Shown: positions 1 through 57,636 of the stretch, piece by piece | Layout of the letters: every line of letters starts with the position of its first letter | How positions within the stretch are numbered: position 1 is the first letter of the stretch | Source: an uncultured Planctomycetia bacterium | GTDB taxonomy: Bacteria; Omnitrophota; Gorgyraeia; VGKN01 | Reading direction: 5' to 3' | Assembly (NCBI GenBank): GCA_964506845.1 | Contig: CAZDNS010000005.1 | Span: 2,975-60,610, forward strand | Length of the DNA: 57,636 nucleotides | Position numbers and translations under genes: made by a program | Notes under the pieces: generated by a model | What the model was told of the DNA's origin: nothing | The model's input: the letters and a program-made list of their open reading frames with translations, nothing else | Database searches by the model: none

Positions 1-13
1 TGCTAAAATAAAT

Positions 14-141
14 GAGGGGTCGGAGGGTTTTTTATATGTTTCTCCGACCCCTCATCCCGAGCGAAGCGAGGGATCTCAAAGATCCTTCGGACGACCTCAG
101 GATGAACAGTCGGACAGACGAAAAAAACTCCCCGACTGCTC
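14..141. mobile_element. MITE-like element family A, copy 1 (128 bp, GAG...CTC imperfect terminal inverted repeats, 8-bp TSD AAATAAAT)
   Basis: Left end GAGGGGTCGGAGGGTTTTTT versus reverse complement of the right end GAGCAGTCGGGGAGTTTTTT; AAATAAAT at 6-13 and 142-149; core CGACCCCTCATCCCGAGCGAAGCGAGGGATCTCAAAGATCCTTCGG is identical to the copy at 18397-18517. Confidence 0.8.
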
Positions 142-155
142 AAATAAATATAGAT

Positions 156-1211
156 ATGGCTGAATCAATAAAAGAAATCTTAGAAAACGCGGATATGGCA
201 AATTATCCAAATCACATCGAGATACTGGGGACAGATACTATAGAAAATAGCGACAGCTTATTCGGAAGAGGTTATGCTGAGTATAGAAAAAAATGGGTGG
301 AAAATCCCCAAAATAGAATAGTGGGAGATTTTCCTCTTCATATAGATATTGAATCAACGAATGCCTGTAATCTTAGATGTATTATGTGTTACACCCTGCA
401 ATTAAGGGGTGTTAAGGGTTTAATGGATTTTGGCCTTTTCAAAAGAGTCGTTGATGAAGCCAGACGGTATAAGGTTCCTTCTGTAAAAATAGGCTTCAGG
501 GGGGAGACAACCCTGCATCCGGAGCTTCCGCGGATGATAAAATACGCTAAAGATAAAGGTATTATGGAGGTTCAATTTAATACAAATGGCCTCTTGATAG
601 ATAAAACCTTGGCCAAACAATTGATAGTAGCAGGTACCGATAGAATTATATTTTCTTTAGATGGCTTGCGCCCCCAGACCTATAATAGAATAAGAGTGGG
701 TTCGGATTACAAAACCGTAACTCGTAATATTAAATACCTTGTTAAGCTCAGAAATTCGATGGGGGCTAAGAAGCCTATTGTGCGTATTCAGATGGTTTGT
801 TTTGAGGCAACCAAGGATGAGGTTGTGGATTTTGTGCGTTATTGGAGGAAGCTCGTAAACCGTATTAATCTCATCAGGTATAAAAAGCCTATGACTACAG
901 GTTACGATAGCCGCAGGCTCGCTAATGTCCCTACGCAGAGCGTTCCCTGCCGCCAGTTGTGGCAGAGGCTTGCTGTTTTATGGAACGGTGATGTAGTAAT
1001 GTGCTGCGGTGATTATAAGCCGGATATGGCGGTAGGAAATATCTACAGAGAAAGTCTTGCGGCTATATGGAAGAATAAAAAAATTAAAGCGGTTAGACAG
1101 CTTCATAGCCAGATGAGGATGGATGAAATACCTTTATGCCGCAAATGCGAAATCAATAAGGCCAGCAGAGAAGGAGACTGGTCGTGGTTAATAGGAAAGG
1201 GAAAAAGATGA
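156..1211 (+). CDS. Radical SAM protein with C-terminal SPASM/twitch domain
   Basis: CNLRCIMC motif; C-terminal C..LW...WNGDVVMCC...CRKC; start moved to ATG 156 because 12-155 is repeat-derived. Confidence 0.85.
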   Translation: MAESIKEILENADMANYPNHIEILGTDTIENSDSLFGRGYAEYRKKWVENPQNRIVGDFPLHIDIESTNACNLRCIMCYTLQLRGVKGLMDFGLFKRVVDEARRYKVPSVKIGFRGETTLHPELPRMIKYAKDKGIMEVQFNTNGLLIDKTLAKQLIVAGTDRIIFSLDGLRPQTYNRIRVGSDYKTVTRNIKYLVKLRNSMGAKKPIVRIQMVCFEATKDEVVDFVRYWRKLVNRINLIRYKKPMTTGYDSRRLANVPTQSVPCRQLWQRLAVLWNGDVVMCCGDYKPDMAVGNIYRESLAAIWKNKKIKAVRQLHSQMRMDEIPLCRKCEINKASREGDWSWLIGKGKR

Positions 1212-1945
1212 AAATCTCGGCTGTTATAGTTTCGAGGATGGGTTCATCAAGATTGCCCGGAAAGGCTTTAAGAGAGGTTATGGGAAAACCTCTACTTCAG
1301 CACCTGATAGAAAGGGTTAAGCGAGCAAAGGCAATCAAAGATGTTGTTATTGCCACCACCGTAAATAAGGAAGATGGGGTAATTTTGGAATTGGCAAAGC
1401 GTTGCGCCGTAAATTATTTTACTGGCAGTGAAAATGATGTGCTTGACCGCGTTACAAGGGCGGCAAGGTCAATAAAAACCGACGTTATTGTCCAGATAAA
1501 CGGCGACAGGCCTCTTATAGACCCTTTTGTTATTGACCTTGTTGCTGAAAAATACGTAACCGAAAAGGTTGATTTTGCCTGCAATAATATGAAATCCACA
1601 TTCCCTCGAGGACAGGCTGTTGAGGTTTTTTCAGCGGATTTGATTGAATCTATCGCAGACAGTAATCATGACCCTTTTGTAAGGGAACATGTTACCCTTG
1701 ACTTTTATGAAAACCCCGAGCGATACAGACTCTTGAATGTAGAGGCTCCCTCCCAATGGTATATGCCGGACCTAAGGATTTGCCTTGATACCCAGGAGGA
1801 CCTCGTGCTAATTACGAAGATATGCGAGGAGCTATATCCTAAAAATCCGTATTTTGGGCTTAAGGAGATTATTTCTCTGATTAAAACTAAGCCTGAACTT
1901 AAAGAGATAAATAAAACTACAAGACAAAAGGGCGCCAGGGAGTAG
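1208..1945 (+). CDS. SpsF/NeuA-like cytidylyltransferase family protein
   Basis: SRMGSSRLPGK, GSENDVLDR, GDRPLIDP, REHVT and CLDTQED motifs; ATGA overlap with the upstream gene. Confidence 0.85.
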   Translation: MKISAVIVSRMGSSRLPGKALREVMGKPLLQHLIERVKRAKAIKDVVIATTVNKEDGVILELAKRCAVNYFTGSENDVLDRVTRAARSIKTDVIVQINGDRPLIDPFVIDLVAEKYVTEKVDFACNNMKSTFPRGQAVEVFSADLIESIADSNHDPFVREHVTLDFYENPERYRLLNVEAPSQWYMPDLRICLDTQEDLVLITKICEELYPKNPYFGLKEIISLIKTKPELKEINKTTRQKGARE

Positions 1946-1980
1946 ATAAGGCTAGTTTAATATTTTTATAACTAAATATA

Positions 1981-3534
1981 ATGAGTCAGGATACAGTAAA
2001 GACATTATCAAAAGGTATAGTTTTAAAGAGCCTCTCCAATCAATTGGTTATGTTAGCAGGTCTTGCCATATCAGTCCTGCTGAATAGGCATTATGGAAAA
2101 GAAAATTATGGTTTGGTTGTCTTAACCTATACAATTGTAGGATTTATTACTTCTCTTTCTTCGTTTGGCGTTAAACCAGCGATTAACCGGTTTCTGCCTC
2201 AATATATGAAACTGAATAATTTTAAATCCTGCGCTTCCATTATACTGGTATCATTTTTTTATCAGATAATAGGGCTTATTATATTCAGCCTGCTAATCTT
2301 TTTTTTAAGCAATTTCATTTCTATAACTATATATCATAAAGCAGAGTTAAGGCAATTTTTAATAGCTGCCATTGCCTATATGATAGGGTTATCCTTAAGC
2401 GATTATGTTTTTCAGGTATTTCAAGGCTTGCAGGACTGGAAGAAGGATGCCTTTGCAAATATACTTTATAACTGCTCTTATCTTATATTTATTATAGTCA
2501 TTATATATTGGTTAAAATTACCCATTGTTACTATTTTTTACGCTAATCTATTTGCTGCCCTGATAACTTTTTTTGTTGGAATATCAATAACCCAAAAGAC
2601 TATATCAAGATACTTTACACAGATACCAAAAAAGAGCGTTCTCCTTGCCCAGAGCAAGAAGATATTTGGTTTTAGCTTGCCGCTCACAATCTCGCCCGTC
2701 ACACTGTTTTTAAGCACCTGGTTTGATAAGGCTATTCTGGGAAAATACATTCCCCTGGGCGAGTTGAGCCTCTACTACATCGCGTTTCTATTCTACAACG
2801 CGCTTTTGACGTTTCTTAAAACATTTAATACTGTTTTGCTGCCTTACCTGGCATCCATTTCCAACAGTTTAGATACCGAAATCAAAAGAAAATTTCAGGT
2901 TATATTTCGTTTTTTTATGCATGTTTCTATATTATGTTGCATAATTTCATTTTTTGCAGTCAAGCCCGTTATAGTCTTTTTATATGGCAATGCATATCTT
3001 GAAGCCGTCTTAATTTTTAGGTTTTTTTTGGCGTTGCTCTTTATACGAAGTTTTGGTAATACGCTGGGGATGTTTTCTTTCAATGTTTTTGGCATGACCT
3101 ATCAGCTTGCCCTCTCCGGGATTGTTCTCACTGTTTTAACGATTGCATTAAACATCTTATTGGTGCCTAGTTTAGGATATAGAGGTGCTATATTAGGTAA
3201 TTTCATAGCCTTTTCGATATTTTTAATTGTTTACCTAGTTTTAATGAAGCCTGTTGCTAGGCTGATATCCCTCAATTCTGTAATGAGACTTCTATCTATT
3301 ATTGCTGTTATAAGTGGCGCCTATATGGTTTTAAGGTATTTTGACGTTAGGAATGAATTTATTCTATTTACGGTTTTGATAGGAATGTATGCAGTAATGC
3401 TTAAAGTTTTAACCGAATTGCATAGGAGTGACCTGGATATTATAAAAAAATTCTTCCTTTCTGCGCGGGATCTCGTATTTATACGTTCGCGGCCTGCCAG
3501 ACAGGCAGAGATGAATAATGGCCGCTCAGTATGA
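1981..3534 (+). CDS. Wzx-type polysaccharide flippase
   Basis: Many hydrophobic segments; YGKENYG, FDKAILG..LSLYYIA and LNILLVPSLGYRGA patterns. Confidence 0.85.
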   Translation: MSQDTVKTLSKGIVLKSLSNQLVMLAGLAISVLLNRHYGKENYGLVVLTYTIVGFITSLSSFGVKPAINRFLPQYMKLNNFKSCASIILVSFFYQIIGLIIFSLLIFFLSNFISITIYHKAELRQFLIAAIAYMIGLSLSDYVFQVFQGLQDWKKDAFANILYNCSYLIFIIVIIYWLKLPIVTIFYANLFAALITFFVGISITQKTISRYFTQIPKKSVLLAQSKKIFGFSLPLTISPVTLFLSTWFDKAILGKYIPLGELSLYYIAFLFYNALLTFLKTFNTVLLPYLASISNSLDTEIKRKFQVIFRFFMHVSILCCIISFFAVKPVIVFLYGNAYLEAVLIFRFFLALLFIRSFGNTLGMFSFNVFGMTYQLALSGIVLTVLTIALNILLVPSLGYRGAILGNFIAFSIFLIVYLVLMKPVARLISLNSVMRLLSIIAVISGAYMVLRYFDVRNEFILFTVLIGMYAVMLKVLTELHRSDLDIIKKFFLSARDLVFIRSRPARQAEMNNGRSV

Positions 3535-3650
3535 GCCACACAGAAACCTGCTATGGGAGGCTTTATACCCTCACTATTAAAGAGGGCTATAGTGCATCAA
3601 AAGAATACATGATGAGCTCTAAAAAAATTTCCATAAGAAAAGGGTAAAAA

Positions 3651-4271
3651 ATGTCTAAAATAATCAGGGGATTCCAGAATTTCTTCCATATGCTGGTTAA
3701 ATCAGGGATAAGAGAGACGTTTTTATATGTTTTCTATAGGGTGCGTAATGAATTATGCCGTATGGATTTGATGCTAAAGGGTGTAAGGGTTGGCAAAGAT
3801 AATTTTTATTATGGAAGGGTTGAGGCAATATTTCATAATGGAGGCAGAATAAGTATAGGCGATAAGAATAATTTTGGAAGATTTGTTTTGCTGAAGGTAG
3901 GTCCAAAAGGGGAGATAGTGGTCGGGAATAATTGTACTTTATCAAGGCTATGTTTTCTTCAATCATCTTCAAGAATAGTAATTGAAGATGGTGCTCAAGT
4001 CGCCGCTTTTGTGCATATCATAGATGCCAATCATGATATTAGCGAGAGATATGATCTAAATGTCAGGGAGATTGACAAGATTAAGGATTTTAAAACTTCG
4101 CCGGTTATCATTGGAAGAAATGCCTGGGTAGGTAGCAGCTCTGTAATACTTGCCGGGGTCACAATAGGAGAGGGGGCTGTGGTCGGCGCAGGTTCAGTAG
4201 TAACAAGGGATATCCCGCCTTATTCAATAGCCGTTGGGGTTCCATGCAGGGTAATAAAAATGAGGAAATGA
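3651..4271 (+). CDS. Hexapeptide-repeat (LbH) O-acyltransferase
   Basis: PVIIGRNAWVG...GVTIGEGAVVGAGSVVTRDIP..VGVP. Confidence 0.9.
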   Translation: MSKIIRGFQNFFHMLVKSGIRETFLYVFYRVRNELCRMDLMLKGVRVGKDNFYYGRVEAIFHNGGRISIGDKNNFGRFVLLKVGPKGEIVVGNNCTLSRLCFLQSSSRIVIEDGAQVAAFVHIIDANHDISERYDLNVREIDKIKDFKTSPVIIGRNAWVGSSSVILAGVTIGEGAVVGAGSVVTRDIPPYSIAVGVPCRVIKMRK

Positions 4272-5665
4272 AAGAGCGCATATTATTTAGAAATTTATTT
4301 TTTGGTTTTTTAAGCCATATCAAATATACGGCAATAGCCTATTTTTATGCCCCTTTTACCTTTGTTAGAAGGGTTCTGTTCTGTAAAAATGGAAATGATT
4401 ATAACAGGACCCTTTTCTTAAACCGCTGGGGTTTTATACCCAGAGAGTTGGTTAAAAAGGTTTATGGCAAAAAGACCATATGGATAGATGCACTCTCTGG
4501 CGGAGAAATAACGCAGATAGTAACATTTTGTAAACTATTAAAAGAAAAACTCCCTGATTGCTATGTAATTCTTTCAACGAATAACGATTATTCTATGAAA
4601 TTTGCAAAGAAACACCTCAGAGATTTAGAGTATATATTTGACTCTCCGTGGGATATAAGGTGGGTAGTCAAAAGAGTACTTAAAAAAATAAATCCGCAAG
4701 TCGTAATTTTTGTAGAAGGAGCGTATCTGCCTGTTTTAGCCAGGCAGGCTCACAGAATGAATATAAAGACAGTCCTTGTAAGTGCTCTTATGCGCAAAAA
4801 GTGGCTGCTCCATAATCACTATTTCTACCGAAGATATTTTTTTCTAAAACCCTTTAATAATATCGACTATATTCTCGTTAAGTCTAAATTGGATCGCGAT
4901 TGCCTTGTTGGTTTGAATATAGAGGAAAAGAGAATTTTTATACAAGGGAATTTAAAGTTTGATACCCAATTTTTATCGGTTTCGGACGATGAGGTCTGCT
5001 GTTTGAAAAAAGCCCTGAGGATAGATGAGAATGAATTTGTGCTTGTAGCAGGGAGCGTTCATCCGAAAGAAGAGAGCCTGATTATAGACGCATATCAAGG
5101 CCTGAGGTTAAAGGGTGTCAGGTTGAGGCTTATTATAGTTCCCAGATATAACCATTTTATACCTGATATAGTAAGTAAGCTTAATAGCTATAATTTTCCC
5201 TTCATATTAAGAAGCAATATCCAAAAGGATGGAGTTGATCCTGACAAGGTTGTGATAGTGGACACATTTGGCGAATTGATGTACCTATACGCCTTATCGT
5301 CTATTATAGTAATCGGCGGGAGTTTTTTCCTTCGAAACCCTTGCGGATTCGGCCAGAATATCGTTGAGCCTCTCCTGCATTTTAAACCTATATTTTTTGG
5401 GCCTTATATGGGGCAATTCAAAGAGATTACAGACAGGCTTTTAACTGTATGGGGCGGCATGGAAATACGAAGCTCCGAAGAGCTCAGCAAGAATATTGAG
5501 TGTTTGTTGAATGATAAGTCTCTTTGTCAAAACATAACCTCAAACATAAAGTCGATAGTTTCGGAAAACAGTGAAAGCGCAATAAAAAGTGTTAATTTTA
5601 TAAAAAATACAGTATTGAGTAACGCAAGAATCCCCATTCCTGAAAGCAGAAGATATGTTATTTAA
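4268..5665 (+). CDS. WaaA/KdtA-like (GT30) CMP-sugar transferase
   Basis: IWIDALSGGE, GNLKFD, AGSVHPKEE, IIVPR, IVDTFGELMYLY, GGSF and QNIVEP motifs. Confidence 0.85.
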   Translation: MKERILFRNLFFGFLSHIKYTAIAYFYAPFTFVRRVLFCKNGNDYNRTLFLNRWGFIPRELVKKVYGKKTIWIDALSGGEITQIVTFCKLLKEKLPDCYVILSTNNDYSMKFAKKHLRDLEYIFDSPWDIRWVVKRVLKKINPQVVIFVEGAYLPVLARQAHRMNIKTVLVSALMRKKWLLHNHYFYRRYFFLKPFNNIDYILVKSKLDRDCLVGLNIEEKRIFIQGNLKFDTQFLSVSDDEVCCLKKALRIDENEFVLVAGSVHPKEESLIIDAYQGLRLKGVRLRLIIVPRYNHFIPDIVSKLNSYNFPFILRSNIQKDGVDPDKVVIVDTFGELMYLYALSSIIVIGGSFFLRNPCGFGQNIVEPLLHFKPIFFGPYMGQFKEITDRLLTVWGGMEIRSSEELSKNIECLLNDKSLCQNITSNIKSIVSENSESAIKSVNFIKNTVLSNARIPIPESRRYVI

Positions 5666-7073
5666 CTCGTTACAATTTGCGATATTTTTCTTGATAGTAT
5701 ATAGCCTCTATCTAGGTCTTAACCATAAATGGCAGAATAGAATGTTTTTTGTTGCAAGTTCTATCTTTTATGGAGCCTGGGACTGGAGGTTCTTATCATT
5801 ATTATATATAACTAGTATCATAGATTTCATTTGCGGAATTAAAATATTTAACTCGCAGGATATCAGAAGGAGAAAATTATTCTTAACCCTGAGCATTGTC
5901 AGCAATATGGCCGTGCTTGGGTTTTTTAAATATTTTGACTTTTTTATCTCTAACTTAAACAGCTTATTCGGTTTCTTTGGCATACATATATCTATAGCAG
6001 CTTTGCGTATAATCCTGCCTGTGGGTATCTCATTCTACACCTTTCAAGCGATGAGCTATACTATAGACGTATACAGAGGGAAGTTAGAGCCCACGAGAAA
6101 CCTTATGGATTTTATTCTTTTTGTGACTTTTTTCCCGCAACTGGTAGCAGGCCCAATTGAAAGGGCAAGCCATCTCCTGCCGCAGGTCCTTAAACCAAGA
6201 AAGCTAAGCCTTGATAAGTTTTATGAGGGATGCTACCTGATATTATGGGGATTATTTTTAAAGATGTTTGTGGCTGATAATTTAGCAAGGATTGTTAATC
6301 CTGTGTTTGCGTCCGGCCCTCCCTATGAGGGTATGAAAGTCCTCGTAGCTTTATACGCATTTGCCTTTCAAATATATGGCGATTTTGCCGGATATTCCAG
6401 CATAGCGAGGGGTCTCGGTAAGTGCATGGGATTTGAAATTATGATAAATTTTAACCTGCCTTATTTTTCCACAAATCCATCCGAGTTTTGGAGGAGATGG
6501 CACATAAGTTTATCGAGTTGGCTTAGAGACTACTTATATATACCCTTGGGTGGAAACAGAAAAGGTATTTTTATGACTTTTCGTAATATAATGATAACTA
6601 TGTTCCTCGGAGGCCTCTGGCATGGCGCCAAGTGGACCTTTGTTATCTGGGGCATATATCACGGTGTCCTGCTTGTTGCGCACAGGCTCTTAATCCCTCT
6701 CTTTGCATATATACCGTCATCACCAAAGAACTTTTTAACCAAGAGGGCATGGTTTATCATAAGGGCAATATTTTTCTTTCACCTTACGTGTTTAGGATGG
6801 CTCTTATTCAGAGCGCAGTCTATGCAGCAGGTCTTCAGTATGCTGCAGAGTATATTTTTTAATTTCGGGATTGTGCGTAATACAGGTATAAAATTTATGG
6901 CGTCTATTTTGTGGCTCTTAATAATAATCCAATTAATCCAGTATTGGAAAAATGATTTAATGTTTGTTTATAAAAGGTCTCCCCTTATTACTACAGTTAT
7001 TTACGCCATAATGTTTTACTCAATAGCAGTTTATTCAACCCCAGGATATGAATTTATATACTTCCAATTTTGA
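5655..7073 (+). CDS. MBOAT O-acyltransferase (AlgI/DltB family)
   Basis: LPVGISFYTFQ, FFPQLVAGPIER, FWRRWHISLSSWLRDYLYIPLGG, GLWHGA. Confidence 0.95.
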   Translation: MLFNSLQFAIFFLIVYSLYLGLNHKWQNRMFFVASSIFYGAWDWRFLSLLYITSIIDFICGIKIFNSQDIRRRKLFLTLSIVSNMAVLGFFKYFDFFISNLNSLFGFFGIHISIAALRIILPVGISFYTFQAMSYTIDVYRGKLEPTRNLMDFILFVTFFPQLVAGPIERASHLLPQVLKPRKLSLDKFYEGCYLILWGLFLKMFVADNLARIVNPVFASGPPYEGMKVLVALYAFAFQIYGDFAGYSSIARGLGKCMGFEIMINFNLPYFSTNPSEFWRRWHISLSSWLRDYLYIPLGGNRKGIFMTFRNIMITMFLGGLWHGAKWTFVIWGIYHGVLLVAHRLLIPLFAYIPSSPKNFLTKRAWFIIRAIFFFHLTCLGWLLFRAQSMQQVFSMLQSIFFNFGIVRNTGIKFMASILWLLIIIQLIQYWKNDLMFVYKRSPLITTVIYAIMFYSIAVYSTPGYEFIYFQF

Positions 7074-7092
7074 TGATAGGGTATAAGTTTTC

Positions 7093-8175
7093 ATGAAGAT
7101 ATATATTAAAAATCTGCTGGTTCATTTGATAATATTCTGTTTTGCGTTAGAATGCATAGCCCGCATAGATACCTATATAAAGGCTCGTTTAAGAAATTCC
7201 TCTCTTTCTGCGATACAACAGCAGGACGATATGGGGCTTAAGGGGATAGGATATGGAAGATGGAGGGATATAACGTTAAATAAATATGGTTTTAACGATA
7301 GCGATGATTACGAAAAAGATAAGAAAACACGCGCTGTTAGGATTATGTGTCTGGGCGATTCGGTTACATTCGGCGTACTTACATATCCTTACAACTGGCC
7401 AAATTTTTTAGAGGATATGCTGAGATCAGAGGGTATAGATGCTGAGGTTATAAATGCCGCAACCCCAGGGGTTACATATTCGCAAATTGTTAAGCGTTTT
7501 GAGGCAGAGTATATTGAATTTAGGCCCGATATACTTATCATTTATAAGGATTTCATATCATATATGGCAAAACCGTCGGATCCCGACCCGTTAAATAAAG
7601 ACAGCGTTTTGGGAAAAATATTAGGAAAATCAATATTTGTTAAAAGGTTGCTTGGCAAAGAATCGCCCGATCCGTATAAACGGCTGTTAGCTCAAAGGAA
7701 AAAGATGAAGATAAAAAAAATCAGCGAGGATATTAGCGAAGAGGGCCTCGCGGAATACAGAAAAGACTTAGAACATCTGATACAACTTTGTAAGAATAAT
7801 AATATTACCCTCGTACTTGCGCCCTACACTATTCTTGCCGATGAAGGCAATAAGGATAAATTTATAAGTCATATATACGCGTGTTTGTGTTTTTATCCCT
7901 CTCTAAGCCCCGAAACTCTTATAAAGGGTATCTCCCTATTTAACGCAATTACCCACGAAGTAGCTAAAAAGGAGGATGTTTTATATATTGATACCTCAAA
8001 AGGATTAGAACGCGATGAAATAAATTTTAGAGACAACTTGCATTTAGAGGTTAGAGGCGCAAAACAAGTTGCCAGAAATTATAGCGAGGTATTAAGAGAT
8101 GTTATTAAAAGAAAAATTTTAGCTAAACAAAATAAAACTGTCAACGTTTCTCGTGACGAAATTTACAGAAACTGA
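7093..8175 (+). CDS. SGNH/GDSL-family protein with N-terminal membrane anchor (probable partner of the MBOAT)
   Basis: CLGDSVTFG, VINAATPG, DNLH. Confidence 0.85.
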   Translation: MKIYIKNLLVHLIIFCFALECIARIDTYIKARLRNSSLSAIQQQDDMGLKGIGYGRWRDITLNKYGFNDSDDYEKDKKTRAVRIMCLGDSVTFGVLTYPYNWPNFLEDMLRSEGIDAEVINAATPGVTYSQIVKRFEAEYIEFRPDILIIYKDFISYMAKPSDPDPLNKDSVLGKILGKSIFVKRLLGKESPDPYKRLLAQRKKMKIKKISEDISEEGLAEYRKDLEHLIQLCKNNNITLVLAPYTILADEGNKDKFISHIYACLCFYPSLSPETLIKGISLFNAITHEVAKKEDVLYIDTSKGLERDEINFRDNLHLEVRGAKQVARNYSEVLRDVIKRKILAKQNKTVNVSRDEIYRN

Positions 8176-9106
8176 AAAACTTTACAGGATAGCCTCCAAA
8201 GAATTGAAAGATATGGAAAACTTCTCAGGCCATTTCTTGTATAAAAAGGTAGAAATGCTGAATATTTTTAATGAGATAATGCCTAAAAGAGACGGCGTAT
8301 TCTTAGAGATTGGATGCGGCAATGGTTTTCAGTCGGCATTACTAAGCTGCTTTGCCAAAAAGCTTGTTGCAAGCGACCTCTATTATTTTGACCCTAAGAC
8401 GCATACTATGGGTATGGCTCTTGCAAGGGGTTTAAACAGGCATCTGGGCAGAAAAAATGTAGAGTTTGTCTCGTGCTCTGCAAATAGGCTACCCTTTAAA
8501 CCCAACTCCTTTGATTTTATCCTTATTAATTCAGCTCTTGAGCATATAGAGGATAAGAAAAAGGTTATGGACGAGATATTTTACGCGCTTTCCCCGGGAG
8601 GTATTGTTGTTGTGGGTGTTCCGAACTTTATGACGGATATTTTTTTATTCTTCCATATGTATTTATATGCCGGAAAGAGGGTGTTCGATATTGTCAGCGA
8701 AAGGGTTTTTAAAAAAAAGATAAAAAAAACCAATATATTTGTAGAAGATCATGATAATTCCACAAGGAGCCTGCCTAATATTTGGTCTGCCTTTAGAAAG
8801 AATTATCCCTCATTCCCATTTCCAATGCCCCACGGAGACTGGAGGAATAGAGCGGGAAACTTATCTCTATTCGAGGAATTCAGAAACTCGTTCCCATGGA
8901 AATGGGAACGCTTGCTTAAGGCTTCAAATCTTCATGTCACAAAAACCTTCGCTCTTCTATTTGTGCCCTTTCCCATCTTTGAGCCTTTTTCAACGAGGCT
9001 TTGGATATGGTTTCATAATTCTATAAAACAAATTCATTTCGCAATATGTGATTCGATGCTGAAGTATTTCTCCGTAACCTACTGTCTTATAGGCAAGAAG
9101 GAATAA
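8153..9106 (+). CDS. Class I SAM-dependent methyltransferase
   Basis: FLEIGCGNG, LPFKPNSFD, LEHI, LSPGG. Confidence 0.85.
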   Translation: MTKFTETEKLYRIASKELKDMENFSGHFLYKKVEMLNIFNEIMPKRDGVFLEIGCGNGFQSALLSCFAKKLVASDLYYFDPKTHTMGMALARGLNRHLGRKNVEFVSCSANRLPFKPNSFDFILINSALEHIEDKKKVMDEIFYALSPGGIVVVGVPNFMTDIFLFFHMYLYAGKRVFDIVSERVFKKKIKKTNIFVEDHDNSTRSLPNIWSAFRKNYPSFPFPMPHGDWRNRAGNLSLFEEFRNSFPWKWERLLKASNLHVTKTFALLFVPFPIFEPFSTRLWIWFHNSIKQIHFAICDSMLKYFSVTYCLIGKKE

Positions 9107-9186
9107 CCGCAAAAGTGCAGAATAACCCTGCCTGCCGGCAGGCAGGCGCAAAGGACGCAAAGAAACTTTTGCGTTTCAGCGGTTGC
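9103..9186. repeat. Repeat family B, copy 1 (84 bp; TAACCGC...GCGGTTG ends; internal 20-bp palindrome CCTGCCTGCCGGCAGGCAGG at 9127-9146)
   Basis: Closely similar copies at 21091-21174 and 44153-44237. Confidence 0.85.
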
Positions 9187-9198
9187 AAAGGAGACGCC

Positions 9199-10227
9199 AT
9201 GAAAAAGAAAAAATCACCCCTTAACGTTGGTATAATTGGTTGTGGTTACTGGGGCCCGAATCTGGTAAGGAATTTTAGCGCTGTAGATAATTGTTTCGTA
9301 AAGTATTGTTGCGATCTGGATTCTGACCGTCTTGAATACATGCAGAAACTGTATCCCTTTTTAAAGGTAACCAAAGAATACGAGAGGGTAATCGAGGATG
9401 CGTCTATTGATTCGGTTGTAATTGCTACCCCTGTTTCAACGCATTTCCCGATAGCCCTGAAAGCCCTTGAAGCTGGAAAAAATGTATGGCTTGAAAAGCC
9501 TATGACCGCAAGTGTAAAAGAAGCCCAGATTTTGCTTAAAGAGGCCGAGAAACGCAAATGTTTAATATTTGTAGACCATACCTTCATATACACAGGCGCT
9601 ATAAGAAAGATTAAAGAGATAATAAAGAGCAATGCCCTTGGAAGGATTTTATATTTTGACTCTGTTCGTATAAACCTCGGGCTTTTTCAGCATGATGTCA
9701 ATGTAGTGTGGGACCTTGCCCCTCATGATTTATCCGTTATGGATTATCTATTGGAGAAAACCCCCGTAGGAATCCATGCTACTGGTGTGGGCCATTACAA
9801 TAATGATATAGAGAATATAGCATACTTAAGTTTAAAATTTGATAACGATATGCTGGCGCATTTTCACTTTAACTGGCTCGCCCCTGTAAAAATACGCCGG
9901 ATATTAATATGCGGAAGCGAGAAGATGATTTTATATAATGACACAGAACCCAGCGAAAAGGTAAAGATATTTGACAAAGGGGTCACGGTAAACGAGAAAA
10001 AGAGGGAAAGTTTATATCAAACCCTGGTAAGCTATCGCACAGGGGATGTCTACTCTCCCAAGCTCGATACCAAAGAAGCCCTTAGCTTTGCCTGCGAGCA
10101 TTTTGTGGAGTGTGTAAGCTTGCGAAAGCGCCCTATAACCGACGGCTATGCCGGCCTGAGAGTGGTCAGGATGATAGAGGCTTCTCAGCGCTCTATCAAG
10201 AAAAAAGAACACTGGGAGCCGATATGA
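9199..10227 (+). CDS. Gfo/Idh/MocA oxidoreductase (sugar dehydrogenase)
   Basis: [20 protein letters not shown]; AAGGAG RBS before ATG 9199. Confidence 0.9.
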
Positions 10228-10913
10228 AAAAACCATTTAAGTCAAAGAGGATAAGGGGTGTTTTATTTGAGGGTGAAAGCCTAATCTATCCAGGCGTAAA
10301 AATCAAAAAAGGCTCCAGTGTATACGGGCCGTGCGTTCTTGGAAGACCTGCGAGAGAAAAAAGAAATAGTCCTACTTTAATCATAGGAGAAAACAGCGTT
10401 ATAAGGCCCTTTACAACCATTTATACAGGAAATGTAATTGGCGATTACTTTCAGTGCGGCCAGGGAGTCTCCATAAGAGAGAATAACCGAATAGGTGACC
10501 ATGTCAGCATAGGTACAAATTCTAGCGTAGAATTTGACAACTTTATTGGTAATCATACCCGCATTCACTCAGGGTGTTTTCTTGAGATGTGTAATATCGG
10601 GGATTACGTATTTATAGGGCCTAATACCGTATTTACAGATGACCCCCATCCGATGAATTGCCCGCGCTATAAGGACTGCCTCAAGGGCGCAAGGGTTCTG
10701 GATAAGGCGCGCATTGGCGCAAATTGCACTATTTTACCGGGGGTGACCATAGGATACAACAGCCTTATCGGAGCAGGTTCTGTGGTGACAAAGGATGTGC
10801 CGGACAATGCAGTGGTTGCGGGTAACCCTGCCAGGGTTATTAATACCATAGGCAGATTAAAATGTATGCCTGGTTTTTTTAAAAGGCCATATCTTTGGGA
10901 ACCATACGTATAA
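10224..10913 (+). CDS. LbH N-acetyltransferase (WbpD/FdtC-like)
   Basis: [42 protein letters not shown]; ATGA overlap. Confidence 0.85.
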
Positions 10914-10939
10914 ATCGTTTTTAACTATAAGGAGGATAA

Positions 10940-12055
10940 GTGAAGGCGTTAGTAACTGGCGGAGCAGGGCTTATAGGTTCGCATATCGCGGATTTGTTGT
11001 TGGAAAAAGGCTATGAAGTCAGGATTTTTGATAATCTGGAGCCTCAGACTCACATGGAAGGAAAACCCCGCTGGATACCGGAAGAGGCAGAGTTTATCCA
11101 GGGAGATATGAGGAGTGAAAGAGATCTGGAGTCGGCGCTTAAAGGGGTTGACCTTGTTTTCCACCAGGCAGCTTATGGCGGGTTTGCTCCTGAGATAGCA
11201 AAGATGACTGATGTCAATGCCTTGGGCACTGCCAGAATGCTTGAGATTATACGCAATAAACGGCTGAATATTAAAAAGATAGTCACTGCCTCCTCTCAGG
11301 CAGTATACGGCGAAGGAAAATATTTTTGTAAAGAGCATGGCGCACAACATCCTCCTTTAAGGAGCATAGAACAATTGAGCAAGGCAGAGTGGGAATTAAG
11401 GTGCCCTTTTTGTTCGAAACCTATGGAAGGCCGTCCGGTAGATGAGGAAATGGCGGTAAGTGTAACAGGTGTTTATTCTATCTCCAAATATTTTCAGGAG
11501 CGCTTAACCCTTAATTTTTACAAAGAGACGGGAATACCTACTGTAGCGCTCAGGTATTCGCTCACCTACGGGTCAAGGCAGTCTGTGTTTAATCCCTATT
11601 CCGGGATATGCTCTATATTTTCCACCCGCATACTGAATAATTTGCCGCCGGTGGTTTACGAGGACGGTAACCAGACACGGGACTTTATTTACGTAAAAGA
11701 TGTTGCCCGGGCAAATCTTTTAGTTAGCGAAAATGACGCGATAAAAGGCGAGGTATTTAACGTTGGCACAGGAAAACCGACCAGGGTTGTGGATTTTCTA
11801 TCTATCCTTACCAGCGCGTACAAGAGTAATATTAAGCCGGTCTTTCCGAATGAATACAGACCTATGGACTTAAGGCATCTTTTTGCAGATGCAAGCCGTC
11901 TAGCCAAATATGGTTTTAAGCCCCAGTACGATATTGAAACAGGCGTAAAAGAGTATGTGAACTGGATACGCAGCATCGGTTCGCCAAAAGAGTATTTTTC
12001 AAAGGCAATGGAGTTTTTAAGGGAGCTTAAGATAGTAAGAAAGGTTAACGGGTGA
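10940..12055 (+). CDS. NAD-dependent epimerase/dehydratase with a Cys/His insert
   Basis: VTGGAGLIG, YSISK, DGNQTRDFIYV; C..H...C..C insert. Confidence 0.9.
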   Translation: MKALVTGGAGLIGSHIADLLLEKGYEVRIFDNLEPQTHMEGKPRWIPEEAEFIQGDMRSERDLESALKGVDLVFHQAAYGGFAPEIAKMTDVNALGTARMLEIIRNKRLNIKKIVTASSQAVYGEGKYFCKEHGAQHPPLRSIEQLSKAEWELRCPFCSKPMEGRPVDEEMAVSVTGVYSISKYFQERLTLNFYKETGIPTVALRYSLTYGSRQSVFNPYSGICSIFSTRILNNLPPVVYEDGNQTRDFIYVKDVARANLLVSENDAIKGEVFNVGTGKPTRVVDFLSILTSAYKSNIKPVFPNEYRPMDLRHLFADASRLAKYGFKPQYDIETGVKEYVNWIRSIGSPKEYFSKAMEFLRELKIVRKVNG

Positions 12056-13263
12056 AGATACACCTCTATGGCAATAATGCCAATATGGCTTTTAACTTCT
12101 GCAGGTTTCTCCGCAGGCTGAATATAGAAGCCTGTGTATATGTGGACAGCTTTCCGCTTGTAAGGAGCGACCTTCCTGAATGGGAATTACCACAGGAGAG
12201 CCGCTCGGAATGGGTAAGATATGTGGATGTGTCAGTAAAGGGCCTGCTTAGATTGAGAAAAAAAGAAAGAACGTTTTTGAGCGAACTTAAGGAATGCGAC
12301 CTTATACATTCTTTCGGAGAGGCCTCGATGCTTACCCAGTTCGCAAACAGGCCGTATCTGCACTGGACCTACGGCTACGATTTGGATAACATCCCTTTTA
12401 AGAACGGCTCTCCCAAGCATATAATACTTGCAGGTATTCAGAGGAAGGCGCTAAAGAAGGCGGGTCTGGTCATTTATTCAATGCCGCACCAGAGAGAATC
12501 GGTTGAGAAATTGCGTCTAACTAATGCCCTTTATTTCCCATTTATTCCTATTGAGACAGAAAGATATAGAAAAGTAGATGAGGGTTCTGTAGAGAATATC
12601 CGCAAGAAGTATAACTGTGATTTTTTATTTGCCCATCTGGCGCGTCAGGAATGGGTAAGAAACGAACCTGGCCAGCAGAACAAGGGAAACGATAAGTTAT
12701 TCCGGGCGTTTGCCCGTTTCGTGAAATCGGACAAGGTTAATGCCATTATGCTGGTTGCCGAAAAGGGAAGGGATGTCTTAGAGAGCAAGCGCCTGATAAC
12801 GGAGCTGGGGATTGAGGCTAACGTGGAGTGGATTCCTTCGCTACCCAAAGATGAACTCATCAGGCTCTTAAGCGCTGTGGATATCGTATTTGACCAGTTC
12901 AATGCCGGCTCAGCCGGTCTTTTGGTGCTGGAATCTATGTCAATGGAAATACCCACCTTTATCTATTTTAGCAGGGAATATACGTCATTTTTCAAGGAGC
13001 CGCCGCCTGTCATAAATGTATTTACAGAAGAGGAAATTTATAATAAAATTATAGAATTATGTAAAAATAAGGAAAGAGGCGCCCATATAGGGCATTTGGA
13101 AAGGGAATGGGTAAAAAAATACTTTAACTGGGATATCGTAACCAAGCAGTTTATCAGGTGTTATGAAGATATATTAGGAGGTCAAATGAAGACGCAGTTT
13201 ACGGAACGAACCCATTCGACTTTGCTCAGGGTTCGTCCTGAGTGTAATCGAAGGACGAAGTGA
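12052..13263 (+). CDS. Glycosyltransferase (GT4/GT-B); last ~25 aa come from the adjacent repeat
   Basis: DIVFDQF...GLLVLESMSMEIP; tail MKTQFTERTH... reads through the element arm. Confidence 0.8.
   Translation: MKIHLYGNNANMAFNFCRFLRRLNIEACVYVDSFPLVRSDLPEWELPQESRSEWVRYVDVSVKGLLRLRKKERTFLSELKECDLIHSFGEASMLTQFANRPYLHWTYGYDLDNIPFKNGSPKHIILAGIQRKALKKAGLVIYSMPHQRESVEKLRLTNALYFPFIPIETERYRKVDEGSVENIRKKYNCDFLFAHLARQEWVRNEPGQQNKGNDKLFRAFARFVKSDKVNAIMLVAEKGRDVLESKRLITELGIEANVEWIPSLPKDELIRLLSAVDIVFDQFNAGSAGLLVLESMSMEIPTFIYFSREYTSFFKEPPPVINVFTEEEIYNKIIELCKNKERGAHIGHLEREWVKKYFNWDIVTKQFIRCYEDILGGQMKTQFTERTHSTLLRVRPECNRRTK
13211..13254. repeat. REP-like palindrome nested in the loop of the family C left arm
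   Basis: TTCGA..TGCTCAGG / CCTGAGTG..TCGAA pairing; flanked by ACGAA at 13206-13210 and 13255-13259; absent from the other arms. Confidence 0.65.
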
Positions 13264-13304
13264 ACGTAAATTGCATGTCTGAATTTGACCCTTGACATTT
13301 TGCA

Positions 13305-13607
13305 ATGAATCAAATTTATTATGCTTATATCTTACAGTGTAATAATAACACTAAATACTATGGTCATATGAATAATTTGATAGAGCGCATTAAAGATCAT
13401 ATAAGAGGTCGTGTTTGTTCTACAAGAAATAAACAACCAGAATTGGTTTATTATGAGGAATTCAATTCATGTTCACAGGCGTTTAAACGTGAGATGCAGT
13501 TTAAGAATGGAAAAACTCGTAGGACCACTATAGAAAAATTGATAAGATCGTTTCCGAAGGAAAAATGTCAAGGGTTCAATTCACAGACACTTCGTTATAA
13601 TCCTTGA
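13305..13607 (+). CDS. Small stand-alone GIY-YIG nuclease (YhbQ/UPF0213-like)
   Basis: YAYIL..YYG..NNL.ER...H..G...T...P.LVYYE.F....A.KRE...K. Confidence 0.85.
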   Translation: MNQIYYAYILQCNNNTKYYGHMNNLIERIKDHIRGRVCSTRNKQPELVYYEEFNSCSQAFKREMQFKNGKTRRTTIEKLIRSFPKEKCQGFNSQTLRYNP

Positions 13608-13649
13608 CAGGCTTGTCAAGGATTATCTGCTCATTGAAGGAGGTAATAA

Positions 13650-14420
13650 ATGCAGTGCGTCATACTCTGCGGCGGTTTAGGCACAAGGCTAAGGGAAGAA
13701 ACTGAATATCATCCCAAACCCCTTGTTAAGATAGGCAATATGCCGATACTGTGGCATATAATGAAGATTTACTCCCACTATGGGATTAAAGAATTTATCC
13801 TTTCTCTGGGTTACAAGGGAGAGATGATAAAAGAGTTTTTTGTAAACTATAAGTATTTTCACAACGATTTCTCCCTGAATCTAAAGACGCATAAGGCGAA
13901 TATTATGTCCGACGGCGAGAAGATAGAAAACTGGAATATTGTATTTGCCGATACCGGGATAGAGACCTCTACCGGAGGCAGGATTACGCGTGTAAAGAAA
14001 TATACGAAGGATAATGAGCCCCTTTTTCTGGCTACATACGGGGATGGCGTGGCAAACGTAAATATCAGAAAACTAATAGAATTTCACAGGAGAAATAATA
14101 AGATAGCCACGCTTACCGCTGTTCATCCGGTTTCTAAGTATGGGGTAATAGAAATAAAAGGCAGTCTTGCAAGGAGTTTTGCCCAGAAGCCGAGCTTAGA
14201 GGGTTATATTAATGGCGGTTTTTTTGTCTTTAAAAAAGATGTTTTTGATTACCTCGACGATGAGATGATGTTAGAAGATGTGTTTCCCCTGCTTGCTAAG
14301 GAAAACCAGCTCGCGGTTTATCAGCATAATGATTTCTGGCACTGTATGGATACCTATAAGGATTATCAGGTTTTAAACAAGATGTGGGAAACCGGAAAGG
14401 CTGAATGGAAGATATGGTGA
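13650..14420 (+). CDS. rfbF: Glucose-1-phosphate cytidylyltransferase
   Basis: [45 protein letters not shown]. Confidence 0.92.
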
Positions 14421-15403
14421 AAAAAAATAATTTCTGGCATAACAGGAATGTACTCGTAACCGGATGCACCGGCTTGCTCGGCTCCTGGCTTACGAAAAAC
14501 CTCGTTGAAAAAAGGGCTAACGTTATAGGGTTAATCCGCGATTGGGTACCCCGGTCCAATTTATTCACTATGGAGCTCTTTAACCGCATAACCACTGTAA
14601 GAGGAGAGGTGGAGGATGAAGTTCTTTTAGAAAGGATAATAAACGAATACGAGATAGAAACGGTTTTTCATCTAGCAGCCCAGACTATCGTAGGTATAGC
14701 CAATAATAACCCTGTATCCACATTCCGCACAAACATAATGGGCACCTGTAATATCCTCGAGGCAAGCCGAAGAAATAATAGGGTAAAACAAATTGTTATT
14801 GCCTCAAGCGATAAGGCATACGGTGAATGCCCGAACCTTCCATACGATGAGCAAACCCCTCTAAAGGGTACGCACCCTTATGATGTATCAAAGAGTTGCG
14901 CAGACCTTCTGAGTGTGTCTTACTTTAAGACATACCGCCTGCCTGTCTGCGTAACGCGCTGCGGGAATTTCTTCGGTGGAGGAGATTTGAATTTTAACCG
15001 GCTTATCCCCGGCACTATCCGCTCCGCCCTCTTGGGTGAAAGGCCTATTATAAGAAGCGACGGCACCTGCATACGCGATTATTTTTATATAAAGGACGCT
15101 GCCAACGCATATATGTATCTGGCAGAGAAGATGAACGAGATAGATATAGCCGGCCAGGCGTTTAACTTCGGAAATGAGGTAAGAGTAAGCGTCCTTGATA
15201 TGGCAAGGAAGGTCTTAAAACTTATGAAGAAGGAGCACCTCAAGCCCGTTATTCTGAACGAGGCGGATTGCGAAATTCAAAATCAATACCTCTCTTCTAA
15301 AAAGGCAAGGGAGATCCTTAAATGGAAACCCCTGTATTCTCTGGACGAGGGTTTGAAGGAGACTATAGAGTGGTATAAAGAATTTTTTCAAATGAAGACG
15401 TGA
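14414..15403 (+). CDS. rfbG: CDP-glucose 4,6-dehydratase-like SDR
   Basis: [41 protein letters not shown]; follows rfbF. Confidence 0.8.
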
Positions 15404-15574
15404 CTTATGGAACAAAGTGAACATAAGTCACTGTCTGAATTTGACCCTTGACATTTTACCTTAGAAAAGTTGCATCCATAACAAAATGTCAAGGGTTTAA
15501 TTCGCACCAGCAAAGAGGTTAAACAAAGAAGATTGATACTTGACATTAAAAAATGTCAAGTATCAAGCGCTCAT
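15392..15574. mobile_element. Family C element, copy 2: no nuclease gene (putative non-autonomous)
   Basis: Same ATGAAG...GCTCAT ends and same inner IR as copy 1 (15437-15457 / 15483-15503), enclosing only 25 bp. Confidence 0.75.
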
Positions 15575-15590
15575 TAAAGGAGAAAAACCT

Positions 15591-16046
15591 ATGATACAAG
15601 GGGTCAAAATAAAAGATCTAAAACAGATACCGGATGAACGGGGCAGGATAGGCCATATGCTGCGAGAGGATGATGAGGTTTTTGAGAGGTTCGGCGAGAT
15701 ATATTTTTCATACTGCTATCAGGGAGTCGTTAAAGGATGGCACTATCATAAGAAGCAAAAGGATAATTTCGCTGTTATTAAGGGTATGATGAAGGTGGTG
15801 CTTTATGACCCGCGCGAAAATAGTCCTACGAAAGGCGAGATTATGGAGATTTTTATAGGGGAACACAACCCAAAACTCATTACTATACCTGAGAATGTAA
15901 TTCACGGCTTTAAGGCTATAGGAAACGAATACGCCATCCTCGCTAACTGCGCTACCTATCCCTACAACTATCAGAACCCCGACGAGTATCGCATAGACCC
16001 CTTCAAAAACGATATCCCCTATGACTGGAACATAAAACAGGGTTGA
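15591..16046 (+). CDS. RmlC-family NDP-4-keto-6-deoxysugar epimerase (cupin)
   Basis: DERG, KGWHYHKKQ, YDPRENSPT, HGF; AAGGAG RBS. Confidence 0.88.
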   Translation: MIQGVKIKDLKQIPDERGRIGHMLREDDEVFERFGEIYFSYCYQGVVKGWHYHKKQKDNFAVIKGMMKVVLYDPRENSPTKGEIMEIFIGEHNPKLITIPENVIHGFKAIGNEYAILANCATYPYNYQNPDEYRIDPFKNDIPYDWNIKQG

Positions 16047-16077
16047 CGTTGATGAATTTTTCAGACCCTGTTTTATG
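16031..16077. repeat. 13-bp perfect inverted repeat overlapping the stop of the RmlC-like gene
   Basis: CATAAAACAGGGT (16031-16043) / ACCCTGTTTTATG (16065-16077). Confidence 0.6.
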
Positions 16078-16139
16078 ACCGATATAACTTGTAGAACAGA
16101 GGGTATATTTTATGCATATCAAAAAAGAAACACAATAGA

Positions 16140-17084
16140 ATGAAAATTCTGATTACAGGAGCAACCGGATACTTAGGCAGTTTCGTAGCAGATTATCTCA
16201 TAAAGCAGGGCTATGATATCCGTTTAACTGCAAGGACTATCCCTGATTTTATGAAGGAATGGTCTATGCGGTTTGAATTCCTTGCAGGCGATGTCCTGGA
16301 TAGCGATTTTTGCTTGAGGGCGAGCAGAGGAGTAGACTTTATCCTGCATTTTGCTGCCTTAAATGAAGTAGAATGCGACAAATCTCCTGAGATGGCTTTA
16401 AGGGTAAACGGCATAGGCACATACAATATGCTATACGGGGCATCCAAGAATTCTATAAAGCGCTTCTATTACATATCCACCTTCCATGTCTATGGTGTTC
16501 CAAAGACAGATACAATAACCGAGGATACGCAAGCGTTACCCTTAAGCCATTATGCGATAAGCCACTATGTGGCGGAAAGGTACTGCGAGCAATTTTTTTT
16601 GAAAAAGGGGTTATACTTCAACATCCTCAGGATTTCAAACGGATATGGCGCTCCCTTATTTAAAGAGATAGACAGGTGGTCGCTGGTGTTAAACGATTTT
16701 TGCAGGAGTGCAATTTCTAAAAAAGAGATAACACTTAAGACCAAAGGGACCCAGCGAAGGGATTTTATCTCCCTGGGCGATATCTCAAGGGCAATCCAGA
16801 TTTTAATAGACGGTCGGGAAACCCAGCAGAGGTTATTCAATGTAGGCGGAGAAAATCCGAGGAGTATCAGGGAACTTGCGGATATGGTTATATATATTTA
16901 CAAAAAGGATTTTAACGAGAAGGTTGAGTTTAAATTCGCAGAACCCATTTTAGATACATCGGGAGAGAGAAGTTTCGCTTTTGACATAAGTCGTATAAAG
17001 CGCCTGGGTTTTAATCCGCAGTCAGATATGGAAAGGGAAATTCATAAACTGATTGAGTTATGCTATGAATTCAGAACAGATTAG
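16140..17084 (+). CDS. NAD-dependent epimerase/reductase (SDR)
   Basis: ITGATGYLG, STFHVYG; YAISH in place of the usual YxxxK. Confidence 0.85.
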   Translation: MKILITGATGYLGSFVADYLIKQGYDIRLTARTIPDFMKEWSMRFEFLAGDVLDSDFCLRASRGVDFILHFAALNEVECDKSPEMALRVNGIGTYNMLYGASKNSIKRFYYISTFHVYGVPKTDTITEDTQALPLSHYAISHYVAERYCEQFFLKKGLYFNILRISNGYGAPLFKEIDRWSLVLNDFCRSAISKKEITLKTKGTQRRDFISLGDISRAIQILIDGRETQQRLFNVGGENPRSIRELADMVIYIYKKDFNEKVEFKFAEPILDTSGERSFAFDISRIKRLGFNPQSDMEREIHKLIELCYEFRTD

Positions 17085-18531
17085 GGATAAGAAGGTAGTT
17101 ATTGTTGGTGCAGGGATATCCGGCCTGACCATCGGCAGCATCCTTACCGACAATGGTATTAAGGTGACTATACTTGAAAAGGAAAAGGAGGTAGGGGGCC
17201 TTGCCAGAAGCGTTAAATACGACGGTTTTACGTTCGATTTTGGCCCGCACTGCATATTTGAGAACCAGGGAAAGGCAGGTAAATTTATAAAAGAGCTCCT
17301 GAAGGACGAACTCTTAGTTGTGCCTAAAAAGACAGGTGTTTTTCTAATGGAAAAATATTACAACTGGCCGTTAAATCCAGAGGTAATTATAAAGCTGCCC
17401 TGGAGGGTTAAGTTTAATGCCCTGTTCGATTTCTTTTACAGGAAAAGATATGAGGGAAATTCTTTAAGGGAATATCTTTTAAACAGATACGGGAAAACCC
17501 TTTACCGGATAGACTTTGAGCCCTATACGAAGAAATTTCTGGATATAGACCCTTTAAACCTTGACCCGGACTGGATGAAAATCGGAATTATAAGAGCAGG
17601 CGCAGGAGAGAAATTAAAAATGGGTTCGCTCTGGCAGGTATTTTTCTCTTTATTCAGAAAAAAGGCCGAATTCTTCACATATCCCAGGGGCGGCTCTATC
17701 CGGTTTCCGCTTGCGCTGGCAGGACAGATTTCTGATGCAGGCAGCCAGATAATAAGGGAGGCGGAGGTTACGGGCATCGAGTCTAATTCCGATAAAATTA
17801 CCTCTATTCAAACCCCAAATGGTAAATTTTATGCAGACCATTTTGTATGGACAGCGCCTCTCACCATTCTGGAGAAACTACTTTTTAAAAATACCGAAAT
17901 TGCAAACGGCTTAGATTATATATCTATGATATTTTATAATATGGAGATAAATGGAAAGATACCCTCTGAATACAGATGGTGTTATTTTGTGGATACGAAT
18001 ATATTCTTTCCGCGCTTAAGTATTTCCACTCTTTTTAGCCCGGCGAATTCTCCTGAGGGCAAAACCAGCCTTACGGTGGAAGTTACCTGCAAAAGGGATG
18101 CCGAGATATGGAACGCTCCGCAGAAATATCAGGATAAGATTATCGAAGACCTTAAAAGGGTGGGCGTCATAAAGGAGAGAGCGCAAGTAGAAAGGATATA
18201 CATAGAAAAAATAGAATACGCCTATCCTGTTTATCGTCTCGGATACAGGGAGGAGTTGGCCAGACTTGAAAATAGGCTTAAGGCTTATACAAATCTTACC
18301 CTTTCAGGCAGGCAGGGGACGTTCTGGTATTGCAATATGGACCATTGCGTGGAGCAGGGGATTGATATTGCCAATAACCTCATTAAGGAATTAAATGAGG
18401 GGTCAGGGAATTTTCCACGACCCCTCATCCCGAGCGAAGCGAGGGATCTCAAAGATCCTTCGGCCTTACGGCCTCAGGATGAGCCCTCGATAAATATAAA
18501 AAACTCCCCGAGAGCTCAATTAAATGAATAA
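17065..18531 (+). CDS. FAD-dependent oxidoreductase (HemY/Glf-like fold) with a 43-aa repeat-derived C-terminal insertion
   Basis: IVGAGISG, VGGLARS..FDFGPH, YAYPVY, GRQGTF.Y.NMDH. Confidence 0.85.
   Translation: MNSEQIRDKKVVIVGAGISGLTIGSILTDNGIKVTILEKEKEVGGLARSVKYDGFTFDFGPHCIFENQGKAGKFIKELLKDELLVVPKKTGVFLMEKYYNWPLNPEVIIKLPWRVKFNALFDFFYRKRYEGNSLREYLLNRYGKTLYRIDFEPYTKKFLDIDPLNLDPDWMKIGIIRAGAGEKLKMGSLWQVFFSLFRKKAEFFTYPRGGSIRFPLALAGQISDAGSQIIREAEVTGIESNSDKITSIQTPNGKFYADHFVWTAPLTILEKLLFKNTEIANGLDYISMIFYNMEINGKIPSEYRWCYFVDTNIFFPRLSISTLFSPANSPEGKTSLTVEVTCKRDAEIWNAPQKYQDKIIEDLKRVGVIKERAQVERIYIEKIEYAYPVYRLGYREELARLENRLKAYTNLTLSGRQGTFWYCNMDHCVEQGIDIANNLIKELNEGSGNFPRPLIPSEARDLKDPSALRPQDEPSINIKNSPRAQLNE
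18397..18517. mobile_element. MITE-like element family A, copy 2 (121 bp, 8-bp TSD AATTAAAT)
   Basis: AATTAAAT at 18389-18396 and 18518-18525; GAG...CTC ends; core shared with 14-141. Confidence 0.8.
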
Positions 18532-19171
18532 CGATAAGACAGGCAGGGTTATCGATTTAAGATACAAGGTAGCCTTTTATGACCCGATGAATTTTTTTCT
18601 TTACCTATTATTCGGGGGAGAAAAAAGATTCCGCAGTGAGATTATCAAATATGCTACTTTATCTGAAGATATGTCCTTACTGGATATAGGTTGCGCTACT
18701 GGAGGAAATGTAATCTCGGTTTTAGAGACGGTGCCGTTTAAATTGCGGGTTTACGGTTTGGACGCCGCTTTTAATATAATACGCCACGCAAGGGATAAGG
18801 TATTAAAAAAAAACTTAAATGGCCATTTTGTTCAGGCTATGGCAGAGTATCTGCCTTTTAAAGATAACACCATAGACCGCATCATTAATGTTTTTATGCT
18901 TCATCATCTAAGGTATAAAATGAAGGTAAGGGCGTTAAAGGAGATGCACAGGGTGCTTAAAACAGGCGGGGTTTTGATAGTAATTGACCCAGCCAAACCG
19001 CACAACCTGCTTGGCAAAATATTTGGTTTTTTAAGGTGCTATATACCCGAGATAAATGAAAGCCTTAAGATGCCTTTGGCAGAACTGGTAAAAGAGGGAG
19101 GTTTTAAGGACGCGGCTACGCTTAGAAACACCCTTGGATGTTTTTCTTTTGTACGCGCCAGAAAGGAATAA
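18524..19171 (+). CDS. UbiE-like class I SAM methyltransferase
   Basis: LLDIGCATG, AEYLPFKD, LKEMHRVLKTGG. Confidence 0.85.
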   Translation: MNNDKTGRVIDLRYKVAFYDPMNFFLYLLFGGEKRFRSEIIKYATLSEDMSLLDIGCATGGNVISVLETVPFKLRVYGLDAAFNIIRHARDKVLKKNLNGHFVQAMAEYLPFKDNTIDRIINVFMLHHLRYKMKVRALKEMHRVLKTGGVLIVIDPAKPHNLLGKIFGFLRCYIPEINESLKMPLAELVKEGGFKDAATLRNTLGCFSFVRARKE

Positions 19172-19173
19172 AA

Positions 19174-20139
19174 ATGACAAAACCTGATACAGAGATATTA
19201 AACAAAAGGATATTAATTACAGGTGGCGGAGGGTTTATAGGTTCTTACCTTATAGACAGACTCGTAGGAAATAACGAAATATTAATTGTGGATAATTTTC
19301 ATCGCAACGCCCTGCGCTATTTACCCGAGACTATCAGGAAAAAGGTAAGGGTTTTTAAAGGAGATGTACTAAATAAAAATTTAATTTTAAGAGTAAGCCG
19401 TAAGTGCGATATTATAATTCACTGTGCGGCGATAGCGGGTATTTACACGGTTGTTAAAAAACCAACTATGACTATGAAGGTTAATTTTTTAGGTACCTAC
19501 AATGTGTTGGAAGCCGCAGTAAAAAATAAGATAAAGAAAATGATAAATTTTTCAACGAGCGAGGTTTACGGCCCGTTTATTTATAAAGGGAAGGAAGACG
19601 ACCTGACGAGCCAGGGGAATGCAAAAGAGGCTAGGTGGATTTATGCGGTGAGTAAACTTGCAGGAGAGCATCTGGCGCATTCCTACCAGAAGGAATTCGG
19701 CCTCGGCGTGGTCACTGTAAGACCTTTCAATATCTATGGCCCGCGCCAGATAGGCGAAGGTGCTATACAGGCTATGATATTAGGCTGCCTTAAAGAGCAT
19801 AAGGTTATTCTTTATAACGACGGGACGCAGATAAGGACATGGTGCTATATTGACGATTTCATCGATGCTGTTATGCTATGCCTTGCGAAGGAAAAGGCAG
19901 TCGGAGAAATATTTAATATCGGAAATCCTCAAGGCACAATCACCAATCTTAAACTGGCAGAGATAATAGCGCGGCTTACCAATAGCCATCCTAAGATTAT
20001 ATTTAAAAGACATCCCGGGCCAGAGGTAGAGATGAGGGTTCCGGATATAGGCAAGGCAAAGAGGTTGCTTGGTTTTAATCCCAGGATATCCTTAGAAGAA
20101 GGTATTATGCGTACCATTGAGTGGTACAAGAAAATATGA
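19174..20139 (+). CDS. NAD-dependent epimerase/dehydratase (UDP-glucuronate decarboxylase-like)
   Basis: ITGGGGFIG, STSEVYG, RWIYAVSK, RPFNIYGPRQ. Confidence 0.88.
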   Translation: MTKPDTEILNKRILITGGGGFIGSYLIDRLVGNNEILIVDNFHRNALRYLPETIRKKVRVFKGDVLNKNLILRVSRKCDIIIHCAAIAGIYTVVKKPTMTMKVNFLGTYNVLEAAVKNKIKKMINFSTSEVYGPFIYKGKEDDLTSQGNAKEARWIYAVSKLAGEHLAHSYQKEFGLGVVTVRPFNIYGPRQIGEGAIQAMILGCLKEHKVILYNDGTQIRTWCYIDDFIDAVMLCLAKEKAVGEIFNIGNPQGTITNLKLAEIIARLTNSHPKIIFKRHPGPEVEMRVPDIGKAKRLLGFNPRISLEEGIMRTIEWYKKI

Positions 20140-20148
20140 AAGGTTGAT

Positions 20149-21183
20149 ATGCGGTTACTGCTGGCAGGGGCTTCGGGTTTTATCGGGAAAAATCTTATTT
20201 TAAAGGCTCCCTCAGAATGGGAGATTACGGGTATTTATTTTAAAAGTACAAACTTTTTGGATTTCCTTGCTTCAGGCGGCATAAAAAATGTACAGCCTTT
20301 GCAATGCGACCTCACTAGCGAAGAAGAGGTTGCCATAAAATTTGAAAAGGTTAAAACAGAGTTTGATGCGGCTATTTTTTTAGTGGGAAATTCAGATATA
20401 GGTCTTTCGGTTAGAGACCCCATTTTCGACCTAAGGGCAAATCTGATAAGCCTGATTAATCTTCTAAACAATATAAAAGCATCAAGGTTCATTTTTATGT
20501 CCTCCGGCACGGTTTATTTAGGGCGTTCTGGGCAGGTATCTCCGCAAACCGCAGTCAGCGTGGATTTACCCTACGGCATTACTAAGTTATCCTCCGAACT
20601 TTACATAAAGTATTTCTGCAACAGGAGAAAAAATATCGGCGAGTATGCAATCCTCAGGTTTTTCGGCACATACGGGCCTATGGAGCCTTCCCGCAAGATA
20701 TATACAAACCTAATTAAAGAGTTATATTTTAACAACAAGGAAGAGTATCTCCTAAGGGGAGACGGCAAAAATCTCATAGATGCTATGTATATAACCGATG
20801 CAACCCAGGGCCTTTTTAAAGTTTTGACATCTGAAAGAAAAGGAAGTATAACCCTTGATTTTTGCAGGGGCGAGCCGATTACAGTTAACGAGCTTGTAGA
20901 GCGCGTAGCAAAAATCCTGGGCAGAAAGGTTAAAATTAAACATACCAACGAAACAAGCGAATATATAACATTTTATTCCTCACCTGATAAGATGGCACAT
21001 AAATTTGGATTTCGACCGAGAATTACACTTAAAGAAGGTATCTTGAACTTTTTAGATTATATGAAAACCAGCCAACCCTTTATGAAAGGAGTAACCGCCA
21101 AAGCGCAGAATATCCCTGCCTGCCGGCAGGCAGGCGCAAAGAACGCAAAGAAATTTTTGTGTTTTAGCGGTTACAAAGGATAA
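20149..21183 (+). CDS. NAD-dependent epimerase/dehydratase with a 30-aa repeat-derived C-terminal extension
   Basis: AGASGFIG, SSGTVY, YGITK. Confidence 0.85.
   Translation: MRLLLAGASGFIGKNLILKAPSEWEITGIYFKSTNFLDFLASGGIKNVQPLQCDLTSEEEVAIKFEKVKTEFDAAIFLVGNSDIGLSVRDPIFDLRANLISLINLLNNIKASRFIFMSSGTVYLGRSGQVSPQTAVSVDLPYGITKLSSELYIKYFCNRRKNIGEYAILRFFGTYGPMEPSRKIYTNLIKELYFNNKEEYLLRGDGKNLIDAMYITDATQGLFKVLTSERKGSITLDFCRGEPITVNELVERVAKILGRKVKIKHTNETSEYITFYSSPDKMAHKFGFRPRITLKEGILNFLDYMKTSQPFMKGVTAKAQNIPACRQAGAKNAKKFLCFSGYKG
21091..21174. repeat. Repeat family B, copy 2 (84 bp; perfect GTAACCGC/GCGGTTAC ends; AAAGGA direct repeats)
   Basis: AAAGGA at 21085-21090 and 21175-21180; internal CCTGCCTGCCGGCAGGCAGG. 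Confidence 0.85.
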
Positions 21184-21186
21184 GAT

Positions 21187-22434
21187 ATGGAACTACTCGC
21201 AATAAGCGGAGGAAAACCAGTCAGGCAGAAGGAATTTACCAAATGGCCCATCTACGATAAGCGGGAAGAAGAAAACCTCATAGGTGTTTTGTATAAGAGC
21301 AAATGGGGAATCGGAAAGCGCACAGGCGTGATAAATGAATTTGAAGAAAAATTTTCCGGTTACCACAACAGGCGGTTCGGCATATCTAATACCAATTGCA
21401 GTCATTCGTTAGAGATAGTTCTTGCAGCAAACGGCATAGGAGCCGGCGACGAGGTTATAGTGCCTTCCTACACCTTTATTGCAACCGCAAGCGCGGTTTG
21501 TCAGGTAGGAGCAGTGCCGATATTTACAGATGTTAATGCGTCGGATTATTGCCTAAACCCTGATTCGGTTGAGTCCTTAATCTCGGATAAAACAAGGGCG
21601 ATTATTGCGGTTCATTTCGCAGGTCATTTTGCGGATATGCTGAGGCTTTCCGAAATCGCTAAAAAAAATAATCTGCTGTTGATAGAAGATGCTGCGCAGG
21701 CTCACGGAGCAAAATGGAACGGTGATTTTCCGGGCAAGATGAGCGTTGCCGCCACTTTTAGTTTCCAATACAGTAAAAATATGACTGCAGGCGAAGGCGG
21801 GATAATCCTTACTGATTCAAACCAGCTGGCAGACGCCTACTGGGAATATATATGGCACGGCAGAAAAAAACAAGGCCTGTGGTATGAGCACTTCAGAACC
21901 AGCTCGAACTATCGTATGACCGAATGGCAGGCAGCAGTACTTCTGGCACAACTTGAAAAATTGCCAGAACAGAACCGCATAAGAGACCTAAACGGAAGAT
22001 TTCTGGATGAAGAGCTAGCGAAGATCAGCGGGGTAGAACCCTTAAGGGTTGACCCTTTAACAAATATTCATCCAAGGCACCTCTATATATTTAAATTGAC
22101 GGATAAAGAGATACCCAAGGAAATTTTTATCAAGGCGTTAAATGCAGAGGGAATACCCGCTTTGCCAGGATACGGCTTTCCCCTGTATAAAAATCCCGCC
22201 TTTCTTAACAAAAAATTCGGTTCGAAAAGTTGTCAGTTAAAATGCAGAATCTACAACAAGGAAATAGATTATACCGGGGTCTATAATGAAAATGCGGAAA
22301 AAGCCTGCAAAGAATGTATATGGATTTTGCATAATGTGTTATTGGGACAAAGAGAAGATATGAAGGATATAGTTGCCGCCATAAAAAAGGTGTTAGAAAA
22401 TAAACGGGAGCTTTTATCCGCTACAGATGGATAA
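21187..22434 (+). CDS. DegT/DnrJ/EryC1/StrS aminotransferase (BtrR/RifK-like signature)
   Basis: LAISGGKPVR..WP, GDEVIVPSYTFIATA, IEDAAQAHGA, FSFQYSKNMTAGEGG, NYRMTEWQAA. Confidence 0.9.
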   Translation: MELLAISGGKPVRQKEFTKWPIYDKREEENLIGVLYKSKWGIGKRTGVINEFEEKFSGYHNRRFGISNTNCSHSLEIVLAANGIGAGDEVIVPSYTFIATASAVCQVGAVPIFTDVNASDYCLNPDSVESLISDKTRAIIAVHFAGHFADMLRLSEIAKKNNLLLIEDAAQAHGAKWNGDFPGKMSVAATFSFQYSKNMTAGEGGIILTDSNQLADAYWEYIWHGRKKQGLWYEHFRTSSNYRMTEWQAAVLLAQLEKLPEQNRIRDLNGRFLDEELAKISGVEPLRVDPLTNIHPRHLYIFKLTDKEIPKEIFIKALNAEGIPALPGYGFPLYKNPAFLNKKFGSKSCQLKCRIYNKEIDYTGVYNENAEKACKECIWILHNVLLGQREDMKDIVAAIKKVLENKRELLSATDG

Positions 22435-23221
22435 TCTGGATACGAATTTAGAAGTTAGTCTGGATATGCTCATCCGGGGTTTTAGACAACTTGGCATAAA
22501 GGAAGGTGCCTCAATTATGGTGCATAGTTCGCTTTCTTCCTTTGGAAGGGTTAAAGAAGGCGCTGCTTTTGTTATAGAGGCACTTATGGAGTGTGTTGGC
22601 AGAAATGGGCTCATTATGATGCCTACCTTTACATACGGAAAAGGGGTATATGACAGAAAAACCACCCCTTCGCAGACAGGAAGGATTACAGAGGTTTTCA
22701 GGCTCTCTAAAGGGGTTTTTAGAAGCCCTCATCCCACCCATTCAGTTGCTCTTTGGGGAAAGGATTCTGAAAAAATTGCCAGTATGCACGAATTATATTT
22801 TCCCACAGGCATTAAAAGTCCTTTTTATGAGTTGTTTAGAATGTGCGGGGATGTGATGTTGATAGGAGTAGACCATACCGCCAATTCTATGATACATCTG
22901 GCGCAATTTATTGCGAAGGTTCCCTATCTGGAAAGGCCAAAACGCGTGCAGAGGTTAAACGAGATAGATGAAACGGAAGAGGTTGCGGTATGCCGGCTTG
23001 GCTGCAGCCTCGGTTTTAATAAAATTGGAAAATTTTTGGATGCTGAGTGCATTTCTGAAAATTTTGTAGGAAACTCGAAGATTCAAAGGATAAACGCTCT
23101 TGAGGTTGTCAACAAAGCCGTGAGGTTGCTGGAGGAAGACCCTGCTTTGCTTTTATGCGAAAGACAGGAGTGTTTCTCCTGTAATGAGGCAAGGGGAATG
23201 ATTAGACGATGGGAAAGATAG
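22427..23221 (+). CDS. AAC(3)/YokD-family N-acetyltransferase
   Basis: MVHSSLSSFG, MPTFT, TGRITEVFR, RSPHPTHS, LIGVDHTANSMIHLA; C-terminal C..C..C. Confidence 0.9.
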   Translation: MDNLDTNLEVSLDMLIRGFRQLGIKEGASIMVHSSLSSFGRVKEGAAFVIEALMECVGRNGLIMMPTFTYGKGVYDRKTTPSQTGRITEVFRLSKGVFRSPHPTHSVALWGKDSEKIASMHELYFPTGIKSPFYELFRMCGDVMLIGVDHTANSMIHLAQFIAKVPYLERPKRVQRLNEIDETEEVAVCRLGCSLGFNKIGKFLDAECISENFVGNSKIQRINALEVVNKAVRLLEEDPALLLCERQECFSCNEARGMIRRWER

Positions 23222-24627
23222 TAGTTTTAGGCGCAGGCCCGGCTGGAATAACCTCTGCATGGTTTTTATCAAAACAAGGAATTCCGGTGGATGTTATTGA
23301 GATAAAACCTTACGTAGGGGGTATAAGCAGAAGCTTTAAATATAAAGAATACTGGCTGGATTACGGGCCGCACGCATTTCATATACGTAATGAGGAACTC
23401 ACCCAGATAGTCGGTAGTTTAAGCCAGAGTTCGCCGATTAAATTAGCAATGAAGGCAAGGTTATTGTTTTCAGGAACATATTTAGATTACCCTGTAGATG
23501 TAAAGGGCGTTATGAAAAACCTCAACATAGCATTTTCCCTAAAAGCCTGCTTTGATTTTTTAATAGCAGGGCTCAATAGTTTGTTCCGGAATTCCAAAAA
23601 GGAAGCCTCGTTTAAAGAGTGGGGGATAAATAGATACGGTGATACGCTATACAAAATGGCTTTTGGCGATTATTCAGAAAAGGTCTGGGGATTACCTGCA
23701 GAGCGTATCTCCTGCAAATTAGCCCAACAAAAACTGCCCGACCTGAATCTATTCACATTTCTTAAAGACGTATTTAAGGGCAAGCGTTCCAGTCAAAAGG
23801 TGCACTATTCCAATTATTTTTATCCGGAAAAGGGGGTGGGTAGAATATTTGACAAGATGTCTGAGGAGATTAAAGAAAATGGACACAGGGTTATTCTCTC
23901 GGGTTTAACCAAAAGAATAGAAATCAAGGAAGGCTCTGCCCGTAAAATTATTCTTAAGGACGGCAATTTAAAAGATATGGAAATTGAATGCGGGGCCGTT
24001 ATATCCACTATTCCAATAAAAACCTTTATTCAGCTTCTATCCGGGGTTCCTCAAGAGGTGTTAGCCTCTGCCTCAAAATTAAAATACCGCCAGTTAATCT
24101 TAGCGTATCTGATTCTTGATAAGGATTTAGTCTCTGATGCAATGATGGTTTATCTGTTGGACCCGATTTTTAAATTCAACCGCTTCTCCGAGCAAAAAAA
24201 TATCTCTAAAGAGATGATCCCTCAGGGCAAGACTGTTCTGTGCTTTGAAATCTGCTGCAACAGAGAGGATGAATTGTGGAAATCCAGCGACGAGGAAATA
24301 TATAAGTTAGTATTAGAGGATATTAAAAAGATTCCCCGGATCCCCTTGGATAAAATCGAGTCTTTTTTTGTAGAGCGATTAGAAAACACATATCCTGTTT
24401 TTGATTTAGAATTCGACAAGAATTTGCGCAACTGTTTAGCCTATGTAGCGGATTTAAAAAATGTAATATTAACAGGCAGGCAAGGGCTCTTTTTAAATAA
24501 CGATATGCACGACAGTATGGAGATGGGCCTGATGGCTGCCAAATACCTTTCAAACGCCAACGGCGATAGCCTCGGCTGGTTTAAGATAATGAAAACCTAC
24601 CTGGGAAATAAGCTGGAATTATTCTGA
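23209..24627 (+). CDS. FAD-dependent oxidoreductase (paralogue of 17065-18531)
   Basis: VLGAGPAG, VGGISRS..LDYGPH, YSEKVWG, TYPVF, GRQGLF.NNDMH. Confidence 0.85.
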   Translation: MGKIVVLGAGPAGITSAWFLSKQGIPVDVIEIKPYVGGISRSFKYKEYWLDYGPHAFHIRNEELTQIVGSLSQSSPIKLAMKARLLFSGTYLDYPVDVKGVMKNLNIAFSLKACFDFLIAGLNSLFRNSKKEASFKEWGINRYGDTLYKMAFGDYSEKVWGLPAERISCKLAQQKLPDLNLFTFLKDVFKGKRSSQKVHYSNYFYPEKGVGRIFDKMSEEIKENGHRVILSGLTKRIEIKEGSARKIILKDGNLKDMEIECGAVISTIPIKTFIQLLSGVPQEVLASASKLKYRQLILAYLILDKDLVSDAMMVYLLDPIFKFNRFSEQKNISKEMIPQGKTVLCFEICCNREDELWKSSDEEIYKLVLEDIKKIPRIPLDKIESFFVERLENTYPVFDLEFDKNLRNCLAYVADLKNVILTGRQGLFLNNDMHDSMEMGLMAAKYLSNANGDSLGWFKIMKTYLGNKLELF

Positions 24628-24628
24628 T

Positions 24629-26650
24629 ATGTCCTCAATATACACAGTTAATCTGGCACTATATTATATAGGCGCTATTTTTATAACGATAATGGTATCT
24701 ATTGCGCTGGCATATTTATTGCCACGTTTTAATTTACAGGGCAACGTCTTTAGGGCCTTTGTTGGTTTTTTGCCCTACCTGTTGATATGTGCTTATTTTC
24801 TTTTATTTTGGCGTCTGGATACTTTATTGAGTATTCGCTCGCAAATATATACAAATATCATCACAAATATTTTTACCGGTATTATTAAAGGGACTTTTAC
24901 GTTCACCGTAAACGATTTTAATATACCCCTGAATATCTTTAAGTATTATTTTGCGCCTATGTGGCTATTGCTTGCGCCGCTCTCAGCCTTTTTCAATAAC
25001 CATCCCTTATTCTTGCACGGTTTACAAAGCGTGGTATTGGCTGTTGGTGCAATTCCCATAATCAGATTTTCAAAAGAAAGATTTAAAAACCCGCTCTTGA
25101 CCATTGGTCTTGTCCTTTGCTATTTACTATCTTTTTTTATACAAAGCGCAAACCTCTGGAGCGTTGAAGTCCGTACTATGTCTACCACCTTAATCTCGTG
25201 GGCGATTTATTTTCTCTTGAAAGACAAACTAGCAAAGTTCCTGGTGATGCTGATTCTTTTTCTGTTATGCGGCACGCCAAACAGCATACTGGTAATTTCC
25301 TTGGGGCTTTATATTTTCTTGATCATGAAAGATAAAAAGAAACTCGGGCTTATAGTATTTGCTGTAGGGATAGCATATTTGCTTTTAGGTTTGTGGGTCT
25401 CTTCCTCGGTTAACCCAGGAATAAATCTTTATGCCAAACAGGTGGATTACCTTAAAGGATTATTGTTTAAACCGACAGAATTATTACAATTTATCCTTAA
25501 GCCGAAATTTATACTTGTAATTTTGCTACTATTATTGCCGGTCGGATTTTTATCTTTGGGCGAGGTTGGGTTATTCTTGACAATACTGCCCTCGTTGTAT
25601 ATGAATTTTGCGGTCTTCAACAACATAGTGGATTTACTGCTCAGTTGTTATAGCCTGGCTAATTTAGTTCCTCCCGTAATATTCTCGGCGATAATGGGTA
25701 TGGAGAAGATGCAGACTCTTTCTTTTTTTAAGGCCCGTCCGAAGATTAAAAAAGAGTTTGCCGTTTGTATTTTATCGACATCTATCTTAGGGTACATATT
25801 TTTTAATCCTTTTTCCTTCCAGGGCTTATACTGGCCTGGCAGGTTTAGTGAAGTGACCATAAGCGATTTTAAGGTCAGGGAGATGCTCAGTACTATACCA
25901 AAGGATGCCAGTGTCAGTGCCGACAATAGATATAGAATGGCTTTGGCAGACAGGAGAGAGATTTATATGCTTGAAAGGTTTTCGTCTGATGCCAGCCAAG
26001 GTAAATTTGAGTTTCCAATGATTAAAGATGCGGATTTTGCAGTTATAAGTAAGTATGCCGAACCGCAGGTCCTTGACTATGCAAAAGAGAAACTGCTAAA
26101 AAATAAAGGTTACGGCGTATCCGGTTATTCGGATGGGGTTATAGTGTTTGAAAAAGGCGTTGATAGGTCTTTTAAAGAGTGTGTTAAGGCAGGTCCCTCC
26201 GAAATTACAAATTATGTATTAGTTAATTTTAACAATGAAATTGTATTAAGAGGTTTTAATTTAAATAAAGCTTATTTTAAACCAGGCGAGGAGTGCAGGA
26301 TTACCCTATTCTGGGAAACACTTAATAACGTTAAAGAAGACTTGAGGTTTTTGATAAGGTTAACCAAATATAATAAAACCTTTAAAGAGGTTATTTATCA
26401 ACCCTTTGACGGTTTTTATCCTACGAACCTGTGGCAAAAAGGTGACTTCTTTAAGGAAGAAATAAGCTTAAGACTTCCCAAAGAGATTATATTAAGTAAA
26501 GAGCCTTTGCTTGTGGAGATATATCCACTCTTAGCAATGCCGGTAATCCAAAATGAGTTTATTCCAAAACTATCGGAACTAAAATCTGTAAGGGATAAAA
26601 AGGAAATGTTGCATAAAAACATAGTCGGCGCTATCTACTTGATAAAATAA
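24629..26650 (+). CDS. Multi-pass membrane protein, DUF2079-like/GT-C, with C-terminal soluble domain
   Basis: YFAPMWLLLAP, LQSVVLAVGAIP, IPKDASVSA; C-terminal ITLFW...YPTNLWQKGD. Confidence 0.65.
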   Translation: MSSIYTVNLALYYIGAIFITIMVSIALAYLLPRFNLQGNVFRAFVGFLPYLLICAYFLLFWRLDTLLSIRSQIYTNIITNIFTGIIKGTFTFTVNDFNIPLNIFKYYFAPMWLLLAPLSAFFNNHPLFLHGLQSVVLAVGAIPIIRFSKERFKNPLLTIGLVLCYLLSFFIQSANLWSVEVRTMSTTLISWAIYFLLKDKLAKFLVMLILFLLCGTPNSILVISLGLYIFLIMKDKKKLGLIVFAVGIAYLLLGLWVSSSVNPGINLYAKQVDYLKGLLFKPTELLQFILKPKFILVILLLLLPVGFLSLGEVGLFLTILPSLYMNFAVFNNIVDLLLSCYSLANLVPPVIFSAIMGMEKMQTLSFFKARPKIKKEFAVCILSTSILGYIFFNPFSFQGLYWPGRFSEVTISDFKVREMLSTIPKDASVSADNRYRMALADRREIYMLERFSSDASQGKFEFPMIKDADFAVISKYAEPQVLDYAKEKLLKNKGYGVSGYSDGVIVFEKGVDRSFKECVKAGPSEITNYVLVNFNNEIVLRGFNLNKAYFKPGEECRITLFWETLNNVKEDLRFLIRLTKYNKTFKEVIYQPFDGFYPTNLWQKGDFFKEEISLRLPKEIILSKEPLLVEIYPLLAMPVIQNEFIPKLSELKSVRDKKEMLHKNIVGAIYLIK

Positions 26651-26660
26651 ATTATAAGGG

Positions 26661-27602
26661 ATGGTCTTGCAAAAAAATAAAAGGATCTGCAGTATCAGCG
26701 TTGATTTCGAGGATCTGCATTTTTATTCAAGAACTCTTGGACTATCGCATCCAGAGAAGGAAAATAGTGCCTATGATAAGACAATAGACAGATTCATTGA
26801 CCTATTTGAACTTATGGATATTAAGGCTACATTTTTTCTTATAGGTAAGGATGTGCTTAAAGCTAGGGATAATAAAAAAGCGGTGCGCCGACTATCAGAA
26901 AACGGCCATGAGGTCGCTAATCATACAATGAACCACCTTTTTAATTTTTCTAAATTCACTTATCAAAAAAAGAAGGAAGAGATTATTGAAACGGGGAAGA
27001 TGCTCGAAGATATTACCGGTAAGAAGGTCATTGGTTTCAGGGCGCCCTGTTATGATATTGACGAAGAGATGATGGATATACTGGAGGAGGCGGGCTATTT
27101 ATACGATTCCTCGGTTTTCCCCTGCTATTATAAGATGCTGCAGCAGTTCATATATATAGTTATGTGCAGAGGAAAATATAGAAGGATGGGCTCATTCCTT
27201 ACAAGCTTTATGCCTAACCGGCCTTATATACCCGGTAAGAAACTGCACCACAATAACGGAGAAAGAAAAATAGTCGAGTTTCCGATTTCCATGGTTCCTT
27301 ATATACGTTTCCCGTTTTATTCTACCGTATTATTCTCAACAGGTGTAAGTTTTTTTAAACTGCAATATTCGCTGGTTAAAAGACTGAGGATTCTTACTTA
27401 TGAATTACACTCAATAGACCTTGCCGATTATGATGAAGATAGTATTTCACTCTATTATCCCGGACTCAAGCGGCATCCCTGTGCCCGTTTAACCATAGAC
27501 AGAAAAACAGAGATACTGAAGGGATGTTTTAATACAATTAGGAAGGACTTTGAGATACAAACTATGGAATCTGTCACGAGAGAATATCTTAATGGCGCAT
27601 GA
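26661..27602 (+). CDS. Polysaccharide deacetylase (CE4/NodB)
   Basis: SVDFED, KATFF, GHEVANHTMNH, GFRAP, YDSS. Confidence 0.9.
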   Translation: MVLQKNKRICSISVDFEDLHFYSRTLGLSHPEKENSAYDKTIDRFIDLFELMDIKATFFLIGKDVLKARDNKKAVRRLSENGHEVANHTMNHLFNFSKFTYQKKKEEIIETGKMLEDITGKKVIGFRAPCYDIDEEMMDILEEAGYLYDSSVFPCYYKMLQQFIYIVMCRGKYRRMGSFLTSFMPNRPYIPGKKLHHNNGERKIVEFPISMVPYIRFPFYSTVLFSTGVSFFKLQYSLVKRLRILTYELHSIDLADYDEDSISLYYPGLKRHPCARLTIDRKTEILKGCFNTIRKDFEIQTMESVTREYLNGA

Positions 27603-28770
27603 AGTTTCTTTGCAAAGACTAAAATCAATAGATTTTTTAAGAGGAATAGCGGTGTTAGCGGTTCTTTGCCATCATGCCATCACATACGGACAATATAAGG
27701 CAATAGACGTACCCTGGTTTAATTCTATCTGCTACGCTTTTAGGCAGGGGCATTTAGGTGTTAATTTATTTTTCGTTATATCTGGATTCTGTATTCATTT
27801 GGCTTGGACGCGACAATTCTCTATCTCTGGAGGGGCAAGCGTGAACTTTTTTCATTTTTGGAAGCGAAGATTTTATAGACTATACCCTGCTTATTTTGTA
27901 GCCTTAAGTATAAGTATCTTGATAATCATAATAGCTATAGCTTTAGGCCGTAATCTTCCGCTCGTTAATTTATACCCAAACCCAAAAAGTCTATGGGTTG
28001 GATTAGATTTTATTTCCCATTTATTTATGCTTCATGGGGTTATACCATTATTTGATAATGCCGCAGGAAATCCTCCGCTTTGGTCCTTAGCCAGAGAGGA
28101 ATATCTATACCTGATGTATTTTGTGTTTTTAGGATGGCGATGCACGAAGGGTATTTTTAGCAGCGTATTTATGAGTTTGATATCCGGCGTAGTTTTTTAT
28201 TTAGTTATGTCAGTTTTTGTGCCTGAATCTTCTCCCTGGTGGCATATTATAGTTACATCTAGCGTTGTTCTTTGGATTCAATGGTGTCTTGGCGCTTTGG
28301 CTGTAGAGGCATACTATGATTTAATTAAATTGCCTTCATTTTGTTATAAGCTTTGGATGGTTCCGATATGGGCCGTTATTTCTAAAATAAGCGAAGCGTA
28401 TCTGCCTGTTTTAAGCCCTTTGTTGTGGGGAATGGCCTTTTTTACACTCTTAAATTTTTGTGCGCGCTTGGAAAAAGAGAAGAGATGGGCAGTAAACCCC
28501 GTTAGAAATAGCGTTCCGCGCTGTGTGATTTCTAACGGGGTAAATAAGATTACTGTCTGGCTCTCTGGAGTCGGTTTGTTTTCTTACTCCTTATATTTGA
28601 TGCATTATCCAGTTCGCGGCATAGTAAAGCAGGCACTTGGAAATTTTGCTCTTACTAATAACCCCTGGATTTATATTCTTAATGCCCTCACTATGGCCGT
28701 AGCAGGCTATTATGCAGGGAGGGTCCTTTTTGTATGGGTCGAATCCAGGTTTCTATTGAAAAAAGCATGA
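27592..28770 (+). CDS. OafA/Acyl_transf_3 membrane acyltransferase with a 16-aa repeat insertion
   Basis: IDFLRGIAVLAV..HH, GVNLFFVISGF, RRFYRLYP, WSLAREE, SYSLYLMH. Confidence 0.9.
   Translation: MAHEVSLQRLKSIDFLRGIAVLAVLCHHAITYGQYKAIDVPWFNSICYAFRQGHLGVNLFFVISGFCIHLAWTRQFSISGGASVNFFHFWKRRFYRLYPAYFVALSISILIIIIAIALGRNLPLVNLYPNPKSLWVGLDFISHLFMLHGVIPLFDNAAGNPPLWSLAREEYLYLMYFVFLGWRCTKGIFSSVFMSLISGVVFYLVMSVFVPESSPWWHIIVTSSVVLWIQWCLGALAVEAYYDLIKLPSFCYKLWMVPIWAVISKISEAYLPVLSPLLWGMAFFTLLNFCARLEKEKRWAVNPVRNSVPRCVISNGVNKITVWLSGVGLFSYSLYLMHYPVRGIVKQALGNFALTNNPWIYILNALTMAVAGYYAGRVLFVWVESRFLLKKA
28496..28541. repeat. REP-like palindrome inserted in frame within the acyltransferase
   Basis: ACCCCGTTAGAAAT (28496-28509) / ATTTCTAACGGGGT (28528-28541); GTAAA direct repeat 48 bp apart. 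Confidence 0.8.
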
Positions 28771-29507
28771 ATATATATTTTTTAATGACAGATGAACCAG
28801 TATATTCGCCTATAACCTGCAGAATCTTTTTGAAAAAATATGCTGATAAGATAGCAGGGATTTCATTTCCTCCCGGCGCAATGAATAAAAAAAGGATTAT
28901 TAGCACAATGAGGATTTATGGTTTACGCCGTTTTTTTAGTATGAGCATTTATCATATGTTATGGATGATAAGAGGCGGGAGAATAGCCAATATATTTCAT
29001 CAATATCAAGCGAAGGTTTATTCGACCGAGAATATCAATAGCCCTGTGTTTATAGATTTGCTAAAAAACCTAAGAGTGGATTTGATAATTTCATTTAATT
29101 GCCCGCAGGTATTCAGGAAAGAACTTATAGCAGTTCCTGCAAAGGGGTGCATAAATGTGCATTTTGGAATGCTGCCCAAGTACCGCGGTATTCAGCCGAT
29201 TATGCACGCCCTCTTAAACGGGGAAAAAGAATTCGGCGTTACTGTGCATTATATAGACGAAAAGCTTGACAGCGGGGATATTATTATTCAAGAGAAAATT
29301 CCAATTTCAGAAAAAGATATTTTAGATACCCTATACCCAAAAGCTTTTGAAACCGCTGGTCATCTTCTTGTGAGGGTGGTTGATATGATAGTAAATGATA
29401 CCGTAAAGCGTATATATAACGACCCGTCTAAAAAAAGTTACTATACATATCCTCGTAAGGAGACCATTAAACAATATCGCAGACTATGCCATATGCGTCA
29501 AAGGTAA
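28767..29507 (+). CDS. Formyltransferase (Fmt-like, probable sugar N-formyltransferase)
   Basis: INVHFGMLPKYRG, GVTVHYIDEKLDSGDII. Confidence 0.9.
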   Translation: MNIYFLMTDEPVYSPITCRIFLKKYADKIAGISFPPGAMNKKRIISTMRIYGLRRFFSMSIYHMLWMIRGGRIANIFHQYQAKVYSTENINSPVFIDLLKNLRVDLIISFNCPQVFRKELIAVPAKGCINVHFGMLPKYRGIQPIMHALLNGEKEFGVTVHYIDEKLDSGDIIIQEKIPISEKDILDTLYPKAFETAGHLLVRVVDMIVNDTVKRIYNDPSKKSYYTYPRKETIKQYRRLCHMRQR

Positions 29508-30757
29508 GTTTCAGATATATTTTGATTATTATGCTTATAGGGCTCGTCCTTAGGCTTGCATTCTCTCTGTTGGTTCCGGTACCGGTCACAAAAGACTCCT
29601 CAGGATATAATAAACTTGCCTTGAGTTTAATTTCCGGTAATGGCTTAACTTATGATATGAAAAACCCAACCCTTTTTAGAGGCCCTGTTTATCCCTTGTT
29701 CTTGGCAGGGATTTACTCGATATTCGGGTATAACTTTGTCATAGCAAGGATAGTCCAGGCCTTCATAGGGATTGCTTTATGCCTCGTATTTTTTTATTTA
29801 TCAGGACAATACCTTGATAAAACCCTATCTAAGCAGGCGCTTACCGCTCTTGCGCTACATCCTGTCCTGATAGCATTAAGCAGTTCTCTGCTTTCCGAGT
29901 TGTTGTTTACATTTCTATTAGGGTTAAGCACTATTAGCCTAACATACGCCTTTGGCAAAAAAGATAAACTCGCTTATTTTATATCCGGTCTGCTCTTTGG
30001 CGTAACTACCCTCACAAGGGCAATAACCGCTTATTTTGCACCCTTTTTATTATGCGCTCAACTTATTTTTTACAAAAATAAAAAACTTATACTAAGCCAC
30101 ATAACGTTTTTTTTATGCGGGCAACTTTTGCTTATCCTCCCCTGGGCAATTAGAAATTATGCCGTATCCGGTCAATATTGTTCGGTAGCCACAGGAGGAG
30201 GAATAGCATTATGGCTTGGCACCTATACGCCGGGCAGGGGTTATGACCTCGGAATGAACCCGGACGTCTATAGAAAATATGAAGGGGTTGTAGGAAAGGG
30301 GCAAAGCTATACCACCATAGAAAATGATAAAAAATTATTCAGAGCCTCTTTAGAGAATATAAAAAATGACCCCATGGGATACATCCTTTTAATACCCGTC
30401 AAGCTTCAAAGGATGTTTATAACCAGTTACAGCTCTTTCTTTAACCTTCACGAAATATCGTTAACAGATTATCTAAGAAATCCCCAGTTGATTTTGCAAA
30501 GACCCTTTATCCCTTTATGGAAAGCACTGATGCTTTTTATCTCAGTAGTTATAGCGACATTTGGTCTTTTTGGGATATGGCAGATTAGGTATGATGTGGA
30601 GAAATTTATACCTGCTCTAATAGTAATTGTATACTTTGTAGTATTTCATGTTCTTTCATTTGCAAGTGCAAGGTCCGGCATACCTATTCTGCCATTTCTT
30701 TTGATATTTGCGGCGAAGGGTTTTAATGGTATATTTTCAGTTAAAGCACGCATATGA
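29486..30757 (+). CDS. ArnT/PMT-like GT-C membrane glycosyltransferase
   Basis: D...Y..LA, RGPVYPLFLA, LLSELLF, LTR, PWAIRN. Confidence 0.8.
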   Translation: MPYASKVSFRYILIIMLIGLVLRLAFSLLVPVPVTKDSSGYNKLALSLISGNGLTYDMKNPTLFRGPVYPLFLAGIYSIFGYNFVIARIVQAFIGIALCLVFFYLSGQYLDKTLSKQALTALALHPVLIALSSSLLSELLFTFLLGLSTISLTYAFGKKDKLAYFISGLLFGVTTLTRAITAYFAPFLLCAQLIFYKNKKLILSHITFFLCGQLLLILPWAIRNYAVSGQYCSVATGGGIALWLGTYTPGRGYDLGMNPDVYRKYEGVVGKGQSYTTIENDKKLFRASLENIKNDPMGYILLIPVKLQRMFITSYSSFFNLHEISLTDYLRNPQLILQRPFIPLWKALMLFISVVIATFGLFGIWQIRYDVEKFIPALIVIVYFVVFHVLSFASARSGIPILPFLLIFAAKGFNGIFSVKARI

Positions 30758-32469
30758 ACAGTAAATTTAAGTTAGGGATAGCCATAATTCTTATTTTGTT
30801 AATAGGCGGATATTTAAGATTTGCTAATCTTGCAAAGAGAGGTATATTCTCATGGGACGAGGGGCATTATGTAGGCGTGCTCTATACCCTATCGGCGGGT
30901 ATTAAATATATTTTTAGGGTTTTTGTTCTTGGGGAGAATTTAGGCAAATTTTCTGACTATATGCTTACCTATGGAGTTAACCATTATCTTGCAGCAAAAC
31001 CAACCTTTTTTGTTTTAGGCCTTATTACAGCCTTATTTACAGGGATGAAAGTCTATACATTGCAAATAGTCTCTGCGGCAAGCGGTTTGTTAACTATAGG
31101 GGTTATTTATTTAATAGCGCATATTACAAAGCAAAGAAGAACAGGAATTTTTGCCTCATTCGCTCTGGCAGTTTCTTATTTTCATACTTATTATTCGCGG
31201 ACAGCAATGCCTCATATTGCAGCAATATTTTTTGCATACCTTGCGCTTCTTTTATATCTTAATTCAATTCATAAGGACGAAACTATTTCGGGGCATAAAA
31301 TTTACAACAGATACCTGTTATGGTCAGGTTTTATAACAGGGATAGCCTTTAGTTGCCATTATAATCTCTATTGGATGCCCTTCATTTTCTGGTTTTGTGA
31401 AATTTTATATTACACTTCAAATTTTAAGAAAAAACCCTTGTTGTCCAAGATCCGTCGTTTTCTTATCTTCTCTTTATGTATGGCAGCTCCACCAGTGTTT
31501 TATGAACTGTTACTGCGCGCTATTAAGGCATATATATATCTGCATCCCAGTCTGGCATCTGCCATCGGAGGCAACTCTGGATATGGAATATTCTATGATT
31601 ACTTTGAACAGCTTTTTTATCAAATTAAATATCTTGATAATGACTATCAATTTAGCAACCGTTTTTTTTATATCCATATGCTTTTCTTAAAAGAGGGGGT
31701 GCTTGTTGTTTCTATTTTCCTGATAGGTTTTTTTTATAGCCTATATAATCTCTGGAAAAAGTTTGCTATATCTGAATTTTTAATGTTGAGTTTTTTTATA
31801 ATCCCGTTTGTTTTGGTAATCGTTAATCCCCATATCCCTAATATGCGCACCTTTATTGTCGTATTACCGGCTTTTTTCTGGTTTGTAGGAAAGGGATTTA
31901 TCTGGACAGAGGGTTTTATCAAGAGAATTCATTTGCCTCATTTTATTAAACCGCAATATATAACAATCTTACTTGCTATTTTTGTGCTTAGCCACAGCCT
32001 GAGCCTGTCAAGGGAATATCTAAATCAAGCTTCAGGCTACAGGGAAGCGCTCCAATATATGGAAACCCATGAGGGGATAAAGCACTTTAGCTCTAACCCC
32101 ATTATCACAAGGATATACGCAGGAAGGAAAAATGCCTATGATATAAGAAGTTATTATCCCGCTGGCCAGGAAGACGCAAGCTCGGGTAATTTCTCGTTAG
32201 ACCATGTTATAACGTTATATAATAAAGGGTTTAGATATCTTATCCTTGACCATTTGAGATACCGTTACAGCAATGCCTTAGTTTCAGCCGCTGAAAACAT
32301 ATCCCCGGTATTTAGCGCCTTTCATTCCAGCGATGCCGATATGTTTGAACGGGGATATGAGGGTATTAAATATGCTAAGGCTTGCCCTAAAAGGATAGAG
32401 GTTTACAGGGTAGAAGACCTGTTAAATCAAATCTCAATATCAAAAAAACAGGGAGTATCGCTTAGATGA
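30754..32469 (+). CDS. ArnT/PMT-like GT-C membrane glycosyltransferase
   Basis: LRFANL...WDEGHY, AKPTF, HTYYSR; many TM segments. Confidence 0.75.
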   Translation: MNSKFKLGIAIILILLIGGYLRFANLAKRGIFSWDEGHYVGVLYTLSAGIKYIFRVFVLGENLGKFSDYMLTYGVNHYLAAKPTFFVLGLITALFTGMKVYTLQIVSAASGLLTIGVIYLIAHITKQRRTGIFASFALAVSYFHTYYSRTAMPHIAAIFFAYLALLLYLNSIHKDETISGHKIYNRYLLWSGFITGIAFSCHYNLYWMPFIFWFCEILYYTSNFKKKPLLSKIRRFLIFSLCMAAPPVFYELLLRAIKAYIYLHPSLASAIGGNSGYGIFYDYFEQLFYQIKYLDNDYQFSNRFFYIHMLFLKEGVLVVSIFLIGFFYSLYNLWKKFAISEFLMLSFFIIPFVLVIVNPHIPNMRTFIVVLPAFFWFVGKGFIWTEGFIKRIHLPHFIKPQYITILLAIFVLSHSLSLSREYLNQASGYREALQYMETHEGIKHFSSNPIITRIYAGRKNAYDIRSYYPAGQEDASSGNFSLDHVITLYNKGFRYLILDHLRYRYSNALVSAAENISPVFSAFHSSDADMFERGYEGIKYAKACPKRIEVYRVEDLLNQISISKKQGVSLR

Positions 32470-33398
32470 GCGTGGTTTACAGAGACAGGGCTTTATCTCA
32501 GGTTCCCAGGATATTAGGGTTAATTGACAGGGATGGGTCTTCAAAAACTTACGGGTGCTCTGACCGTTATTACTGGCATTATAGGTTTCATGACTTTAGC
32601 AATGCCAGATTTCAGGAGGTATCGCTCCTGTTAGCCTTATTGTTTAAGTATGATTTTGAAGATAATCCATTTTTCAGAAATAAAAAAATACTTTCGTGGG
32701 CATTGGGCGCAATAAAATTCTGGGCGAGAATAAGAAACAAAGATGGGAGCGTGAACGAGGCTTACCCCTTTGAGAGGTCGTTTTGCGCTACCGCATTAAG
32801 TACCTTTGCGATAACCGAGGCTATGTTGGCTCTCGGGATTAATGAACAGGTGCGGTTGGAAAAAACCGGTCTATGGTTAAAGAAGAATAACAATACAAAT
32901 GTAGCTAATCAGATGGCGGGTTCAGCAATCTCATTATTTAATATATACCTTCTGACAGGGGATATTGTTTTTAAGGAGGCATCAGAGAAAAAAATAGAGA
33001 TTCTTATTAAAAACCAGAATTCCGATGGCTATTTTCTTGAGTATGGAGGCGCGGATATCGGCTATCAAAGTCTTACCTTGAGTCTTCTTACAAGGTACTA
33101 TAAGAAGGCTAAATCTACCCTTGTCCTTGAATCAATAGAAAAGGGCATAAGGGCACTTGAGAAGGTAATTTTGGATGGCGGAAGTTTCGATTATTCTATG
33201 ACTAGCAGGAAGACACAATTTCTCTACCCTTATTGTTTTACGATGTCCAATAATAATATTATAAATAAACATATAAAGGGGTTAAAGGAAAACAGGGTAC
33301 TTGAGCCGGGCTGGCTCGATGACCGCTATGTGATTCCCCTAACCACAGACTATCTGCATCTTTATCTGGTGTCTGAAAATGTTTATGACAACGCCTAA
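32466..33398 (+). CDS. Hypothetical protein, possible alpha/alpha-barrel
   Basis: Long ORF coupled by ATGA; TYGCSDRYYWHY, QNSDGYFLEYGGADIGY. Confidence 0.6.
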   Translation: MSVVYRDRALSQVPRILGLIDRDGSSKTYGCSDRYYWHYRFHDFSNARFQEVSLLLALLFKYDFEDNPFFRNKKILSWALGAIKFWARIRNKDGSVNEAYPFERSFCATALSTFAITEAMLALGINEQVRLEKTGLWLKKNNNTNVANQMAGSAISLFNIYLLTGDIVFKEASEKKIEILIKNQNSDGYFLEYGGADIGYQSLTLSLLTRYYKKAKSTLVLESIEKGIRALEKVILDGGSFDYSMTSRKTQFLYPYCFTMSNNNIINKHIKGLKENRVLEPGWLDDRYVIPLTTDYLHLYLVSENVYDNA

Positions 33399-33555
33399 AC
33401 TGATTTTGCTTCGCATATATAACCTAACATTAGGAAGGTGCTCTTTTTTTTCAAAAATTCTAAGAAGAATTCTACTATGCATTCTGGTGTATAAAAAGGG
33501 TGAAAGATATGTTGCCAGTTCTAGATATTTTGATTGGTCGGATATTGAAAAATAG
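33379..33555 (+). CDS. Small 58-aa ORF absent from the ORF track
   Basis: MFMTTPKLILLRIYNLTLGRCSFFSKILRRILLCILVYKKGERYVASSRYFDWSDIEK; fills the gap between two coupled genes. Confidence 0.55.
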   Translation: MFMTTPKLILLRIYNLTLGRCSFFSKILRRILLCILVYKKGERYVASSRYFDWSDIEK

Positions 33556-33567
33556 CTTTAAAAACAT

Positions 33568-35007
33568 ATGGATATAGTTTTAATTTTACCAAAAACCAAG
33601 GAAGTTGAGTTTGAAAACATAGAAGTGCCCTATTCAATTCTATGGGTTGGCAGTTATTTGAGCCATCGGCAAATAAATGTTAAATTGTTTGATGAGCGCG
33701 TTACAGGCGATAAAGACATACTTAACTACGTTCATTCTCACAAGATAGAATATGTCGGGGTCTCGACGATGACCGGCCCGCAGTTAAAATATGCTATTGC
33801 CATCTCAAGAAAAATAAAAGAATTGGACAATAAGATAACTCTTATCTGGGGAGGAGTCCACCCTACAATTTTGCCTGAAACGGTATTATTTAAGAACTAC
33901 GTGGATTTTGTGGTGCGGGGCGAGGGCGAAGAAACCCTCTATGAATTATTAAGCGCTTTAGAGAAAGGGAATTCGTACGAGAGAGTTCAGGGGATATCCT
34001 ATAGAAATGGCAAAACGGTTACGAATAATCCTTTCAGGAGATTTATGGACCTCGATAGCGTCTCTATGGACTGGAGCCTATTGGATATGTCGCAGTATAT
34101 CTATGAGGATAATGGAAAGCGCAGTATTTCTTTTACCGTTTCGCGCGGTTGTCATTTTAGATGCAGGTTCTGCTGGAATGTCATTGTGCATAATAGAAAA
34201 TGGCGGTCCTGGAGCTTGGATAAAGCAAAGGAAGAAATTGAAAATTTAATCGCTAAATTCGGTATTAACTATGTTAATTTTATTGACGATAATTTAAGCT
34301 CGGGAAGGGAATACCTTTTTGACTTGGCGGAATTCTTAAAGAGAAAAAATGTAGGCTGGTTTGCATCCCTTAGGGTTGATTTTCTGTCAAGCGAAGAGAA
34401 TATAAAAAGATTGGACGGCTGCGATGGATTATATGTAGGCTCAGAATCAGGGGACGATAGGATACTGCTTCATCTTCAAAAGGATGCTACAGTTGATCAG
34501 ATTGTCAAGAGCGCTCAACTTTTAAAAAAATATGGCATTAAAGGAAATTTCAGTTGGATGGTTGGTTTTCCTGGAGAAACCAGAGATGAGGTGTTAAAAA
34601 CAATTGAACTCGTAGATGAGGTAGCTAAGATTATGCCGACTGCGGCTCAGAGAGTTCGCATCTGGAATCCATATCCCGGCTCATCTTTATTTGAAGAGGC
34701 CGTGGGTATGGGTTTTAAACCGCCTAAGGAACTCGAGGGATGGTCAAATTTTACCAGAGAATATTGCGTATTAGACTACGTTAAAAATCCCTGGGAGCTC
34801 AAGTGTATTAGTTATGTTACATTCTTTTATTTCTACCAGGGTGCCAGGCGAAGCGCAAAACTGCTATACAAGCCTATTCTTTTATTTTTAAGAAAAGTTT
34901 CTTCGTGGCGTTGGAGGAATAAGATATTTAAATTTCCGATAGAATTCTATTTGATTGAAAAAATAAGGGAATTAATCTCCCCTGTCAAGGTTGGCAGGAG
35001 TGATTAG
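33568..35007 (+). CDS. B12-binding radical SAM protein (class B methyltransferase-like)
   Basis: WGGVHPT, VVRGEGE, SRGCHFRCRFC, GSESG, GFPGET. Confidence 0.9.
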   Translation: MDIVLILPKTKEVEFENIEVPYSILWVGSYLSHRQINVKLFDERVTGDKDILNYVHSHKIEYVGVSTMTGPQLKYAIAISRKIKELDNKITLIWGGVHPTILPETVLFKNYVDFVVRGEGEETLYELLSALEKGNSYERVQGISYRNGKTVTNNPFRRFMDLDSVSMDWSLLDMSQYIYEDNGKRSISFTVSRGCHFRCRFCWNVIVHNRKWRSWSLDKAKEEIENLIAKFGINYVNFIDDNLSSGREYLFDLAEFLKRKNVGWFASLRVDFLSSEENIKRLDGCDGLYVGSESGDDRILLHLQKDATVDQIVKSAQLLKKYGIKGNFSWMVGFPGETRDEVLKTIELVDEVAKIMPTAAQRVRIWNPYPGSSLFEEAVGMGFKPPKELEGWSNFTREYCVLDYVKNPWELKCISYVTFFYFYQGARRSAKLLYKPILLFLRKVSSWRWRNKIFKFPIEFYLIEKIRELISPVKVGRSD

Positions 35008-35036
35008 GGTGCTGTTTTGAGTTAAAAAGTGCAAAT

Positions 35037-36485
35037 ATGAAGGTACTAATTTTAAATCCCGTTAGCAAATTTACAAAAAATGTAGTGCGGGACGTCTTAT
35101 ACGGCTGCTGGTGCAAGGGAAAACGCATAGGCGGGGCCACAGTTCCGCCGTTCGGGCTGCTTGTGGTTGCAACTGTGTTAAAAAATGATGGAAATGAAGT
35201 GGTTTTTTTGGATGCCCAGGCGGAACAATTGGGCATAGAAAAGCTAAAATCTATTATAGTGAATTTTGAAGTTGTAGTTATCTCTACCTCTACTATGAGC
35301 TACCGGGAAGATGCAGCAGTGCTTTTAGAATTAAAAAGGGCTAATCCAACATTAAAAACAGTGATTTTCGGCTCTCATCCTACGTTCTTACCCCATTCTG
35401 CGCTTGGAAATAAGGGCGTGGATATAATTGTGCGAAGGGAGCCGGAATATATCATAAGGGATTTAATCAGGGAAATAATAAAGGGTGACTCTTCGTGGAA
35501 AAGGGTTATGGGGATAGGTTTTAAGGAGGGCAGGGAATGTGTTATAAATGAATACTATCCCTTTATTGAGAATCTGGATGAACTTCCCTATCTGGATACT
35601 TCTCTTTTACCAGAAGGTATAGACTATTTTAATCCGATAGTAAAGCGCTTGCCCTATATCACCACCTCTACTTCAAGGGGATGCCCGGGAAGATGCACCT
35701 TCTGCACAGCACCTGCCTTTGACGGGATGAGGCTGCGTTATCAGTCAAGCGATTATGTCCTTGGCCAGATAGAGGAATTTTTAAAAAGAGGCTTCAAAGA
35801 AATCTATTTTAGAGACGATACCTTTCTTGTGGATAAAGCCAGAGACATAAAGATATGCAGGGGTATTATAGAAAGGGGATATGATGTTTCCTGGATTTGC
35901 AATGTAAGAATAGGGATGATAGATAAACAGATGTTAGAATTGATAAAGGAGGCAGGTTGCCATCTTATTAAAACAGGCGTTGAGAGCGGCGTTCAGGAGA
36001 TACTCGATAGGGTCAAAAAGGGAATAAGAATAGAGCAGACCAGAGAGGTTTTTAGATGGGCTAAAGAAGCGGGAATTGATACGCATGCCCATGTGATGCT
36101 TGGAATGCCGGGCGAGACAGAGGATACCCTAAAACGCACTGTTGATTTTGTGCTTGAGATTGCGCCTACAACTGCTACGTTTGGGATATGCACACCCTAT
36201 CCGGGAACGCCCCTTTTTGAGGAGGTGGCTGAACTTTCTCCGGACTTAAAAGATGGAACAGACTCAGATTTTAGCAAACTGCATACCGTAGGGTTGTTTA
36301 ACGAATGTTATACCAGTCTTGATAAACTAAAACTGGAAAAGGCAGTCAGGTTCGCCTATAGAAGGTTTTACTGGCGCTTTCCTTATCTTTTAGAGATGCT
36401 TTCCAAGATAGACGGGATAAGGGATTTTAAAAAATTTGCTATCGCAGGATTAAATGTATTTGATTTTGCCCTGCAAGGAGATTAA
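35037..36485 (+). CDS. B12-binding radical SAM protein
   Basis: GSHPT, SRGCPGRCTFC, GVESG, LGMPGET, PYPGT. Confidence 0.9.
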   Translation: MKVLILNPVSKFTKNVVRDVLYGCWCKGKRIGGATVPPFGLLVVATVLKNDGNEVVFLDAQAEQLGIEKLKSIIVNFEVVVISTSTMSYREDAAVLLELKRANPTLKTVIFGSHPTFLPHSALGNKGVDIIVRREPEYIIRDLIREIIKGDSSWKRVMGIGFKEGRECVINEYYPFIENLDELPYLDTSLLPEGIDYFNPIVKRLPYITTSTSRGCPGRCTFCTAPAFDGMRLRYQSSDYVLGQIEEFLKRGFKEIYFRDDTFLVDKARDIKICRGIIERGYDVSWICNVRIGMIDKQMLELIKEAGCHLIKTGVESGVQEILDRVKKGIRIEQTREVFRWAKEAGIDTHAHVMLGMPGETEDTLKRTVDFVLEIAPTTATFGICTPYPGTPLFEEVAELSPDLKDGTDSDFSKLHTVGLFNECYTSLDKLKLEKAVRFAYRRFYWRFPYLLEMLSKIDGIRDFKKFAIAGLNVFDFALQGD

Positions 36486-36855
36486 ATGAAGCCACAACTT
36501 AGCGAGCGTTAGTGAAGCTAAGTTGTTTGGCTGAATTTAACCCAGCACTAATTTTATGTATTTTGTTTATCTTCTGAAAAATGAGATAACCAACGAACTT
36601 TATTATGGGTATACAAATGACTTAGAACGGCGCTTAAAAGAGCGTAATCTAAATGCGAAATGGAAACTCATATATTACGAAGCATTTGCTTCAGACTTGG
36701 ATGCCAGAGAAAGAGAAAGAAAATTGAAAGATTATGGTCAATCAAGAAATCATCTTAAAAATCGTCTTAAAAGGTCATTACAATTATAAAATTAGTGCTG
36801 GGTCCAATTCGCACAGCAACTTATGTTCACTTTGTTCCATAAGTTGCGTGCTCAT
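36486..36855. mobile_element. Family C element, copy 3: second GIY-YIG gene enclosed by structured inverted repeats
   Basis: ATGAAG...GCTCAT ends; perfect 18-bp inner IR ACCCAGCACTAATTTTAT (36540-36557) / ATAAAATTAGTGCTGGGT (36786-36803); hairpins in both arms. Confidence 0.8.
36556..36789 (+). CDS. Small stand-alone GIY-YIG nuclease
   Basis: YFVYLL...LYYGYTNDLERRL...WKLIYYEAF....DARERERKLK. Confidence 0.88.
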   Translation: MYFVYLLKNEITNELYYGYTNDLERRLKERNLNAKWKLIYYEAFASDLDARERERKLKDYGQSRNHLKNRLKRSLQL

Positions 36856-36867
36856 AGGAGAATAAAA

Positions 36868-37737
36868 ATGCAAAAAACGAATATGGTATCGGTAATCTTA
36901 CCTGCCTGCAATGAGGAAAAGAGCATAGGAAGACTTATTAAGGAGATAAAGGCTATAAATGCGGATTTTGAGGTTATAGTGGTAGATGATGGCTCTTCTG
37001 ATAATACTTCAGAAGCTGCCAAAAGCCATGGCGCAATTGTCATAAGACACCCTTACAATATTGGCAATGGTGCAGCGGTAAAAAGCGGGGTGCGCTATGC
37101 AAAGGGGGACGTGGTAATATTGATGGATGCAGATGGCCAGCATCTTGCAGGCGATATACCGAAATTACTCAATGCTATGGATGGTTTTGATATGGTTGTA
37201 GGGGCAAGAACAGCTCTTTCTGATCTTTCAGGGTATCGCACCCTCGGTAATAAAATCCTGACGAAGGTAGCAGAGTTTTTATCCGGGCATAGAATACCTG
37301 ACCTTACCTCTGGCTTCCGTGCCATAAGAAAGGAAAAATTAGAGGAGTTTTTGCATCTATTCCCGAACAGATATTCCTATCCTACAACCATAACCCTTGC
37401 TATGCTTAAATCAGGATATTTTGTTAAGTATCTTCCGCTTGATTCAATAGGCCGAAGAAAGGAAGGAGAAAGTAAACTGCAGCCCATAAGGGATGGCCTC
37501 AGGTTTATACATATAATACTGAGGATTATAATGCTTTTTGATCCTCAGAAAATTTTCATACCAGCTAGCGTGTTTTTCTTTATTATTGGATGTATTATTG
37601 GGGTACATTCACTTATTGTATCCGGAAAGATAATCCAGTCCGCAGCCCTATTTATAGTAATATCAACCTTCATCTTTTTCTTTGGTCTAATCGCAGAGCA
37701 AATCGCTGCCATAAGGCGGGAGTTGAATGAGAGATAA
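36868..37737 (+). CDS. GT2 glycosyltransferase (DPM1/GtrB-like) with two C-terminal TM helices
   Basis: VILPACNEE, VVDDGSSD, MDADGQH, DLTSGFRA; AGGAG RBS before ATG 36868. Confidence 0.9.
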   Translation: MQKTNMVSVILPACNEEKSIGRLIKEIKAINADFEVIVVDDGSSDNTSEAAKSHGAIVIRHPYNIGNGAAVKSGVRYAKGDVVILMDADGQHLAGDIPKLLNAMDGFDMVVGARTALSDLSGYRTLGNKILTKVAEFLSGHRIPDLTSGFRAIRKEKLEEFLHLFPNRYSYPTTITLAMLKSGYFVKYLPLDSIGRRKEGESKLQPIRDGLRFIHIILRIIMLFDPQKIFIPASVFFFIIGCIIGVHSLIVSGKIIQSAALFIVISTFIFFFGLIAEQIAAIRRELNER

Positions 37738-39019
37738 AATGAAAAGTCTTAAAAAAGGAATTACTGTATTAGCAGGCCTTGTATTAATTCCTCTTATTAC
37801 GACAATATTATATGAACAGGTAGGAACTAAAAACGGATTTATTGTTTTATCAAAAAGATCGGTTGCGGAAATGGCAAACTTGGCCGTCGGACTTTATGAC
37901 CCATATAAATCTAAGATAAAAAGAACCATACTCTATCCGCCACATACGGCAAATAGCGTACCAGAGGAACTTCTGGATACAAAGGAAAGGCTTTTGGATT
38001 TTATCAGTCTGGATAATTTCCTTAAGGAGCATCTAAAACTAAGAGGTTACAAAAACGGTGACATAACGTACAGCCGTTTTGAGTTTTTTTACCAACCAGA
38101 GGATGAGCCAAGCCTTGGTATCCTGCGCGATAGATTTGCCATGGATGAGATTATCCGAAACGGCAGGGATGATTTTGAGAAACTCCTGAACTTAGCCAAA
38201 TGGGTGAACAGGCAATGGGAATATGGCATTCCAAGGAATGTTCCCTTTAATTTTAATGCCATAGAGCTACTTGACAGAGCGAAAAAGGGAGAGCGTTTCT
38301 TCTGCAGCGAATATTCAGTTGTGTTTATCCAGTGTGCTCTTAGCCTTGGTTTTCAGGGAAGGTATGCGGGGTTAAAGAACCATGTGGTTTCAGAGGTCTG
38401 GCTTGATGACTATAAAAAATGGGTGATGTTTGACCCTACCTTTTGCATATACATAAGTCATAAAGGAGTGCCCTTAAATTGCCTTGAGATTCACAATACG
38501 TTGATAGAGGGCAAACTCAACGAGCTGGAAATAGTTGAGTTTGGTCCACAAAACTCCCTAAAAATAAGCAAAGAAAGATTACTAGAAAATTATAAAAAAT
38601 TTTATATAAGGATGAGAAATGATTGGTTTACGAATAAACTCCCTCACTGGTATCCTCTCTCAAACTCGATAATGAACGGCGTTGAATGGGTAGACTATGC
38701 CACGCAAAACTCCATAGGTATCGCCAAAGAAACCTCTTTAAGAGACGACCTCTACTGGACTTTAAATGAGACCAGGATAAATATAGTTAAAAGAATAGAG
38801 AAGGGAGAAGGGTTTATAAAATTAAGGTTGATACTGGATACGCTTACCCCGAATTTCTCTCATTTTAATATCAGTATCAACGGAAAACCATTTTTATTAA
38901 AAGAAGGAAACGAACTCGATTGGGTAGTGGTTAAGGGTAAGAATATCCTCGTGGCGCAGGCAGTGAATACATTTGGAAAATACGGAAGGCCTGCTTCAAT
39001 CGAATTTATCTTAATATGA
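37727..39019 (+). CDS. Membrane-anchored transglutaminase-like protein
   Basis: FFCSEYS...HVVSEVW...WVMFDPT (Cys-His-Asp triad); N-terminal TM. Confidence 0.8.
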   Translation: MRDKMKSLKKGITVLAGLVLIPLITTILYEQVGTKNGFIVLSKRSVAEMANLAVGLYDPYKSKIKRTILYPPHTANSVPEELLDTKERLLDFISLDNFLKEHLKLRGYKNGDITYSRFEFFYQPEDEPSLGILRDRFAMDEIIRNGRDDFEKLLNLAKWVNRQWEYGIPRNVPFNFNAIELLDRAKKGERFFCSEYSVVFIQCALSLGFQGRYAGLKNHVVSEVWLDDYKKWVMFDPTFCIYISHKGVPLNCLEIHNTLIEGKLNELEIVEFGPQNSLKISKERLLENYKKFYIRMRNDWFTNKLPHWYPLSNSIMNGVEWVDYATQNSIGIAKETSLRDDLYWTLNETRINIVKRIEKGEGFIKLRLILDTLTPNFSHFNISINGKPFLLKEGNELDWVVVKGKNILVAQAVNTFGKYGRPASIEFILI

Positions 39020-40239
39020 TGCGCTCTCTATATATATCCTATGACGGTGCCTGTGATTCAATAGGGCAGTCTCAGATTCTGCCTTATTTAAAGGGCCTCT
39101 CAAAAGAAGGAATTGATTTTACGCTTCTAACATATGAGAAGAAAGAAGCGCTCTTAAACAGAGAAATGGTTTCTGCCTTAAAGAGCGATTTAGAAGAAAA
39201 TGGTATCAGGTGGGTTTATCTTAAATACACCAAAAAGCCTCCGGTAGCGTCCACGCTCTTTGATATTGTAAAGGGAACTCTTGTGGGTGTATGGCTTGTT
39301 TCTAAGCACAGGATAGGCTGTGTTCATGCGCGAAGCTATGTAACCTCACTGATAGGAGTTATTCTAAAACGCCTGTTTAAAATCAGGTTTATTTTTGATA
39401 TGAGGGGTTTCTGGGCAGACGAGCGCGTAGAGGGCAAAATCTGGAGGACGAAAGGAATTATCTATAAGGTTACTAAATTTCTTGAAAAAAAATATTTCCT
39501 GTTCTCGGATGAAGTGATTGTGCTCACCGAAAAGGCAAGAAATATTATAGGTAGTCTTGATTATGAGGTTAAGGCTAACATAAACGTTATCCCGTGTATG
39601 GTGGATATAGAGAAATTTAACTTTAATATGGAAGACAGACAGTATATCAGGGCGAAATATGGCCTGGATTCAAAATTTGTATTTCTGTATAGCGGGAGCT
39701 TGGAATACTGGTATATGAAAGATGAGATGCTGGAATTTTTTAAGGTAGCAGTGGATTTTATTCAAAACAGTTATTTTTTAGTACTCTCTACAATGGACAG
39801 AAAGTTCATAGAGCCGCTGATTATCTCAAAAGGCATAGGAAAGGATAAATTTACCGTACTGGAAAGGATTCCGTATAACCAGATGCCGAAATTTATTTCT
39901 GCCTCTGATACAGGGATTTTTTTTATAACCCCGGTTTTTTCAAAAAAGGCCTCCTCGCCGACAAAATTTGCCGAATATATGAGTTGCGGCCTTCCGGTTA
40001 TAACCAATTCCGGGATAGGGGATCTGGATGAGTTGATTTCAGATTACAGGGTGGGTACAGTGGTAAATGCTTTTTCAGAAGAGGAATATAAAAACAAAAT
40101 AAGAGCGCACATAGCACTCTTAGAAGCAAGGGATATAAAAGAACGTTGCGTAAGATTAGCAGAGGAGGTATTTGCCCTAAGTTATGGCGTAGGCGCTTAT
40201 GCAAAGATTTATACTAGACTTAACGGAAGTCTGTCTTAA
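39016..40239 (+). CDS. GT4 glycosyltransferase
   Basis: VHARSY, FDMRGFWADE, SPTKFAEYMSCGLPVI. Confidence 0.9.
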   Translation: MMRSLYISYDGACDSIGQSQILPYLKGLSKEGIDFTLLTYEKKEALLNREMVSALKSDLEENGIRWVYLKYTKKPPVASTLFDIVKGTLVGVWLVSKHRIGCVHARSYVTSLIGVILKRLFKIRFIFDMRGFWADERVEGKIWRTKGIIYKVTKFLEKKYFLFSDEVIVLTEKARNIIGSLDYEVKANINVIPCMVDIEKFNFNMEDRQYIRAKYGLDSKFVFLYSGSLEYWYMKDEMLEFFKVAVDFIQNSYFLVLSTMDRKFIEPLIISKGIGKDKFTVLERIPYNQMPKFISASDTGIFFITPVFSKKASSPTKFAEYMSCGLPVITNSGIGDLDELISDYRVGTVVNAFSEEEYKNKIRAHIALLEARDIKERCVRLAEEVFALSYGVGAYAKIYTRLNGSLS

Positions 40240-41162
40240 TGGAAACCGGTAATTCTTTCTACAAGGTTAAGTATATATCCTGCAGGGTCTGCGGTGCAGA
40301 TGATTTTAAACTCCTCGGGATAAGGGGTAATCTTGAATATCTAGGTGCAAAACCCCTTGAAGATGGAACACCGCATATGATTACCAATGTCGTAAGATGC
40401 AATAGGTGCAATTTTGTCTATACCAATCCGTATATTATAACTGATGAGAGGGATAACTTTTATAACGACGTAGAGGATTATAAGCCCTCTTCTTGTGGTA
40501 AAGGAGAGGGGTTATTCAAGAACACCCTTTCTATTTTAGAAAAATTCTCTAAAGGAGGCAGACTGCTTGATATTGGTTCAGGAAAGGGAGAATTTTTAAA
40601 CCTTGCAAGAGAATCAGGATGGGAGGTCTACGGCGTAGAGGTTTCTTGCTCCCTTAGAGGATATTCAGAGAATAAATATAGCCTTAAAATCGAAAGGAGA
40701 GCCCTTGGGGAGGCAAGATATCCGGATGGGTATTTTGATGCCGTTGTTCTAAATATGGTATTGGAGCACCTTGAAGAACCGAACAACGTTATGAAAGAGG
40801 TCTATAGAATTTTAAATGACAGGGGAGTGGTTTTAATTGAAGTGCCTAATATGGATAGCCTTTTGTTAAGGCTGATAAGTTTATTTTATATGCTTAAAAG
40901 GAAGAACTGGTCGCCTTATCTTTCTCCGTTGCATAAACCTTATCATAGCTTTGGTTATTCAAATTCTACCTTGAGATTCCTGCTTGAAAAGCATAACCTA
41001 TTTATAGTTAAGACAATAAACACCAGCCTCTTAGAAAGAGGGATTGAAGAGAGGGAGACTGTTTCACCGCTATTAAGGACAGCCGCCTTAGCTGTAACAG
41101 CCATAGGAGCTATTTTTGGAATGGCAGATGTCTCTATTGTTATTGCAAGGAAAAACAGATGA
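40239..41162 (+). CDS. Class I SAM methyltransferase with N-terminal Zn ribbon
   Basis: CRVC...CNRC; LLDIGSGKG; VLEHL; IEVPN. Confidence 0.88.
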   Translation: METGNSFYKVKYISCRVCGADDFKLLGIRGNLEYLGAKPLEDGTPHMITNVVRCNRCNFVYTNPYIITDERDNFYNDVEDYKPSSCGKGEGLFKNTLSILEKFSKGGRLLDIGSGKGEFLNLARESGWEVYGVEVSCSLRGYSENKYSLKIERRALGEARYPDGYFDAVVLNMVLEHLEEPNNVMKEVYRILNDRGVVLIEVPNMDSLLLRLISLFYMLKRKNWSPYLSPLHKPYHSFGYSNSTLRFLLEKHNLFIVKTINTSLLERGIEERETVSPLLRTAALAVTAIGAIFGMADVSIVIARKNR

Positions 41163-42049
41163 AGAAGGCCATAGTCACCGGTGCAAATGGCATGCTTGGA
41201 AGCGCGCTTATACCGGAATTAAAAAAAACAGGTTTTGAGGTATGCCCTACTGATATCTTTAATACTAACGATATAAGGTTTCTGGATATAAGAAATTTTG
41301 AAGGGGCAAAAAAAATAATTCTGAATTTTTCCCCTGACATAATTTTCCATCTTGCTGCAGAGACCGATGTGGACAGATGCGAGCTTGAACCAGAACATGC
41401 CTATGAGGTTAATACGCTCGGCACTGAAAATATCGCAAGGCTTGCAAGACTTACAGATGCCGTTTTAGTATATGTGAGCACTATGGGCGTATTCGATGGA
41501 AAAAAGGATGGGCCATATAACGAGTTTGACGAGCCAAACCCTGTTAACGTTTATAGCAAAACAAAATGGGAGGGAGAAAAAAGGGTTACAGAATTATTAA
41601 GCCGCTATTATATTGTGCGCGCGGGCTGGATGATGGGTGGAGGCAGAAGGGATAAGAAATTTGTGGCAAAGATACTGGATTTGATTGAGGAAGGGAAAGA
41701 GATTTCCGCAGTTACAGATAAATTCGGAAGCCCCACATTTACCAATGACCTTTCAAAAGCAATGATTGAGCTGATAAAGACAAATCAGTATGGCCTTTAT
41801 CATATTACAAACAGCGGGCATTGCTCCAGATACGATATAGCGGTAAGGATTGTAGAATTTCTTAAGGAGGATATAGTGGTTAGGCCTGTTACCTCAGATG
41901 CCTTTCCCCTGCCTGCCCCCCGCATACGTTCAGAGGCAGCAGAGAGCCTTAAGCTTGACTCTATTGGGATAAAACCGATGCGGCAGTGGGAAGAAGCCTT
42001 AAAGGATTATCTTGCACAATTACTGTTAGAGAAAACAGATGGAAAATAA
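41159..42049 (+). CDS. rmlD: dTDP-4-dehydrorhamnose reductase family
   Basis: VTGANGMLG, HLAAETDVDRCE, VFDG, YSKTK, GSPT, APR. Confidence 0.85.
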   Translation: MKKAIVTGANGMLGSALIPELKKTGFEVCPTDIFNTNDIRFLDIRNFEGAKKIILNFSPDIIFHLAAETDVDRCELEPEHAYEVNTLGTENIARLARLTDAVLVYVSTMGVFDGKKDGPYNEFDEPNPVNVYSKTKWEGEKRVTELLSRYYIVRAGWMMGGGRRDKKFVAKILDLIEEGKEISAVTDKFGSPTFTNDLSKAMIELIKTNQYGLYHITNSGHCSRYDIAVRIVEFLKEDIVVRPVTSDAFPLPAPRIRSEAAESLKLDSIGIKPMRQWEEALKDYLAQLLLEKTDGK

Positions 42050-43154
42050 GATAAGGATACTTTTTCTTACTCCCCATCCGGAAGAGGGGGCAAGCACTCG
42101 CTACAGAGTAAAACAGTTTTTCCCGTATCTTAACTCCAATGGAGTGGAATGTATTTTTCGCCCATTTATGTCTTCTGGTTGTTACAGGATATTATATAAA
42201 AACGGCTATTTAATCAGAAAGAGTTTTAATATGTTAAAGGGGCTTTTTAGGCGCGGCTGTGAATTTATAAATTCAAGCAGGGTGGATATTATATTTGTTC
42301 ATCTGGAAGCCTCGCCACTAGGTATTCCCGTGTTTGAAAGCCTTTTTTCTTATGCAAAGAAACCTCTAATATATGATTTGGACGATGCGATATATATGAG
42401 AAACATAAGTTCGGCGAATAAACTAGCCTGTTTTCTTAAGAATCCTACGAAGATATCCGAAATCATCAAAATAAGCAACCATGTTATAGTATGCAATGAT
42501 TATCTGGGCCAATATGCCCGAAAATTTAACCAGAATATAACAATGATACCCACTTCAGTAAACACCGACACCTTTAAGGCAAGGGATTACGGTAAATCCA
42601 ATGGCAAAAAGGTTGTTATTGGCTGGATAGGTTCTCATTCAACCGCCCGTTATCTTACTCAATTAAGAGGGGTTTTCGAGACACTGGCTAAGAGATACGA
42701 TTTTACTCTCAAGATTATAGGTTCAGATAAAAAAGATTATTTTCCAAATATTAGAAACGTGGTTTATAGCGATTGGTCATTAGAAACAGATATTATGGAT
42801 TTTCAAAGCCTGGATATCGGAATATATCCCTTGCCCGATGACGAATGGGTAAAGGGTAAAACGGGCTTTAAGACTGTGCAGTATATGTCGGTAGGGGTTC
42901 CTTGTGTTGTTTCAAGGGTTGCCAGAAATATAGAGATTGTAAAAGACGGGATAAACGGATTTTTGGCTTCTTGCGATGAAGAGTGGGTTGATAAGATAGC
43001 CTGTCTTATCGAGAACCCTGAACTCAGAAAGCAGATAGGTCTTTCCGGACGAGAGAGTGCCGAGGAACAGTTCTCGGTAAAGGTAAATGCCCCGAAATAC
43101 CTGGATTTATTTCGAAAGGTTTATAGCGAATATTATGGCAAAAGAAACGCTTAA
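42039..43154 (+). CDS. GT4 glycosyltransferase
   Basis: ASTRYRV, YDLDDAI, IGWIGS, DIGIYPL, GKTGFKTVQYMSVGVP. Confidence 0.9.
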   Translation: MENKIRILFLTPHPEEGASTRYRVKQFFPYLNSNGVECIFRPFMSSGCYRILYKNGYLIRKSFNMLKGLFRRGCEFINSSRVDIIFVHLEASPLGIPVFESLFSYAKKPLIYDLDDAIYMRNISSANKLACFLKNPTKISEIIKISNHVIVCNDYLGQYARKFNQNITMIPTSVNTDTFKARDYGKSNGKKVVIGWIGSHSTARYLTQLRGVFETLAKRYDFTLKIIGSDKKDYFPNIRNVVYSDWSLETDIMDFQSLDIGIYPLPDDEWVKGKTGFKTVQYMSVGVPCVVSRVARNIEIVKDGINGFLASCDEEWVDKIACLIENPELRKQIGLSGRESAEEQFSVKVNAPKYLDLFRKVYSEYYGKRNA

Positions 43155-44124
43155 CAAAATGGATTATGAAAGAGGCGGGACCCAAAAGGAATTTTACACC
43201 GAGTCAGAGGTGAGATTTGTAAATTGTCCTTTGTGCGGAGCCGGTCAATATAGAAAGATCTACAAGGAAAGAGGTGCTTTGGGGATAGTAAGTTGTCTTT
43301 CCTGTGGCTTGATATACGTTAACCCGCAGTTAAAGAGCCCTGAAAAGACTTACTGGGGGGACAAGGATAAATATTTTAAGGAGGCGAGATTAATCTTTGA
43401 GGGTAAGGCTGCTCATCACCGAGATAAAAATTATATAGCTGACATAGAGATGATAGCTGATTATAAACCCTCAGGAAATTTTCTTGAGGTGGGAACAAAT
43501 ATGGGCTTTTTTTTAAGGAACGCTCTGGGTCGCAGATGGAACCTTTATGGGGTAGAACCCTCTCCCTCTTTATCGGAAATGGCGAGGGAATATTTTGGTT
43601 TAAACGTAAAAACTGTCTTTTTGGAAGACGCCGGATTTGAGAGCGGATTCTTTGATGTGGTGTCTATGACAGATGTTTTTGAACATATACCCCAGCCCGC
43701 AAGATTACTTTCTGAGATAAGAAAGATTTTAAAACCCGATGGTATATTATTTATCAAGGTTCCAAACGGCCTCTTTAACCTATTTAAACTAAATCTGGCT
43801 AAACTGACAGGAAGGCTAAAGGAGCACGATATATTTGATTCCTACGAGCATGTGGTGCATTATACTGCTAAAACCCTAAGGCATATGCTCAAAAAAAATG
43901 GTTTTACCACAATAAAAACCTGTATAGGAAAACCTATTCAACTTCCTGTATGGCATAGATACGTAGGCAGTTTTTATCAATATCCAAGCCCTTGGATACT
44001 CGACCCCGTTAATCAAAGTCTTAGAACTATTTTCTATTGGCTATCTCTTTTTGAATTCTGGATGAGATTCAAGAGAGCAGGTTACCTGGCTCCAAATTTA
44101 ATTGTTATGGCAAAAAAATCCTAA
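43135..44124 (+). CDS. Class I SAM methyltransferase with N-terminal Zn ribbon
   Basis: CPLC...CLSC; FLEVGTNMG; VFEHI; LKPDG. Confidence 0.88.
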   Translation: MAKETLNKMDYERGGTQKEFYTESEVRFVNCPLCGAGQYRKIYKERGALGIVSCLSCGLIYVNPQLKSPEKTYWGDKDKYFKEARLIFEGKAAHHRDKNYIADIEMIADYKPSGNFLEVGTNMGFFLRNALGRRWNLYGVEPSPSLSEMAREYFGLNVKTVFLEDAGFESGFFDVVSMTDVFEHIPQPARLLSEIRKILKPDGILFIKVPNGLFNLFKLNLAKLTGRLKEHDIFDSYEHVVHYTAKTLRHMLKKNGFTTIKTCIGKPIQLPVWHRYVGSFYQYPSPWILDPVNQSLRTIFYWLSLFEFWMRFKRAGYLAPNLIVMAKKS

Positions 44125-44152
44125 AAAAAGCAGTTTAACTATATAAAAAGGA

Positions 44153-44237
44153 GTAACCGCCAAAGCGCAAAATATCCCTGCCTGCCTGCCGGCAGGCGCA
44201 AAGGCGCAAATAAAGACTTCTGCGTTTCAGCGGTTGC
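44153..44237. repeat. Repeat family B, copy 3 (85 bp; AAAAGGA direct repeats)
   Basis: AAAAGGA at 44146-44152 and 44238-44244; internal variant CCTGCCTGCCTGCCGGCAGG. Confidence 0.85.
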
Positions 44238-44253
44238 AAAAGGAGGAGTTATT

Positions 44254-45369
44254 ATGAAGATTTTGCAGAAATATAAGAATACCTTAATTGTATTTTTGTT
44301 GTTTATTAGCATTGTAGTAAATATGATAGTATATTCGAAATTGTCGGAGATTTCGTTAATTTATACTAACTATTTTACAGCGGAAGAAAATAATTTTTCG
44401 AAAGCGCCCTTTTTAGTAGAACTTTATGACAATGTATACGGTTATGTCTTATTCCGTAGAATTGGCAAACAGTTAGTCAAGGGATTGGTTGATGACAAAG
44501 ATAAAATAGTTGCTGTTTCTAATTGGGTTTTTAATAATATACTTCAGAAAGAACTTGTCCACTCCGCAGATTTCGGTCCATATCTTGATATTCCTATCAT
44601 TGACGATAATTTCCTGAATGTTGTTCGGAGGGGTTACGGATACTGCGACCAGAGTTCCTATGTATTATGCACAATGATGCATTGGCTGGGATTTAAGTCA
44701 AAAATGCTTATGCTGAGGAATGAAACAGGAGAATCTCCGCATACCGTAGCAGTTGTTATAACAAATGGAAGAGAATATATTATAGATACAACTCTTCACT
44801 TTATTTTCTTTGATGATAATGGTGAGCCAATATCTATCGGAGGAATAAAGAACCACCCTGAGTTATTCAAGAGATATAAAGAGATGGTGAACAGGCTCGC
44901 CTTAAGAAAGGGTGAGGCTCCGGTTGATATTAAACCGGAATGGTTTGAAAATGGTAAATTTTTTGAGACCTTTCCATTTTGCAGCAAGGCATATCTATTA
45001 AAAAAGATTAAAGAAAAATTAGGCGGGTCTTTTGTAAATTTAATTGTACCGTCTGCTTTCGCAAGCGAAACTCCATTTCCTTTTTATCACCCTGTTTATA
45101 TAATCAGGTCTTATGATAAGGCAAGAATTAACTGTTTGTTGGGAGATTTAGAAAAAGCACTAAAAATTTTGAACAGTGTAAAAATTAACAAAGATAATAA
45201 GGCTTATATTCACTTCTTGTTTGAGAAAGGGTATATCTTGTACAAACTTAAGCGTTATCAAGAAGCAAAAGAATACTTCGAAGAGGTTCTCGCTTTAGCG
45301 AAACCTCACTTTTTAAAAAATGGTGCGCATTATTTTTTAAAAAAGATTAACGAATCTAAATCGCCATAA
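44254..45369 (+). CDS. Membrane-anchored transglutaminase-like protein with C-terminal TPR
   Basis: GYCDQSS...PHTV...IIDTT; KGYILYKLKRYQEAKEYFEEVL. Confidence 0.75.
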   Translation: MKILQKYKNTLIVFLLFISIVVNMIVYSKLSEISLIYTNYFTAEENNFSKAPFLVELYDNVYGYVLFRRIGKQLVKGLVDDKDKIVAVSNWVFNNILQKELVHSADFGPYLDIPIIDDNFLNVVRRGYGYCDQSSYVLCTMMHWLGFKSKMLMLRNETGESPHTVAVVITNGREYIIDTTLHFIFFDDNGEPISIGGIKNHPELFKRYKEMVNRLALRKGEAPVDIKPEWFENGKFFETFPFCSKAYLLKKIKEKLGGSFVNLIVPSAFASETPFPFYHPVYIIRSYDKARINCLLGDLEKALKILNSVKINKDNKAYIHFLFEKGYILYKLKRYQEAKEYFEEVLALAKPHFLKNGAHYFLKKINESKSP

Positions 45370-45405
45370 CCCTGTGACTATACATTATAAATAGAGGTTT
45401 TTTGG

Positions 45406-47295
45406 ATGTGTGGTATCTGCGGTATTATTGATTATACAGGTAAGCCTGTTCAAAAAGACACAATTCAGGAGATGTGTTCTCATATTAGACATCGTGGCCC
45501 TGATGATGAAGGAATTTATATATCAAATTCGAAATTTAGCGTGGGATTGGGCCATAGAAGGCTTAGCATAATCGATCTTTCGGCATCAGGGCACCAACCG
45601 ATGTCTAATGAAGATGGAACTATCTGGATAGTGTTTAACGGAGAGATTTACAACTTTAAAGACCTAAGGCACGAATTGGAAAATCAGGGACATATATTTA
45701 AATCCGATACCGACACTGAGACAATAATACATCTCTATGAGGAATATGGAATAGACTGCGTAAGAGAATTACGTGGTATGTTTGCCTTTGCGATATGGGA
45801 TGAGAAAAAAGAGAGCCTATTTATGGCAAGAGACAGGCTCGGGAAAAAACCGTTGCTCTATTATCAAGACGAAAATAATTTCTGCTTCGCCTCCGAGTTT
45901 ACTGCGCTTCTAGCAAGCGGACTAATTAAGAGACAGATAAATCCAGAAGTAATAGATTATTATCTTACCTTCGGCTATATTCCTGCGCCACTGGCAGTCT
46001 ACAAAGGCGTATTTAAACTTCTTCCAGGGCACACGCTTATTTTAAGGGATAGAAATATTGCACTGAATCCTTACTGGCAGTTAGATTATTCCAAAAAGAT
46101 TAATATATCCGAGGAAGAAGCGGGGGAAGAGATTTTAAGGCTTCTTAAGGAGGCAGTAAGAATTAGATTATATAGCGATGTCCCCTTAGGGGCATTTTTA
46201 AGTGGTGGAATAGATTCAAGCACGGTTGTTGCTCTTATGAGCGGATTGTCTGGCAAAAGGGTTAAGACCTTCTCAATTGGTTTTGAAGAAAAGGACTACA
46301 GCGAATTAAAATATGCCAGAAAGGTTGCAGAGAGATTTAATAGTGAGCATAACGAATTTATTGTAAAGCCGAAGGCGCTGGAGATTTTGCCCATTTTGGT
46401 AGAACGATACGGAGAACCGTATGCCGATTCTTCCTGTATCCCTTCGTATTATGTCTCAAGAGAGACCAGAAGGCATGTTACCGTAGCGCTAAACGGAGAT
46501 GGCGGAGATGAACTATTTGCAGGGTACGAGAGATACCAAGCAATACTTGCTTCTGAAGTTTATCAGAAGGCTCCCTTATTTTTAAGAGGTATTGTAAACG
46601 GGACTGCAGGTCTTTTACCTGATTCTGTTAATCCCAAAAATAGATTCAGGAGGCTTAAGAGGTTCCTTGAAGGAGCAGCCTTACCCCTTAATCAGAGATA
46701 TGTTAGGTGGGTGGGGATATTCAGTGAGAACTTAAAGAAAAATTTATATTCTGAGGATTTTTCTAAAACCATATCTTCGGTAGATTCCCAGAGATTTATT
46801 GGGCAATTTTTGAGCGATTCAAATGGGTTATCTCTTACTGACGCTCTTTTGTATACCGATACTCTTACCTATCTTCCAAATGACCTTTTGGTCAAGATGG
46901 ATATAGCCAGTATGGCAAATTCACTAGAAGCGCGTTCCCCTTTCTTAGACCATAAACTAATAGAGTTTGTCGCGAAACTGCTCCCAGAGTTTAAATTAAG
47001 AAAATTTGTTAAAAAATATATCTTAAAAAAAGTTGCAGAAGATATGATACCTAAAGAAAATATCCATAGGAAAAAAATGGGGTTTGGCGTACCGGTCGGA
47101 GAATGGTTTAGAAATGAACTGAAAGATTTTTTACAGCAGACGCTTACCTCAAAGGGATCTTTAGGAAGGGGCTATTTTAAACCCGAGGCTGTTAAGGAAA
47201 TAGTAAGGCGTCATATTGAAAGACAAAAGGATTACTCCTTTCAGCTATGGTCGCTTTTGATGCTGGAGCTATGGCATAAGAGGTTTATGGATTAG
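45406..47295 (+). CDS. asnB: Asparagine synthase-type glutamine amidotransferase
   Basis: MCGICG, HRGPD, GHRRLSIIDL, FNGEIYN, LSGGIDSS, GDGGDELFAGY, SLEARSPFLD. Confidence 0.93.
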   Translation: MCGICGIIDYTGKPVQKDTIQEMCSHIRHRGPDDEGIYISNSKFSVGLGHRRLSIIDLSASGHQPMSNEDGTIWIVFNGEIYNFKDLRHELENQGHIFKSDTDTETIIHLYEEYGIDCVRELRGMFAFAIWDEKKESLFMARDRLGKKPLLYYQDENNFCFASEFTALLASGLIKRQINPEVIDYYLTFGYIPAPLAVYKGVFKLLPGHTLILRDRNIALNPYWQLDYSKKINISEEEAGEEILRLLKEAVRIRLYSDVPLGAFLSGGIDSSTVVALMSGLSGKRVKTFSIGFEEKDYSELKYARKVAERFNSEHNEFIVKPKALEILPILVERYGEPYADSSCIPSYYVSRETRRHVTVALNGDGGDELFAGYERYQAILASEVYQKAPLFLRGIVNGTAGLLPDSVNPKNRFRRLKRFLEGAALPLNQRYVRWVGIFSENLKKNLYSEDFSKTISSVDSQRFIGQFLSDSNGLSLTDALLYTDTLTYLPNDLLVKMDIASMANSLEARSPFLDHKLIEFVAKLLPEFKLRKFVKKYILKKVAEDMIPKENIHRKKMGFGVPVGEWFRNELKDFLQQTLTSKGSLGRGYFKPEAVKEIVRRHIERQKDYSFQLWSLLMLELWHKRFMD

Positions 47296-47298
47296 CCA

Positions 47299-48015
47299 AT
47301 GAAGAAATTTTTATGCGTCTTCCTAGGCAGCATCTTGATTATAGGCGTTGTGGCAATATTTTTGAACTTTAAGGTCATAACGCGCCAGGGAATTAACTAC
47401 CAGTTAAGCGTTGTCAGAATACCCCTATATCTTAAACTGATTGATTTTTTTGATAGGCATTATAACTACAAGGAATTGGTAAGGAGGATATTAAAAGATG
47501 TCGGCTCAGAAAGAGAACGTATTTTCAGGATTTTCGAATGGACACATCGCAATATAAGGCGAGTGCCTAAGGACTTTCCCATAATAGACGACCATGTATG
47601 GAATATCATAATAAGGGGTTATGGCGCGTCTGACCAGTCATCGCACGTATTTACAACCCTTTGTAATTATGCGGCCTTAGAGGCGTTTTATACGTGGGTT
47701 TATTCAACGGATAGAACAAAGAGAATTCCTATTTCTTTTGTCAGGTTAAATGCCAGATGGCTTGTTTTTGATCCCTATAACGGAATATTCTTTAAAAATA
47801 AGAGTGGCGATATTGCGGACATAGATAATCTTAAAAACGGGGATTGGGCCATAGAATGCCTCACCGTTACGGAAAAGACTAAATACGATTTTAAAGAATA
47901 CTTTGTTAATTTACCAGAAGCAAAAAATATCGGATTGACAAAGTCTAATATACAATCGCCTTTAAAACGTTTAATTTTCGAGGTGAAAAAATGGGCAAAA
48001 ATAAAACGAAGATAG
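47299..48015 (+). CDS. Transglutaminase-like protein, paralogue of 44254-45369, lacking the catalytic Cys
   Basis: [22 protein letters not shown] aligns with PIIDDNFLNVVRRGYGYCDQSS; WLVFDPY. Confidence 0.65.
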
Positions 48016-49583
48016 GACTTATAGGCATAGGATACTGGGGTAAAAATCTGGCAAGGGTCTTTTCGCAGTTAGGGGTATTGGATACAGTTTGCGATTCTGA
48101 TTCAGAGAAATTAAAACTTTTAAAAAAGGCTTATCCGAAGGTTGAAATTTCGTTATCCTGTTCGGAAATATTTAATAATAAGGCTATAAAAGCAGTGGTA
48201 ATATCGACTCCGGCAGAGTCCCACTATCGCCTCGTCAAAGAGGCGCTTCTTTGCGGAAAGGACGTATTTGTTGAGAAGCCCCTGGCTTTAACTGTAGAAA
48301 ACGGCATTGAACTTGTGGAGCTGGCGGAAAGGAATAAACAAATCCTGATGGTGGGCCATCTTTTGGAGTATCATCCGGCAGTAGATAAATTAAAGGAATT
48401 TATGGAAAAGGGAAGGCTTGGAAAAATCCAGTATATTTATTCCAACCGCCTTAACCTTGGAAAGATAAGACGCGAAGAAAATATATTATGGAGTTTTGCG
48501 CCTCACGATATTTCAGTTATCCTCCTTCTTCTAAACGAAATGCCTGAGGGAGTGTCTGTGTTTGGCGGAAACTACCTTGACCATAAAATCGCAGACGTTA
48601 CAGTAAGCAGCCTTAATTTTTCAAGCGGCGTAAAAGGGCATATATTTGTGAGCTGGCTACACCCATACAAGGAACAGAAGCTGATTGTAGTCGGCGATAA
48701 AGCAATGGCAGTTTTTGATGACGTTGCGCCGAAGGATAAACTGCTTGTTTTTAATCATAAGATAGACTGGATAGGCAGGATGCCTGTTCCCAAAAAAAGC
48801 GAGGCAGAAAGGATTGAGTTTGAGATGGAGGAACCGCTCTTATTGGAGTGCAGGCATTTCTTGGACTCTCTCGATACGCGGAAAAAGCCAAAAACTGATG
48901 GACGAAGCGCACTGAGAGTATTAAAGGTTCTTCAGTCCTGCCAGACCTCTCTGGAAAATAGTGGAGTATATGTCCCGTTAAATGCACATGCCAATCCTTC
49001 ATCCCGTTCCAGAGCATATTTTGCGCATCCTACTGCCACCATAGAACAGCCCTGTCAGATTGGCGAGGGCACAAAAGTATGGCATTATTCCCATGTTATG
49101 AAGGGTGCAAAAATCGGGAAAAATTGCAATATAGGACAGAATGTTTTTATCGGCTCTAAAACCGAACTGGGAAATAACGTAAAGGTGCAGAATAATGTCT
49201 CCATCTATGACTGCATAAAGATAGAAGATGATGTATTCTGCGGCCCATCCGTAGTCTTTACCAATGTTATAAACCCGAGAAGCCATGTCTCAAGGAAGGA
49301 TGAGTATAAAGAAACCCTTATTAAAAAGGGCGCTACCTTAGGCGCAAATTCAACCATTGTCTGCGGTATTACAATCAACGAATACGCTTTTATAGGCGCA
49401 GGAGCAGTGGTTACAAAGGATGTTCCGAAATACAGCCTTGTCTACGGAAACCCGGCAAGACAGAACGGCTGGATGTGCGAATGTGGAGTAAAGTTGTCTT
49501 TTAAAGACAAAAATGCCAAATGTCATACCTGCGGTAAACAATATTTAATTAAAAATAATTTGGTAGATTTAATTGTAAAGTAA
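47991..49583 (+). CDS. Fused Gfo/Idh/MocA dehydrogenase and LbH N-acetyltransferase (WbpB-WbpD-like)
   Basis: GIGYWG, VEKP, WSFAPHD; then [39 protein letters not shown]. Confidence 0.9.
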
Positions 49584-49612
49584 CCCACTGACTTAGTCGG
49601 CGGTTTACTTTA
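49576..49612. repeat. Intergenic hairpin (REP-like remnant)
   Basis: TAAAGTAA-C-CCACTGACT / AGTCGGCGG-T-TTACTTTA, followed by ACAGGGTAAA. Confidence 0.45.
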
Positions 49613-49638
49613 ACAGGGTAAAATTAGATTTTTTTAAA

Positions 49639-50616
49639 ATGAAAAAGAAAATCTTAATCACAGGCGCAGGAGGCTTTATCGGTCATCATCTTGTGAAATA
49701 TTTGATAAAAATGGGCTATTGGATTAGAGGAGTCGATATAAAACATCCTGAGTTTGAAAATACCCCTGCCGATGAATTTATAATAAGCGATTTGAGAAGA
49801 TGGGAAAATTGCCTTAGGGTGACTAGTGGTATGGAGCAGGTTTATCACCTTGCTGCAAATATGGGAGGGATAGGCTTTATCGAAACTCACAAGGCAGAGA
49901 TAGTGCATGATAATTCTCTGATAAATATCCATATGCTTGAGGCAGCAAGAGTGAATAATATGGATAAATTCCTTTTTACTTCTTCAGCCTGCGTGTATCC
50001 CTGCTACAAACAGCAAACCCCTGATGCAGCGCCTTTAAAAGAAGAAGATGCATATCCTCCGGATCCTGAGGATGGCTATGGATGGGAAAAACTCTTTACA
50101 GAAAGAAGTTGTCGGCACTATTATGAGGACTATGGTTTAAAAACTTATATTGTGCGTTTTCATAATATTTATGGGCCATTGGGCACATACGATGGGGGAA
50201 GAGAGAAATCACCCGCGGCTATCTGTCGTAAGATTGCTCTTGCAAAAAGAGATGATGAGATAGAGGTTTGGGGCGACGCTAAGCAGACGCGCTCATATTG
50301 TTATATTGATGATTGTATCGAGGGTATCTACCTTTTGATGCAGTCAGATTATCATGAACCGTTAAACTTGGGCACAGACAGAATGGTCTCAATCAATCAA
50401 TTGATAGATATTATTGCTGAAATAGCTGATAAAAATATAGCTAAACGGTATGATTTAACAAAACCTCAAGGCGTGAGAGGAAGGAATAGTGATAATACAA
50501 AATTACGTGAAATACTTAAATGGGAACCGCGCATTTCGCTTGAGGAGGGTCTCAGGTTAAGTTATAAATGGATTTATGGACAACTTGTAAAAGCGGGAAG
50601 GATAACACTGATTTAA
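49639..50616 (+). CDS. NAD-dependent epimerase, GDP-mannose 3,5-epimerase-like
   Basis: LAANMGGIGFI, SSACVYP, YGWEK, GGREKSPAAICRK, PQGVRGRNSDNT. Confidence 0.85.
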   Translation: MKKKILITGAGGFIGHHLVKYLIKMGYWIRGVDIKHPEFENTPADEFIISDLRRWENCLRVTSGMEQVYHLAANMGGIGFIETHKAEIVHDNSLINIHMLEAARVNNMDKFLFTSSACVYPCYKQQTPDAAPLKEEDAYPPDPEDGYGWEKLFTERSCRHYYEDYGLKTYIVRFHNIYGPLGTYDGGREKSPAAICRKIALAKRDDEIEVWGDAKQTRSYCYIDDCIEGIYLLMQSDYHEPLNLGTDRMVSINQLIDIIAEIADKNIAKRYDLTKPQGVRGRNSDNTKLREILKWEPRISLEEGLRLSYKWIYGQLVKAGRITLI

Positions 50617-50670
50617 AAAAAAGTATTCTATCTGTAGTAACAGCCACCTCATATATAAAAATCCTTGGTT

Positions 50671-52200
50671 ATGAACAAAATTTTAAAGATGTCCGGAAGC
50701 TCGCTTGTAAAAAACACACTGATAAATTTTGTCGGTCAATTTATGCCTATGCTCGTAGCGGTGATTACAATTCCGTTTATTATCAAGGGTCTGGGGATAG
50801 AGCGCTTTGGAATACTCTCCTTGGCTTGGGCGGTGCTTGGATATTTCAATCTCTTTGATTTTGGAGTTGGGAGGGCCACAACAAAATTTGTATCAGAGGC
50901 GTTGTGGAATAACGACGCAAAACGTATCCCCAAAATTGTATGGGCATCATTAACCATACAGGTTGTAATGAGTTTTTTAGGAAGCATATCGCTGGCATTA
51001 ATAACGCCCTTTCTCGTGGAGAATATTCTAAAAATTCCTTTGCATTTAATTAAGCAAACAAAAATAGTGTTCTATCTGCTTAGCCTAACAGTCCCGCTTA
51101 TAGTGCTTTCAAAAAACCTGCGCTCAGTATTTGAAGCAGGGCAGCGTTTCGATCTAATAAATGCTATCCAGATTCCTTCGGGTTCTTTAATATTCCTTTT
51201 GCCTGTTATTGGCATTCTTGCGCATTTTCAGCTAAACGGCATTATTATGTTATTAGTAATTCTATGCATAATGAACACGTTAGCCTATTTATTTATGTTT
51301 TTTAATATTTTCCCTGAATTTGGAAAAAACTTTTGCTTAGAGAAAGGTATGTTTACATCTCTCCTTACATTTGGTGGATGGACAACGCTTTCTAATATTA
51401 TTGTTCCAGTGTTGGTATACTCTGATAGGTTCCTCATAAGTGCGATTGTCTCTGTTAAGGCTTTGACATATTATACGGTTCCATATGAAATAATCTCTCG
51501 GCTTATGATTTTTCCCAGCGTTTTATGTTTAACGTTATTTCCTGCTTTCAGCGCGCTTTCAAAAGCAAATAAGGAGGATGTCGCCCATATTTATGCACGA
51601 AGTTTGAAATATATTATCGTTATTATGGGGCCTATTGTGGTAATAAGCATTATTTTCTCAAATGAGATTCTTCTTTTGTGGCTTGGAAAAGATTTTGCTC
51701 TAAAAAGCAGCCTTGTATTCCAAGTCCTTGCTGTTGGAATGCTGTTAAATGCCCTGGCGCAAATGCCCGCCAACCTTCTTGATGGAATTGGCCGTCCAGA
51801 CCTTAAGGCAAAGATTTTACTTTCGTACGTTTTTGTATATATTTGCTTAGCCTGGTTACTGATAACTAAAATGGCTATTATTGGAGCAGCCTTGGCATGG
51901 GCTATACGTGGTGCTTTGGAATTTGGTCTGTTTTTTATCATATCGTGGAAGCTTTTACGATTTAGGCCAACCATTTTTATCGAGGGTGGATTCCTGAGAG
52001 GGTTGGCTGTTTTTATTATTTTTGTTGCGGTTACCGTTGCAACAACCCTCCTTGTCGAAAGAAACATTTGGAGCTATATAACTATAACAGTTTTATATCT
52101 CGTTTCATTTGGACTGCTTATTTGGCGTTATGCATTAGACCAGATGGACAGAAACAAAATTAAGGTTTTATTTTTCAATAGAATTTATAATGAGAGTTAG
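50671..52200 (+). CDS. Wzx-type flippase
   Basis: LGIERFGIL, FDFGVGRATTK, FGGW, DRFLI, YYTVP; many TM segments. Confidence 0.9.
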   Translation: MNKILKMSGSSLVKNTLINFVGQFMPMLVAVITIPFIIKGLGIERFGILSLAWAVLGYFNLFDFGVGRATTKFVSEALWNNDAKRIPKIVWASLTIQVVMSFLGSISLALITPFLVENILKIPLHLIKQTKIVFYLLSLTVPLIVLSKNLRSVFEAGQRFDLINAIQIPSGSLIFLLPVIGILAHFQLNGIIMLLVILCIMNTLAYLFMFFNIFPEFGKNFCLEKGMFTSLLTFGGWTTLSNIIVPVLVYSDRFLISAIVSVKALTYYTVPYEIISRLMIFPSVLCLTLFPAFSALSKANKEDVAHIYARSLKYIIVIMGPIVVISIIFSNEILLLWLGKDFALKSSLVFQVLAVGMLLNALAQMPANLLDGIGRPDLKAKILLSYVFVYICLAWLLITKMAIIGAALAWAIRGALEFGLFFIISWKLLRFRPTIFIEGGFLRGLAVFIIFVAVTVATTLLVERNIWSYITITVLYLVSFGLLIWRYALDQMDRNKIKVLFFNRIYNES

Positions 52201-53902
52201 CCCTTTTGATACCAAAGGTGCATTAAGTATCAATGAAGCCAGAAAATCCTTTCTGGATAAATGGTTGCCTGATTTTATAAAGAGAGAAAGTGTTGCTACG
52301 GTATTGGATGTTGGATGTGGTTTCGGCTTTTTCTCAAGATATTTAAAAGACATGGGGCTTAAGGTCAGCGCTTTTGATATACGCCAGGAAAATGTAGCAG
52401 TGGCTAAATGCCGCAATCCCGATATTGACTTTAAGGTCTACGATATAGAGGATAAATCTGTTTGCGGCCTCGGGGTATTTGATATGGTATTTTGTTTTGG
52501 AACGTTGTATCATCTGGAAAATCCTTTTAGGGCTATACGCAATCTCTATTGTCTTACAGGGAAGTTTCTTTTGGCAGAAACCCAAATCGCGCCTTATTCC
52601 TATCCCAATGCTGTATTATATGGGGAGTGTAATAAGGAGGACCAGTCGTTAAACTACACAGTTCTTATTCCTTCTGAATCCTGTTTTGTTAAAATGTTCT
52701 ATAAAGCCGGTTTTAGAGCGGTGTATTCTTCAGAAAACCCTGTTATGCATAAGGAATTTCGAGCCTCATTTATCAATAAAAAAGCAAGGACCATATTTCT
52801 GGCTACACGTTTGACAAATTTAAACCTCAGCAACTTTTCTATCCACAGGGAGCCGGAGATACCCTTTGCTGGGTTTTCCAATTGGCTTACGCTTACAGGA
52901 AAAATATTTAATCTTAGAGGGGCGGGCTTGTGGCTTGTAGGAAGGTTTAATTCTTGGTTTCCGTCAAGATGGGCTTTAAGGCTTTGTTTAAATATGCAAT
53001 ATAAAACCAGAAGATACCCAAGTGTTCTACCAAAGGGTCATTATAGCTTAGAAGAGTCAATATGGTGGTCTTCTCGAATTATCAGGGCCTTAGCCTGGAG
53101 ATGGTTTTCTATAGCATGCCCTAACGACACCTTCGTTCTTAAGTGGCACTACGAGATAAAACTGTTAGCGTACCCTAAGGATGAGATAGGATATGAAATA
53201 TTTCGCATGGGTGCATTTGAACCGAACGAGTTTTATTTTTTGGATAAAGCCTTAGAGCCTGGGATGACTTTTATAGATGTAGGCGCCAATATGGGCCTTT
53301 TTAGCCTATTTGCATCCAAAAAGGTTGGAGATGCCGGGACGGTGATTGCTATTGAGCCAAGCAATAGGGATTTTTTAAGGCTAAAGGCTAATATAGAATT
53401 AAACAAGCTTACAAATGTCAGATTGATTAATGCGGCAGCCTCAAATTCTAAGTCAAGGGCTGAACTTTTAGTTTCCGGGGAAGAACACGCAGGGCATAAT
53501 ACGTTAGGAGATTTTGTACATGACTGCAGCACGTTTAAAGAGAAACAGATTGTAGAAACATTTACCCTGGATGAGTTGGTTGAAAAAGAGAAACTGCATA
53601 AGGTTGATTTTATAAAGATAGACACAGAGGGGCATGAATTATTTGTGCTTAAAGGCGCAGCGAATATACTACGGAAATTTCATCCTGTCTTACTGATAGA
53701 ATTAGCCGACATATCTCTCATACAGCAGGGCTGTGAGAGCGGGCAAATCTGGGAATTTTTAACCGCGCTAAATTATAAAATTTATCTATATGATAACCTC
53801 ACTGGCATGCTTGTTTTGGGAGAGAGGAAAAATAGCTTTTACGAGAACATAGTTGCAATTCACAAGACAGAGAGTCTAATCCAGCAGGATAGACCATCCT
53901 AA
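52190..53902 (+). CDS. Two-domain methyltransferase (class I plus FkbM-type)
   Basis: VLDVGCGFG...LYHLENP; FIDVGANMG, IEPS, IKIDTEGHE. Confidence 0.88.
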   Translation: MRVSPFDTKGALSINEARKSFLDKWLPDFIKRESVATVLDVGCGFGFFSRYLKDMGLKVSAFDIRQENVAVAKCRNPDIDFKVYDIEDKSVCGLGVFDMVFCFGTLYHLENPFRAIRNLYCLTGKFLLAETQIAPYSYPNAVLYGECNKEDQSLNYTVLIPSESCFVKMFYKAGFRAVYSSENPVMHKEFRASFINKKARTIFLATRLTNLNLSNFSIHREPEIPFAGFSNWLTLTGKIFNLRGAGLWLVGRFNSWFPSRWALRLCLNMQYKTRRYPSVLPKGHYSLEESIWWSSRIIRALAWRWFSIACPNDTFVLKWHYEIKLLAYPKDEIGYEIFRMGAFEPNEFYFLDKALEPGMTFIDVGANMGLFSLFASKKVGDAGTVIAIEPSNRDFLRLKANIELNKLTNVRLINAAASNSKSRAELLVSGEEHAGHNTLGDFVHDCSTFKEKQIVETFTLDELVEKEKLHKVDFIKIDTEGHELFVLKGAANILRKFHPVLLIELADISLIQQGCESGQIWEFLTALNYKIYLYDNLTGMLVLGERKNSFYENIVAIHKTESLIQQDRPS

Positions 53903-53960
53903 ACCTTTAAGGATGGGTCTAAGCAGGATTTCTCATCCTGACAATGAGGAGAGAAGGTAA

Positions 53961-54920
53961 ATGCTGACATTATTTTCATGCCCCAGAGCATTTAAGGGAC
54001 ACATAGGCACTATTCAGATAAATGCCATTCATAGCTGGACACTCCTTAAGCCTAAAGTTGAGATAATACTCTTCGGAGATGATGAGGGCGTAAAGGAAGT
54101 ATCCACAAAATTCGGCACGAGACACATAGCCGCATTAAGAAGAAATGAGTATGGTACGCCTATGTTGAATTCGTTTTTTTATGAGGCCCAAAAGGCTGCG
54201 TCGCATTCTTTGATGTGTTATGTTAACTCTGATATTATTCTAATGAATAGCCTATCAGGTGTAATTGAGGGGGTGTTGCAAAAGTTAAATCAGAGCCCTT
54301 TTCTTATTATCGGACAGCGCTGGAATGTTAAAGTAGATACCCTCTGGGATTTCTCAAGCCCCGATTGGGAGGCGCGATTAAGGGATTATGCAAAGATTTA
54401 CGGAAGACTTGATCGCGTGACAGGTATAGATTATTTTGTTTTCCCCAAAGGTTTATTTGGTGAAATTCCGCCGTTTATACTTGGTAGGTGCTGGCATGAC
54501 GCTTGGTTAATATATAGGGCTAAGAAATTAAATATTCCTGTCATAGATGCCACTTTACAAAATATGATTATACATCAACGTCACGATTTTTTCTATGCCG
54601 CTTTTAATAAAAAGGGCGTATTAAATATGAAAAGCCCGGAGGTTGCCAATAATCAGAGATTATGCGTAGATCGTTCGCGATTCTACACGGTCTTGGACGC
54701 ATCGCATATATTGAACGATGGCAGTCTCAAGAAGCCCGACTTAACCAGAAGGGTAAGAAAATTTTTAACGTGGCTAACGAGATATACATGGTATATTATT
54801 TCTGAGGTATGCCATCCTTATTCATTGCCGATAGTTATGGTAATAAGAAACCTAAGGGCAATCATATCCAATTTAAAAAACCTTGCTGGGAATAAAAATC
54901 TCCGCCGTAATTGCAATTAA
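53961..54920 (+). CDS. Putative GT-A-fold glycosyltransferase
   Basis: IQINAIHSW, YVNSDIIL, IDYFVF, IHQRHD. Confidence 0.6.
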   Translation: MLTLFSCPRAFKGHIGTIQINAIHSWTLLKPKVEIILFGDDEGVKEVSTKFGTRHIAALRRNEYGTPMLNSFFYEAQKAASHSLMCYVNSDIILMNSLSGVIEGVLQKLNQSPFLIIGQRWNVKVDTLWDFSSPDWEARLRDYAKIYGRLDRVTGIDYFVFPKGLFGEIPPFILGRCWHDAWLIYRAKKLNIPVIDATLQNMIIHQRHDFFYAAFNKKGVLNMKSPEVANNQRLCVDRSRFYTVLDASHILNDGSLKKPDLTRRVRKFLTWLTRYTWYIISEVCHPYSLPIVMVIRNLRAIISNLKNLAGNKNLRRNCN

Positions 54921-54934
54921 GCTTATAGAATAAG

Positions 54935-56404
54935 ATGAAGGTATTGCTGATTCAGCCCCCGTTTACGATTTTTAGAACCGAACCCAAAAAATGCCATCCA
55001 CCGCTTGGCTTGGCTTATCTCGCTGCTGTATTGAAGGAGAGCCATGAGGTCATGGTTCTGGATGCGCTGGCAGAGGGATATGAAAATGAGAAGATTATAG
55101 ATAAGGAATTTATGAGATACGGTTTGTCTTTTGAGGATATAAAAAAAAGAATAGCAACGTATGCACCTGATGCAGTCTGCATATCCTGCCTTTTTTCATC
55201 CCAGTCCATAAACGTTTATAAAATTTGTGAGGCAGCTAAAGAGGTGAATAATGAAATCATTACTATTCTGGGAGGCGCGCATCCTTCCGCTGTGCCGGAT
55301 GAAACACTTAGCGATAAAAATGTTGACTTTGTCGTTATTGGCGAGGGAGAGTTTATTTTAAAGAAGCTACTTGGACATATGGAGGCTAAAGAGAATGTTC
55401 AGGAGATAGGTGGCATAGGATTTAAAAGAGACGGAAGTATATGGATTAATAGACGGAAGGAATACGGGGCTAATCTGGACGAGCTTCCATTTCCCTACTG
55501 GGATATTTTTCCCTTAAAAAAATACTACGAAATTAACAACCCTCATGGCAATCCGGCAAAAAGAGTTCCTTTTTTACCTGTAATTACCTCAAGAGGGTGT
55601 CCATTTGAATGCATATTTTGTTCGGTTCATAATGTATGGGGTAGAATCTACAGGGTAAGATCTGCGGTAAATGTACTATCCGAATTGAGTTATCTTACGG
55701 ATAGGTTTGGCATCAGAGAGATTCTATTTGAAGACGACAATCTTACTCTTGATAAAGGACGTGCTATAGGAATCTTTAAAGGAATAATTGATAAAGGTTT
55801 TGGTATAGTTTGGAATGCGCCGAACGGCGTTGCGGTTCAGACATTAGATGGCGAAATGCTTGAACTTATGAAAAGAAGCGGTTGTTATAGTATAAGTATA
55901 GGCGTAGAATCCGGCGATGAATATGTCCTGAAAAATATAATCAGGAAACCGATAGTGCTTTCAAATATAAAACCTATAGTTATGCAGGCAAAGAAGTTAG
56001 GATTGGAAACAACAGCGTTTTTCGTAGTGGGTTTCCCCGGCGAAACTATAAAAAATATTAGAAATACCTTTAGATTTGCAAGGAGCCTTAATGTTGATAC
56101 CGCAAACTTCTTTTTTGCTTCCCCTTTGCCAGGAACGCGCCTGCTGGAATTGTTTAAGGAAAAAAGGTTGGTAGATAAAAACCTGGATTACCTTAAACTG
56201 AAATCAGACCAGCCATATTCTAAGACAGAACACCTAAGCGTGGAGAGGTTAACGGCTCTTGTATATCGCGAGAAATTAAAGTTGCACATCCTATCCTTAT
56301 TAACTAATCCCGGTAAATTTTTGCATAAAATATGGCGGAAGGTAAAAACTAATCCCACTTATTTTATAGATTTCGGAAATACTTTTTTAAAAAAGGCGGG
56401 TTGA
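54935..56404 (+). CDS. B12-binding radical SAM protein
   Basis: PPLGLAYLAA, GGAHPS, GEGE, TSRGCPFECIFC, GVESG, GFPGET. Confidence 0.92.
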   Translation: MKVLLIQPPFTIFRTEPKKCHPPLGLAYLAAVLKESHEVMVLDALAEGYENEKIIDKEFMRYGLSFEDIKKRIATYAPDAVCISCLFSSQSINVYKICEAAKEVNNEIITILGGAHPSAVPDETLSDKNVDFVVIGEGEFILKKLLGHMEAKENVQEIGGIGFKRDGSIWINRRKEYGANLDELPFPYWDIFPLKKYYEINNPHGNPAKRVPFLPVITSRGCPFECIFCSVHNVWGRIYRVRSAVNVLSELSYLTDRFGIREILFEDDNLTLDKGRAIGIFKGIIDKGFGIVWNAPNGVAVQTLDGEMLELMKRSGCYSISIGVESGDEYVLKNIIRKPIVLSNIKPIVMQAKKLGLETTAFFVVGFPGETIKNIRNTFRFARSLNVDTANFFFASPLPGTRLLELFKEKRLVDKNLDYLKLKSDQPYSKTEHLSVERLTALVYREKLKLHILSLLTNPGKFLHKIWRKVKTNPTYFIDFGNTFLKKAG

Positions 56405-56411
56405 TATTCCA

Positions 56412-57527
56412 TCACAGGCTGGCATCACCATCAAAAAGACAAGGGTCCCACAAATCAGAATTTTCCAATTCCTTTGATAGAGATTCATCTGGTGTTTTAT
56501 AGAAAAATGGCCAACTTTCCAGTTTTCTCTTATGAGGAAGGGACTTTTTAATTATACCTATCTTTTGTGGATTAAAACCGATAGCCTCCAATACATACAC
56601 ATCTTCTTCTTTACATCTCCTTAGGCCTGATGCCATCATCTTTACTAAAAATGAGGGGTTGTCATCAATGGTCTGGAAGTCAATGAGCCTGACTCGCCTT
56701 AATCCGATTTTAGGGTTATCCTGCCTTAAAAAGATTGCATAGCTTATTATCTTAGATTTTTTCTCAATAGCAAATATCCATATTTTTTTATTTAAAGTTG
56801 CATATCTAAAATGCCAATTGAGAGATTGGCTATCCCGAACGCATAGAAATCTGTTATAACGGGTTCTTAAACTTTTCCAAAATTCATCAAACCTTTCATC
56901 AAAACAAGATAAGCAGAGTTCTTTGCCTTCAAGCCCCTTTATATTGTAATCTTCGAAGGTTCTCCCCGCTAATTTATCAAAACCCTGTACCAATAAAGAT
57001 AGGGGAGGGGTGAGGGTCTTGCCAAATGACAGTCTTTTCTTAATAGTTGCGCTTAAGATAAACCTCTGATAATTCAAAATTCGAAAATAAACGGTATTAT
57101 ATGAACCCTGCGGCATCTTTTTCGCCTTAAAGAGGTCAAAAAAAACCCTGCCCGCCGTATAATTAGCAGTGGCATTTAAGAATAAATCTGCAGACCTTTG
57201 GCTAAAATAACTGTTGACTAAAAGCATGGAATAATTTCTATGCGCCTTATCCACCACCCACGAACTGGCAACAGCAGCAATTAACCTTTTTTCCTTAAGT
57301 TCATACGCTACAGGAATATTGCCGAAAAATCCCACGATTCCTTTATTTTCAGCTTCAAGCACCCAGCCTATAGGCCACGTAATACCGCTATTTTTAATTA
57401 CGGGATTATCTTTCCAGAGGTGTTCCCATTCCTCAAGGGTTTTATCCCTAAACTCAATGTCGTTTCGGCCCATCAAAGCCACAACATCCCTAAGGTCATT
57501 AAAGAAGGCTTCTCTTACCTTAACCAT
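56412..57527 (-). CDS. GNAT-like protein (probably tandem GNAT fold)
   Basis: VKVREA, WEHLWKDNP, IVGFFG, SWVVDKAHR, VRDSQSLNWHF. Confidence 0.65.
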   Translation of the reverse strand: MVKVREAFFNDLRDVVALMGRNDIEFRDKTLEEWEHLWKDNPVIKNSGITWPIGWVLEAENKGIVGFFGNIPVAYELKEKRLIAAVASSWVVDKAHRNYSMLLVNSYFSQRSADLFLNATANYTAGRVFFDLFKAKKMPQGSYNTVYFRILNYQRFILSATIKKRLSFGKTLTPPLSLLVQGFDKLAGRTFEDYNIKGLEGKELCLSCFDERFDEFWKSLRTRYNRFLCVRDSQSLNWHFRYATLNKKIWIFAIEKKSKIISYAIFLRQDNPKIGLRRVRLIDFQTIDDNPSFLVKMMASGLRRCKEEDVYVLEAIGFNPQKIGIIKKSLPHKRKLESWPFFYKTPDESLSKELENSDLWDPCLFDGDASL

Positions 57528-57636
57528 TAATTAATCCGTATCTTAAGTTAACTAATACAAACACATTGAGTAAATTTACACTTAAGCCCAATTTACTTCT
57601 TCGCTGGCGGTGCTCGGAGCCTGTCCGCCGAACAAG

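Follow-up and report, generated by a model that had tools for sequence, protein, structure and literature searches.

Closest to the elements described here are the REPIN/RAYT systems (REPtrons), with which they share short intergenic repeats made of two inverted hairpin units, a high copy number, a majority of gene-less copies, a single small enzyme gene flanked by repeats and, as far as seen here, no target duplication. They differ in that the place of the Y1 HUH transposase is taken by a GIY-YIG hydrolase, the gene occupies the dyad centre of a complete element and is bounded there by an additional, clade-specific inner repeat, and the distribution is patchy, not vertical. IS200/IS605 elements and gene-less PATE likewise have subterminal hairpins, no target duplication, oriented insertion beside a short specific sequence, boundary nucleotides that seem target-derived on one side, and nucleotides beside the hairpin foot that are complementary to boundary nucleotides, the likeness in target duplication and in pairing being one of outcome only. 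The ends of our elements are, in contrast, mutual inverted repeats, TnpA and TnpB are missing, and a GIY-YIG enzyme is not known to form a covalent intermediate.

Bacterial MITEs such as Correia/CREE, ERIC and RUP, which are associated with DDE transposases and duplicate their target, compare in size (~110–230 bp), terminal inverted repeats, intergenic position, co-transcription and apparent derivation from a coding master by internal deletion, whereas the arms here are independent fold-back hairpins with conserved loops. In I-TevI and Seg GIY-YIG homing endonuclease genes, as here, the nuclease is the lone gene of a selfish insertion and sits mid-way in what appears to be its own split recognition site, and spread by break repair is plausible; the protein here is however a bare ~85-aa Slx1-like domain without a DNA-binding extension, and the role of 'homing site' falls to a multi-copy palindromic repeat with structured terminal inverted repeats instead of a unique gene. 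Prokaryotic transposition and homing chemistries comprise DDE, HUH, serine and tyrosine recombinases, Cas1 and reverse transcriptases, and to our knowledge GIY-YIG enzymes act solely as hydrolytic nickases or cleavers, with no strand-transfer activity and no covalent intermediate.

The window (the whole 57,636-nucleotide stretch of DNA analysed) comes from the 2.05 Mb genome (MAG) of a groundwater Candidatus Omnitrophota bacterium, and its analysis points to a type of bacterial mobile element for which the literature searched on GIY-YIG elements gave no description. Three elements that had been proposed from the sequence proved to lie where they were placed and to share one layout, with these parts:

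Element 1, 13182–13291, + strand: L arm; TCAA-ATGAAGAC, hairpin with a nested ~50-nt palindromic insert, GTCTGAATTTGACCC
Element 1, 13292–13301, + strand: left inner inverted repeat, TTGACATTTT, T type
Element 1, 13305–13607, + strand: cargo, Slx1-like/UPF0213 GIY-YIG ORF, 100 aa as ORF, Pfam PF01541
Element 1, 13562–13571, + strand: right inner inverted repeat, AAAATGTCAA
Element 1, 13572–13638, + strand: R arm; GGGTTCAATTCAC, hairpin ATAATCCTTGACA/TGTCAAGGATTAT, CTGCTCATT and GAA
Element 2, 15388–15447, + strand: L arm; TCAA-ATGAAGAC, hairpin GTGACTTATG/CATAAGTCAC with loop GAACAAAGTGAA, then TGTCTGAATTTGACCC
Element 2, 15448–15492, + strand: centre; 25-bp remnant (15458–15482) between inner repeats TTGACATTTT and AAAATGTCAA, as predicted
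Element 2, 15493–15578, + strand: R arm; GGGTTTAATTCGCACC, spacer, hairpin TTGATACTTGACATT/AATGTCAAGTATCAA, GCGCTCATT and AAA
Element 3, 36482–36543, + strand: L arm; TTAA-ATGAAGCC, hairpin ACAACTTAGC/GCTAAGTTGT, then TTGGCTGAATTTAACCC
Element 3, 36544–36555, + strand: left inner inverted repeat, AGCACTAATTTT, A type
Element 3, 36556–36789, + strand: cargo, 77-aa GIY-YIG ORF of a clade other than that of element 1, Pfam PF01541
Element 3, 36788–36799, + strand: right inner inverted repeat, AAAATTAGTGCT; inner pair 92% complementary
Element 3, 36800–36859, + strand: R arm; GGGTCCAATTCGCACA, hairpin GCAACTTATG/CATAAGTTGC, GTGCTCAT and AGGA, the last bases overlapping the Shine-Dalgarno site of the downstream gene

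The outer layer of an element is an inverted pair of fold-back hairpin arms. Each arm is made up, in order, of AATGA, a stem interrupted by a tandem G.A mismatch, a 9–10-bp hairpin whose loop is conserved, and GAATT-NNN-CCC; between the arms a short inner inverted repeat surrounds a centre of 18–280 bp. In element 1 the inner pairing joins 13280–13301 and 13562–13583 (91% complementary), and copies without its nested insert give the joint 13209 to 13259 (runs X1 and X3). The ATGAAG and GCTCAT ends of the original prediction are present, but the arm helix reaches 2–3 nt past both: TCA pairs with TGA of the core in the L arm of element 1, TTA with TAA in that of element 3, and the terminal GAA of the element 1 R arm, which may be target-derived, pairs with TTC. 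In 127 arms, the three nucleotides on the outer side of AATGA are complementary to the three that follow GAATT in 116, 119 and 71 cases by position, and at all three positions in 64 arms, where shuffling gives a mean of 16.1 and at most 28. The arm hairpins covary, with canonical pairs in 1059 of 1088 cells from 68 arms (shuffled mean 817, maximum 840) and 40 extra canonical pair types, and G.T pairs are similarly rare on both strands (44 vs. 53), which points to a palindrome at the DNA level.

These are not three copies, as originally proposed, but members of a family of modular palindromic repeats, of which the genome has 66 paired copies, the window elements included; 72 arm pairs were first listed, six of which were removed as mispairings with centres of 837–12123 bp. 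A looser arm definition gives ~186 arms. The genome contains 118 occurrences of the core motif GAATTNNACCC, where 15.5 would be expected, and 67 of the 18-mer GAATTNNACCCTTGACAT, whose reversed control has none. Distribution across relatives is patchy, with arms, including the T-type motif, in 4 of 41 and the T-type motif in none of three genomes from the same family. Copies bear nested insertions and coincide with assembly breaks. Numerous contig ends of the MAG fall within copies, and, as a practical point, assemblies of Omnitrophota genomes are fragmented by these repeats.

The empty site in a relative that was looked for was found for element 2, which is missing in a related strain (~88–90% identical) where a 2837-nt contig of run X5 joins 15381 to 15573 and so lacks 191 nt (3-nt ambiguity), at one site in one related strain. 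Element 2 is therefore polymorphic for presence and absence at a conserved locus, as mobile elements are, and the polymorphism involves the whole unit. Because this sole empty site comes from a strain ~10% diverged, the exact ends are placed only to within 7 nt. Element 1 is missing in a more distant relative (run X4), where homology restarts at 13638. No target duplication was seen, flank similarity being 3.67 vs. 3.77 in shuffled pairs, which argues against a DDE-type mechanism. The elements sit in operons, oriented as the neighbouring genes read, and end directly 5′ of a Shine-Dalgarno sequence: a same-strand ORF starts 8–29 nt past the R end in 21 of 30 complete elements, an opposite-strand ORF alone lies there in three of 30, and all 13 intact gene-bearing copies have a co-directional start codon downstream (read by eye from the flanks).

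Such placing might suggest that the repeats are not mobile at all but are intercistronic RNA structures useful to the host, in mRNA stability, processing or translational coupling, and held by selection. Their orientation along transcription, the fixed place before Shine-Dalgarno sites, the covarying stems and the lack of T runs after the hairpins (in the three window elements) would fit, yet inverted ends would leave the sense RNA with G.A mismatches in one arm but U.C mismatches in its partner, the two strands have equally few G.T pairs, and the strain polymorphism, patchy distribution, nested insertions and assembly breaks at copies all count against it. At gathering cut-offs Rfam has no match across the window, and at E up to 1 over 13100–15700 there was just one miRNA match, taken as chance. 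We consider this reading most improbable.

The search for another mobility enzyme profiled four families over the whole genome, Y1_Tnp, Phage_integrase, rve and DDE_Tnp_1. As predicted, no DDE, HUH or recombinase gene of these families lies in the window; the matches, four Y1_Tnp genes (223–319 aa), one tyrosine recombinase (Phage_integrase) and one rve gene, are on other contigs, and DDE_Tnp_1 (PF01609) has no match genome-wide. For these four families, the arms show no link to a Y1, DDE or recombinase gene: they flank none of the four Y1 genes and not the rve gene. An origin of the arms from a known IS family is thus not supported, and none of the three outcomes that would have undone the original proposal came about. 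A DDE-type MITE was rejected for the two DDE families on the missing target duplication, the missing DDE_Tnp_1 match and the single rve gene without arms.

The Y1 genes themselves, together with the REPIN-like pairing of inverted hairpins, the lack of target duplication and a 3-nt pairing beside the helix reminiscent of guide/cleavage-site pairing in IS200/IS605, would be expected if the arms were REP/REPIN repeats moved by a Y1 (HUH) RAYT-like transposase of this genome, with the GIY-YIG genes as incidental passengers. The flanks of the four Y1 genes however carry different repeats of their own, of GGGGACAG or GGGACACATCC type, Y1_Tnp is found in 34 of 41 relatives against the four with arms, and the ends are true inverted repeats, unlike the same-strand hairpins of IS200/IS605; we regard this explanation as very unlikely. 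In terms of class, the repeat unit is that of REPIN/RAYT but its Y1 enzyme is not found with the arms, and assignment to IS200/IS605 was rejected on the lack of a Y1 gene inside the elements and on the inverted-repeat arms.

The sole coding cargo found in arms is an Slx1-like (UPF0213) GIY-YIG gene of 77–90 aa, carried by two of the 66 host copies. Both window ORFs match Pfam GIY-YIG (PF01541), element 1 with 36.6 bits (E 5.5e-9) and element 3 with 41.3 bits (E 1.9e-10) against a curated cut-off of 22.6, which upholds the two nuclease cargoes first proposed at 100 and 77 aa, except that the final ~14 codons of the former are read-through into the right inner repeat and R arm, leaving a domain of ~86 aa; the stop codon of the latter overlaps its right inner repeat. 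Invariant columns of alignment A1 (Y5, Y8, Y18, G20, R28 and E63), likewise invariant in alignment A2, are what we take to be the GIY, YIG, Arg and Glu catalytic motifs. The A1 profile finds PDB 1zg2 (E 1.8e-11) and 1ywl (E 7.2e-10), and an I-TevI-type endonuclease was rejected on a TIGR01453 score of 17.2 bits against a cut-off of 56 and on a length of 77–90 aa without a C-terminal DNA-binding extension.

The association of arms with GIY-YIG genes elsewhere was borne out at 15 loci in ~13 Omnitrophota-type assemblies, with the ORF start adjoining the L arm in all 15. Like architecture is seen at L005/L024, L006/L025, L021, L022, L023, L050, L091, L096, L125 and L133, with the R arm only at L026, frameshifted at L116 and interrupted by a contig end at L278; none of 13 real arms in a metagenome sample bears a gene. 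The element 1 nuclease is 81–82% identical to that of L021 (dN/dS 0.08), and that of element 3 is 65% identical to that of L091, which shares its arms and inner repeat. Values of dN/dS were 0.08–0.19 among the four computable pairs, two further pairs being saturated; with the invariant columns, they indicate a protein that is kept functional. Arm-embedded nucleases are polyphyletic, in at least three separate places in the family tree: the tree needs four label changes, its starred branches force at least three, and no bootstrap tree of 200 groups them in one clade.

In sequence family and minimal GIY-YIG domain these proteins are UPF0213/Slx1-like, as are 1zg2 and 1ywl. A passage of a 2006 phylogenomic survey describes the UPF0213/prokaryotic Slx1-like family as mainly vertically inherited and cites an older prediction of a role in DNA repair (PMC1564403). 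Unlike that picture, the genes here are repeat-bounded in the manner of selfish insertions. Among 80 UPF0213-type loci from many phyla, 26 are flanked by other inverted repeats and 19 by direct repeats. Other small GIY-YIG genes in the arm-bearing genomes lie in or beside tRNA genes, parts of which are duplicated.

Inner repeat type and nuclease clade correspond one to one, over at least five types (TTGACATTTT, AGCACTAATTTT, CACACCCAGC, CCACACCAATTAT and CCCACCACTTTT), while the outer arms are constant. Nineteen genome copies have a 44–45-bp centre of the element 2 type which, judged against the cargo ends of L021 and element 1, retains ~19 nt from the start of the T-type cargo, ATG included, and ~20 nt from its 3′ end; these copies and element 1 have arm subtypes in common. 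The centres look like internal-deletion derivatives of a gene-bearing element, in keeping with the empty derivative first proposed. In each of the three high-copy genomes the main inner-repeat type is represented by a gene-bearing copy: T and A in G000, T in G039, and A in G028, where a contig end cuts the copy off. Arm subtype tracks centre type (for example, GAATTTACCC accompanies centres of 19 bp and GAATTTGACCC those of TTTT type), which implies that whole units were multiplied and not centres alone.

The polyphyly of the nucleases beside constant arms counts against a dedicated enzyme–repeat pair, which would be expected to co-diverge. Of the REPIN-like system with a GIY-YIG enzyme that was first suggested, the association of repeat and gene stands, but a co-evolving REPtron does no better than a separable gene cassette in a shared scaffold, which fits at least as well because the nucleases are polyphyletic, the outer arms constant and each clade has its own inner repeat. 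Such a cassette could be a homing-endonuclease cassette, a GIY-YIG gene with its own inner repeat that parasitises the repeat, splits a palindromic recognition site at the dyad centre and spreads among copies by cut-and-repair, the scaffold being moved by something else. Besides the one-to-one inner repeats, it would account for the genome having no bare joined TTGACATTTT|AAAATGTCAA site, every copy being occupied, and for the 25-bp remnant, which by hand count faces one way with respect to the L arm in 12 copies and the other way in 6, while the gene has one orientation (15 of 15); the tRNA-associated and repeat-flanked small GIY-YIG genes described above would also suit it. Against it, none of the other enzyme families profiled is found with the arms, arm subtype co-varies with centre type, and the polymorphism of element 2 is that of a whole unit. 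We see this as possible but rather doubtful.

The explanation we prefer, at about an even chance, is a selfish MITE-like palindromic family in which each autonomous member carries the gene for one minimal Slx1-like (UPF0213) GIY-YIG nuclease. The gene would be transcribed by read-through from the operon, because the elements end 5′ of a Shine-Dalgarno sequence and the gene has no ribosome-binding site of its own. The nuclease may recognise and cut the palindromic or hairpin DNA of its own element, and mending of the break by copying from another copy would spread the gene cassette and the deletion remnants among copies. With host joining functions, whole elements may land at new Shine-Dalgarno-adjacent sites, possibly picked through the 2–3 'guide-like' nucleotides beside each arm helix, and gene-less copies would be non-autonomous derivatives served in trans. 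The nuclease alone cannot account for homology-free insertion at new sites, because GIY-YIG enzymes are known only to hydrolyse DNA. Also counted against this explanation are the rarity of gene-bearing copies in the host and in the metagenome arms, the 29–30 copies, of other arm subtypes, that keep an intact 18–19-bp central palindrome alongside an intact T-type nuclease gene, and G032 (a 95%-complete assembly), which has gene-less T-type copies and a gene-bearing copy of another type only.

A bolder reading, which we offer tentatively, is that these elements belong to an unrecognised class of prokaryotic transposable element, whose sole enzyme is a minimal Slx1-like GIY-YIG nuclease acting on fold-back hairpin ends, which reaches Shine-Dalgarno-adjacent targets through 2–3 guide-like nucleotides paired with the target, without target duplication, and gives rise to MITE swarms; by extension, much of the large orphan UPF0213 family of many bacterial phyla, whose genes often lie beside other inverted repeats or duplicated pieces of tRNA genes, would be selfish nucleases of this sort and not repair enzymes. 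If the nuclease is the mobility enzyme, a GIY-YIG-based element would join the short list of prokaryotic transposition and homing chemistries. The elements are a natural case of 'safe-site' insertion immediately upstream of ribosome-binding sites, and their possible base-pair-guided choice of target would be relevant to programmable DNA insertion. A mobility role of the nuclease, if true, would also give the widespread orphan UPF0213 (bacterial Slx1-like) family a concrete, testable function.

The three repeats of the window follow the layout of the original prediction, in which an L arm, an inner inverted repeat, a centre with or without cargo, a second inner repeat and an R arm succeed one another, and the two small ORFs read there as GIY-YIG nucleases are confirmed by matches to Pfam PF01541 (E 5.5e-9 and 1.9e-10 for elements 1 and 3). 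We refer to the inner repeats of elements 1 and 3 as T type and A type. The source assembly (2.05 Mb in 140 contigs, 40% G+C, the window lying on contig C5) has Candidatus Omnitrophota MAGs as its nearest named relatives, and the sequencing runs containing this genome are groundwater metagenomes.

Features of the window
9000-40000: long block of co-directional ORFs in which the elements lie, among which the original prediction names putative glycosyltransferase and rfb/rml-type sugar-nucleotide genes
12052-13263: ORF upstream of element 1, lengthened by ~26 codons by the element
13182-13638: element 1, gene-bearing
13305-13607: small GIY-YIG ORF of element 1
14405-15403: ORF upstream of element 2, lengthened by 3 codons by the element
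15388-15578: element 2, gene-less
36482-36859: element 3, gene-bearing
36556-36789: small GIY-YIG ORF of element 3

An arm, read inwards, consists of AATGA and a stem of 4-6 bp, followed by a hairpin of 9-10 bp whose 12-nt loop is conserved (GGAACGAAGTGA); the second strand of the stem, GAATT, 3 nt and CCC complete it. A tandem G.A/A.G mismatch is enclosed by the AAT/ATT and stem pairs. Of the 1088 cells examined in 68 arms (55-58 nt long), 1059 showed canonical pairing (shuffled mean 817, maximum 840, 500 shuffles), and covariation was evident in 40 extra canonical pair types. The 3 nt outside AATGA also pair with the 3 nt after GAATT (in 116, 119 and 71 of 127 arms by position), the matched outside/core trinucleotides including TCA/TGA, TTA/TAA, TTT/AAA, TCT/AGA, TTC/GAA and TCC/GGA; all three positions were paired in 64 of the 127 arms vs. 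16.1 after shuffling (maximum 28, 1000 shuffles). Because of this pairing the structured ends extend 2-3 nt beyond ATGAAG and GCTCAT, so that the predicted ATGAAG/GCTCAT layout stands, but not as the outer limits of the element. Arms so strongly paired could be read as host-RNA structures, to which we give small weight: G.T makes up only ~3% of arm pairs, and its equally low level on both strands (44 vs. 53) is more readily explained by a palindrome at the DNA level than by a structure of RNA alone. The same counts lack the asymmetry on which a strand assignment by G.T wobble would depend, and this assignment was rejected. In Rfam the window had no match at the gathering cut-offs, only a chance miRNA match (E 0.075).

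The core GAATTNNACCC occurs 118 times in the source genome, where 15.5 occurrences are expected. Pairing of facing arms gave 72 pairs, six of which (centres of 837-12123 bp) were removed as mispairings, leaving 66 copies, two of them gene-bearing; a recount from the centres only agrees with these class counts, and the true copy number is higher, since many contigs end inside copies.

Centre classes of the 66 copies in the source genome (lengths include the inner repeats)
18-19 bp: 27 copies
44-45 bp: 19 copies
40-42 bp: 3 copies
60 bp: 3 copies
A-type, 46-49 bp: 7 copies
A-type, 32 bp: 2 copies
A-type, 95-100 bp: 2 copies
171 bp (nested repeat): 1 copy
280 and 256 bp (the two GIY-YIG copies): 2 copies

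Under a looser arm definition the genome holds ~186 arms, including a third, one-armed repeat class at ~36 places (C2:61561, minus strand, C47:3883, minus strand, and C91:5989, plus strand, among them), which runs CCTCCTTAATGA, hairpin, GAATTAATCCC, GAGCTTA, hairpin, TAAGCGAGGGAT and often stands in tandem with other copies. Small palindromic modules, including CCCATTCGAC...CGAAGG, CCGCCACAGAACTTTGGCGG, CCTGCCTGCCGTCAGGCAGG and TCCCGAAACTTCGGGA, are nested in arm loops at window positions 13210-13258 and in many other arms of this genome, which has copies with and without them.

The 44-45-bp centre consists of TTGACATTTTGYTATGRATGCAAC joined to CTTTTCTAAGGYAAAATGTCAA, and matches the two ends of the T-type cargo carried by element 1 and by L021, a locus in a relative, over ~19 nt at the 5' end, where the ATG lies, and ~20 nt at the 3' end. 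The 19 copies agree in their breakpoints and have the same arm subtypes as element 1, so this deletion form multiplied after it had arisen. Relative to the L arm the remnant can point either way (12 vs. 6 by hand count), whereas the gene is never flipped. Three genomes have the repeats in high copy number, and in every one of them the dominant type has a gene-bearing copy (G000, the source, T and A; G039, T in two copies; G028, A).

Arms around GIY-YIG genes elsewhere had also been expected, and such loci exist. Among 80 small GIY-YIG loci from a protein search, every relative of Omnitrophota type has the same arms (L021, L022, L023, L024/L005, L025/L006, L050, L091 and L096), with the R arm and inner repeats only at L026. 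Two more loci, L125 (G032) and L133 (G010), came from scanning five genomes with Pfam, and motif matches added L116 (G172, frameshifted) and L278 (G028, truncated by the contig end). The L arm adjoins the ORF start in 15 of 15 loci, and GIY-YIG was the only gene type found between arms. The inner repeats are of at least five kinds (TTGACATTTT, AGCACTAATTTT, CACACCCAGC, CCACACCAATTAT and CCCACCACTTTT), each tied to its own nuclease clade, and gene-less metagenome copies contain further types. L096 (contig CAYRPI010000155.1, 1675 bp), an element of Omnitrophota type whose inner repeat is CACACCCAGC, lies in a MAG labelled Candidatus Babeliaceae, and could be a binning error or horizontal transfer.

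By sequence profile the ORFs belong to UPF0213, the bacterial Slx1-like group (PDB representatives 1zg2 and 1ywl), and the group I intron endonuclease model scored the window ORFs below threshold (17 bits, cut-off 56). In the proteins, columns of Tyr, Gly, Arg and Glu remain invariant and presumably represent the catalytic motifs of the domain (GIY, YIG, Arg and Glu). Four nuclease pairs gave dN/dS of 0.08-0.19, and two more pairs were saturated. Between the window copy and L021 dS is ~1.5, near saturation, with inner repeats and arm cores almost identical, which argues that these non-coding parts are constrained. In the nuclease tree the 13 arm-embedded proteins occupy at least three separate positions and were monophyletic in 0 of 200 bootstrap trees, the proteins being short and the deep forks weak. 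A 2006 survey (PMC1564403) views inheritance of the bacterial Slx1-like group as mostly vertical, and refers to an older prediction of a role in DNA repair.

An empty orthologous site, another expectation of the original prediction, was found for element 2 in a related strain: a contig of 2837 nt, obtained in another study and ~88-90% identical, runs from 15381 directly to 15573 and lacks the 191 nt of element 2 (3-nt ambiguity), the empty site reading ...GTGGTATAAAGAATTAAAGGAGAAAAACCTATG. Element 1 is absent from a more distant relative, in which homology restarts at 13638. The yceD-rpmF junction of the source genome, compared as an empty site for L021, was too diverged and contained other repeats. 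Four of 41 relatives contained the T-type motif, which was found in none of the three same-family genomes, and L-core copy number was high in three of 301 genomes of the phylum. A broad, low-copy occurrence of the L core in Omnitrophota was mostly rejected, as its 12-mer is found in 107 of the 301 genomes but single matches are mostly chance (of 20 checked, 18 were chance matches inside genes and two were real).

Among 30 complete L-R elements a same-strand ORF starts 8-29 nt past the R end in 21, three have just an opposite-strand ORF there, and a same-strand ORF lies upstream in 22; the usual right flank is (A)AAGGAGG, and flanks read by eye place a co-directional start codon downstream of all 13 intact gene-bearing copies. 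No target duplication was found in the flank pairs (similarity 3.67 vs. 3.77 for shuffled pairs), and a duplicated Shine-Dalgarno target, suggested by AGGAGG at either end of elements 1 and 3, was rejected because flanks were no more alike than shuffled pairs. Restoration of an upstream stop codon (TGA/TAA after GCTCAT) by excision of ATGAAG...GCTCAT was likewise rejected, as the nucleotides after GCTCAT covary with the arm core and, in the strain with the empty site, the TAA does not lie in frame. The empty site retains AAA before GGAG, so the three nucleotides paired with the R-arm core seem target-derived and the L-end TCA belongs to the element, which holds for this one site if a one-codon TTT strain difference is allowed. 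At this single site, the asymmetry of the element 2 ends resembles the pairing of guide and cleavage-site sequences in IS200/IS605.

Movement of the arms by a Y1_Tnp (HUH) transposase, which this likeness would bring to mind, is given small weight. The source genome does encode four IS200/RAYT-like Y1_Tnp genes of 223-319 aa (C35:3632-3961, C23:14506-14838, C17:3917-4252 and C79:7430-7756), but these belong to a repeat system apart, every gene standing between short inverted repeats particular to it (GGGGACAG... or GGGACACATCC...), and none of the four is flanked by arms of the GIY-YIG family; among 41 relatives, Y1_Tnp is present in 34 vs. four with arms. The genome also has one tyrosine recombinase and one rve gene, the latter without arms, and DDE_Tnp_1 was not found in it.

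Repeats also flank small GIY-YIG genes beyond the arm family. Flanking inverted repeats scoring at least 16 were found at 26 of the 80 loci, from many phyla (0 of 1600 shuffles), and direct repeats of at least 20 at a further 19, often duplicated tRNA parts. Seven loci in Omnitrophota and Patescibacteria (L027, L130, L135, L128, L136, L134 and L141) lie in or beside tRNA genes with a duplicated tRNA part opposite, for example a 37-nt copy of the tRNA 5' half up to the anticodon loop (L135) or an 83-nt direct repeat (L130), and look like selfish insertions that restore their own target. In other phyla, unrelated hairpin-containing inverted repeats surround the genes at L057 (Parabacteroides segnis), L069, L100, L035 and L062; 12 copies of the L057 arm are present in that genome, among them a gene-less pair separated by 60 bp, and the L069 arm is present in three copies. 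In the source genome itself, a ~95-aa GIY-YIG gene directly follows a serine-recombinase frame that stops at ~65 residues (C36:2050-2700) and may have inserted into it, and a ~115-aa gene lies within another inverted repeat (CCTCATCCTGA...), upstream of a small basic, ribosomal-protein-like ORF (C123:2300-3100).

Polyphyletic nucleases, constant arms, clade-specific inner repeats and flipping remnants suggest that gene and inner repeat form a separable cassette at the dyad centre, which probably spread by cleavage of unoccupied centres and subsequent repair. The gene might even do no more than home, as a passenger, into a scaffold whose movement has another cause, which we consider rather unlikely. 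Whole units have clearly multiplied, as arm subtypes track centre types and all of element 2 is polymorphic, and movement of whole units by a hydrolytic nuclease would require host joining functions. That the nuclease is, in a broad sense, the family's own mobility enzyme we regard as an evenly balanced proposition. The predicted REPtron/REPIN-like system holds as far as the association of the repeats with minimal GIY-YIG genes is concerned, and is complicated by the polyphyletic nucleases on unchanging outer arms. In searchable full-text literature (supplements and subscription journals falling outside this scope) we found no account of REP- or MITE-like repeats of bacteria that contain GIY-YIG genes, and the terms MITE, palindrom and inverted repeat do not appear in the accessible part of an Omnitrophota preprint (10.64898/2026.06.07.730766); a new class of element is proposed here as a tentative and somewhat doubtful possibility. 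The family fits a selfish element with autonomous (GIY-YIG-encoding) and non-autonomous members.

Follow-up and report, generated by a model that had tools for sequence, protein, structure and literature searches.

Covarying hairpin arms form the ends of REPIN/MITE-like, probably mobile palindromic elements in Candidatus Omnitrophota, some of which carry a GIY-YIG nuclease gene

The window, a stretch of 57,636 nucleotides from contig CAZDNS010000005.1, contains three copies of a palindromic element located between neighboring genes. The element is composed of a hairpin arm at the end of the preceding gene (tail arm), a central CCC...GGG hairpin and a second arm in inverted orientation at the start of the following gene (head arm). 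The central hairpin of copies 1 and 3 carries in its loop an open reading frame (ORF) for a small GIY-YIG nuclease; copy 2 retains a remnant of it. The features are as follows, G000 denoting the genome of the window and bit scores referring to the covariance model of the arm:

13182..13288, plus strand: copy 1 tail arm; model match of 69.6 bits over window positions 13172-13302 (G000:C5:16146-16276)
13305..13607, plus strand: copy 1 GIY-YIG nuclease ORF, 100 aa (PF01541, E 5.5e-09, 36.6 bits against a cut-off of 22.6)
13575..13637, minus strand: copy 1 head arm, a variant identified by sequence and not matched by the covariance model; it ends in ...TCATTGA
15382..15572, plus strand: segment of 191 nt absent from the contig of a related strain, comprising copy 2 and a few nt before stem 3
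15388..15444, plus strand: copy 2 tail arm, the arm first described plus its outer stem (alignment row L018); model match of 93.2 bits over window positions 15378-15458 (G000:C5:18352-18432); stem 3 pairs 15388-15393 with 15439-15444, followed inward by the GA/GA loop, stem 2, stem 1 and a 12-nt loop
15445..15495, plus strand: copy 2 central CCC...GGG hairpin, a 13-nt inverted repeat around a 25-nt remnant (repeats I2/I3, D7)
15496..15578, minus strand: copy 2 head arm, a variant identified by sequence and not matched by the covariance model
15577..15582, plus strand: ribosome-binding site AAGGAG of the downstream gene (ATG at 15591), host DNA that is present in the empty allele
36482..36540, plus strand: copy 3 tail arm (-24.6 kcal/mol, z -6.08); model match of 74.2 bits over window positions 36472-36554
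36556..36789, plus strand: copy 3 GIY-YIG nuclease ORF, 77 aa (PF01541, E 1.9e-10)
36803..36855, minus strand: copy 3 head arm, the second arm first described; model match of 84.9 bits over window positions 36789-36869

The three copies share this plan and differ in its details. In copy 1, the loop of the tail arm is interrupted by a nested insertion of about 50 nt (approximately 13208-13258), which contigs of other copies skip (from 13208 or 13210 to 13258 or 13259). Its nuclease ORF lies between the inner inverted repeats 13289-13301 and 13562-13574 (I3/D7), with the 3' end entering the right repeat, and its head arm directly precedes a ribosome-binding site (AGGAGG, 13638-13643) and a gene start at 13650. 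Copy 3 has the same architecture built from other stem letters in its tail arm, the outer stem of which contains the TAA of the upstream gene (36483-36485). Here the ORF is enclosed by the inner inverted repeats 36541-36557 and 36786-36802 (I11: 25 nt, 92% complementary), and the head arm is followed by a ribosome-binding site (AGGAGA, 36856-36861) and an ATG at 36868. Copy 2 has lost the nuclease ORF and kept both of its ends. Its remnant ORF (15448-15522) has KCQGFNS in common with the copy 1 nuclease; since these are the last residues of that protein, copy 2 is a deletion derivative. In its head arm, stems 3 and 2 are retained and another hairpin replaces the inner stem and loop.

A preliminary description of this DNA had compared the tail arm of copy 2 with the head arm of copy 3, read near-perfect compensatory covariation from them, and proposed that a covariance model be built, homologues collected and Rfam compared. 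The window letters bear its counts out. Aligned over 56 positions, 15392-15447 on the plus strand and 36800-36855 in reverse complement show nine differences (at 5, 6, 10, 11, 38, 39, 44, 45 and 51), and eight of these form four compensatory doubles in the minimum-free-energy fold: A-T to G-C at 5/45, G-C to C-G at 6/44, T-A to C-G at 10/39 and G-C to A-T at 11/38. The ninth, T51G, is without a partner inside the 56-mer and sits in an outer stem beyond the part first described; in the wider alignment (columns 13/76) it pairs with a base located 3 nt before the arm begins, A in one arm and C in the other, so that all nine differences are compensatory. The two arms constitute an inverted repeat in the repeat finder (I1: 63 nt, 81% complementary). 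As RNA they fold at -24.4 and -24.0 kcal/mol (z -5.66 and -5.49; equalled by 0 of 200 shuffles), and with DNA parameters at -14.7 and -14.2 kcal/mol (z -5.78 and -5.31), the z values of all tested arms against shuffles ranging from -5.5 to -6.1 for RNA and from -5.2 to -5.8 for DNA. The alternative stems quoted in the same description were located at 13196-13205/13265-13274 and 36496-36504/36518-36526.

The arm is a hairpin of about 65 nt with three stems, a GA/GA internal loop and a conserved purine-rich terminal loop. Its parts were defined in an alignment of 60 arms from the window genome; of 167 nhmmer hits, 74 passed filters on length and completeness, and the first 60 of these were aligned. 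From the outside inward, they are a 6-bp outer stem, the symmetric GA/GA internal loop (TGA...GAA), a 4-bp stem, a bulge of 1-2 nt, a 10-bp stem and a 12-nt loop with the consensus GGAACRAAGTGAAC; CCC follows the arm. The fixed letters, taken from the consensus and the invariant columns of the 60 arms, are TGA on the 5' side and GAA on the 3' side of stem 2. Some arm loops additionally hold nested smaller palindromes.

Pairing in the stems is maintained well beyond the two arms first compared. Among the 60 arms of the window genome, 95.8% of cells are paired, a share that falls to 77.2% when columns are shuffled and to 21-35% when partners are slid, and double changes occur at 14 of 20 pairs. 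Forty-three arms from loci of 23 other genome records gave 96.8% paired cells and double changes at 17 of 20 pairs, and 124 arms from 75 further loci (of 80) gave 95.6% and 18 of 20, with 576 doubly changed cells against 160 in shuffles. The pattern used to select these loci prescribes some letters of the inner stem, and the three innermost A-T pairs are therefore uninformative in that set. Over all alignments, the stems are 95.6-96.8% paired versus 73-77% in shuffles and 21-38% in slid controls, cell counts that overstate the number of events because the arm copies are related. The effective sequence number of the covariance model is only 3.03 for the 60 arms, and the shuffle control ignores relatedness. 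Both points, together with the subfamilies of shared stems that copies form within the genome, agree with an account in which covariation is a by-product: arms would be kept complementary mechanically, through templated repair or conversion in the hairpin or between arms, and the changes would mainly mark much-copied subfamilies. This account is nevertheless very improbable, as pair types multiply in independent genomes (up to 4-6 standard types per position in the 124 arms), the loop and GA letters stay fixed while the stems vary, and the two arms of one element differ in their stems while each is internally paired, which argues against simple copying from arm to arm. The structural conservation claimed in the preliminary description is strongly supported by these far larger alignments, both inside and outside the window genome, with double changes at 14-18 of 20 pairs.

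No Rfam family matches the arm. At the gathering score there were 0 matches in the window, and relaxed thresholds returned only chance matches of the miRNA/snoRNA type (E >= 0.075; 17-25 bits against gathering scores of 40-144). A leader ORF starting at the ATG of the arm was considered and rejected, as its frames end at differing places or immediately (M-K-T-stop in copy 2). A promoter within a central hairpin containing TTGACA was considered as well; the motif is absent from the other central hairpin types. The stem of the central hairpin varies between types and stays complementary.

The element is abundant in the window genome (2.05 Mb, 88% complete), where nhmmer detects 167 arms (81 on the plus and 86 on the minus strand) and the covariance model R1 detects 134. 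Forty-three convergent arm pairs span 105-382 nt; the best copy pairs are 90-94% identical, and their likeness stops about 8-14 nt outside the arms. Covariance-model matches are present in 33 of 41 genomes of the class, with 0-77 matches each under stricter filters, and in 74 of the 121 genomes sampled from the phylum, Candidatus Omnitrophota, G000 being counted in both. Of 80 listed exact matches to the loop, 60 belong to records titled Omnitrophota or Omnitrophica, and the other 20 to records labelled Planctomycetia/Planctomycetales (16), simply 'bacterium' (3) or Ratteibacteria (1). No exact match to the loop motif was found in viral contigs. The closest relatives of the nuclease also come from Candidatus Omnitrophota/Omnitrophica assemblies. 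The conserved loop also provides a simple sequence marker for the phylum. The host genomes are small and gene-dense.

Elements are placed in a constant direction with respect to the neighboring genes. A ribosome-binding site or gene start follows the head end at a distance of 0-10 nt, and the tail end falls within the 3' end of the preceding gene or shortly after it. Of the 167 arms, 140 could be evaluated. Among these, 57 of 73 arms of the ATGAG type point toward a ribosome-binding site, a start codon and an ORF no shorter than 60 aa, against 2 of 58 arms of the ATGAA type; 33 of the latter 58 are preceded by an ORF of 80 or more codons whose stop is no more than 60 nt away. The base after ATGA separates head from tail arms in the window genome and fails as a marker in other genomes, in which the same gene-end/gene-start layout is seen. 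Upstream frames terminate at the TGA contained in ATGA, at a TAA preceding it, or inside the arm as far as about 36 nt, which indicates that the element supplies stops in all frames. The preliminary description had noted that the motif occurs in both orientations; this holds for the arm and fails for the whole element, the orientation of which is fixed relative to genes. Three arms abut the 3' ends of tRNA genes.

Contigs from four public runs were compared with window positions 12900-16100. A 2837-nt contig of run X6, from another study, covers 14040-15381 and continues at 15573, with 255 letters on the shorter side, and thus omits the 191 nt. The joint can be moved by up to 3 nt (ATT). This contig carries many single-letter differences from the window and represents a related strain; among the differences listed none falls at the joint, with 353 further ones beyond those listed. 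Because the related strain cleanly lacks copy 2, copy 2 is an insertion, and because the contig contains the downstream gene's ribosome-binding site and start, both belong to the host. When the empty allele is read in window letters, the upstream frame crosses the ribosome-binding site, continues for six more codons and ends at a TGA overlapping the next ATG, so the insertion swapped the last six codons of the upstream gene for six element-encoded ones. This is the only clean empty site found. In runs X4 and X5, 132 letters stand in place of 13062-13637 (copy 1 and the gene end), and the sequence resumes exactly at the ribosome-binding site (13638). A DNA search of the related-family genomes G001-G003 for orthologous empty sites matched only arms, the flanking genes being too diverged, and no transposition, excision product or cleavage was seen.

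Target features were evaluated in 29 arm pairs, those of the 43 in which both 5' ends are recognisable. No direct repeat is common to them. An AGGAG-type direct repeat occurs on both sides of copies 1 and 3 of the window and of two further pairs; as a general target duplication it was rejected, being present in about 4 of 29 pairs and absent at the empty site. GGAG lies within 12 nt after the head end in 27 of the 29 pairs. Where the head end of copy 2 joins the flanking DNA, the outer strand of stem 3 is formed by three or more letters that come from the host, and in 102 head arms these outer-strand positions are about 90% paired, with three pair types. On the basis of the one empty site, this suggests that the target is chosen by base pairing with the inner strand of stem 3 of the head arm.

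Whether the arms act as RNA or as DNA was approached through their strandedness. Head and tail arms share one loop and one GA/GA motif, conserved in the 5'-to-3' direction of the arm concerned, so that the two arms fold best on opposite strands. Folding with RNA parameters favors the arm's own sense in 96 of 103 cases. G.U exceeds A.C in stems 1-2 of both arm classes (23:11 in head arms and 23:14 in tail arms, small counts from related copies), which speaks against selection on one transcript. With DNA parameters, own and opposite strands differ by only 0.6-1.1 kcal/mol; they fold almost equally well, so the strand argument is weak, and the small difference is compatible with cruciforms. A fixed orientation relative to genes would also be expected from an RNA-level role.

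An explanation at the RNA level would regard the arms as hairpins selected by the host in operon transcripts, acting as intercistronic stabilisers, in processing or in translational coupling, with their repetition reflecting a module that was recruited or spread. It accords with the fixed position and direction between a gene end and the next ribosome-binding site, with the overlap of the outer stem of one arm type with the AGGA of that site, and with phylum-wide conservation. We consider it improbable, given that head arms, although antisense in the operon transcript, conserve the loop, GA/GA motif and stems of the tail arm, and show their G.U excess in their own sense rather than that of the mRNA. 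Copy number moreover varies from 0 to 134 between relatives, the related strain without copy 2 has an intact overlapping gene pair, and some arms adjoin tRNA genes. We infer instead that folding takes place in DNA. The proposal of a DNA-level recognition element made in the preliminary description is hence favored, though not proven, by the own-sense conservation of both arms, the G.U excess and the insertion.

The reading we prefer is that these are palindromic mobile elements of Candidatus Omnitrophota resembling REPINs, BIMEs and MITEs, the arms of which are most likely folded DNA hairpins or cruciforms recognised by shape and a few letters; we assign it a probability of roughly 55%. Recognition would rely on the shape of the arm, its TGA...GAA internal loop and its terminal loop, and would explain how stem letters can change freely while pairing is kept. 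The elements would insert in one direction, with the head end toward a ribosome-binding site and the tail end at the 3' end of the preceding gene, the inner strand of the outer stem of the head arm possibly selecting the target by base pairing. The interpretation put forward in the preliminary description is partly supported overall: the motif is real, and it represents one end of a larger three-hairpin element, missed at that stage, that is able to carry a GIY-YIG gene.

The two nuclease ORFs of the window both match the GIY-YIG family (PF01541) above its cut-off. By sequence, the closest solved relatives are the UPF0213 proteins BH0048 (E 2.4e-07) and EF2693 (E 6.6e-05). A structure model with a mean pLDDT of 82.6 comprises one alpha/beta domain and a C-terminal helix, and its Foldseek matches include UPF0213 proteins, Slx1, the I-TevI catalytic domain and At-HIGLE, with TM scores of 0.53-0.66 on the query and weak E-values (0.009-0.3, all above 0.001). 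In full-length copies, the central hairpin loop carries a UPF0213/Slx1-type gene of 77-100 aa. The arrangement of arm, ORF and arm recurs in the same register in at least 12 other genome records, with proteins 55-71% identical. In other records, 4 of 80 loci have arms directly adjoining the nearest homologues (55-71% identity) on both sides; in relatives, arms adjoin the ORF or come within about 30 nt of it at 6 of 29 best-per-genome loci and at 2 of 20 further loci. All eight relatives with an arm-flanked nuclease have at least 13 arms, an association that is partly circular.

It is tentatively proposed that this nuclease mobilises the elements in trans; it is the leading candidate enzyme, if a less than even one. 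No GIY-YIG enzyme is known to act as a transposase in bacteria. A different account of the same mobile element holds that the GIY-YIG gene is a passenger, a free-standing selfish gene of the homing type nested in the central hairpin, and that the arms are moved by a host function or by another enzyme, such as a Y1/HUH transposase working on single-stranded hairpins in the manner of IS200/IS605 or REP/RAYT. Since nuclease ORFs without arms occur, the nuclease may indeed be such a passenger. Of the 41 class genomes, 40 contain small GIY-YIG ORFs; arms are missing at 41 of the 49 such loci tested in relatives, and none of the loci tested in the arm-rich drafts G019 (4), G021 (3), G033 (5) and G036 (2) had a nuclease flanked by arms. 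Nuclease ORFs accompanied by the CCC...GGG repeat alone are also found in relatives (L169, L171 and L172), one of them in a genome without arm matches (G015), and the proteins show weak matches to homing-endonuclease families. The window genome further encodes four Y1_Tnp ORFs (PF01797), and the host-derived letters at the head end of copy 2 are complementary to an inner strand, which resembles the guide-target pairing of IS200/IS605. However, the repeats around the four Y1 ORFs are short inverted repeats of the GGGACA type that belong to these ORFs, with no R1 arm adjacent, and no Y1 ORF lies between arms in the window genome. The recurrence of the arm-ORF-arm arrangement described above also stands against a passenger, as does the small size of the ORFs, which lack the separate DNA-binding domain typical of homing GIY-YIG enzymes. 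On balance, the passenger account appears possible but rather unlikely.

Mobilisation by the nuclease can be extended to a far-reaching and, at present, doubtful proposal, namely a new class of transposon in which a minimal Slx1-like GIY-YIG enzyme, in place of a DDE, HUH or serine/tyrosine one, would recognise covarying end hairpins, a head guide of 3-4 nt would pair upstream of the ribosome-binding site, and the element would home one-way into the stop/ribosome-binding-site junctions of operons, having persisted across Omnitrophota. If true, hairpin-based mobile repeats would gain a new kind of enzyme partner, REP/REPIN sequences having so far been paired with Y1 transposases, and the very widespread nuclease family UPF0213 would gain a testable substrate. 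The literature searched contained no description of the element, no paper linking GIY-YIG genes with repeats of the REP/REPIN/MITE type in bacteria and none on repeats in Omnitrophota. Because the elements lie inside operons, change the final codons of upstream genes and sit beside ribosome-binding sites, they matter for gene annotation and for breaks in metagenome assemblies, and they may affect operon expression.

Among known systems, the elements resemble the REP/REPIN-RAYT sequences of Pseudomonas and enterobacteria in being short, high-copy, intergenic hairpin units arranged as inverted pairs with a spacer, in the presence of the same units around a single small nuclease-type gene, in combining fixed letters with variable stems, and in persisting across a large clade. 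REP/REPIN hairpins bear a conserved GTAG or CGTC tag at their 5' foot. No such tag was found in 60 arms, which instead have the fixed letters TGA...GAA and the loop, and the arms are longer (about 65 nt) and have three stems. The flanked gene is GIY-YIG rather than Y1/HUH, the Y1 genes of the genome carrying other repeats, and the strict direction relative to genes and the position beside the ribosome-binding site are not known as traits of REPINs.

MITEs and mosaic repeats (Correia, ERIC, BIME and RPE) share with the present elements a size of 100-400 bp, terminal inverted repeats, non-coding derivatives, nested or mosaic modules and insertion at gene ends that extends the upstream frame. In contrast to MITEs derived from DDE transposons, no DDE transposase relative and no consistent target duplication were found for the present elements, and their longer copies encode only the GIY-YIG ORF; each terminal repeat is, in addition, itself a conserved covarying hairpin.

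IS200/IS605 elements have ends that are recognised as folded single strands and an internal guide that pairs with the flanking target. Members such as IS608 and ISDra2 may resemble the present elements in hairpin-defined ends, possible guide-target pairing and oriented insertion without clear duplication; in IS200/IS605, both hairpins lie on one strand and a Y1 transposase is encoded, whereas the arms described here are inverted and enclose no Y1 gene. Integron attC sites are structure-defined recombination sites at gene ends. Finally, the nuclease has the GIY-YIG catalytic domain in common with UPF0213/Slx1 proteins and homing GIY-YIG nucleases, but differs from this group in its length of 77-100 aa, in having no zinc finger or DNA-binding extension, and in being embedded in a repeat element.

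Some arms, the three-stem hairpins of about 65 nt that end the palindromic, probably mobile elements, themselves carry smaller repeats in their loops. The arm loop of copy 1, the window element with the 100-aa GIY-YIG ORF, contains a palindromic insert of about 50 nt (13208-13258), and exactly this stretch is absent from contigs of other copies; the insert is a smaller repeat inside a larger one. Six arms of the window's own genome (G000), that of copy 1 included, carry it ahead of the loop motif. A GC-rich palindrome of about 20 nt, of the CCTGCC...GGCAGG type, is likewise inserted into arm loops of G000 (C8:7733, C23:6399, C39:12014, C1:43565, C51:10242, C119:355 and C130:2659) and represents a second sort of nested module.

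At several loci from other genome records, an arm and a tRNA gene share a strand, and the arm begins right at the 3' end of the gene:
L203, 3306-3435, arm at the tRNA-Glu 3' end
L213, 1866-2008, arm at the tRNA-Gly 3' end
L218, 1452-1599, arm at the tRNA-Pro 3' end

At a further locus (L176, G037:C1:239840-243085), in the region around 1420-1760, a GIY-YIG ORF lies between direct repeats of about 27 nt that resemble the 5' half of a tRNA; ARAGORN found no intact tRNA there. A full arm-nuclease-arm element is also present in a record titled Candidatus Babeliaceae (L083), a label outside Omnitrophota, which could reflect a binning or labelling error, or transfer.

The window holds other repeats as well. 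A repeat family unrelated to the arms (39-90 versus 18412-18463, and also 9-42 versus 18489-18522; D5, D19 and I4 of the repeat finder) is 52 nt long and 96% identical, encloses a GC-rich hairpin and has an inverted partner close by. Direct repeats of 107 nt (9098-9204, 21086-21192 and 44148-44254; D1 and D2, 87% and 63% identity) coincide with internal or terminal parts of ORFs in the sugar-modification cluster and probably represent segments of paralogous genes. In G000, the 12-mer TAACGGGGTGAA occurs at 10 listed places (e.g., C2:25023, C9:3226 and C42:11537), often immediately 3' of GAGGTC or GGAGGTC, and may constitute a conserved translation-start context or leader.

G000 additionally has four ORFs assigned to Y1_Tnp (PF01797), 223-319 aa in length:
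C35:3632-3961, Y1_Tnp ORF
C23:14506-14838, Y1_Tnp ORF
C17:3917-4252, Y1_Tnp ORF
C79:7430-7756, Y1_Tnp ORF

Each is situated between its own inverted repeats of 12-16 nt, of the GGGACA... type, and together they may form a distinct REP/RAYT-like system.
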